Assembly (NCBI GenBank): GCA_043808785.1
Contig: JAZDEL010000006.1
Location: 60,001-92,000, forward strand
Length of the DNA: 32,000 nucleotides
Direction of reading: 5' to 3'
Source of the DNA: Candidatus Iainarchaeum sp.
GTDB taxonomy: Archaea; Iainarchaeota; Iainarchaeia; Iainarchaeales; JAZDEL01
Both the position numbers and the translations under genes were made by a program. The notes beneath the pieces were generated by a model. The model saw nothing but the letters and a program-made list of their open reading frames with translations, had not been told where the DNA came from and did no database searches. Positions 1-32,000 of the stretch are shown one piece after another. Position 1 is the stretch's first letter. Every line of letters starts with the position of its first letter.

Positions 1-292
1 TGCCTGCGTGCACACAACAATGTACGGCTTGAGGCTGCAGGATGAGATTAAGCGGATAAGGAAGCGCGGGAAAGTGCTGTTAATACTCGGCTCGCAGAAG
101 GTGGAGAGGGCGGTTTATGAAATGGCGGATTTCAATGTGGCGATAACATCGCAGCCGCACTCGGAGATTGCCGCGCTTGCGGTTTTCCTGCACGAATATT
201 TTCAGGGAAAGGGGCTTGGGCTTGAATTCAAAGGCGCGAAAACTAAGATAACGCCGGAAGCGCACGGGAAGAATGTGAGGAAGGCGAATTAA
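1..292 (+). CDS. trm56: tRNA (cytidine56-2'-O)-methyltransferase aTrm56, C-terminal part (5' end lies outside the window)
   Basis: The reading frame is open from the window edge (frame 2). VHTTMYGL...QKVERAVYEMADFNVAITSQPHSEIAALAVFL...FKGAKTKITP matches the conserved C-terminal SPOUT half of archaeal aTrm56. Confidence 0.8.
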   Translation, partial: ACVHTTMYGLRLQDEIKRIRKRGKVLLILGSQKVERAVYEMADFNVAITSQPHSEIAALAVFLHEYFQGKGLGLEFKGAKTKITPEAHGKNVRKAN

Positions 293-295
293 CCC

Positions 296-697
296 TTAGC
301 GAGCCATTAAACGGATGAGCTCCTTTTTCCCGCCTGAGAGCTTCACCAAAGCGCGCGTGAGTTCTGGATCAAAATGCCACTCGGCTCTCTCCCGCAGCGC
401 ACCGAGGCGGCTGTTTAGTTGCAGTTCACTCTTCGCGGCATTTATCTCTTTAGCCAGACGCCTGGCAAACTCAAGTTCTTCCTTGTCCACGGGCCAGTCA
501 TGCCTCTTTGGCACAGCATGCTTGCCGCGTTTCAGTTTGTTGTCTCTTTGCACTAGCAGGCGGAGTACGTCTGTGTGCAGCTCATGATAAACGCGCTGCT
601 TCTCAGCCTCATTTCTCAGGGCTTTACGAGAATAATAGTTGGTCTTTAGTTTTATAATTGCTTTTTTAAGCCCCACACAAACCACCCATTTTGGCAC
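296..697 (-). CDS. hypothetical helical protein (GTG start, MPKW...)
   Basis: 133-aa ORF with a plausible charged, helical composition. The overlapping plus-strand ORF is low-complexity. No family was recognised. The start region is part of an 18-nt sequence repeated at 18673-18690. Confidence 0.45.
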   Translation of the reverse strand: MPKWVVCVGLKKAIIKLKTNYYSRKALRNEAEKQRVYHELHTDVLRLLVQRDNKLKRGKHAVPKRHDWPVDKEELEFARRLAKEINAAKSELQLNSRLGALRERAEWHFDPELTRALVKLSGGKKELIRLMAR

Positions 698-834
698 GCA
701 ATGCTACCGCTAAAAACAAACGTGGTTTGCATATATAACCGTTGTGCTGCAGTTAATGGCGGCGAAATCGAACGCAAAACGCGTCTTGCGCGCACAAAAA
801 ACGGAAAAATATTTTTCGCGCACGTGTGTAAGTG

Positions 835-842
835 TTTTAAAC
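835..842 (+). promoter_or_regulatory. TATA box (TTTTAAAC) for tfe, leaderless geometry
   Basis: AT-rich octamer centred about 26 nt upstream of the ATG at 864. No Shine-Dalgarno sequence lies between them. Confidence 0.4.
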
Positions 843-863
843 AATTAGCAGGGGAATTATGTC

Positions 864-1397
864 ATGGCGAGGAAGGAACTCTGCGATTTTGTGATTGTGC
901 AAACGTACCTGAGTTCGCTGGCGGGGGAGCACGCAAGCAAACTTGTGAGGATTTGCGGGAGGAAGAGGAAACCCATTACGGACGAGGAGATAGAAAAGAA
1001 GCTCCCGATAAAAATAACCGAGATAAGGACAATACTCAACAGGCTGCATTACTGGGGGATTGCATCATACCAGAAAAGCAGGAACCCGAACACAGGATGG
1101 TATTCGTATTCGTGGGAAATAAAGCCGGACAGGATTTCGGAACTTATAGCGGAGGGGCAGGCGGAGGAGATTGCGAAGATAGAGGCGAAGATAGAGTACG
1201 AGAGGAATTACGCCTTTTTCAGCTGCAAGGGCGGGTGCAATAACGTGCCCTTTGAAATTGCCGCGGAATACGAGTTCAAGTGCCCTGACTGCGGGAAGAC
1301 AATGGAGGCAGTGAATAACGAGAAAAGGGTAAAGGAACTGAAGAAAGGCCTGAAGGACATTGTTGACAGCATTGGGGAGATAAAGAAGCTTGTGTAA
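864..1397 (+). CDS. tfe: transcription factor E, alpha subunit (TFIIE-alpha homologue)
   Basis: N-terminal winged helix (ITDEEIEKKLPIKITEIRTILNRLHYWGI) followed by a C-terminal zinc ribbon (FSCKGGC...FKCPDCG). Size and domain order are typical of archaeal TFE. Confidence 0.8.
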   Translation: MARKELCDFVIVQTYLSSLAGEHASKLVRICGRKRKPITDEEIEKKLPIKITEIRTILNRLHYWGIASYQKSRNPNTGWYSYSWEIKPDRISELIAEGQAEEIAKIEAKIEYERNYAFFSCKGGCNNVPFEIAAEYEFKCPDCGKTMEAVNNEKRVKELKKGLKDIVDSIGEIKKLV

Positions 1398-1578
1398 GCG
1401 CGCGGGCGGGGCAAGCTGTGGTTGCGGGCATCAGTTGGCATTTAACCAGAAGGCAAAATAACACACATTGTTGGACAAACGGCACAATTTGCAAAGGGAA
1501 CAATAATTAACCCGATAACGTTATTTTGTTTGCTTTCCGAAAGGTAATTAAACAGATGAATATGATAAGTTAAGTTAC

Positions 1579-1665
1579 AGCGGGGTAGGGCAGCCTGGAG
1601 TGCCCGTCGGGCTCATATTCCATGGGGAAACCCGAAGGTCGAAGGTTCAAATCCTTCCCCCGCTA
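1579..1665 (+). tRNA. tRNA-Met (anticodon CAT), initiator-type, with a ~12-nt intron at the canonical 37/38 position (about 1618-1629); no encoded CCA
   Basis: Hand-folded cloverleaf:
- acceptor AGCGGGG/CCCCGCT (A1:U72)
- D stem GGGC/GCCC
- anticodon stem TCGGG/CCCGA (three G:C pairs at 29-31:39-41)
- loop CTCATA|intron|A
- variable region AGGTC
- T arm GAAGG-TTCAAAT-CCTTC
- discriminator A
The intron ATG can pair with the CAT anticodon. Confidence 0.85.
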
Positions 1666-2156
1666 TGTTTACTTTCGCCCCTTTTAAGCGAAAGGCTTGT
1701 TTTAAGGCACGCACTTGGCTCCTGCGAGGCGGGCGGCTTGCTATGCACAGGGAGGGGGCTAAATTCGCGTACGCACTTCCGGCAAGGCGGGGCAAACCCA
1801 CCTTTTTCACTCACACACTTTTTGGGCCTGCCAGCGCAAAGCCTGATGCGTGCACTCACTTGCCGGCAAGCTAACCCGCAGCATTGCTTACTCTCGCTCA
1901 CTTATTGGCGCACTTGGCCAAAAGAGGCTTAAAATCAACTCACTTTTCACTTAAGGCGCGCAAGGTTACTTCTGCGGGCCTGTTTTTAGGCGAAAAATCA
2001 CTCACTTTTTGCAACGGTTTTGCACTGTTTTTGGGCTTTTTTGGTTTAAATGGCTTGAAATACGGCAATTGACTATAAAATGGCAGTAATTAATGGTAAT
2101 TACCGTAAATAATTTAGGTAAATACAGTCATTATAGTAAATAATTTAAGTAGATAG
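1666..2156. repeat. repeat-rich non-coding region: CTCACTT iterations followed by an AT-rich segment with direct repeats
   Basis: CTCACTT occurs at 1855, 1897, 1939 and 2001, with a CTCACAC variant at 1810 (spacings 45, 42, 42, 62 bp). GCACTTGGC, CCGGCAAG and CACT(G)TTTTTGGGC each occur twice. GTAAATAATTTA occurs at 2105-2116 and 2136-2147, and GGTAATTACC forms a palindrome. Only short, mutually overlapping ORFs are present. Confidence 0.6.
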
Positions 2157-2174
2157 GTGCAACTAGATAGCGTT

Positions 2175-2624
2175 ATGCTCAAAGGATTTGTGCGCGGAAT
2201 AATGGGCGCGCTGCTGAAAGTGGCAAACTGGGCCAGCACAGAGGGCAAGGCACCTGCTGAAGAGACTATTTATGAGCGCCAGAAGGGCGAACCTGCTTCC
2301 GAAGAGGTGCACAGCATCTGGGATTACCTGGAGTTTGCGGAAAACAGCCAGGCATTCCACCTTGTGGGAGTTGTGGGGTTTGAGGAATGGGTGGATATGG
2401 CGGAGATAAAGAGGAGGATAGCGGAGATTTACAAAATCGAGTATAAGAACGACCGCAGCCTTTATCCATACATAAAGACGCTTACTGACGCGGGCCTGTT
2501 TGAAACAACGAGTGCGGGGGGCAGGAGGAAGTGGAGGAAGCGCGACCTTGTGATTAAGCTCAAAGGGAGCATCAAAAAAGAGGCTTTGGTGCGGCAGGCT
2601 GAAAAGGCACAAAGGAGGGAATAG
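2175..2624 (+). CDS. hypothetical protein with a probable C-terminal winged-helix domain (alternative GTG start at 2157)
   Basis: The ORF is immediately followed by the next ATG (TAGATG junction). The segment EIKRRIAEIYKIEYKNDRSLYPYIKTLTDAGLFETTSAGGRRKWRK looks wHTH-like. No family was recognised. Confidence 0.5.
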   Translation: MLKGFVRGIMGALLKVANWASTEGKAPAEETIYERQKGEPASEEVHSIWDYLEFAENSQAFHLVGVVGFEEWVDMAEIKRRIAEIYKIEYKNDRSLYPYIKTLTDAGLFETTSAGGRRKWRKRDLVIKLKGSIKKEALVRQAEKAQRRE

Positions 2625-3203
2625 ATGCCTGCAAGCGGCATGGAACGGCAACCAAAAATAGGGGCGAAATCACGTGGCTTCCCGGCAGATTCTGAAGCAA
2701 TAACGCGAAAGCGCAAGCCAAAACAAGCAGCTGGCAGGCTACAGGGGCAGTCAGGCGTGATAGAAAGAGTAGAAAGCAGCTATGGCCTGCCAAACGAAAC
2801 AATAAGGCGGCTGCAGAACCTGCTGTTCAAGCGGGAACGAATTCCTGGGGGGTGTGTAAAAAAGGTCAGGCTGCTCCGCCGTTACTTCCACATAGGGCAG
2901 CCCGGCCAGGGTTCGCATTTCAGCAGGCTGCTGCCAGGAACCGGGGTTTGGGTGACGAACAGCAAGGGGCGGAAAACTGAGAATTATTTAGGGGTTATGG
3001 GGAAGGGGAACACCCATGTTGCGGCGCTCCGTCGCAAAGAGCCGAGCGGAGAGTGGGTTAAGACTGGGCCCAAAACGTTTGAAATTGATGAGTTTTCCCC
3101 GACAGACAATATGGCCGAATCGTATGTTACTAGCCAGCCCGGGCTTTATGCTTGGGTCGCAGGAATTAAGGTCGGCCCGCGCTGGCTCGGCAGGCTTGTT
3201 TGA
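2625..3203 (+). CDS. hypothetical protein
   Basis: 192-aa ORF directly abutting the upstream ORF (TAGATG junction). No recognisable motif. Confidence 0.45.
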   Translation: MPASGMERQPKIGAKSRGFPADSEAITRKRKPKQAAGRLQGQSGVIERVESSYGLPNETIRRLQNLLFKRERIPGGCVKKVRLLRRYFHIGQPGQGSHFSRLLPGTGVWVTNSKGRKTENYLGVMGKGNTHVAALRRKEPSGEWVKTGPKTFEIDEFSPTDNMAESYVTSQPGLYAWVAGIKVGPRWLGRLV

Positions 3204-3215
3204 GAATAAAACAGC

Positions 3216-3262
3216 ACTTCTACATAACTATGCAGGCGGCACCCTAGTTTCGTTGCTCCCTT
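3216..3262 (+). repeat. bipartite repeat, copy A (ACTTCTACATAAC ... GCTCCCTT)
   Basis: Box 1 is at 3216-3228 (13/13) and box 2 at 3255-3262 (8/8). The box 1 end to box 2 end distance is 34 nt. An imperfect hairpin pairs aggcggca with tgctccct. The element starts 12 nt after the stop of 2625..3203. Confidence 0.8.
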
Positions 3263-3296
3263 AGAATTACGGCTTAAAGGGGCTGAAAATTAGGGC

Positions 3297-3905
3297 TTAC
3301 CCCTTCATTGCCCTATACATCTTGTAGAATTCCGCAAGGCGCGGGGACGAGGAATAAGACTCCTTGAACCAGCCGCCGTTCACTACCTTGTCGGCGCGCT
3401 CCACAAGCAGTTTCTTGTACTGGGCATCGACATTCTGCCCTGCAGCGACCGCCTTTGCAATTGCCTGCATCTCGGAGTGCAATGATTCGGGAGCGCCGGA
3501 TTTTGAAGTAACATGCTGGCGCTCGAGCAGGGCCTCAAGCGAGGAAACAACCTCCTTATCGGAGAGGGTTTTTTCATCCATGTAATAAACCGCTTTCCAG
3601 TCCCCCTTGCCCCTCCAGAAGTGGCTCGGGTTCTTGCCTGTTTTGAAGAAGGTTGTCAGGCTGTTGAAGCCGCCCTGAGGGATAATTACGCAGTTCTTTC
3701 CCGGGCGCATATAGGGCACGCCTGAAAGCACGCCGTTCCTGTGGTAATGGTAGGTTTTGCCGTTGGATTTGGTGACGTTTTGAGTATAGCCGTAGATTGC
3801 GCGGAAGAGCTTCTGGTATGTATATGAGGAGTGCTTCACGGAATCGGGAAGAATGAACTTATATTGAATGAAATAACCTTTCAGTGCCACCAAGCAGACC
3901 CCCAC
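3297..3905 (-). CDS. hypothetical protein (start uncertain; GTG at 3905)
   Basis: 202-aa ORF with ordinary globular composition. No family was recognised from the sequence. Confidence 0.5.
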   Translation of the reverse strand: MGVCLVALKGYFIQYKFILPDSVKHSSYTYQKLFRAIYGYTQNVTKSNGKTYHYHRNGVLSGVPYMRPGKNCVIIPQGGFNSLTTFFKTGKNPSHFWRGKGDWKAVYYMDEKTLSDKEVVSSLEALLERQHVTSKSGAPESLHSEMQAIAKAVAAGQNVDAQYKKLLVERADKVVNGGWFKESYSSSPRLAEFYKMYRAMKG

Positions 3906-3944
3906 ACTTCCACTACTAACATAACTCTATCAAACTGAACTTGC

Positions 3945-3967
3945 TTATGTATAAGGATAATACATAA
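3945..3967. repeat. perfect inverted repeat TTATGTAT-aaggata-ATACATAA (box 1 core palindrome)
   Basis: 8-bp arms at 3945-3952 and 3960-3967 with a 7-bp spacer. The architecture matches 18571-18595. Confidence 0.7.
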
Positions 3968-4223
3968 ATACTATTATTTGGCACTAAACCTTTTTAAACA
4001 TATTTTGCGCGCGGGCGCGCGCAGGGAGCAATTGAAAACGCGTTTTTTGCGGTTGGCCGCGAAGGGAGCAACAAAATGCCGGGGGTTGCCTGCATGGTTT
4101 GCGCCGGATTTGAAAGAATCAGTAGCCGCGCCCGCGAAATGTACGGGCGCGTGCCAATAACCCTGCGAGTTTGTTTGGCGGGCGAAAATATCCGCGTCGC
4201 GCCCGCCCAAAAACGCGAAAACC

Positions 4224-4493
4224 TCAGTAACCCTGCGGACCCGGCTCTTCAGTAACCCTGCCGCCCGATACAAGGATTATGTCTTTTGTTGCCTTGACTG
4301 TCTTGTATGGTATGCTCTTTTCGCTTATGATTTTCTTCGCTTCCTGCTTTGTCTTTGCCCTGAGTGCCTCGGTTGTTATTGTTTCTACCCTGCCTTTCTC
4401 AAGGTTTATGACCAGGTCGAAGACCTTGCCCTTGTATTCGGCGCCTGTAGTGTAGATGTCCATGCCGAAGAGTTTAGATAATCTCATTGTCAT
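4224..4493 (-). CDS. PRC-barrel domain protein (small)
   Basis: The ATG at 4493 (MTMRLSKLFGMDIYTTGAEYKGKVFDLVINLEKGRVETI...) fits the archaeal PRC-barrel pattern. A GGGGTGG Shine-Dalgarno-like sequence lies 7-8 nt upstream. The 121 aa upstream in the tracked ORF look non-coding. Confidence 0.55.
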   Translation of the reverse strand: MTMRLSKLFGMDIYTTGAEYKGKVFDLVINLEKGRVETITTEALRAKTKQEAKKIISEKSIPYKTVKATKDIILVSGGRVTEEPGPQGY

Positions 4494-4849
4494 TTTTTCC
4501 ACCCCAAATTTTGGATCCAAAATTATTGGATTATTCTTGTTTATAATAAGCCCGCAGAAATATATAAATGTTTTGGTGCGTTCGGGGATATTTAATAGAT
4601 GCGGTTTGAGGTGCTTTTGGCAGGGTTCTGCGGCGGTTATACATAACCCTCGCGCAAAGGGGGCGATGTTTTTTAAGTTCCTGCGCAAGGGAGTAAGGAA
4701 TATACATAACCCTTCAAACGCCGAAACGCGTGGTTTTTTGGGGTTTGGTGCCCGAATTAGGCAAACCCCGCAGGAGGGGGCGCGGTGCCAAAGTCCCTGC
4801 TGCCAAAGCAATGCCGCAGTAGTGGAACCATGGGGGCGGCAACAGCAGC

Positions 4850-5185
4850 TCACCCTTCTTTGTATTTGCGTCTGTCTCCCTTGTAAATGCTGTGTCGCCT
4901 GCCTTGGTATCTAACTGGCTTTTTCTTCGGGGCGGGTTTGACTATTTTGAGTGAAGGCGTTTTACGTATCTTTCCAGTTGGTCTAAAAGCCAAGCCAGTA
5001 GGGCTGTGACCAGCGCGACCAAACAATCCGGCTCGTTCGAAGGGGCGCCACCGTCGTTTCCCACCGCTCCTTGTTCCAAACCCCGGAAGGTCTGGCGGAC
5101 CTTCAATCAGCCAGTTCCCCTTCTTCGCGCGTTCAATATTTTTTTTGAGCAAATTCACATTTGACATGCGTTTCTTGTTAATCAT
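4850..5185 (-). CDS. hypothetical very basic protein
   Basis: 111-aa Lys/Arg/Gly/Pro-rich ORF. An AT-rich TATA-like block (reverse complement of 5222-5236) lies upstream. No family was recognised. Confidence 0.35.
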   Translation of the reverse strand: MINKKRMSNVNLLKKNIERAKKGNWLIEGPPDLPGFGTRSGGKRRWRPFERAGLFGRAGHSPTGLAFRPTGKIRKTPSLKIVKPAPKKKPVRYQGRRHSIYKGDRRKYKEG

Positions 5186-5269
5186 TCAACCCCCCCTGCA
5201 GTTGCCGCCATAATTGACGCTTTTTTAATATATAACTCTTTCCTTCACAATTTGCATTTTGCAGGCCGC

Positions 5270-6346
5270 TTACAGCGAATCCAGCGGGCTTTTGACCTTC
5301 TTCAGTTCATCCGTCGAAACCTGCGTATAAATCTGCGTTGTGTTCAGGTTGCTGTGCCCTAAAAGCTCCTGGATTTTCCTTATGTTTTCCCCTGCCTCGA
5401 GGAGGTGCGTTGCGAAGGAGTGCCGCAGCGTGTGCGGCGTTACGTGCCTCTTTATTTCCGCTTTTTCCGCGGCTTCGCGGATTATCCTCTGCATTGTGTC
5501 TGAGGAGAGCTGCTTGCCGTTCTTCTTTGAAAAGAGGAACTCGCTCTGCACCTTTTTCTTTTTGAGGTATTTTTTTATGCCCGAAGTCCAGTCTTTTGAA
5601 AGTATAACGACGCGGTCCTTGTTTCCTTTGCCCCCTTTTACGCGCGCAATGCCCTCGTGCAGGTCTGCGTCCGCGGTGCGCATTTTTACGAGTTCGCTTA
5701 CGCGCAGGCCTGAGGAGTAAAGGAGCTCTACCATCAGCCTGTTCCTGCCGTGCTTTGTTGCCTTGATCAGCGCCCTTACCTCGTCCTGTGAAAGCACTGT
5801 TGGCAGTTTTTTCGCCTTTTTCGGGGATTTTATCTCATCGAGGATTTTCAGGCGCAGGAAGTTGTGGAAGAAGAATTTAAGGGCGGCGTGAACAAGCGCA
5901 AGGGTCGCGTTCGTGGAGTTTCTCTCTGATTTCATGTGTGCAAGGAATGCCACAACATCCTCGCGCGCGCAGGACTGTGCCGGCTTGCTGCTGTGCTCGA
6001 GAAAGGCCTTTGCGTACATGGAGTACATTTCAAGCGTGCGCTTGCTGTAGCCTGTAACCGTTAATTCCTGCTGGAAGCGCCTGAGGAGTTCGGCGTTCTC
6101 AGGGAGCAGAACTTTCGCTGTAGGTGATATTGGGGTTGGGTGTGCTGCGGGAGAAGTGGCACTAACCGCGGCTGCTGGTGTTCTGGCGCCTTCTAACCCC
6201 GCTACGCCTCCTTCCTCTTTTGCGGCATAATCATTTGCCATGCTACCATATTGGTTGAAGTCGTTAATATTCGTTTCCGCACCGTGCGTAACTCGGCAGA
6301 GCGCACTGCAATTAGGGCAAACACAAACCTTTTTTAATTTTCCCAA
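5270..6346 (-). CDS. tyrosine recombinase, XerA/XerC/D-like, with an N-terminal extension (TTG start at 6346; first ATG at 6241)
   Basis: The SAM-like N domain (LLRRFQQELTVTGYSKRTLEMYSMYAKAFLEH) is followed by a catalytic domain. Catalytic residues: Arg (SGLRVSEL), HTLRHSFATHLL (H-x-x-R...H) and LGHSNLNTTQIYTQV (Tyr). Confidence 0.85.
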   Translation of the reverse strand: MGKLKKVCVCPNCSALCRVTHGAETNINDFNQYGSMANDYAAKEEGGVAGLEGARTPAAAVSATSPAAHPTPISPTAKVLLPENAELLRRFQQELTVTGYSKRTLEMYSMYAKAFLEHSSKPAQSCAREDVVAFLAHMKSERNSTNATLALVHAALKFFFHNFLRLKILDEIKSPKKAKKLPTVLSQDEVRALIKATKHGRNRLMVELLYSSGLRVSELVKMRTADADLHEGIARVKGGKGNKDRVVILSKDWTSGIKKYLKKKKVQSEFLFSKKNGKQLSSDTMQRIIREAAEKAEIKRHVTPHTLRHSFATHLLEAGENIRKIQELLGHSNLNTTQIYTQVSTDELKKVKSPLDSL

Positions 6347-6354
6347 ACGCGGGC

Positions 6355-6366
6355 AAATTTATTAAA
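6355..6366 (+). promoter_or_regulatory. TATA box (AAATTTATTAAA) for the small ORF at 6390
   Basis: Centred about 29 nt upstream of the ATG at 6390. The start context is GATTTATG. Confidence 0.4.
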
Positions 6367-6389
6367 GCCTTACTAATCACAACTGATTT

Positions 6390-6584
6390 ATGCTTGGAAG
6401 GAAAAAAGCCGAAGGAAGGCCGATAAAGGAGAAGGCTGAGGACAAAATCTGGCGCTCGGAGTTCGAGCAGATGTCCCTTAAAGAGCACGACGCAAAGCTT
6501 GCACAGCTCGGGCTGGATGACGAGGATATAGAGGAATTCAACGGAAAGTTTGCGGGCAAGGCGGAGAAGAAGGGGAAGAAGTAA
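6390..6584 (+). CDS. small charged hypothetical protein (64 aa)
   Basis: ATG with leaderless promoter geometry and a Lys/Glu-rich sequence. A hairpin plus T-tract lies downstream. Confidence 0.5.
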   Translation: MLGRKKAEGRPIKEKAEDKIWRSEFEQMSLKEHDAKLAQLGLDDEDIEEFNGKFAGKAEKKGKK

Positions 6585-6625
6585 GGCGCCCTAAAAAACA
6601 AACAAAAACCGCTCGCGGTTAGCGC

Positions 6626-6657
6626 GAACCAGCGGTTCTGTTTTCGGGTTTGTTTTT
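6626..6657 (+). terminator. putative terminator: GAACC-agc-GGTTC hairpin followed by a T-rich tract
   Basis: 5-bp stem at 6626-6638, then TGTTTTCGGGTTTGTTTTT, downstream of the stop at 6584. Confidence 0.4.
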
Positions 6658-6662
6658 ATTGC

Positions 6663-6671
6663 ATTTTTATT
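6663..6671 (+). promoter_or_regulatory. TATA box (ATTTTTATT) for the HAD hydrolase gene
   Basis: Centred about 27 nt upstream of the ATG at 6694. The start context is GATTTATG. Confidence 0.4.
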
Positions 6672-6693
6672 CCTTTTCATCTCCAATTGATTT

Positions 6694-7398
6694 ATGCCCC
6701 GTATATGGCAGCCGAAAGCGGTGCTGTTCGACCTGGACAACACGCTCATCGATTTCATGCGCATGAAGCGCGCGTCCTGCGAGGCTGCAATTTCCGCAAT
6801 GATTGACGCAGGCCTGCAGCTCGGGCACGGGGAGGCATTTGGCAAGCTTTTCGCGCTTTACGACATACACGGGATAGAACACCAGCGCATTTTCCAGAAG
6901 TTCCTGAAGGATGTTTCGGGGGGCGTTGATTACCGCGTGCTTGCCGCGGGGATTACCGCATACAGGCGCACGCAGACGGGGTTCTTGGAACCATACCCTC
7001 ACGTGCGCACAACCCTCCTGCACCTTAAGGAGCGCGGGATAAAGCTCGGAATTGTAAGTGACGCACCGAGGCTCAGGGCGTGGATAAGGCTGAGCGAGAT
7101 GAACCTCTCGGGTTTTTTTGACGTTGTTGTAACTCTCGGTGATACAAAACGCAGGAAGCCGCACAGGATGCCTTTTGACGCGGCAATAAAGCTGCTCGGC
7201 ATGCGCGCGGATGAAATCCTTTTTGTCGGGGATAACCCTGCAAGGGATATTGCGGGGGCGAAAAAAGTAGGGATGAAAACCGCGCTTGCGGAATACGGGC
7301 TCGCAACCTCGGGCTTAACCGGCAGGGGGCCTGAGGCGGATTACGTGCTCAAGGATATTTCGGATTTAATGAGGATTGTCGGCAAACCAAACCCGTAA
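6694..7398 (+). CDS. HAD-superfamily hydrolase (phosphatase-like, subfamily IA)
   Basis: Motif I is FDLDNTL, motif II is GIVSDAP, and motifs III/IV are KRRKP...FVGDNPARDIAGAKKVGM. Confidence 0.8.
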   Translation: MPRIWQPKAVLFDLDNTLIDFMRMKRASCEAAISAMIDAGLQLGHGEAFGKLFALYDIHGIEHQRIFQKFLKDVSGGVDYRVLAAGITAYRRTQTGFLEPYPHVRTTLLHLKERGIKLGIVSDAPRLRAWIRLSEMNLSGFFDVVVTLGDTKRRKPHRMPFDAAIKLLGMRADEILFVGDNPARDIAGAKKVGMKTALAEYGLATSGLTGRGPEADYVLKDISDLMRIVGKPNP

Positions 7399-7495
7399 GC
7401 CGCACCCGCGAACGGAACCCTCATATATCCCCGCGGGTCGGAAACCGAACCCGATAGGGTTATATTTGTTTTTTCCGCAATTTGTACGGTTGGGC

Positions 7496-7657
7496 ATGCC
7501 GTTATTGCAAAGGACAGAAACAGTGGCAAGGGCGCCGAATTTTTCCGCGCAGCGCGCGGTTTCGTGCATGAATTGCGGAAAGGCGATCGAGGGCGGGAAT
7601 AACACTTATTCGCGCAGGTTCTGCTCGGATGCGTGCAGGCTCAGTTATTTGCTCTGA
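7496..7657 (+). CDS. small zinc-ribbon protein (53 aa)
   Basis: The ATG at 7496 is in frame within ORF 7376..7657. CMNCGKAI...RRFCSDACR forms a C-x2-C...C-x3-C zinc ribbon. A TATA-like TTATATTT lies about 33 nt upstream. Confidence 0.5.
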   Translation: MPLLQRTETVARAPNFSAQRAVSCMNCGKAIEGGNNTYSRRFCSDACRLSYLL

Positions 7658-7748
7658 ACGCGCGCGGGTGCGGGCGCAGTTGCCTGCCATGAACCACTTA
7701 ATCCTGCAGCGGCTCAATTCTGCGGCACGGCGAAACATTGTGGCGTGA

Positions 7749-7755
7749 TTTTTTT
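7749..7755 (+). terminator. oligo-T (T7) candidate archaeal terminator
   Basis: T7 run downstream of the 7496..7657 ORF, followed by a GGTTCG-gcttc-CGAACC hairpin. Confidence 0.35.
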
Positions 7756-7811
7756 ATGGTTCGGCTTCCGAACCCGCATATGCTTTAAGCATTTCCCCTA
7801 AGCCAAATATT

Positions 7812-8600
7812 ATGCGTGAACCCGAGGTTATTGGCGCCAGGCTTGTTGAGGGAATAAGGGATTATTTCGGGCGCGCGGGTTTCGGGAAAGCGGTTTTGGG
7901 GCTCAGCGGCGGCATTGATTCAGCGCTCTGCGTTTCGCTTTTGCGTGAGGCCCTTGGGGCAAAGAACGTAACCGCGCTTATTCTGCCTTACAAAAAAATT
8001 AACCCTTCCTCCAGCGCGAAACTTGCGAAATCCTTCGCAAAGCGCGAGGGGATTAACTGTATCGTGCGGCCTGTTGACTCATTCATGCGGGATATTTCGA
8101 CCCTGCCCTGGAAGCAGGGCAAACTTGCAGAGGCGAACTCCGTTGCAAGGGTTAGGGCAGTAGTGCTTTACAATTATGCGAACTCGAACAATTCGCTTGT
8201 TGTTGGTGCGGGGAACAAATCCGAGATAATGCTCGGGTATTTCACGAAATACGGGGACGCCGCGGCGGACGTTTTCCCCATAGGCGCGCTCTGGAAAACG
8301 CAGGTTCTGGAACTTGCAAAGGCGCGCGGAATTCCGGAGGAAATAACCTCGCGCACGCCGAGCGCGGAACTCTGGAAAGGGCAGACCGATGCAGCGGAAC
8401 TCGGGGCGGGGTATGATGTGCTGGATGAAATATTGCAGGCACACGAGGCAGGCGAACCACGGGGCGCGGCACATGTGGGTGCGGGCAACAAACTGAAGCA
8501 GGCAAGGGAGCAATACGGCTCATCCCTTGTTGAAAAGGTTGTTACGCGTATTAAGGCAACGGAACATAAGCGGCAAATGCCGCCAGTTATTGATGCTTAA
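7812..8600 (+). CDS. nadE: NH3-dependent NAD+ synthetase
   Basis: PP-loop SGGIDSA, then GAGNKSEIMLGYFTKYGD and the typical C-terminal KRQMPP. Length is about 260 aa. Confidence 0.9.
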   Translation: MREPEVIGARLVEGIRDYFGRAGFGKAVLGLSGGIDSALCVSLLREALGAKNVTALILPYKKINPSSSAKLAKSFAKREGINCIVRPVDSFMRDISTLPWKQGKLAEANSVARVRAVVLYNYANSNNSLVVGAGNKSEIMLGYFTKYGDAAADVFPIGALWKTQVLELAKARGIPEEITSRTPSAELWKGQTDAAELGAGYDVLDEILQAHEAGEPRGAAHVGAGNKLKQAREQYGSSLVEKVVTRIKATEHKRQMPPVIDA

Positions 8601-8612
8601 GGAGGCGATATC

Positions 8613-8810
8613 GTGATAGGGAACTGCAAAAGGTGCGGAACCAAAGAGGAACTGCACGGGGGCATATGCGAGAACTGCAGGCTCGAGGCGCAGAATAAGA
8701 GGGAGCAGGAACTGCTCGGAACGGACAAGAAGAAAATGAGCAGGGAGGAAATCGAGCAGGAGCTTGCCGAGCACAGGAAGGACAAGAAGTTCTGGTGGGG
8801 GAAGGAATAG
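8613..8810 (+). CDS. small zinc-ribbon protein (GTG start)
   Basis: CKRCG...CENC motif. An AAGGAGG Shine-Dalgarno sequence lies 7 nt upstream of the GTG. The gene is tightly linked to nadE. Confidence 0.5.
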   Translation: MIGNCKRCGTKEELHGGICENCRLEAQNKREQELLGTDKKKMSREEIEQELAEHRKDKKFWWGKE

Positions 8811-8841
8811 TTAGGCGACTTTCCCAAACAAAAGTGCGTTA

Positions 8842-8888
8842 ACTTCTACATAACGGGTACAGGGAGCGAAGGATTTTGCTGCTCCCTT
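8842..8888 (+). repeat. bipartite repeat, copy B
   Basis: Box 1 is at 8842-8854 (13/13) and box 2 at 8881-8888 (8/8), 34 nt apart end to end. A perfect 7-bp hairpin pairs AGGGAGC (8861-8867) with GCTCCCT (8881-8887). The element starts 31 nt after the stop of 8613..8810. Confidence 0.85.
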
Positions 8889-8945
8889 TGAAGCCGGAAA
8901 ATGCGGGCAGCGGGCGTTTGCGGCATTCCTGCCGCGGGGCGGGCG

Positions 8946-10952
8946 CTACTTCTTCTTTGAAACTAGTTTCTTCGCCTTTTCCGCGATGTGCTCCGCGCTT
9001 AGCCCGAAGTGCTTAATCAGTTCCCACGGCGCTCCGCTTTCGCCGAACCTGTCGTTAACGCCAAGCATATCCATTATGAAATTGTCCCTGAACTTCATGT
9101 TCTTCGCAATCGCGCCCGCAACAATGTTCCCGAATCCGCCTGTCTGGTGCTCTTCAGCAGCGAGAACCGCGCCTGTTTCCTCGGCTGCAAGGATTATTGC
9201 CGCTTCATCCAGCGGCTTAACTGTGTGCACGTTCAGCACGCGGGTTTCAACCCCGAATTCTTCCTTAAGTATCCATGCAGCGCGCATTGCTTCCGGCACC
9301 ATCGGCCCGCAGGCGATTATTGTGATGTCCTCTTTTTCGTTCTTGTATTTGTGCGCAAGGACAGTTTCAAACGCATCCGCAAACTTATCCTTCTCCCCGC
9401 GGTAGCGGATTACGTTCGCCTTGCCGTATTCCCACGGGGTTTTTTCATTTGTAACAACGGGTGTTGCCTCGCGCGCGAACCTGACATAGCAGGGACCGTT
9501 GATTTCAAGCGTTGAATGGCGCGTTGCTTTTGCTGTTTCCGCTGCATCGCAGGGAACGAACAAATGCATGTTCGGCAGGATTGCCATTATCGTGATTTCC
9601 TCAAGGCTCTGGTGTGTTGCTCCGTCAGGGCCGACTGAAATCCCGCCGTGCGCGCCGCCGATTTTAACATTAAGGTTGCCGTAGCAGATGGTTGTCCTTA
9701 TCTGGTCCCATGGCCTGCCAGAGGCGAAAACCCCGTATGTGCCTGTTATAGGTATTTTTCCCTCCTTTGCCAGCCCTGCAGCAACGCACATCATATTCTG
9801 CTCCGCAATCCCAACGCTAAACACGCGGTTCCTGCGCTCGGGGTTGTTTTCCTCGAATTTGGTTATTGTAATCGAGTTTGAAATGTCCGCGTGCAGCGTA
9901 ACTATCCTCGGGTCCGAGCCTATTGCAGCAAGCGTTTCCCCCCAGCCGAACCTTGAGGGCTTCATCTCCGCCTGCATGTTCTTTGCCGTGTTCCACCAGT
10001 AATTGCGCCTGAATTTCGGCATTTCCGAATTAACCTTTGCGTCTATTTTTTTCTGCGCTTCCTCCGCTGCCTTAAGCAATTTCTCCGCGGGAAATTTCTC
10101 CATGCCCAAATCCTTCAGCGCGCGCATCAATTCATCCTTGTTCGGCGCCTTGCCGTGCCAGCCCGCAAGGTTTTCCATGAATGAAACTCCCTTTCCTTTA
10201 ACCGTGTGCGCAACAAGAACGGTCGGCTTGCCCTTTACTTTCTCCGCCTCGTCAAACGCCTTCAGCAAAGCATTCATATCGTGCCCGCCGAGCTCGATTG
10301 CGTGCCAGCCGAACGCGCGGTATTTCTCTGCAAGCGGGTCTATGTCCATGACGTCCTTTGTCCAGCCGTCAATTTGCAAACGGTTCTTGTCCACAATCGC
10401 GGTTAAGTTATCAAGCTTGAAGTTTGAGGCGCTCATAACCGCTTCCCAGATGCTTCCCTCGTCCTGCTCCCCGTCGCCCATTATGCAGTAAACCCTGTTT
10501 TTCCTGCCGTCCAGTTTTGCCGCAATCGCATCCCCTACCGCAATCCCCAGGCCCTGCCCCAGGGAGCCGCCGCTCATCTCGATGCCTGTGCACTTCTTCC
10601 AGTCGCAGTGCCCCTGGAAAGGGCTCCCGAGTTTGCGCAGTGTAACCATTTCATCAATAGGGAAATAGCCCGCTTTTCCGAGCGCTGCATAAAGCGCGGG
10701 GACGCAGTGCGCCTTGGAGAGGAACAGCCTGTCCCTGTTTTCCCACTTGGGGTTCTTGGGGTCGTGGCGCATTTTGTTGAGCAAAAGCGCTGCGGTAATA
10801 TCCATCTGCGAAAGGCTTCCCCCCGGATGGCCTGAGCCCGCTGCGGTAATTGCAGTGAGCGCGTAGGCGCGCAGTTCGCGCGCAGCGTCCTCCAGTGCCT
10901 TGCCCTCGAGCCTCAGCACTTCCTTTCCTGTTTTGCTGTCCACGATGCCCAT
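8946..10952 (-). CDS. tkt: transketolase (fused N- and C-terminal halves); ATG at 10952 preferred over the TTG at 10976
   Basis: The TPP-binding region contains GSGHPGGSLS and GDGEQDEGSIWEA. A pyrimidine-binding middle domain and a C-terminal domain follow in one 668-aa ORF. Confidence 0.9.
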   Translation of the reverse strand: MGIVDSKTGKEVLRLEGKALEDAARELRAYALTAITAAGSGHPGGSLSQMDITAALLLNKMRHDPKNPKWENRDRLFLSKAHCVPALYAALGKAGYFPIDEMVTLRKLGSPFQGHCDWKKCTGIEMSGGSLGQGLGIAVGDAIAAKLDGRKNRVYCIMGDGEQDEGSIWEAVMSASNFKLDNLTAIVDKNRLQIDGWTKDVMDIDPLAEKYRAFGWHAIELGGHDMNALLKAFDEAEKVKGKPTVLVAHTVKGKGVSFMENLAGWHGKAPNKDELMRALKDLGMEKFPAEKLLKAAEEAQKKIDAKVNSEMPKFRRNYWWNTAKNMQAEMKPSRFGWGETLAAIGSDPRIVTLHADISNSITITKFEENNPERRNRVFSVGIAEQNMMCVAAGLAKEGKIPITGTYGVFASGRPWDQIRTTICYGNLNVKIGGAHGGISVGPDGATHQSLEEITIMAILPNMHLFVPCDAAETAKATRHSTLEINGPCYVRFAREATPVVTNEKTPWEYGKANVIRYRGEKDKFADAFETVLAHKYKNEKEDITIIACGPMVPEAMRAAWILKEEFGVETRVLNVHTVKPLDEAAIILAAEETGAVLAAEEHQTGGFGNIVAGAIAKNMKFRDNFIMDMLGVNDRFGESGAPWELIKHFGLSAEHIAEKAKKLVSKKK

Positions 10953-11065
10953 TTCGCACCACCCCGCAAAGCGCAAAACCCGCCGCGGTTTTGCCTAACC
11001 CCGCAAACCGCGCCCGTGCTTGTGCGTTTTGTTTTTTCTTTTTCGCACCTTCCTTTTTCGCCGCC

Positions 11066-12268
11066 TTATTTCTTGCCCCTGCCCTCCATGAACTTTCTTA
11101 TCCTCGCAAGCCCCCCATTTATGTCCTCGTCGGAAGCGGCATAGGAGAAGCGCAGGTAGTAATTGTTCGGGTCCGCCCTTTTGCCGAAGTGGATGTCGGC
11201 AAGCGTTGCAACCTCAGCCTCGTGCAGGAGCATTTTCCTGAATTCCTCGGAATCCTTTGCCCCGGCCATTTTGCAGGCCTTTGTAACATTCGGGTAGAGG
11301 TAAAACGCGCCTTTCGGCAGGGAGCAGTGCCAGCCCTCTATTTCGTTCAGGCCGTTAACCATCATATCGCGCCTGCGCTGGAATGTCTTGCGCATTTCCT
11401 CCGCCTTGCCCTGCGGCCCGGTAAGCGCCTCGACCCCTGCAAACTGGGTCATATGCGCAGCGCACGCTTCGGTATTTGTCACGAGCGTCGTGAAGAACGG
11501 CGCAAGCTTTGAATTGAGCGCCCAGCCCAGGCGCCAGCCTGTCATTGCGTAGGTTTTTGAGGCGCCGTCAACAACAATCGTGCGTTCTTTCATCCCTTCT
11601 ATCGAGGCGATGCTCTCGAATTTTTCCCCATACATTATGCGGTTGTAAACATCATCGCTGTAAACCCAGAAATCGTGGTCCTGTGCAAGGTCGGCAATAG
11701 CCTTCAGGTCAGGCTTGCCGAGCACGCCCCCCGTGGGGTTCTGCGGCGAGTTTATGAAGAGTAATTTTGTTTTGGGGGTGATAAGTTCCTTGAGGGTTTC
11801 CACTTCAAAAGAGAAGCCGCGCTCCTCTAGCAATGGCAATGCAACGGGCTTTGCGCCGTGGAAAATTGTCTGCGACTCGTAAATCGGGTAGCCGGGAGCA
11901 GGGTAAATTACCTCGTGCCCCTTTCCATACTCGGTTGCGGCAACAACAGAGTAGCCGATGAACGCCTTTGCACCCGCGCCTACAACAACATCGTCGGCGG
12001 AATATTCCGCGCCCGTAATCTTGCTCTCGTATTTGGCGATTGCATCCCTCAGTTCAGGTATTCCCGCGGAACCAGTGTAGCCGTGCTTGCCGTCATCAAC
12101 CGCCTTTTTCATTGCCGCGCAGATGTTGTCGGGCGTCCTGAAATTCGGCTGCCCTATGCAGAAACTGAGTATTTTCTTCCCCTGGCTGTTTAATTTGTTC
12201 ACCTCGGCAAGAACAGCGAAAGCGCTCTCCCCTGTAAGGTTTTTTGTCCTGTCTGAAACAGTAGCCAT
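11066..12268 (-). CDS. class I/II PLP-dependent aminotransferase (aspartate aminotransferase-like)
   Basis: NSPQNPTGGV and SKTYAMTGWRLGW (the PLP-binding lysine) are present. Length is 400 aa. A GGAGGTG Shine-Dalgarno sequence lies 6 nt upstream of the ATG. Confidence 0.85.
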   Translation of the reverse strand: MATVSDRTKNLTGESAFAVLAEVNKLNSQGKKILSFCIGQPNFRTPDNICAAMKKAVDDGKHGYTGSAGIPELRDAIAKYESKITGAEYSADDVVVGAGAKAFIGYSVVAATEYGKGHEVIYPAPGYPIYESQTIFHGAKPVALPLLEERGFSFEVETLKELITPKTKLLFINSPQNPTGGVLGKPDLKAIADLAQDHDFWVYSDDVYNRIMYGEKFESIASIEGMKERTIVVDGASKTYAMTGWRLGWALNSKLAPFFTTLVTNTEACAAHMTQFAGVEALTGPQGKAEEMRKTFQRRRDMMVNGLNEIEGWHCSLPKGAFYLYPNVTKACKMAGAKDSEEFRKMLLHEAEVATLADIHFGKRADPNNYYLRFSYAASDEDINGGLARIRKFMEGRGKK

Positions 12269-12325
12269 GTGCGCACCTCCGATTTTTGCGAATCTATGCC
12301 CGCAGGAATATCGGACTGCAAAAGC

Positions 12326-12334
12326 CTTTTATAC
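12326..12334 (+). promoter_or_regulatory. TATA box (CTTTTATAC) for 12357..12758
   Basis: Centred about 27 nt upstream of the ATG at 12357. Confidence 0.35.
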
Positions 12335-12356
12335 TGCTTGCCCGCTTTTAATTTTC

Positions 12357-12758
12357 ATGCGCTACGAACTCTGCGCAGCGGAAAGCAGGCGCGCAAGGGA
12401 ATTGATTGAGCTGCTGAAACTGAACCACGTGAAACCCGAAAGGGTTGTTGTTGTGCGGAGCAAGGGCACGAAAACAAGGCGCACAATCGCGCGCATACAC
12501 ACAATGGGGAAGGTGATGCAGCTGGCGATGGATCAGGAGCCTTTTTACGCGATTGAACTCATAGCCGAGCGCTACGACGGGCTGAGCGCGGAGGAGCAGA
12601 CAAAAACCATTATCCACGAACTCCTGCACATACCGCACGCTTTCGGCGGCGGGTTCAGGCACCACAAGGCGCATGTCAATGCGCGCACCGTGGATGAGGC
12701 GTACAGGCGGCTGCAGGCGAGGGAGCAAACCCTGCTCGGCGGGAAAACGAACTTTTAA
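12357..12758 (+). CDS. putative small zinc metallopeptidase (HExxH)
   Basis: ATG at 12357 (MRYELCAAE...). The motif IIHELLHIPHAFGGGFRHH is present in a protein of about 130 aa. Confidence 0.6.
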   Translation: MRYELCAAESRRARELIELLKLNHVKPERVVVVRSKGTKTRRTIARIHTMGKVMQLAMDQEPFYAIELIAERYDGLSAEEQTKTIIHELLHIPHAFGGGFRHHKAHVNARTVDEAYRRLQAREQTLLGGKTNF

Positions 12759-12815
12759 ATACAAAAACCGCAGTATTGTATCAGTAATTTTTCCGGGCTC
12801 GGGGTTGGTTTTGGC

Positions 12816-13430
12816 ATGGCTGGGTCTGATGCAGGGGCTGCGCAGAAGCAGGGCACGGGCGCGCAGGCGCATGCAGCCGCAAACGACAAGGCGGGCGCCG
12901 CACATACCGCTGCAAAGGGAGCCGCACAGGCGCAGCATCAGGCAAAGGAGCCCCTGCAGCAGGGCATTCCTTCCGGGGCGCTGGCAGGGGATGAAAGGGA
13001 TGCGCTGCTTCACAAGCTGCTTTACGGCAGGACAAAGCACACTTTCAGCCACAAGCTTTCCGACTGGATGACGAACTGGGTCGGGAGCTGGACATTCATA
13101 CTTTTGTTCGTTTTTGTTTTTGCCCTGTGGATTGCGGTTAACCTCTGGGCGCTTGGGCTGGGGGGGCGCGAGCCTTTCGACCCCTACCCTTTCATACTGC
13201 TTAACCTCGCATTGTCATGCCTTGCGGCAATACAGGCGCCGATAATACTCATGAGCCAGAACAGGCAGGCGCAGAGGGACAGGATAAAGGCGGAGAGGGA
13301 CTTTGCCGTGAACCGCAGGGCGGACCGCGGCGTGGATGAAATAAAGGCGGAACTTGCAAAGACGCAGAACCTGCTGCGGGAACTGCACGCGGAAAGCAAG
13401 GGCCGCGGGCGCTCGGGGTTGGGGGAATAG
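12816..13430 (+). CDS. DUF1003-like membrane protein with a low-complexity Ala/Gln-rich N-terminus
   Basis: Two transmembrane helices (WTFILLFVFVFALWIAV; FILLNLALSCLAAIQAPIIL) are followed by MSQNRQAQRDRIKAERDFAVN, which is typical of DUF1003. Confidence 0.6.
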   Translation: MAGSDAGAAQKQGTGAQAHAAANDKAGAAHTAAKGAAQAQHQAKEPLQQGIPSGALAGDERDALLHKLLYGRTKHTFSHKLSDWMTNWVGSWTFILLFVFVFALWIAVNLWALGLGGREPFDPYPFILLNLALSCLAAIQAPIILMSQNRQAQRDRIKAERDFAVNRRADRGVDEIKAELAKTQNLLRELHAESKGRGRSGLGE

Positions 13431-13458
13431 GTGCGTGCAGGAATAGAGAAATAGCGGT

Positions 13459-13521
13459 TCTTCTACATAACTAACTGCGTGCGGATGCCATTTTGCCTTA
13501 ATTTTAGCCCTTCGCATGCGG
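13459..13521 (+). repeat. bipartite repeat, copy C (variant)
   Basis: Box 1 TCTTCTACATAAC is at 13459-13471 (12/13). There is no box 2 at the canonical spacing; GCCCTT sits at 13507-13512. A 9-bp stem pairs CTGCGTGCG (13475-13483) with CGCATGCGG (13513-13521). The element starts 28 nt after the stop of 12816..13430. Confidence 0.65.
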
Positions 13522-13560
13522 GTTGTGCACGCTTTGGCCGTGCTGCACCGCCGCGGGAAG

Positions 13561-13568
13561 TATTATAA
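13561..13568 (+). promoter_or_regulatory. TATA box (TATTATAA) for the epimerase operon
   Basis: Centred about 27 nt upstream of the ATG at 13592. The start context is GATTTATG. Confidence 0.4.
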
Positions 13569-13591
13569 GCATTTTTCCGGAAAACCGATTT

Positions 13592-14557
13592 ATGGCTCTG
13601 CAAAACAAAAACGTGCTCGTAACCGGCGGCGCGGGCTTCATAGGCTCGGCGCTTGTGCGCCTGCTGCTTAAGGGGAAGGCAAACGTAACCGTGCTCGATA
13701 ATTTCCTCAGCGGCAGGAGAAGCAACCTCAAGGAGCTTGAAGGGAGCATCGAAATTGTTGAAGGGAGCATCCTTGGCGAAAACCTTGCGGAAACGCTTTC
13801 CTCGCGCAACATAGGGTTCGTGCTTAACCTTGCAGCGGAACCATACATACCGAAATGCTACGAAACTCCGAGGAGTTTTTTCGAGATAAACGCGCTCGGC
13901 GCGCTGAATGTCATGCTCGCGTGCAAGGAAGCGGGAATAACGCGCATTGTGCAGTACAGCAGTTCGGAGGTTTACGGCAGCGCGCTGAAAACCCCGATGG
14001 ATGAAACGCACCCAACGCTTCCCCGTTCCACTTATGCGGTGAGCAAGCTTGCCGCGGACAGGCTCTGCTACACGCTTAACCATGAGCAGGGTTTGCCAGT
14101 GGTTATTTTGAGGCAGTTCAATGTTTTCGGGCCGAGGGAAACGCACCCTTACATTATACCGGAACTTATCTCGCAGCTCTCAAGCACGGAAAAAATAACC
14201 CTCGGGAACATAAAGGCTAGCAGGGATTTCACTTATGTTGAGGATGCTGCACGCGCCGCGATGCTGCTTCTTGAGTGCAAAAATGCGGAAGGGGAAGCGG
14301 TAAACTGCGGCTTCGGCAAGGATTACACTGTCGAGGAAATGGCGGAAATAACCGCGGAGGTTGTGGGGCAGAAGAAGCCGAATATAACTATTGACCAGAA
14401 AAGGATTAGGCCTTTGGATGTGCAGTGCCTGCGCGCGGATTACTCGAAACTCAACAAACTCACGGGCTGGGAGCCGAAGGTAAGTTTCAGGGAAGGGCTT
14501 GAGAGGACCGTTGCATGGTTCAGGGAAAACAACAACAAGTGGGTCTGGGAAGAGTAG
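13592..14557 (+). CDS. NAD-dependent sugar-nucleotide epimerase/dehydratase (extended SDR)
   Basis: ATG at 13592 (MALQNKNVLVTGGAGFIGS). Rossmann fold GxxGxxG and catalytic YAVSK are present. Length is about 320 aa. Confidence 0.8.
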   Translation: MALQNKNVLVTGGAGFIGSALVRLLLKGKANVTVLDNFLSGRRSNLKELEGSIEIVEGSILGENLAETLSSRNIGFVLNLAAEPYIPKCYETPRSFFEINALGALNVMLACKEAGITRIVQYSSSEVYGSALKTPMDETHPTLPRSTYAVSKLAADRLCYTLNHEQGLPVVILRQFNVFGPRETHPYIIPELISQLSSTEKITLGNIKASRDFTYVEDAARAAMLLLECKNAEGEAVNCGFGKDYTVEEMAEITAEVVGQKKPNITIDQKRIRPLDVQCLRADYSKLNKLTGWEPKVSFREGLERTVAWFRENNNKWVWEE

Positions 14558-14560
14558 GTT

Positions 14561-15550
14561 ATGCCCCGTTTTTTGGTAACAGGCGCCAACGGTTTTGCGG
14601 CATCGCACCTGATAGGGCTGCTTCTCGCGCGCAAGGATGCAAGGGTTTTCGGCACCGTGAGGAAGGGTGCGGAACTTTCGCGTATCAGGCATCTGGCAAA
14701 AAACAAAAACTTCCGCAGGGTTTATTGCTCTCTCGGGGATGCGAAGGCTCTGCAAAGTGCGGTGCATTCTTCCGCCCCTGATTTTGTTTTTCACCTTGCC
14801 GCGCAGTCGTATGTTAAGGGCGCGCCTGCTGAATGCACGCTTAATGCCAATGTGCTCGGCTCCTTCAATCTTCTGGAGGCTGTGCGCAGGCACGCGCCCG
14901 ATGCAAGGGTCCAAATTGCGGGGAGCAGCGAGGAATACGGGCTTGTAAATGAGCGCTCCGCGCCCGTGCTTGAGTCTGCAACGCTTAAGCCCGCGACAAT
15001 TTACGGCGTGAGCAAGGCAGCGATGGAGTTTTTCGGCTCCGCATTTCATGCAACTTATGGCATGGAAATAATCACAACGCGCGCATTCAACCATGCTGGC
15101 GCGGGGCAGAATGATAATTTCGTTTTGAGTTCATGGGCTAGGCAGGTTGCGGAAATAGAGGCGGGGAAGAAAGGTGCGGCAATGCCTGCGGGCAAAGGCG
15201 CGGATGCGGTTCTCCGCGTCGGCAACCTTGAGGTAAGGCGCGATTTTTTGGATGTAAGGGATGTTGTAAGCGCGTATGTTTTGTGTGCGGAGGAAGGCAA
15301 GGCAGGGGAGGCGTACAACGTGTGCTCCGGCACGGCGCCTGCGCTGCGCGGACTGCTGGATGCCCTGCTGCGGCTTACGGATAAGCGGATTAAGGTTGAA
15401 ACAGACACCTCACTTTTGCGCAAATCGGGCGTTGACATCCCGCTGATGCTTGGCGATAACGGAAAACTTAAGGCGCTTGGCTGGGAAAGGCGCGTTACCC
15501 AGGAAAAGATGCTTGCGGATTTGCTCGATTACTGGCGCGCGCGGGTTTGA
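14561..15550 (+). CDS. NAD-dependent epimerase/dehydratase (GDP-sugar dehydratase/reductase-like extended SDR)
   Basis: LVTGANGFAASHL and catalytic YGVSKAA are present. The start lies 3 nt after the upstream stop. Confidence 0.75.
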   Translation: MPRFLVTGANGFAASHLIGLLLARKDARVFGTVRKGAELSRIRHLAKNKNFRRVYCSLGDAKALQSAVHSSAPDFVFHLAAQSYVKGAPAECTLNANVLGSFNLLEAVRRHAPDARVQIAGSSEEYGLVNERSAPVLESATLKPATIYGVSKAAMEFFGSAFHATYGMEIITTRAFNHAGAGQNDNFVLSSWARQVAEIEAGKKGAAMPAGKGADAVLRVGNLEVRRDFLDVRDVVSAYVLCAEEGKAGEAYNVCSGTAPALRGLLDALLRLTDKRIKVETDTSLLRKSGVDIPLMLGDNGKLKALGWERRVTQEKMLADLLDYWRARV

Positions 15551-15915
15551 AGTTCGACCGGCTTTAAATTTTCCCAGTTTTCAAGGACCTGGTCCCTAAG
15601 TTTCTGTGGGAACTTCACCCCCGCGTTTTTCTTGTTTCTTTTATTGTTTCCATTGAGCATTCTGTGGTCGACAAGGAACCTTTTTACTCTTTCACCCCCG
15701 CCTTTTCTGGAAAAGAAATCACGCGCTCTTTCATACTTCTCGTACTTAACCGGATAGGCGGGGGCGACAACTCTTCTATCCCCGTTTGGCAAAAATTCGA
15801 TAAAATAATGCGCGCCGGTTACGGCGTGCTGAAATACGCGTATGTTTTTTCCTTTTTTGCCGCTGGTCTGCCAGGGCGGGTTCTTAAAATTTTTCACTTC
15901 AAACGGTCGGGGCAT
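15529..15915 (-). CDS. hypothetical protein
   Basis: 128-aa ORF with an ATG start. Its 3' end overlaps the convergent 14561..15550 by 22 nt. No family was recognised. Confidence 0.4.
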   Translation of the reverse strand: MPRPFEVKNFKNPPWQTSGKKGKNIRVFQHAVTGAHYFIEFLPNGDRRVVAPAYPVKYEKYERARDFFSRKGGGERVKRFLVDHRMLNGNNKRNKKNAGVKFPQKLRDQVLENWENLKPVELQTRARQ

Positions 15916-15969
15916 TATCCAACAACAGGGGCAAAGCCGTATTTATTCCTTTCCCGTTCGCGGGGAAAG

Positions 15970-15979
15970 GGTTAAATTC
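15970..15979 (+). promoter_or_regulatory. TATA-like box (GGTTAAATTC) for 16000..16533
   Basis: Centred about 25 nt upstream of the ATG at 16000. Confidence 0.35.
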
Positions 15980-15999
15980 GGGCGTGCGGTTGTTTTGTT

Positions 16000-16533
16000 A
16001 TGCCTCTAAATCCCAGACCTGCCCGAAAGCGGGAGAAGAGAACGCGCCCCATAAATATCCAGAAAAAAGCAGAGAGGGATGCGCTGATAAACACGCTAAG
16101 GCGGGCTGAGGAGCTCGGGCAGGGCGCCATAATGCAGCACGGGAGCGGAAAATATCACCCGAAAACAGTACGGGGCGTTCTCGCGCTTTTAGGGGCGCCT
16201 GCAGGTTCGCTGTTTATTCTTTACGGGCTCAGGCCCGCGGAAACCCTGGAGAGGGGGATAGGGCCCGGGCTGAAGGTAATGCGCAGCGCCGGCGGGGGCC
16301 TTACAGGGTTCTTCTGCATAAAGCAGAAAAACGAGAGGGGAACTTCTTATTTTATGCCGCTATTTCTGCACGGGCCTTTGCAAAAGCCGGGCTGTTGGGA
16401 CCGTTACAGCGCAGGCATATATTCCCTCGGCGACCTTCTTAAGCTGTTGAAACTCGGGAAGCCGCGGTTTTACGGGGCGAAGGTAAATGCGGGCGGCGGC
16501 TGGCTTTACAAGCTGCCGGAGCTGGCGGAGTAA
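16000..16533 (+). CDS. hypothetical protein
   Basis: 177-aa ORF with leaderless promoter geometry. No family was recognised. Confidence 0.45.
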   Translation: MPLNPRPARKREKRTRPINIQKKAERDALINTLRRAEELGQGAIMQHGSGKYHPKTVRGVLALLGAPAGSLFILYGLRPAETLERGIGPGLKVMRSAGGGLTGFFCIKQKNERGTSYFMPLFLHGPLQKPGCWDRYSAGIYSLGDLLKLLKLGKPRFYGAKVNAGGGWLYKLPELAE

Positions 16534-16593
16534 CCCGAAGCGCGCAAACCAAAAATTTAAGAGGAACGGGGCTGTTTATCTGTTGCGAGGTGA

Positions 16594-16965
16594 TTGGTTT
16601 TGCCTGGAAAAATGGGCGGGAGCAACAGGATTAGTAGTAAGCAGATTCGGGATGTAATAAAACAGAAAAAAGCGGGCTACATAGGCAAGCCGGCAACCGT
16701 CGATATATTGGAACTCCATTACGCAAACTCCATGTTGAAGAGAATTAATATGGCGAAGACTCTTGGCGGCTTGAGAGGGGTGAGGCAGGAGTTGAAGATG
16801 CACACAGAACATACGAACCTTGGGCATGGAAGGGGGCTTGTTATTTCCCCCATGAGCCACGGTGAAACCTCGGACCTTGTGACTGCCGGCGTATGGCGGC
16901 ACAAAGAACTCCTAGGGCTTTTGGAGAAACGGCTGGCTGAAAGGGAGAAGGAGTTGGGGCGCTGA
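16594..16965 (+). CDS. hypothetical protein (start uncertain: TTG 16594, TTG 16600 or ATG 16612)
   Basis: The ORF is preceded by a GAGGTGA Shine-Dalgarno-like sequence at 16587-16593, best spaced for the TTG at 16600. No family was recognised. Confidence 0.4.
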   Translation: MVLPGKMGGSNRISSKQIRDVIKQKKAGYIGKPATVDILELHYANSMLKRINMAKTLGGLRGVRQELKMHTEHTNLGHGRGLVISPMSHGETSDLVTAGVWRHKELLGLLEKRLAEREKELGR

Positions 16966-17112
16966 GGCTAAGCCTTAAACATGCTTTGCAGTAGGAACGG
17001 ACCACTTAATAGAGAGGGCAAAAAAGGAAACTATGCATACATCCAAAAATGCGCGCCCGAAGAGTATTTAATCAGACAATAGATGCGTCGCACCGGAAAT
17101 GCACCCTCCAAA

Positions 17113-17121
17113 CATTTAAAT
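17113..17121 (+). promoter_or_regulatory. TATA box (CATTTAAAT) for the LAGLIDADG gene
   Basis: Centred about 30 nt upstream of the ATG at 17147. Confidence 0.35.
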
Positions 17122-17146
17122 CCGTCAATCGCCTATTTTTTACTGA

Positions 17147-17770
17147 ATGATATCTGACGAATACATAATGGGCTTTGTCGAGGGCGAGGGCTGCTTCAGC
17201 ATAACGCTGCAGCGTTACTTTGACCGCAAGCCCAGGGCAACTGGCCGCAGGAACAACCGCAAGCACAAGGCGTTTCCGATACGGTTGGCTCCAAGCTTCA
17301 GGATTACGATAAGGGAGAAAGACAGGCGCGTGCTTGATGAGATTAAGGAAAAGTTCGGTTTTGGCTCCATTTATTTGCAAAGGAGACAGGGGGAAAATTG
17401 CCAGGATACTTGCCAATATGTTGTAGAAACCTTTGGGGATTTGTTTGTTCTGGTGGATTTCTTCTCAATGCAGACTTTTTACACTCAGAAAGGTGAGGAT
17501 TTCAGAAAATGGGCCCAGGCTCTCGAGATTTTCAAATCCGGCGGGCATTTAACAAAGGAGGGCGCGCTGGAGATTTGTAGGCTCAGGGACTGCATGAACC
17601 TACGGATGAACAAAGGCAACCGTGTTTCCGAAGAGGTTAAGGCTCTCCTCGAGGAGAAACGCGAGCACATTCTGGCGCATGCAGACAAAAATCAGAGTAA
17701 ACTTCTACATAATTGTGATGGGGCACTGCCCAAATCGCCGTTCCCTTTGACGCAGCAACCCACACCCTAA
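17147..17770 (+). CDS. free-standing LAGLIDADG homing endonuclease (single-motif, homodimer type)
   Basis: The N-terminal YIMGFVEGEGCFSI is a canonical LAGLIDADG motif. Size is about 200 aa. The last ~23 codons run through repeat copy D, so the original C-terminus may have been altered. Confidence 0.75.
   Translation: MISDEYIMGFVEGEGCFSITLQRYFDRKPRATGRRNNRKHKAFPIRLAPSFRITIREKDRRVLDEIKEKFGFGSIYLQRRQGENCQDTCQYVVETFGDLFVLVDFFSMQTFYTQKGEDFRKWAQALEIFKSGGHLTKEGALEICRLRDCMNLRMNKGNRVSEEVKALLEEKREHILAHADKNQSKLLHNCDGALPKSPFPLTQQPTP
17701..17747 (+). repeat. bipartite repeat, copy D
   Basis: Box 1 ACTTCTACATAAT is at 17701-17713 (12/13) and box 2 GTTCCCTT at 17740-17747 (7/8), 34 nt apart end to end. 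The element lies inside the 3' end of the LAGLIDADG ORF. Confidence 0.75.
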
Positions 17771-18059
17771 GCCGTTACGAACAGGAACTGCCTCAAGTTA
17801 ATTTGTCGATTTCGCCTGTATTGCATCTAAAACTGTTCAAATGCCAAAAACAACCCCCTATGTTCCACTACTGTTATTCCGATATGGCATAAAATACTCC
17901 TTATTTGCCCTCAGGATGCAAGATAAACAATATTATGCTGTAAAATCCCTTCGCAAAATTTCGCAAAATTGAAAAAAACGCACATGGGTTTTGGCGGGCT
18001 TCCTTAAGGGGCTTTGGCTGGTTTGCGAAGCGGCTCTGAGGGCGCCTGAAATGGTTCTG

Positions 18060-18106
18060 AAGGGAGCAGCGGACTGGCTCCGGCGCCTGCATGGTTATGT
18101 AGAAGT
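18060..18106 (-). repeat. bipartite repeat, copy E (minus orientation)
   Basis: The reverse complement of 18094-18106 is ACTTCTACATAAC (13/13). The reverse complement of 18060-18067 is GCTCCCTT (8/8). Spacing is 34 nt. The hairpin is GGAGC/GCTCC. The element starts 22 nt after the stop of the minus-strand ORF 18129..18521. Confidence 0.85.
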
Positions 18107-18128
18107 TAGATCCGGTTTTTGCTTAAAA

Positions 18129-18521
18129 TCAGCGCTTTTTGCGCGTGCGCATCCAGGCGCGCATATTGAAGCGCAGGGTGTTAAAGCCACCCCTTATGCT
18201 GCGCCCAAGTTCCCTTCTGTTGAACTTCCGCACAAGCGCCTTTATTTTCTTTCCCTGCATGCCTGAAATCTCAAAAACGCCCCTTTCTTTATCGAACGCA
18301 ATTTCCGCGCCCCCGGAGCGGATAAAACGCATAAATTTATCTATATCATTTGCCCTTTTTGCGCGCCCGTTCGCATACAGCACATCAGGCCTGTTTTCTT
18401 CAGGAAATATTGCGCCATAGCGCAGATAGTAAAACGGGCCGATATACTCCCTGTCGCGGTGTGCGCTCAGCCTACCACCCCTAATCCTCGGGGCTTTCTC
18501 CCGCTCTTTTGTGTTTGGCAT
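18129..18521 (-). CDS. hypothetical basic protein (ATG 18521; alternative GTG 18545)
   Basis: ORF of about 130 aa, Arg/Lys-rich, flanked by inverted repeat copies E and F. No family or catalytic motif was recognised. Confidence 0.45.
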   Translation of the reverse strand: MPNTKEREKAPRIRGGRLSAHRDREYIGPFYYLRYGAIFPEENRPDVLYANGRAKRANDIDKFMRFIRSGGAEIAFDKERGVFEISGMQGKKIKALVRKFNRRELGRSIRGGFNTLRFNMRAWMRTRKKR

Positions 18522-18570
18522 TGCAAATAGAATGTGTTTGCACAAATATAATGCTTTCGGAGGAGGTATA

Positions 18571-18628
18571 GTTATGTATAACCTAACTACATAACCCTGC
18601 TCCCGAGCGCCGATATTTGCGCTCCCTT
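18571..18628 (+). repeat. bipartite repeat, copy F, preceded by an inverted box 1 core
   Basis: GTTATGTA (18571-18578) and TACATAAC (18588-18595) form a perfect 8-bp inverted repeat. Box 2 GCTCCCTT is at 18621-18628, 33 nt from the end of box 1. The hairpin is GAGCGC/GCGCTC. Confidence 0.75.
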
Positions 18629-18780
18629 AAAAAAATATTTTCGCGGAGCGCTAATTGGCGCTGCCAATTGCGCCCATTTTGGCACGCAATTCGGCTTGAG
18701 CCGAATGCGCCCATTTGGCAACAGCCAAATAGGGTGAGCCAAAATAGGGCGCAAGCGCGCCCCGCAAGAAAAAGCCTTAT

Positions 18781-19143
18781 TCAGCCTTCCACAATAAGCT
18801 GCATATCCTTGGCGTATGTCCTGTCCACGAACTTCCAGTCCTTGTGGTGTTCCGTTACGCGCATCCGCACATCCAGTTCACCCGGGTCGGCAAGCGCCTT
18901 CGGGTAAATATCGTAATAGAACCTTTTCCCCTCCCCAGGCGCAAGGCCCTCTATCCTCTCCACCTTGCTCCTTACAATTCCGCTCTTGTCGAAAGACAGC
19001 AGCCTTGCAAGCGCAAGCTCCATGCTAACCAATTCGTTCCTGTCTCCCCTGTTCTCCACCTCAACCGTGAGCTGAACCGGCTTTTTGTCCCTGAGCTTCA
19101 GCCTGAACGGATGAAAATGTGTCTTTATGCTCAGCATTTCCAC
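18781..19143 (-). CDS. hypothetical protein (possibly beta-sandwich-like)
   Basis: 120-aa ORF (GTG at 19143 or ATG at 19137). An alternating beta-strand-like pattern is visible. No family was recognised. Confidence 0.45.
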   Translation of the reverse strand: MEMLSIKTHFHPFRLKLRDKKPVQLTVEVENRGDRNELVSMELALARLLSFDKSGIVRSKVERIEGLAPGEGKRFYYDIYPKALADPGELDVRMRVTEHHKDWKFVDRTYAKDMQLIVEG

Positions 19144-19451
19144 ACCCCCGTTTTAAAAAATCCCCAACCGTTCCGATTTGGTTCGTTGCGGTTCGCCGCA
19201 ATTTGCCGAACCCAACCACCCGCGCGGTTTGGTTTTGGTTTTCCCGATTAATATTCTTGCCGAGAGTGCTTAAAAAACAATATCTTGGTTTTTCCGCGCG
19301 CGCAAACCCCGAAAAATGCGCGCGTTTTTTGGTTTTTATTGCGGTTTCCTTTCCGCAGGCTCCCGCAAACCTTTAAATACAGGTTGCGGAATAATTAATT
19401 GGAAACGGAAAAAGTCTTTTTGCCTGCAGGAATGGTTTGGAGCTGCCAACA

Positions 19452-19928
19452 ATGCCAAAATCAGAATTTCCCGAAGCCGCGCTTGTTCGCAGCGCCTTTA
19501 CAATCCGCGAAATGGATTTTCCCCCCGAAATAGCAATGACAAAGCGCTCCCTCCTGCGCTGGTTTGCCCTTTCCTCGGGGTTAATTTCCGAGCGCGAATC
19601 CCGCTCCACAATCCTTGATGTGCTCGACGCCCTATTCTGCATGCAGATAACGCACGCAAAGGAGCCAACCTCCAACGAAATCCGCCTCTTCATGGACGAA
19701 CGCGGAAAAAAAATCTCGGACAAGCTTCTGCGCTATCACCTGAAGCGTATGCACGATTTGGGCCTTATCCACAGGAAGCGCCTGCGTTATTCCTTTGCGC
19801 ACGCGCCCAATGCTGACCGCTCCGACCTGAAAGCGGGCTTTAACCACAACATCACGCGCAAGGTTCACGCATCCCTTGCCGCAACGGAGAACGCGTTCGA
19901 AAGGCTTGGGATGAGCTATAAAAAATAA
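19452..19928 (+). CDS. putative winged-helix DNA-binding protein (ATG 19452; alternative TTG 19437)
   Basis: The C-terminal half (TSNEIRLFMDERGKKISDKLLRYHLKRMHDLGLIHRKR) resembles a MarR/ArsR-type wHTH. Confidence 0.45.
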   Translation: MPKSEFPEAALVRSAFTIREMDFPPEIAMTKRSLLRWFALSSGLISERESRSTILDVLDALFCMQITHAKEPTSNEIRLFMDERGKKISDKLLRYHLKRMHDLGLIHRKRLRYSFAHAPNADRSDLKAGFNHNITRKVHASLAATENAFERLGMSYKK

Positions 19929-19946
19929 TCCCCGCAACTTTTATTC

Positions 19947-20810
19947 ATGCACTCAATCATAGTTTCCCGCACGGATAAGGCTGGCATGAACATTGCGCAG
20001 CGCCTTATCGAGTTCCACGGGTTTGCGGAAACAAACGAGAAATTCCTCGGGGAAGCAATTTACAAAACCCAAAACAACAAAAACCCGCACGCGCGCGATT
20101 TTCAGTTGGTTTTTATCAAGCGCGAGCAGATTTTCGCCGACGAGTTAAACTCGCTCGAAACAGATTTCTTCATCTTCGCCTCCAAGCACCGCTCCGAATC
20201 AGGGCGCCCAACGCTCACGGCGCACGGGATAGGGAACTGGGGGGAAGACGCAAGTTTTGGGGGGAAGCAAAGAACGCTCGTGCCCACCTCCGCGAATTTG
20301 CTCAAGAATTATTTGCTTGGTTTGCAGGAGCAGAAGGAAACCCTCAAAAACAAAAACGCACTCGCTGGTTATGATGTAATGTTAGAGGTAACACACCACG
20401 GCCCGTTCCTCGAGAAACCCGCGGTTTTCATCGAGCTCGGCTCCTCAGAGGGACAATGGAAGGACGAAACTGCGGCACGCGCGGTTGCGGATGTTGTTAT
20501 GTATAAAACCTTTGCCAAACCGGCGGAAAAACAAATTCCCGCAATCGGTTTGGGCGGCGGCCATTACGCGCAGGAATTCTCGAAACTCGTTCTCCGCAAA
20601 AATTACGCGCTCTCGCACATCGTTCCCGAGTATGCGCTCCCCAATTTCGATGCCGAAATGCTGCGCAAGGCAATCGCATGCACCCTTGAACCGGTGCAGG
20701 AAATCGTTGTCGACTGGAAAGGTCTGGGCAAGGAAAAAGCGCGCATCAGGGCGCTCCTTGAGGAGCAGGAACTGCCTGCGGTCGACGCCAGAAAACTGCT
20801 AAGGGGATGA
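19947..20810 (+). CDS. dtdA: D-aminoacyl-tRNA deacylase, archaeal type (DTD2)
   Basis: TDKAGMNIAQRLIE, FASKHRSESGRPTLTAHGIGNWG, EVTHHGP, IELGSSEGQW, GGGHYA and VDWKG all match the archaeal DtdA family pattern. Confidence 0.88.
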   Translation: MHSIIVSRTDKAGMNIAQRLIEFHGFAETNEKFLGEAIYKTQNNKNPHARDFQLVFIKREQIFADELNSLETDFFIFASKHRSESGRPTLTAHGIGNWGEDASFGGKQRTLVPTSANLLKNYLLGLQEQKETLKNKNALAGYDVMLEVTHHGPFLEKPAVFIELGSSEGQWKDETAARAVADVVMYKTFAKPAEKQIPAIGLGGGHYAQEFSKLVLRKNYALSHIVPEYALPNFDAEMLRKAIACTLEPVQEIVVDWKGLGKEKARIRALLEEQELPAVDARKLLRG

Positions 20811-20838
20811 ATTCAGCCCCTCTTCAGCAAAGGAAAAT

Positions 20839-21378
20839 TCACAAATTCTGCCGCATCCAGACGTGGCTTATAACCTTGCCAAGCGCTTCCCTGAACCAGG
20901 GCGCGTATTTATCGGGATTCCTCTTTACGTCCTTCTGCAGTTCCGTTACATCCACAAACTTCCATTCCGCGACTTCCCCGGGGTTTGCATCTACCTTCCC
21001 GTCGTAAGTGCCCGAGAACACCTGGTCCATCTCGCTCTCGCTGCCCCTATCCCCGTATGCAGCCCTGTACTGGAACTTGAACAGCGGCCTAAGGCGAGTT
21101 GTGAACCCCAATTCATCCTTCAGGCGCTTCTCCGCAGCCTCGGCATAACCCTCCCCTTCTTTAGGGTGCGAGCAGCACGCGTTCGCCCAGTAGCCGGGCC
21201 AGAGCCTCTTGCCCTCCGCCCTCTTTTGAATCAGCATCTCCCCGTTGCCGTTGAATATGAATACCGAAAACGCCCTGTGCAGCTTCCCCCTGCCGTCGTG
21301 CGCCTTTCCTTTGTCCTCGTACCCTATTATATTGTCGCTTTTATCCACAAGCGTTACCATTTCCTTCTTCTCAGCCAT
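20839..21378 (-). CDS. idi: isopentenyl-diphosphate delta-isomerase, type 1 (Nudix)
   Basis: LHRAFSVFIFNGNGEMLIQKRAEGKRLWPGYWANACCSHPKEGE plus the Nudix-like E..A..RL.DELG motif are present. Length is about 180 aa. Confidence 0.85.
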   Translation of the reverse strand: MAEKKEMVTLVDKSDNIIGYEDKGKAHDGRGKLHRAFSVFIFNGNGEMLIQKRAEGKRLWPGYWANACCSHPKEGEGYAEAAEKRLKDELGFTTRLRPLFKFQYRAAYGDRGSESEMDQVFSGTYDGKVDANPGEVAEWKFVDVTELQKDVKRNPDKYAPWFREALGKVISHVWMRQNL

Positions 21379-21407
21379 TTTCCCAACCCCTTTAAGCCCC
21401 CGATTGC

Positions 21408-22259
21408 CTATTCCAGCGCAATCTCAGTTCCTATGCAGTTTTTACCCCCCAACAGGAGATACAGATTATTAGTGCCATTCAGATTAAAAACCACGGCACT
21501 TGTGCCTTTCATGTGCATTTCAAGGTTTTCCAGCTTCCCCCGCATGCCGCTGGTTACATCCGTTGCCTTTGAACCGCCAACCCCGCGCAAAACCGCGCGG
21601 AAATTCGAGTTTGTTATTTTTTTAATTATTTTCGCCCCCCCTGCGGCAATCCTGCCCGCGTTTTTGTTTTCCCCGCCAAAACCCGCCTTTGGTTCCGCTG
21701 CATACACCCCCTCGACATCGGTCCCGAAAAAAACCTTCTTTGCATGCAGTTTTTTCGCGAGGTAAGCAGCAATCGCGTCCCCGCTGACAACGCTCGCGCC
21801 GAGTTTGGAGTCGAGTACCATATCCCCATACATAATTGGCACGACAAACCCGTCCATCTTAATCAAACCCCCGACCAAACCCGTATCGAAGCGGGTTATT
21901 TTTTTGTTTTTCTGGGTTATGCACGCGCTCGCTTGGGAAGGGAAGGCAAGCAGCCCTTCCTCGTTGAAAATTTCAACAACCTTCGCGCACAGCCTTTCCA
22001 TCGAATTGTGCGTTTCCACGAAACCCTTAACCTGCTCCTTAGTGCGCACGCCGTTGTTTATTCCATATTTTTCAACAGGCACGTGCCCGAAAGGCCCCGC
22101 GCCCAAAACAATGATGAGTTTGAATTTTTTCTCAGCGGAGGCGCGCTTAATTTCCTGCGCGATGCGCCTCACGGCATCTTCCCTTACCCTTGCTTCCCCC
22201 GAAGCCTTGTCCGTGATGACGCTTCCCCCTAATTTGGTTATGTATAAGTTAGCGCTCAT
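21408..22259 (-). CDS. ipk: isopentenyl phosphate kinase (amino-acid kinase family)
   Basis: The N-terminal ITKLGGSVITDK, VLGAGPFGH and the C-terminal GGMRGKL-like SGMRGKLE are present. The ATG overlaps the upstream stop. Confidence 0.8.
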   Translation of the reverse strand: MSANLYITKLGGSVITDKASGEARVREDAVRRIAQEIKRASAEKKFKLIIVLGAGPFGHVPVEKYGINNGVRTKEQVKGFVETHNSMERLCAKVVEIFNEEGLLAFPSQASACITQKNKKITRFDTGLVGGLIKMDGFVVPIMYGDMVLDSKLGASVVSGDAIAAYLAKKLHAKKVFFGTDVEGVYAAEPKAGFGGENKNAGRIAAGGAKIIKKITNSNFRAVLRGVGGSKATDVTSGMRGKLENLEMHMKGTSAVVFNLNGTNNLYLLLGGKNCIGTEIALE

Positions 22260-22648
22260 TTTATTATCACTGTTCCTTTATCCGCATCAACCTCAACCAT
22301 GCTTCCGCTTTTTATTTTTTCAATTTCAATCTTATCCACGCACGGCACGCCCGAGATTATCGCCCCCACGGCAACAATTGTTTCGCACTCGGCGTTAACA
22401 ATCGCGGCGGGCGCCTTGCCGTTCTTCTTCAATCTGTAAAGCGTGTAAGAGCCCACTGTGCTCCCCTTTCCCTGCGGGAACACAAGAACCTTTCCCGAAA
22501 CGCTTTTCCCCTCCAAATCGTGCCCCTTTTCAACAACCTTGCCTGTATCAGGGTCCACGCCCCCGTAAAAGGAAATCCCCATCTTCGAAACAAGCGCCTC
22601 GCCCTTTGCTTTTCCAGGGGAGATTTTCCTGCCTTTGAGTTCGGTCAT
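22256..22648 (-). CDS. phosphomevalonate dehydratase small subunit (aconitase X swivel domain)
   Basis: GKAKGEALVS...ISFYGGVDPDTGKV...GKVLVFPQGKGSTVGSYTLYRLKKNGKAPAAIVN is present. Both gene ends overlap their neighbours by 4 nt. Confidence 0.8.
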   Translation of the reverse strand: MTELKGRKISPGKAKGEALVSKMGISFYGGVDPDTGKVVEKGHDLEGKSVSGKVLVFPQGKGSTVGSYTLYRLKKNGKAPAAIVNAECETIVAVGAIISGVPCVDKIEIEKIKSGSMVEVDADKGTVIIK

Positions 22649-23832
22649 TCAGTTGCCTCCTTTACACAGGCATCCAAATCACGCATTTTAACCTTGAACC
22701 CGTGCTTCCCCGAGCAATAATACGCACTCTTCGCTGAATTAGTCGCAATGCATTTGAACCTTCCCTTTATTGGGGCAACAACCATGCATGTGTCGCACGC
22801 GAATTTTGCGCCAGCGCGCTCGATTTTCTCAGTGTAACCCATCGTGTCCGCGATTTTCTTAGTAGGCCTCGCTGTGCAAACCCAGAACTCCTTCCCCGCC
22901 TTTACCTTTTTCCCTTCGAGCAGTTCCGCAAGTTTTGCAATTTCCTTTATGCTCGCGTGCGGGCAGCCTATGCTTATTATGTCCGCGGCTTCCGAAGGGG
23001 AGGCGGTATTCATCTTCGCCTTTGCCTCATCAATATCCTTGCGCGAAACAGCAAAACTCTCGCCCGGAGTTTTTGTTTTATCAGGGGTTACCCTCTCCAT
23101 ATGGAACATCGCGGTTCCGCCATAAGTGGCAATGCTCGCGCTCAAACTCTTGAGTTCCTCGATTGAAGCATTTTTAACCCCGATAATTAGCGGAATTTTG
23201 TTTTTTATTTTATTCCCAATCACGTGTCCAAGTGCGCCGAAATCCGTCTCGCCATTAAGTTCAGTTTCAACAGTTACCTTAACCTGTGCCTGCCTGTTCT
23301 CGTCAAGATGCAGGCCGAATTCGGGCGTTCTTCCCGCAATCGCGGCTGCAATCGCGCTTGGGCCGCCCTCCCTGTTAGTGCGCGCGCCGAGAACCGAGTT
23401 AGCAAAGCACACAGCGCTCGACTCGCTCCATGCAATATGCTCCCCGAACCTCGGCAAATTCCCGATTAGGTAAGGGGTGCAGGTACAAGTAGTTACAATC
23501 CCCATCTTCCTGAAAGCGTCAATAACTAATTTTTGCTTTTTCGCAAACTCGGGCGGAATGCCAAGTGCCTCCCAGTTCTCCAAATCCATCCCCGCAGGGT
23601 TAAGCGTTGTCAGCACCCTTACCATGCCATCCTTCGCCATTTCATCAAGGAATTCCAGCCCCGCATCCCCGAGGTTATCATAAGAAACCCCTGCAACCTG
23701 CACGCTTGCAACAGGCACCATCCTCTCCGCGCCGAAAATCTCCCCGAGCGCAACGAGAATTTCCATGCTCTTCTTTGCCGCGTTCCCGTGCTTTCCAGCG
23801 AGCATTTCCTGCTCTTCTTTTGTAAGTTGCAT
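22645..23832 (-). CDS. phosphomevalonate dehydratase large subunit (aconitase X catalytic domain)
   Basis: The ATG at 23832 (MQLTKEEQEMLAGKHGNAAKKSMEILVALGEIFGAERMVPV...) gives the typical AcnX N-terminus. CTCTPY and GCPH cysteine motifs are present. Confidence 0.8.
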   Translation of the reverse strand: MQLTKEEQEMLAGKHGNAAKKSMEILVALGEIFGAERMVPVASVQVAGVSYDNLGDAGLEFLDEMAKDGMVRVLTTLNPAGMDLENWEALGIPPEFAKKQKLVIDAFRKMGIVTTCTCTPYLIGNLPRFGEHIAWSESSAVCFANSVLGARTNREGGPSAIAAAIAGRTPEFGLHLDENRQAQVKVTVETELNGETDFGALGHVIGNKIKNKIPLIIGVKNASIEELKSLSASIATYGGTAMFHMERVTPDKTKTPGESFAVSRKDIDEAKAKMNTASPSEAADIISIGCPHASIKEIAKLAELLEGKKVKAGKEFWVCTARPTKKIADTMGYTEKIERAGAKFACDTCMVVAPIKGRFKCIATNSAKSAYYCSGKHGFKVKMRDLDACVKEATE

Positions 23833-23867
23833 GCTTTTTCCCTTCTGCACAAAAACAATGTTGAACC

Positions 23868-24605
23868 TTATATTAATGGTTTCTTCATCTTAAGGAACCC
23901 TGTTGGGCGCCTTTTCACCCTTAAGTCCCTTTGCGGGAAATGTTCGTAAATCGGCGTGTTGTTCCGTCTCGTTTCCAGCGCAAGCCTAGCCTTTTGATAG
24001 TTGTCAATCAGTGCATTTAGTTCCTTTTTCGGCACATTTCCTGCGGCGTGCGCTTGCTGGATTTTTTTGTGCAGGCTGAGTAATTCCCATTCAAGCCTGC
24101 CGACTTTTTGAGAGGGCGGGATTATGTGTTCAGCGGCATGGCTCTCAATAGCCGATTTGAGCCCGACAGGCATTTCCGTGGACGGTTTGCCAATTTTTTT
24201 CTTCCGCTGCCCGAGTTTCCTTGCAACTTTGTTTATTTCATTTAACGAATGTACTAGCAGGTCGTTTAACGAAACGAAGTGCACTCCGCTGCCCTTGAGG
24301 GCCGCCTTCGCTATATTTTTGTAGTCCGCGGGCGCAGCGGTATATGCAATAACCGTGCTTTTTTTGGCGGCAGACCTCAGAAAAGGTTCAAGGAAAACAA
24401 TGTGTGGCCACTTGTCATGGAATAAATCTGACATAACAACATCAAAGGTTTTACTTTGTATCAGCCCATTTGCCTTCGTAAAGTCGTCACACACGGTTAT
24501 TTCGCAATTAGCCCACTTCTTCATATAAGAAACGAGCGACTCCGACAACTTCGGGCTGTCTTCCACAAGCAGGACTTTTGGCACCCCCGTCTTTTGCTTT
24601 GCCAC
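23868..24605 (-). CDS. CheY-like receiver-domain protein with a C-terminal coiled-coil/basic tail (GTG start)
   Basis: VLLVEDSP (acidic pocket), FDVVMSDL (phospho-acceptor Asp position) and VIAYTA (Thr position) are present. The conserved Lys is not evident. The GTG lies 2 nt after the UbiD-like stop. Confidence 0.55.
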   Translation of the reverse strand: MAKQKTGVPKVLLVEDSPKLSESLVSYMKKWANCEITVCDDFTKANGLIQSKTFDVVMSDLFHDKWPHIVFLEPFLRSAAKKSTVIAYTAAPADYKNIAKAALKGSGVHFVSLNDLLVHSLNEINKVARKLGQRKKKIGKPSTEMPVGLKSAIESHAAEHIIPPSQKVGRLEWELLSLHKKIQQAHAAGNVPKKELNALIDNYQKARLALETRRNNTPIYEHFPQRDLRVKRRPTGFLKMKKPLI

Positions 24606-24607
24606 AG

Positions 24608-25915
24608 TTAGTTCCCCTTCAAAAATTTGCCAATGTCAACCTTCGGCACAGGCACCTTTGAAAAATCCTTCCCGTGCGCAACTATGGGCTTCGTCATGTC
24701 GAACCCCGCCTTGCACGTCGCCCTCGTGTTCGGGTCCGCGCTCGGGTCTATGCTCGACCCTTTTTCATTCGGCTTCATAACGAAATCCTTGTCCGCCTGG
24801 AAGCGCGTTGACATCGCCCACTCGACATCCTGCGGATTGTAGATGTTTATGTCGTCATCAACAACAAAAACATGCTTGCACGACCTGTGCCCGCGCATTG
24901 CGGCTTCAATAGCCCTCTTCCCGTCCTCTTCCGCGCGCTTCTGTATCTGCACAATCACGTGCAGCCACGAGCACCCGCCCGTGCTTACAAAAACATCCCT
25001 GCATTTCACGCCCGCCTTCTCCACTTCCTTGAATACCGTGGGCTCCTTAGGCATCCCCATCAGCAGCCTGTGCTCGTAATATGAGGAAAGAAGCGCGTGG
25101 TAAATAGGGTTCTTCCTGTGCGTGATTTTCTTCACCTCAAAAACAGGCTGCTCCCTCTGCACGTCCATGGTTCCCGTCAAATCAACAAACGGCCCCTCCT
25201 TCGCGGTTTCCTTTGTGAAGCGCCCTTCAAGGACGAACTCGGCGTCGGCGGGAACCATGACGTCCGTGCTTTTTGCTTTTGTTATTTTCAATGGTTCAAG
25301 CGTGTTTGCAATCGTGAACTCGTCGATGCCGAGGTCCACGGATGTCGCCCCCGCAAGCAGCACATTCGGGCTCATGCCTATGCAGAACGCGGCATCAAGT
25401 TCTCCGTCATTGCGCTTTATGAACTCGTTCAGGTGCCTCTCAAGTATGCGCATCGTGAACTTATTTTTCCCAATCTGCAGCGCCCTGTGGAAAGAAAGGT
25501 TCATTCCCGCCTCGCGGTCGCGTGCAAAGACAATGCCGGCCGTAACATAGTTGCCTGCTTCCCCCCCGAAGTGGTGCAGCAGCGGCAGCTTGTCAAGGTC
25601 AACAGGCATCTCCATTTCCTTGCATGGCGCGTCCTTCACAACCGCAGGCTCCGTCCTTGCATCCAGCGCCCTAATCATGCGCGGAATTAATTCCCGTGTT
25701 TTTATCCCGAAATACTCCGCAATCAAATCCTTCGTGCTGAAAAAATTCGCGGCAGTCCGTATTCCCGTTCCCCCGATATCCTCGAAAACCATCGGCTGTT
25801 CCGGCATTGCAGCCATTATCCCCGCAGCCTCGAACTTCTTCGAAACCTTGCCTGAAATTTTCCTGACCCTGCCCTGCTTCTCCAATTTTGCAACGAACTC
25901 CCTGAAACCCATCAT
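24608..25915 (-). CDS. UbiD-family decarboxylase (candidate anhydromevalonate phosphate decarboxylase)
   Basis: 435-aa ORF with a UbiD-like N-terminus (FREFVAKLEKQGRVRKISG). A GGAGG Shine-Dalgarno sequence lies upstream. The gene sits next to ubiX and the AcnX genes. Confidence 0.8.
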   Translation of the reverse strand: MMGFREFVAKLEKQGRVRKISGKVSKKFEAAGIMAAMPEQPMVFEDIGGTGIRTAANFFSTKDLIAEYFGIKTRELIPRMIRALDARTEPAVVKDAPCKEMEMPVDLDKLPLLHHFGGEAGNYVTAGIVFARDREAGMNLSFHRALQIGKNKFTMRILERHLNEFIKRNDGELDAAFCIGMSPNVLLAGATSVDLGIDEFTIANTLEPLKITKAKSTDVMVPADAEFVLEGRFTKETAKEGPFVDLTGTMDVQREQPVFEVKKITHRKNPIYHALLSSYYEHRLLMGMPKEPTVFKEVEKAGVKCRDVFVSTGGCSWLHVIVQIQKRAEEDGKRAIEAAMRGHRSCKHVFVVDDDINIYNPQDVEWAMSTRFQADKDFVMKPNEKGSSIDPSADPNTRATCKAGFDMTKPIVAHGKDFSKVPVPKVDIGKFLKGN

Positions 25916-25963
25916 GAACCCTCCAAACCATTGCCGCGTTTTTTGTTTTGTTATTTTGTTTTT

Positions 25964-26557
25964 TTATTTCCGATTCCCCGCAATTGCTTGCTTTCCTTCC
26001 CAGCGCCTGTAAAGGTTGTTCTCCAACCCAATTAAATCCATAACCTTCCCCGCAACAAAGTTCTCCAAATCGCCTATGGTTTTGGGTTTGTGGTAAAACC
26101 CGGGGCTGAGCGGAAAGACAATCCCTCCGGCAACCGCAATCTTGTGCAGGTTCTCGAGTGCGGGTGCGCTCAGCGGAGTCTCCCTCACGCACACGACCAG
26201 CGGCTTCCTTGTGCGCAGCATGTTGTCGGCACAGCGCGTTATAAGCGTGTTTGTGTACGCATTAGCAATCCCCGAGCACGTCTTCACGCTCGTGGGAACA
26301 ACAACCATTGCATCCACTTTAAACGAGGTGCTTGAAACCTTTGCCCCCATCTCCTTTTCCGAGTAGTGGAAGTGCGCCAGTTCTTTTATTTGCTTTGCCC
26401 CAATGTTCGCTTCGGCCTTAACCAGTTCCTCCGCCCACTCGCTCATTATCAGGTGCATCTCAACGCCCCTTTCCTTCCCCAGCGCCTTAAGCAGTGCAAC
26501 CGCGTAATTCACTCCAGATGCGCCGCTCATTGCAATAATTATCCTGCGCTTAGCCAT
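25964..26557 (-). CDS. ubiX: flavin prenyltransferase UbiX
   Basis: The ATG at 26557 (MAKRRIIIAMSGASGVNYAVALLKAL) matches the UbiX/Pad1 family. The start lies 1 nt after the MVK stop. Confidence 0.88.
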   Translation of the reverse strand: MAKRRIIIAMSGASGVNYAVALLKALGKERGVEMHLIMSEWAEELVKAEANIGAKQIKELAHFHYSEKEMGAKVSSTSFKVDAMVVVPTSVKTCSGIANAYTNTLITRCADNMLRTRKPLVVCVRETPLSAPALENLHKIAVAGGIVFPLSPGFYHKPKTIGDLENFVAGKVMDLIGLENNLYRRWEGKQAIAGNRK

Positions 26558-26558
26558 G

Positions 26559-27497
26559 TCACACACCGATTCTTGTTTTCACACTCGAATATCCGAGTTT
26601 TTCAATCGCTTCCGCAACCTTCCCCTGCAGGTCCTTCCCTGGCGTGAGCGCAACCATAAGCCCGCCCCTTCCTGTGCCTGTCAATTTTGCCCCCAGTGCC
26701 CCCGCACCGCGCGCGGCACCAACCATCTCATCCAACTCATCACAACTAACCGTAATTTTTTGCAGGAGTCCGTGGTTTTTGTTCATCAGACCGCCAACCT
26801 TTTTGAAGTCGGAAGCAAGCAGGGCTTTTTTCGCCTCCTCCGCAATTTTTTCATACTCATCAAAAACCTTCGCGGTTTCGTTTGGTTTTTCATCCTTAAG
26901 CCTGCGCACGTCAGCAATCACTTCCTTAGTGCTGCTTGTCCTCCCGCTGTTGCCTAGCACAATCTCCACAGGCTTCTCCATTTTCAGTTTCTCCATTTCG
27001 TTCTTCCCCCCATCAGCGCCCTTCCTGAAAACAATCATCCCGCCGTAAACCGCCGCGGTATTGTCAATCCCGCTCGGCGTGCCGTGCGGCCCCTTCTCGC
27101 CCTCATATGCGGCCTCGTTTATTTTCTCATTATTCCGGCCCATTTTGAACTCGTCATCAATCGCCCGTGCAAGCGCGGTAGCGCACGCCGCGCTCGCCCC
27201 CACGCCCGAAGCCGCAACCAATGTTCCGCCAAGCGTGATGCGCACCTGCTCCTTCACGCCCATGAACGCAAGCACATTCTCAATCAGCGCCTCGTATTCC
27301 CCGCGCTTCTGAACCTTATACCCCGGTGTTTCGGGCCTGTTGTCAACAAGTTCGTATTTTTTCCCGTTTGCCAATTTCACGCGCCCGACCTTGGCAGTTG
27401 TCGCATCCCCGAGCGCGCACGCAATCGCGGACATTCCATAAACAACGAAATGTTCGCCGAAAAGGATTGTTTTCCCGAAGCCCGAACCAGTGCCCAT
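26559..27497 (-). CDS. mvk: mevalonate kinase (GHMP family)
   Basis: ATG at 27497 (MGTGSGFGKTILFGEHFVVYG). The GHMP motif is ASGVGASAACATALARA, and the C-terminal motif is KLTGTGRGG. Confidence 0.85.
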   Translation of the reverse strand: MGTGSGFGKTILFGEHFVVYGMSAIACALGDATTAKVGRVKLANGKKYELVDNRPETPGYKVQKRGEYEALIENVLAFMGVKEQVRITLGGTLVAASGVGASAACATALARAIDDEFKMGRNNEKINEAAYEGEKGPHGTPSGIDNTAAVYGGMIVFRKGADGGKNEMEKLKMEKPVEIVLGNSGRTSSTKEVIADVRRLKDEKPNETAKVFDEYEKIAEEAKKALLASDFKKVGGLMNKNHGLLQKITVSCDELDEMVGAARGAGALGAKLTGTGRGGLMVALTPGKDLQGKVAEAIEKLGYSSVKTRIGV

Positions 27498-27618
27498 TGC
27501 AACCAACCGCGCCCAAAAAACCAAACCGCCATCCAAAAAACAGAAAACGGTTTTTTGTTTTTCGTTTCCGCCAACCAAGAAACCAAATGCGTTTTTGTTT
27601 TTTTATTTCCGCTTCCCC

Positions 27619-28020
27619 TTACTTCACGACCCTGAACTTGTAGCCGTAGGCAATCGCCCCTTCTTTCCTCTGCTCGGAAATCTTCCTGAAAACCTTCTCC
27701 ACATGTGCGCCTATCCTTACCTTTTCATTTTCGCTGTCCACGACCTGGCTTAACAGCCTCGCGCCGTTCTCAAGTTCTATTATCGCAAGGAAATAAGGCG
27801 TTTCGTGGTCGAACCCCGTGGGTCCTGTCATTACCTCCGTGTATGAAATAACCTTCCCCTTCCTCGGCATCTGCTTTGCTGAAAGCTTCCCGCGCCTCCT
27901 GCAGTTCGGGCAAACTCCCCTTGCCGGGAAGAAATCCTCGCCGCATGTGCTGCACGAATTGCCGGCAAGCGTGTAGCGCTCGGGGAACTTCCTCCAGATT
28001 AACGGCAGTGCTTCGCTCAT
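27619..28020 (-). CDS. DUF35 OB-fold/zinc-ribbon protein (scaffold of the thiolase/HMG-CoA synthase complex)
   Basis: The ATG at 28020 starts the ORF. A CSTCGEDFFPARGVCPNC zinc ribbon is followed by an OB-fold region. Confidence 0.8.
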   Translation of the reverse strand: MSEALPLIWRKFPERYTLAGNSCSTCGEDFFPARGVCPNCRRRGKLSAKQMPRKGKVISYTEVMTGPTGFDHETPYFLAIIELENGARLLSQVVDSENEKVRIGAHVEKVFRKISEQRKEGAIAYGYKFRVVK

Positions 28021-28021
28021 T

Positions 28022-29308
28022 TCATGCACCCCCCGCAACACAATATGCGAATTTATTTCCCGTTAATTTCCTCTCGACAAGCCCCTCTTCAGACATCCGC
28101 AATAGAACATCGCGCACATGCCTTCCCGACCTTTTGCACGCCTTTGAAATGCCCGAAGCGGTTGCGAGAACGCCCTGCGCATTAAGATTTGTGATTGCTT
28201 TAATATAGTTCTCCGAAGCCTCGTGGCGCGGGAAAGACTCGAGCCCGTCAACATACCTGCCAAGAACATGCACGAGTTTGTTTTCCTTCCGTTCCAGGCC
28301 GAAACCGACCTTCTCGAGATATTTCCGCAGGTTCTCCCTACCGCTTATTATAAGTGTCCAATTGAGCGTAACTTCCCCGCTGCTTTTGAAATTGCGCCCC
28401 CTGACGACTATTTTTGATTTAATGCCCATGACTTCCAATGACTGCTGAACATCCGACAGCAACTGCGGCTTTTTTGCGGCAGTTTCTTCCGCAGCGGTTG
28501 TGGGGCATATCAGAGTAATCACCCTGCAGTGATAATTATCCACAACACAGCCGTCATCGTCAAACAGCCGTCTCAGGAGGGCTATAAGCGGCTTTCTATC
28601 GCCCGCCGCAATGAACTGCCTGGGAATTCCTAATTCGTAATTATAATTTTTGTTGCCGTCAGGAATCCCGATAGTGCCGAGGATTACGCCGATTATTTTG
28701 GGGAAAATTACGCAGGGCACGCCGCTTGTCGACCTGTGGCGTGCAAACCTGACATCGCCAAATGTGGAAACAACCGCACCCACAAAACTATCGACCTGCT
28801 GGCGCTCGTTGTTGAAGTACCAGACGCGCATCTTGCTTTTTTCTATCCCGCCGTCGCCCAAAACTCCGCCAACAACAAGCCCGAATTCCTCGGTCAAAAT
28901 TTCGAAAGGCAGCTTCGGGTTTTTTATTTTCTCTTTTGATTTCAGGGTTTTCAATTCAATTACTTTCTTTTCTATCTTCCGCCCGTTAATGCCAAGTTCA
29001 TCCGCAGCCCTGGCCAAAAACGAAAGCGGCATGCCGCTCCTTCCGACGGAATACCGCCTTGCGGATTCGCCCCTGCCGAGCCCGAAAGCCCTTGCGATTG
29101 CGGAAAACGAGCCGTGTTTCTTCAAGAGCGCCCCGAATAGTTCCTTCCTGAACTCGGCATCCAGCGTAACGCGAATTTTGCCCGCAGGCAAATCAAAAAG
29201 GGAAATGCTCGCCATTTCATCTTCACCAGCAATAAATATGTTTTTTATCCCCTTAAATAGTTTCGGGAGAGTGCATTTCCGGTGCGAAACAGAAATTTCC
29301 GTATTCAT
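28022..29308 (-). CDS. double-motif LAGLIDADG endonuclease-like protein with flanking HTH/winged-helix domains
   Basis: ATG at 29308 (MNTEIS...). Motif 1 is LVVGGVLGDGGI and motif 2 is LLRRLFDDDGCVV. A C-terminal wHTH-like segment (SGISKACKRSGRHVRDVLLRMSEEGLVERK) is present. No Hint/intein splice motifs were seen. Confidence 0.7.
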   Translation of the reverse strand: MNTEISVSHRKCTLPKLFKGIKNIFIAGEDEMASISLFDLPAGKIRVTLDAEFRKELFGALLKKHGSFSAIARAFGLGRGESARRYSVGRSGMPLSFLARAADELGINGRKIEKKVIELKTLKSKEKIKNPKLPFEILTEEFGLVVGGVLGDGGIEKSKMRVWYFNNERQQVDSFVGAVVSTFGDVRFARHRSTSGVPCVIFPKIIGVILGTIGIPDGNKNYNYELGIPRQFIAAGDRKPLIALLRRLFDDDGCVVDNYHCRVITLICPTTAAEETAAKKPQLLSDVQQSLEVMGIKSKIVVRGRNFKSSGEVTLNWTLIISGRENLRKYLEKVGFGLERKENKLVHVLGRYVDGLESFPRHEASENYIKAITNLNAQGVLATASGISKACKRSGRHVRDVLLRMSEEGLVERKLTGNKFAYCVAGGA

Positions 29309-30474
29309 CTTTTCCCCTCCAGTGCCTGCAAAATGTGAATCACGCATGTTGCCCCACTCCCCCCGATATTGTGCGTCAGCCCTATGTGCGCATTCTTAAC
29401 CTGCCTCTTCCCCGTAACCCCCCTTACTTGCTCGCAAATCTCGATAGCCTGCTTAACGCCTGTTGCGCCGACAGGGTGCCCGCATTTAAGCCCGCCCGAG
29501 GTGTTAATCGGGATTTCACCTTTTAGTGCGGTTTTTCCGTCCTCGCTTGCTTTTCCCCCTTTGCCCTTTTTGAAGAACCCCAAATCCTCTATTGCAAGTA
29601 TTTCCGCGATTGTAAAGCAGTCATGCACTTCCGCCAAATCAATATCCGAAATCTTAAGTCCCGACTGCCTGAGCGCCTCCTGCACCGCAACCTTCGTCGC
29701 CCACAGTTCGGTAAGGCTCTTCCTGCTAGCAACGGCAAGAGTATCCGAAGCCTGCGCGCTCGCAATAATCTCGACAGGTTCCTCACACAGTTTTCTTGCC
29801 TTATCCGTCGCACACAGGATTGCCGCTGCTGCACCGTCGCTGATGGGCGAGCAATCCAGCAGTTTCAGGGGAGTTGCAACATACCCTGAATTCATCACAT
29901 CCTCAATTGTAATTTCATTGTGGAATTGTGAGTGGGGGCTGTGCATGCCGTTCGCATGGTTCTTCACTGCAACAGCGGCCATCTGTTCCTCCGTTGTTTT
30001 GAACTCGTGCATATGCCTCCTTGCAAGCAGCGCATAGAGTGCGGGGAAAGTTGCGCCCTGGAAAAGCTCGGTTTCCTGGTCCCCCGCGCCCCCCAAAGCA
30101 AAGCCCGCTTCCTCGGTGCTTACCTCAGTCATCTTCTCCGCCCCGCCGACAGCAACAACATCATACATTCCGGAAGCGATCGCGTGGTAAGCCGCCCTAA
30201 GGGCAACCCCGCCAGAAGCGCATGCAGCCTCAACACGCGTGCTCGGCGCGGGATTCAGCCCTAACTGATCCGCAATAAGCGCCCCAATATGCTCCTGCCC
30301 TATGAACCTTCCAGAAGCCATGCATCCGCCGTAAACCGCCTCTATATCCGCCCCGCTTATGCACGCGTCGCTTATCGCCATTATTCCCGCCTCGGCAATA
30401 AGCTCGCGGAACGACTTGCCCCAGTGCTCCCCGAATTTCGTTATGCCCGCGCCGATAACCGAAACGCTCCTCAT
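29305..30474 (-). CDS. acetyl-CoA C-acetyltransferase (archaeal thiolase)
   Basis: ATG at 30474 (MRSVSVIGAGITKFGEHW). EAACASGG carries the active-site Cys, and GGLKCGHPVGATG and NIGGSGA are present. Confidence 0.9.
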   Translation of the reverse strand: MRSVSVIGAGITKFGEHWGKSFRELIAEAGIMAISDACISGADIEAVYGGCMASGRFIGQEHIGALIADQLGLNPAPSTRVEAACASGGVALRAAYHAIASGMYDVVAVGGAEKMTEVSTEEAGFALGGAGDQETELFQGATFPALYALLARRHMHEFKTTEEQMAAVAVKNHANGMHSPHSQFHNEITIEDVMNSGYVATPLKLLDCSPISDGAAAAILCATDKARKLCEEPVEIIASAQASDTLAVASRKSLTELWATKVAVQEALRQSGLKISDIDLAEVHDCFTIAEILAIEDLGFFKKGKGGKASEDGKTALKGEIPINTSGGLKCGHPVGATGVKQAIEICEQVRGVTGKRQVKNAHIGLTHNIGGSGATCVIHILQALEGKR

Positions 30475-30600
30475 GCCGCGCACCCCGTGCCAATGCCGAT
30501 TGCGGAAACGCCTCTCATAGCATCAACCCTTTCGACAAATTTTCCCGCAAAACCCCGCCCGTGAACCCGCGCGCGGTTTTTTGTTTTTTTGCCGCCCCCG

Positions 30601-31647
30601 TCAGAGCGACTTCAGCTTCCTCCTGTGTTTCGTGTAAAGCGCGTAATCGATGTACTTTTTCTCCTTTACCATTTCAAGCACAGGCACCTTCGCCCTTCTC
30701 CCCGGGATGTTCCTTGTGGCAGTAAATGAGAACGCATCGCTTCCCGCCCCCGAACCGTAACTTACCGCAAGAATTTTCTGCTTCGGCTTTGCAACATCAA
30801 GAATGCTCGCCAGGCCCAGCATTGTTGAGCCCGAGTATGTGTTGCCTATTATGGGCGTTACCAGGCCCTGCTCCAGCCTCCCCCTTTCCACGCCCAGAAT
30901 TTTCCCCGCGCGCAAAGGAAACTTCCCGTTGGGCTGGTGGAAAACCACGTAATCGAAATCCGAAACCTTCTCCCCCGTCCTGTTCAGCAGCCCCTTTGCG
31001 GCGCCAACCACATGCCTGAAATATGCCGGCTCTCCTGTGAAACGCCCCCCGTGCTCGGGGAACTCCGCGTGCTGCCTCCTCCAGAAATCGGGCGTGTCAG
31101 TTGTGAATGAAAATGTGTCATTAACCCGCGCAATAATTTCCTTCGGCTTCCTGCCGATTATTATCGCCGCCCCGCCGCTCCCCGCGGTGTATTCAAGCGC
31201 ATCACCGGGCTTCCCCTGTGCAGTGTCCGCGCCTATAGCCATCCCGTACTCTATCATTTTGCTCTCGCAAAACCCTATGCACATCTGCACCCCCGCAGTG
31301 CCGGCCTTGCACGCAAACTCCAAATCCGCAGCCATGTACTCGGGCGCTGCGCCTATCGCGTCCCCGACAATTGTTGATGTGGGCTTCACAGCATAAGGGT
31401 GGCTCTCGCTCCCCACGTAAAGCGCCCCTATTTTGATTGCATCAATCTTCGCGGTTTCCACAGCGCGCCTTGCCGCTTCCACAGAAATGGTTGCGCAGTC
31501 CTCGTCATAGGCGGCAACAGCCTTCTCCCTCACCCCCAGGCCCGCGCTTATGCGCTTTCCGTCCTTTTCCCAGACGCGCGCTATATCCTCGACCGCAATC
31601 CTGAACTTCGGCACATATGCGCCGTAACCCACAATTCCGCAATCCAT
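30601..31647 (-). CDS. hydroxymethylglutaryl-CoA synthase (archaeal)
   Basis: IVGYGAYVPKFRI, ACKAGTAG carrying the catalytic Cys, FHQPNGKFP and SYGSGAGSDAF are present. Confidence 0.9.
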   Translation of the reverse strand: MDCGIVGYGAYVPKFRIAVEDIARVWEKDGKRISAGLGVREKAVAAYDEDCATISVEAARRAVETAKIDAIKIGALYVGSESHPYAVKPTSTIVGDAIGAAPEYMAADLEFACKAGTAGVQMCIGFCESKMIEYGMAIGADTAQGKPGDALEYTAGSGGAAIIIGRKPKEIIARVNDTFSFTTDTPDFWRRQHAEFPEHGGRFTGEPAYFRHVVGAAKGLLNRTGEKVSDFDYVVFHQPNGKFPLRAGKILGVERGRLEQGLVTPIIGNTYSGSTMLGLASILDVAKPKQKILAVSYGSGAGSDAFSFTATRNIPGRRAKVPVLEMVKEKKYIDYALYTKHRRKLKSL

Positions 31648-31672
31648 ATGCCCACCGGTTATTAATGTTCAA

Positions 31673-32000
31673 TTAACCTCTCTTTTTATTCTCTTTCCTT
31701 TCCCCCGCGGGTTTTGCCGCCTTCTTTCGCAGATTGACGAGAATTTCCGCTGCGTTATCCGCGGATATCCTGCCGCATTTTGCCATTTCCCCCGCAACCT
31801 TCTCAATTTCCCCGCCTTTTGCCCCCGCTGCAACCGCAACATTCTTCGCATGCAGCCCCATGTGCCCTTTCTGTATCCCCTCCTTCACAATCGCGCGGTT
31901 TGCGGCAAATGTCTGCGCAAGCCCGACAGCGCAGCACACCTCCGCAAGCTCCTTCGCGCTTTTAATTCCCATAATTTTCAATGCAATTTTTGCAAGAGGG
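31673..32000 (-). CDS. HMG-CoA reductase, class II-like, C-terminal part (5' end lies outside the window)
   Basis: The frame stays open to the window edge. GLAQTFAANRAIVKEGIQKGHMGLHAKNVAVAAGA matches the class II motif around the catalytic His (GIQ.GHM.LHA.N). Confidence 0.75.
   Translation of the reverse strand, partial: PLAKIALKIMGIKSAKELAEVCCAVGLAQTFAANRAIVKEGIQKGHMGLHAKNVAVAAGAKGGEIEKVAGEMAKCGRISADNAAEILVNLRKKAAKPAGERKENKKRG

Follow-up and report, generated by a model that had tools for sequence, protein, structure and literature searches.

A polar two-box DNA element conserved across Diapherotrites and its possible relation to a terminus/dif region

The window analysed here, a stretch of 32,000 nucleotides, comes from a Candidatus Diapherotrites MAG. 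At 17147..17770 (plus strand) it carries a gene for a single-domain LAGLIDADG protein whose tail coincides with one copy of a repeated element (copy D). Nine loci from relatives were examined, and in seven of them an ortholog of this gene occupies the equivalent place; the C-terminal tail of the protein is predicted to be disordered (pLDDT <50). A second gene, at 5270..6346 (minus strand) and ~12 kb from the region between copies D and E, encodes a XerA-type tyrosine recombinase with a Phage_integrase domain. The product scores 289 bits with the equivalog model NF040815 (recomb_XerA_Arch), whose cutoff is 220; because the match spans residues 90–351, the start codon is uncertain.

The repeated element consists of two short boxes. 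Box 1 (ACTTCTACATAAY), reported as repeated in the first-pass annotation, indeed has six matches in the window at up to two mismatches, where 0.49 would be expected, and six or more were found in none of 100 shuffled windows. The matches start at 3216, 8842, 13459 (with one mismatch) and 17701 on the plus strand, and at 18106 and 22249 on the minus strand. Box 1 can also be written ACTTCTACATAAC or, in its 13-bp form, ACTT[C/A]TACATAAC. Box 2 (GCTCCCTT) has ten matches in the window against 1.49 expected.

Copy A (3216..3262, plus strand) has box 1 at 3216-3228 and, after 26 nt of spacer, box 2 at 3255-3262, and lies in a convergent intergenic region. Copy B (8842..8888, plus strand) has the same layout and faces a convergent transketolase gene. 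Copies D (17701..17747, plus strand; box 1 ACTTCTACATAAT, box 2 the variant GTTCCCTT) and E (18060..18106, minus strand; box 1 18106-18094, box 2 18067-18060) form the left and right halves of an inverted pair. Over box 1 and the start of the spacer, A and E are identical at 22 of 23 nt. The regular spacing described earlier stands in five copies, at 26 nt in A, B, D and E and 25 nt in F, but not in copy C (13459..13471, plus strand), which is box 1 alone (TCTTCTACATAAC) and lacks box 2 where the spacing would put it. Copy F had been listed among the copies of the element; its box 2 is present (18621..18628, plus strand), whereas its box 1 is just the 9-nt core CTACATAAC. This core is the right arm of a 25-bp palindrome at 18571..18595, GTTATGTAT-AACCTAA-CTACATAAC, which has a 9-7-9 layout with the box 1 core in both arms and ends 25 nt before box 2. 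One copy, G (22237..22249, minus strand), had been overlooked. It is box 1 alone (ACTTATACATAAC), begins 6 nt past the stop codon of the gene for the small AcnX subunit and extends over the start of the isopentenyl phosphate kinase (IPK) gene.

Several copies lie just past stop codons, in gene orientation. The distances given previously were correct: A starts 12 nt past the stop of ORF 2625-3203, B 31 nt past the small ORF 8613-8810, C 28 nt past a DUF1003 gene and E 22 nt past the stop of gene 18129-18521, while the 3′ end of ORF 17147-17770 contains D. This siting is a real feature, although it is also expected of any polar intergenic motif in a compact genome whose genes are polarised to the same locus.

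The element is common to relatives throughout Diapherotrites, a group of tiny archaea. Forty copies, from 14 loci with GC contents of 34–52%, share an invariant box 1; the loci were collected via the LAGLIDADG gene or HMG-CoA synthase, so all lie near the same locus, and part of the copies are orthologous duplicates and hence not independent cases. In relatives of 34–53% GC the box is unchanged whether it stands in non-coding sequence, in one of three reading frames (among its translations are LLHN in the LAGLIDADG tail and FYIT or, as in copy G, LYIT at the start of the IPK gene) and antisense in a gene. Copies C, D, E and G have orthologous counterparts in other genomes, with invariant boxes amid diverged spacers and flanks. 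In locus L133, for example, the counterpart of C (+2772) also follows a DUF1003 gene and also lacks box 2, and that of G (-13144) agrees with box 1 in all 13 positions. These orthologous positions speak against a REP/MITE-like mobile repeat, one of three roles suggested in the first pass.

They likewise make it very hard to credit that the copies are functionless, MITE-like relics of the 3′ end of a LAGLIDADG homing-endonuclease gene (HEG), dispersed by homing or gene conversion. Copy D forms the tail of the LAGLIDADG coding sequence, copy A read in the same frame gives ENKTA-LLHN...LLP followed by a stop, like the DENQTQ-LLHN of LAGLIDADG orthologs, and long-spacer copies in L135 resemble tail DNA (GATTTGAAGAAGTGGTTGCTTCC). 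However, homology to the LAGLIDADG gene ends ~15 nt upstream of box 1, copies are kept at orthologous non-HEG positions, and the D/E pair is kept in L082 and L087, which have no LAGLIDADG gene at the locus. Invariance of the boxes across the phylum, with diverged surroundings, points to purifying selection rather than decay.

A 3′-UTR RNA motif had also been proposed, with a hairpin retained through different 5′ arms. Such a hairpin is not a general property of the copies. Of 17 copies folded, just F (z = -4.6) and one copy from a relative (z = -2.2) folded better than shuffles, and the remainder did no better (z -1.3 to +1.2). When the stem of copy B was imposed on the 13 copies of equal spacer length, 46.2% of cells were paired, against 46.7% in shuffles, and no compensatory changes were found among these copies. 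Since box 1 is invariant across reading frames, disorder is predicted for the LAGLIDADG tail and no hairpin signal appears, selection would seem to act on the nucleotide sequence itself and not on the protein or on RNA structure. Perfectly conserved copies with no co-oriented gene upstream, and an exact copy antisense within a gene, also speak against the 3′-UTR role. The element thus looks like a DNA-level site rather than an RNA motif.

The main rival to a DNA site at a special locus is a signal for gene ends, in which box 1, with box 2, would be a factor-dependent terminator, a roadblock or an mRNA 3′-end signal. It would serve about one gene in six, and the polarity of the element would mirror gene orientation. 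Around 18 copies start -1 to 90 nt past a co-oriented stop codon, mostly within 40 nt; two overlap a stop codon, and in one case the stop codon (the TAA in L136) is itself part of the copy. No oligo-T tracts of the kind usual in archaeal terminators accompany the copies in the window, and A and B face convergent genes, where blocking read-through would be useful. Nevertheless, this explanation is unlikely, given the lack of conserved RNA structure and the existence of perfect copies without a co-oriented upstream gene (E-type copies in L121, L082, L087 and L137; L135 -2975; L136 +2195). In addition, an exact copy lies antisense within a glycosyltransferase gene (L137 +1865), and two further Diapherotrites regions of 21 kb each, with co-oriented genes, contain no copies.

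The orientation of the copies bears on the same question. At up to one mismatch and across six loci, all 25 copies are aimed at the D–E locus (p = 6e-8), as are 15 of 15 when the D/E pairs are left out, a polarity that is confounded with a strong gene-strand bias. In 115.5 kb of flanks, TCTACATAA occurs 16 times toward the locus and never away from it, against ~0.4 expected per strand by our own estimate, and ranks first of 1651 9-mers by polarisation; the most polarised 7-mer and 8-mer are TCTACAT and TCTACATA. The test that separates gene from locus is significant at just p = 0.013 (Fisher), in a gene set that consists in part of our own calls for the window: a copy is found at the 3′ end of 18 of 118 majority-orientation genes and 0 of 33 minority-orientation genes. 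Together with the copies that have no co-oriented gene upstream, this argues that polarity follows the locus rather than the gene.

Across the relatives, the inverted pair D/E flanks a conserved non-coding region of 170–310 nt, which in the window (17748..18059) contains an AT-rich core, a dif-like repeat and an ORB-like motif. The dif-like imperfect inverted repeat (17916..17943), ATGCAAGATAA-ACAATA-TTATGCTGTAA, has the form TAA-N6-TTA, following the dif criterion TAA(N)6-8TTA (PMC11840125); it emerged from a relaxed, anchored search, a strict search for such a repeat having found none. Between its arms, 7 of 11 positions are complementary, and the repeat agrees with Escherichia coli dif at 16 of 28 positions. 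Equivalents are present in all nine loci, 120–132 nt from E in eight. Six of the nine match E. coli dif at 14–17 of 28 positions, much as Thermococcales and bacterial dif have 14–18 of 28 in common, and the other three match at 9–11. Arm symmetry is weak in several genomes (5–7 of 11), and the repeat could alternatively be a TATA-like promoter. The dif site of Thermococcus kodakarensis, too, is intergenic and lies between convergent genes (PMC11840125).

Gene orientation and GC3 skew switch at the D–E region in the sense of a terminus. The convergence of genes is kept in all loci, and cumulative GC skew reaches its maximum here. On the left, plus-strand GC3 skew is +0.147 in plus-strand genes and +0.010 in minus-strand genes; on the right it is -0.195 in minus-strand genes and +0.098 in plus-strand genes, and the part of the skew independent of strand thus comes to about +0.08 (left) and -0.05 (right). 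The ORB-like motif (17854..17870, minus strand; TAGTGGAAC-ATA-GGGGG) is one of three in the window against 0.28 expected, the euryarchaeal consensus being GTTCCAGTGGAAAC-AAA----GGGGG (PMC1868953). Its place inside the D–E region would suggest an origin, not a terminus. On sequence grounds, the locus is probably a dif-like spot where chromosome replication finishes.

The third role offered at first, a recombinase-type DNA site, comes nearest to the evidence, because box 1 resembles a Xer/dif half-site (its end, ...ACATAA, is like that of a Xer/dif arm), recurs in palindrome arms and brackets the dif-like repeat, and because XerA is encoded in the window. We tentatively favour a broader reading, though somewhat short of even confidence: a family of protein-bound, polar DNA sites that marks a terminus/dif region, like KOPS, Ter or XDS. 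The inverted pair D and E encloses the non-coding region with its dif-like repeat, and the remaining copies, on both sides, are aimed at it. We infer binding of the boxes by a protein that organises the terminus, for which XerA is the most economical candidate and the neighbouring LAGLIDADG protein an alternative. The boxes would then be polar markers or half-sites beside dif. They might steer a translocase or recombinase to dif (as KOPS or ASPS do), unload or stall machinery near the terminus (XDS-like), or act as a replication fork trap (Ter-like). Box 1, invariant and 13 bp long, would be the essential part, with box 2, (G)CTCCCTT, as an optional second contact 26–27 bp downstream and an A-tract ~10 bp upstream of box 1 likewise optional. 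A long variant of the element has box 2 45–47 bp downstream of box 1. The role of box 2, and the likeness of some spacers to one another and to LAGLIDADG tail DNA, are left unexplained by simple protein binding, and the two 21-kb regions free of copies likewise count against this reading.

The arm order of the palindrome at 18571..18595 (TTATG...CATAA) is opposite to that of true dif (CATAA...TTATG), which counts against the favoured reading. The palindrome is kept in eight loci as TTATGTAG-CATYTRA-CTACATAA, ~430–470 nt beyond E, and lineages carry unrelated genes between it and E. In nine loci this position holds four different families or orphans, shared just within L118/L135 and L121/L087; the following gene, in the five loci compared, is orthologous throughout. 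This turnover recalls recombination sites delimiting mobile gene cassettes, integron-like or IMEX-like, with box 1 half-sites and the palindrome as substrates of a XerA-type recombinase, small genes inserted between them and new copies arising via insertion. The 9-7-9 palindrome has the layout of a tyrosine-recombinase core site. Further, the LAGLIDADG gene is present in L121 and absent from its close relative L082, direct copies lie on both sides of it in L121, L118 and L135, a toxin–antitoxin pair lies between two direct copies in L135, and some spacers, besides the stretch common to A and E, are common to non-orthologous copies. Cassette boundaries are still improbable: copies also follow housekeeping genes at orthologous positions (AcnX/IPK, IDI2, DUF1003), single boxes without a partner arm are incomplete core sites, the palindrome arms face outward relative to dif, and the inversion of orientation at one locus is left unexplained.

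The palindrome also precedes the inferred start of gene 18129-18521 by ~55 bp, as would suit a full operator, with box 1 as the half-site of a dimeric transcription factor. Alternatively, box 1 could be an unusual BRE/TATA element, with box 2 near the transcription start. In L011 and L130/L070 a TATA-like tract belonging to the next gene directly adjoins box 2, and the 26-nt spacing of the boxes resembles the archaeal TATA-to-start distance. Both versions are quite improbable, as ordinary promoters here (GAAAGC-ATTATATT, ~22 nt before a leaderless ATG) are distinct from box 1, convergent genes lie opposite A, B and the copy at L087 -6337, box 2 stands anywhere from 13 to >100 nt before the next start codon, and the position of the palindrome is fixed relative to E, not to any particular gene.

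Box-1-type sequences also occur near the recombinase gene. A second palindrome (3945..3967), TTATGTAT-AAGGATA-ATACATAA, lies 1.3 kb from xerA and adjoins an ORB-like motif (3899-3915, minus strand). Two direct copies of the box 1 core TATACATAACCC (4638..4712, plus strand), 63 nt apart, are followed downstream by a further ORB-like motif at 4820-4836 (plus strand).

Box 1, the conserved 13-nt part of the element, was searched for in the window as ACTTCTACATAAY with at most two mismatches, the family pattern being ACTT[CA]TACATAAC. This gave six matches against 0.49 expected, a number reached in none of 100 shuffles, and so confirms the repetition of box 1 in copies A to E that the first-pass annotation had described. 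The sites lie at 3216 (+, copy A), 8842 (+, B), 13459 (+, C, one mismatch), 17701 (+, D), 18106 (-, E) and 22249 (-), the last of which (ACTTATACATAAC, copy G) was absent from the original list. Box 2, the 8-nt downstream part (GCTCCCTT), occurs ten times in the window, where 1.49 occurrences are expected. The gap that separates it from box 1 is exactly 26 nt in A, B and E, the same in D, where box 2 has the variant form GTTCCCTT, and 25 nt in F. The proposed bipartite form therefore stands for these five copies, and not for C, which lacks box 2. Copy F carries box 2, but its box 1 is reduced to the core CTACATAAC, which is the right arm of a palindrome at 18571-18595 (GTTATGTAT-AACCTAA-CTACATAAC). 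The distances to the upstream stop codon given for A, B, C and E (12, 31, 28 and 22 nt, respectively) are correct, and D lies within an ORF, as claimed.

Pattern scans of genome and metagenome collections recovered the same bipartite element in the Iainarchaeum/Diapherotrites contigs L011, L070, L082, L087, L118, L121 and L130, so that the suggested search of related genomes did yield further copies. The remaining matches were mostly chance, bacterial hits, the first pattern used on the genome collection having been too loose. Two other Diapherotrites regions (L140 and L141) held no copy in 21 kb each. Among 18 tabulated copies, box 1 equals the consensus in 15; window copy D and one copy in L118 (L118b) are off by one base, and F has the core only. 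CTCCCTT, with at most one mismatch, stands 26-27 nt downstream of box 1 in 15 of the 18 (range 22-29 nt), and the spacers are mutually unrelated. Six of the tabulated copies were retrieved via box 1 alone and five of these carry box 2, so the bipartite form was not created by the pattern used. Some copies have a longer spacer, of 45-47 nt. Across 40 distinct copies, nothing else stands out except an A at positions -11 and -10, in approximately 73%. When orthologous regions were compared, as the first reading had advised, C, D, E and G proved to have counterparts at the same positions in other genomes, with invariant boxes and diverged spacers and flanks.

Only one viral contig matched the bipartite pattern (L132, IMG/VR, 5.5 kb, at 530-576), where the match adjoins a gene for a tape-measure-like protein of 1016 aa. 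About one such match is expected by chance, and a viral origin was therefore discarded. A comparison of the window with a phage collection gave no match.

Copies D and E form an inverted pair around a non-coding region (17748-18059), here called the D-E locus. Copy D is the tail of ORF 17147-17770, which encodes a LAGLIDADG_1 protein, and the genes adjoining the element pair in L118 and L121 are homologs of this ORF. There are 40 homologs with E < 1e-10 (40-72% identity), mostly from Diapherotrites MAGs. The protein is single-domain and related to each half of the I-OnuI family. Its modelled core has pLDDT >90, while tail residues 170-207 fall below 50. Alignment of the proteins shows a nearly invariant L[LI]HN at the C-terminus, which is box 1 read in frame 2, and the GEG motif is invariant among the syntenic proteins. 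At the syntenic locus, the gene occupies 17147-17770 in the window, 212-898 in L118, 495-1178 in L121, 6747-7364 in L133, 1586-2236 in L135, 10001-10660 in L136 and 10001-10684 in L137. It lies between direct copies of the element in L121, L118 and L135. L082, a close relative of L121, and L087 have no LAGLIDADG gene at this locus and keep the inverted pair. The motif thus flags a LAGLIDADG gene that is held at one locus in most genomes examined, which is unusual for a homing endonuclease. The gene could encode a fixed or domesticated endonuclease, or one that is still homing beside a conserved site.

Box 1 is kept across quite different coding contexts. It is read as FYIT or LYIT at the start of the isopentenyl phosphate kinase gene (window and L133), supplies the stop codon of a gene in L136, overlaps stop codons in L135 and L137, and lies antisense within a glycosyltransferase gene in L137. 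Consequently, the constraint acts at the nucleotide level. A further box 1-type sequence, ACTTCTACATAAA, lies within the HMG-CoA reductase gene (L138 9049-9061 and L139 8948-8960), where it is read as NFYIN and points to the locus. Either coding chance or a copy that the gene tolerates may account for it.

The hairpin that the first-pass annotation considered to be kept with different 5' arms did not survive analysis. When 17 copies, taken from the window and from relatives, were folded, just two did better than shuffles, namely F (z = -4.6) and one copy in L118 (L118c, z = -2.2); the other 15 range from -1.3 to +1.2, and several are essentially unstructured. In the 13 copies that align gap-free (27 nt to CTCCCTT), the stem of copy B is paired in 46.2% of cells compared with 46.7% in shuffles, and its covariation score is lower than the shuffle mean. 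Rfam detects tRNA-Met as the sole family in the window, and none in the D-E region or the loci of relatives even at permissive E-values. With neither a conserved fold, nor compensatory changes, nor an Rfam match to the element, the suggested structured 3'-UTR RNA motif finds no support. The same goes for a REP/MITE-like repeat, given that hairpin-forming structure is lacking in 15 of 17 copies and that positions are orthologous and boxes invariant. The element does not start a small RNA gene either, as no similarity links the stretches that follow A, B, D, E and F, and none of them has a terminator.

Integron attC sites are defined by complementary R''/R' core sites (RYYYAAC / GTTRRRY) that pair in the folded strand. 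The element resembles them in marking gene 3' ends in gene orientation, in having conserved ends with a centre of variable length, and in flanking accessory genes (toxin-antitoxin pairs, orphans). However, the end of box 1 (ACATAAC) is not complementary to box 2, no hairpin forms, housekeeping genes are also tagged, the host is archaeal, and the intI/attI platform is absent; the initial view that the site is not attC-like was correct. So was the exclusion of an oligo-T terminator. Archaeal intrinsic terminators carry an oligo-T tract of five or more T at the transcript end, while T5 is absent within A, B, D and E and, from a reading of the copy listing, occurs within 40 nt downstream in only about 7 of 40 copies. 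Archaeal BRE/TATA elements occupy a fixed place approximately 24-38 bp upstream of a leaderless start codon or of the site where transcription starts. Here, the interval between the element and the following start codon ranges from 13 to over 100 nt, convergent genes lie opposite several of the copies, and ordinary TATA-like tracts sit elsewhere, so this promoter class was rejected. Nor is box 1 the usual TATA box of the organism, whose ordinary promoters are GAAAGC-ATTATATT-like. Lastly, a dif/Xer core site comprises two inverted 11-bp arms spaced 6-8 bp apart, and the 47-nt element was rejected as such a site, since its dispersed copies show a single arm-like box that lacks an inverted partner at 6-8 nt. 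Its features thus place the element outside the REP/MITE, attC, intrinsic terminator, BRE/TATA promoter and dif core site classes.

Across six loci, every one of the 25 copies that have no more than one mismatch points toward the D-E locus (p = 6e-8), although the loci were all reached through one neighbourhood and some copies are orthologous, hence not independent. Leaving out the locus-defining D/E pairs gives 15 of 15, and the most distant polar copy lies 22 kb out (L138, +3031). This polarity is confounded with gene strand bias, for which a control was made by counting every word in 115.5 kb of flanks, D and E excluded. In these flanks, which extend to approximately 25 kb or less from the locus, TCTACATAA occurs 16 times toward the locus and never away from it, ranking first of 1651 9-mers. 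TCTACAT and TCTACATA likewise top the 7-mers and 8-mers in polarity. A copy at the 3' end is found in 18 of 118 majority-orientation genes but in none of 33 minority-orientation genes (Fisher p = 0.013), and several copies have no co-oriented gene upstream. Polarity is therefore not simply linked to genes.

The LAGLIDADG loci and their gene calls were fetched from five further assemblies (L133/L134, L135, L136 and L137, with L138 extending L135). All show a plus-strand LAGLIDADG gene, then 170-310 nt of non-coding DNA, then an inverted E-type box 1, and the genes left of this region lie predominantly on the plus strand, those right of it on the minus strand. Within the D-E interior, a core of the form ATTATRYYG - N12 - CGAAGGGAAATTTTGRAAAAAC is conserved. 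Its orientation relative to the LAGLIDADG gene is the same in nine of nine loci, and an invertible D-E segment was therefore dismissed. A relaxed search anchored on the conserved arm TTATRYYG found a dif-like imperfect inverted repeat at 17916-17943 (ATGCAAGATAA-ACAATA-TTATGCTGTAA), with 11-bp arms and a 6-bp spacer in the arrangement TAA-N6-TTA. TAA(N)6-8TTA is the most conserved feature of archaeal dif (PMC11840125). In the window, 7 of the 11 arm positions are complementary, compared with 5-10 in relatives, and the window repeat matches E. coli dif at 16 of 28 positions, where published Thermococcales dif sites have 14-18 of 28 in common with bacterial dif. Its end is 120-132 nt distant from E in eight of nine loci. 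When arms had to match at 9 or more of 11 positions, the search returned nothing conserved, TAA-N6-8-TTA with strict arms was found in L082 only, and a candidate emerges in every locus only through the anchored, relaxed search; for this reason the dif-like repeat is regarded as a moderate candidate. The dif site of T. kodakarensis sits between convergent genes (PMC11840125). The 11-bp arms, the TAA-N6-TTA form, the convergent genes and an XerA equivalog recall archaeal dif/XerA systems, from which the 47-nt element itself differs in having one arm only.

Composition around the locus has the sense of a terminus. To the left, plus-strand GC3 skew is +0.147 for plus-strand genes and +0.010 for minus-strand genes; to the right, the values are +0.098 and -0.195. 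What remains independent of strand is approximately +0.08 left of the locus and -0.05 right of it. Across the window, cumulative GC skew reaches its maximum at 16-18 kb.

In archaeal origins, inverted ORB copies surround an AT-rich DUE beside orc1/cdc6. An ORB-like motif, TAGTGGAAS-N1-3-GGGGG, occurs in the D-E interior, on one of its two sides, once per D-E locus, and an origin in place of a terminus would fit this. The form with N3 has three occurrences in the window against 0.28 expected (3899-3915, minus; 4820-4836, plus; 17854-17870, minus), all near box-1-type sequences, and resembles the mini-ORB core and G-string of the ORB consensus (PMC1868953). However, no orc1/cdc6 gene was found within 10-25 kb of any locus, and the genes would be head-on to replication. 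The motifs at 3899-3915 and 4820-4836 are inverted around approximately 900 bp that contain a PRC-barrel gene.

The palindrome that includes the box 1 core of copy F also belongs to the locus. In eight loci, TTATGTAG-CATYTRA-CTACATAA lies approximately 430-470 nt beyond E; both arms are the box 1 core, and the central 7 nt keep one orientation. It has the same 9-7-9 layout as a tyrosine-recombinase core site and differs from dif in the reverse order of its arms and its 7-bp centre. LAGLIDADG enzymes cleave with a 4-bp geometry, on which basis the odd-numbered centre makes a homodimeric LAGLIDADG target unlikely. A second box-1-type palindrome is situated at 3945-3967, 1.3 kb from xerA (5270-6346), whose product passes the archaeal XerA equivalog model, scoring 289 bits where 220 is the cutoff.

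A single small gene occupies the interval from E to the palindrome (window 18129-18521, whose product is 100% identical to a hypothetical protein of a Candidatus Diapherotrites MAG; L133 7724-8053; L135 2532-2915; L136 10927-11310; L118 1156-1554; L121 approximately 1483-1899). Its identity changes with lineage: the nine loci show four different families or orphans, examples being an orphan, a cyclophilin-like protein and a membrane protein, and a common gene is seen only within L118/L135 and L121/L087. The gene that follows (window 18781-19137) is orthologous in all five loci compared. The interval is thus a variable slot bounded by box 1 sites. Between this palindrome and the end of gene 18781-19137, the intergenic stretch 18640-18780 contains direct repeats (CAAATGGGCGCA / CAAAATGGGCGCA) together with a pair of short palindromes (TTCGGCTTGAGCCGAA and ATTGGCGCTGCCAAT), a dense structure with no Rfam match.

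Some copies share more than their boxes. A (3216-3238) and E (18084-18106), 15 kb apart and inverted to each other, are identical at 22 of 23 nt, 10 of which fall in the otherwise variable spacer, and the spacer start CATAATCTCGCC is common to L121 +369 and L135 -2525. Such shared starts suggest duplication or gene conversion between copies. Together with the resemblance of long-spacer copies to LAGLIDADG tail DNA, the likeness of A and E points to duplication or recombination between copies and keeps alive a model of cassette recombination between them, which we nevertheless consider very doubtful.

Our tentative reading, to which we give slightly less than an even chance, is that the element represents a family of polar protein-binding DNA sites of the terminus region, because a strongly selected polar word converges on a conserved, dif-like and terminus-like locus. 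XerA would be the most economical candidate for the protein that binds box 1, given that the terminal ACATAA of box 1 resembles the end of a dif arm and that, in our own comparison, 7 of 11 positions agree between box 1 and the arms of the local dif-like repeat. The other candidate is the LAGLIDADG protein encoded next to the locus. The role of the sites might be to guide some factor to dif, to unload or stall machinery, or to stop replication forks.

By analogy, the element would work most like KOPS/ASPS, Ter or XDS. With KOPS, AIMS and ASPS it shares an over-represented and fully skewed word (TCTACATAA, 16:0) that switches orientation where the dif-like site and the terminus-type skew lie, a pattern seen here within approximately 25 kb or less of the locus. 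In contrast, KOPS are 8-mers and ASPS 4-mers found genome-wide through coding DNA, while the element is a 13-mer with an optional second box, mostly intergenic and seen to approximately 22 kb from the locus. To our knowledge, Archaea lack FtsK, and we know of no reader protein. Ter/Tus of E. coli and RTP of B. subtilis likewise involve asymmetric sites in two opposed groups flanking the terminus, as observed here; the innermost inverted pair adjoins a conserved gene for a DNA-binding protein (here LAGLIDADG), and the sites are bipartite. The IRI/IRII repeats beside rtp are 47-48 nt long. There is, however, no sequence or protein homology, and the element is far denser, at approximately one per 1-8 kb. 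We know of no archaeal fork trap. Like XDS and MatP/matS, the element may comprise dedicated protein-binding sites concentrated around the terminus; matS differs in being palindromic. The end of box 1, ACATAA, as in a dif arm, recalls XDS, dif-like sites to which XerD binds and by which SMC is unloaded around the terminus of B. subtilis (PMC11894783, PMC11840125).

A more specific proposal, which we think unlikely, is a dedicated Diapherotrites terminus system that would be new for Archaea. Polar bipartite sites of approximately 47 bp would flank dif in two groups of opposite orientation. Their binder would be a domesticated single-domain LAGLIDADG protein, encoded right beside the innermost site, or else XerA, and the system would act as a fork trap or directional guide to dif in hosts without Tus/RTP and FtsK. 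The archaeal polar skews described are those of 4-nt ASPS only (PMC2958812), and a literature search returned no description of the element's sequence, which gave unrelated primers only, or of such a system in Diapherotrites. If the terminus reading holds, the element would be the first long, sequence-defined polar motif of chromosome architecture in Archaea, and would give the first access to the sites and mechanisms by which replication ends and chromosome dimers are resolved in DPANN archaea. The motif could also help to order and orient Diapherotrites MAG contigs.

The window also encodes archaeal mevalonate-pathway genes and a tRNA-Met of 87 nt with a possible intron. The latter lies in a region (1579-6346) that also includes unannotated ORFs, copy A, the palindrome at 3945-3967, two of the ORB-like motifs, two TATACATAACCC repeats and xerA; this could be an integrated element beside a tRNA, or a site module linked to xerA. 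A tandem 29-nt AT-rich repeat (GTAATTACCGTAAATAATTTAGGTAAATA, 83% identical) lies at 2096-2155, just upstream of ORF 2157-2624. ORF 12087-12758 carries a 'putative phage metallopeptidase' domain (PF18894) and, given its homologs in L011 and L087, is probably a resident gene and not a prophage marker.
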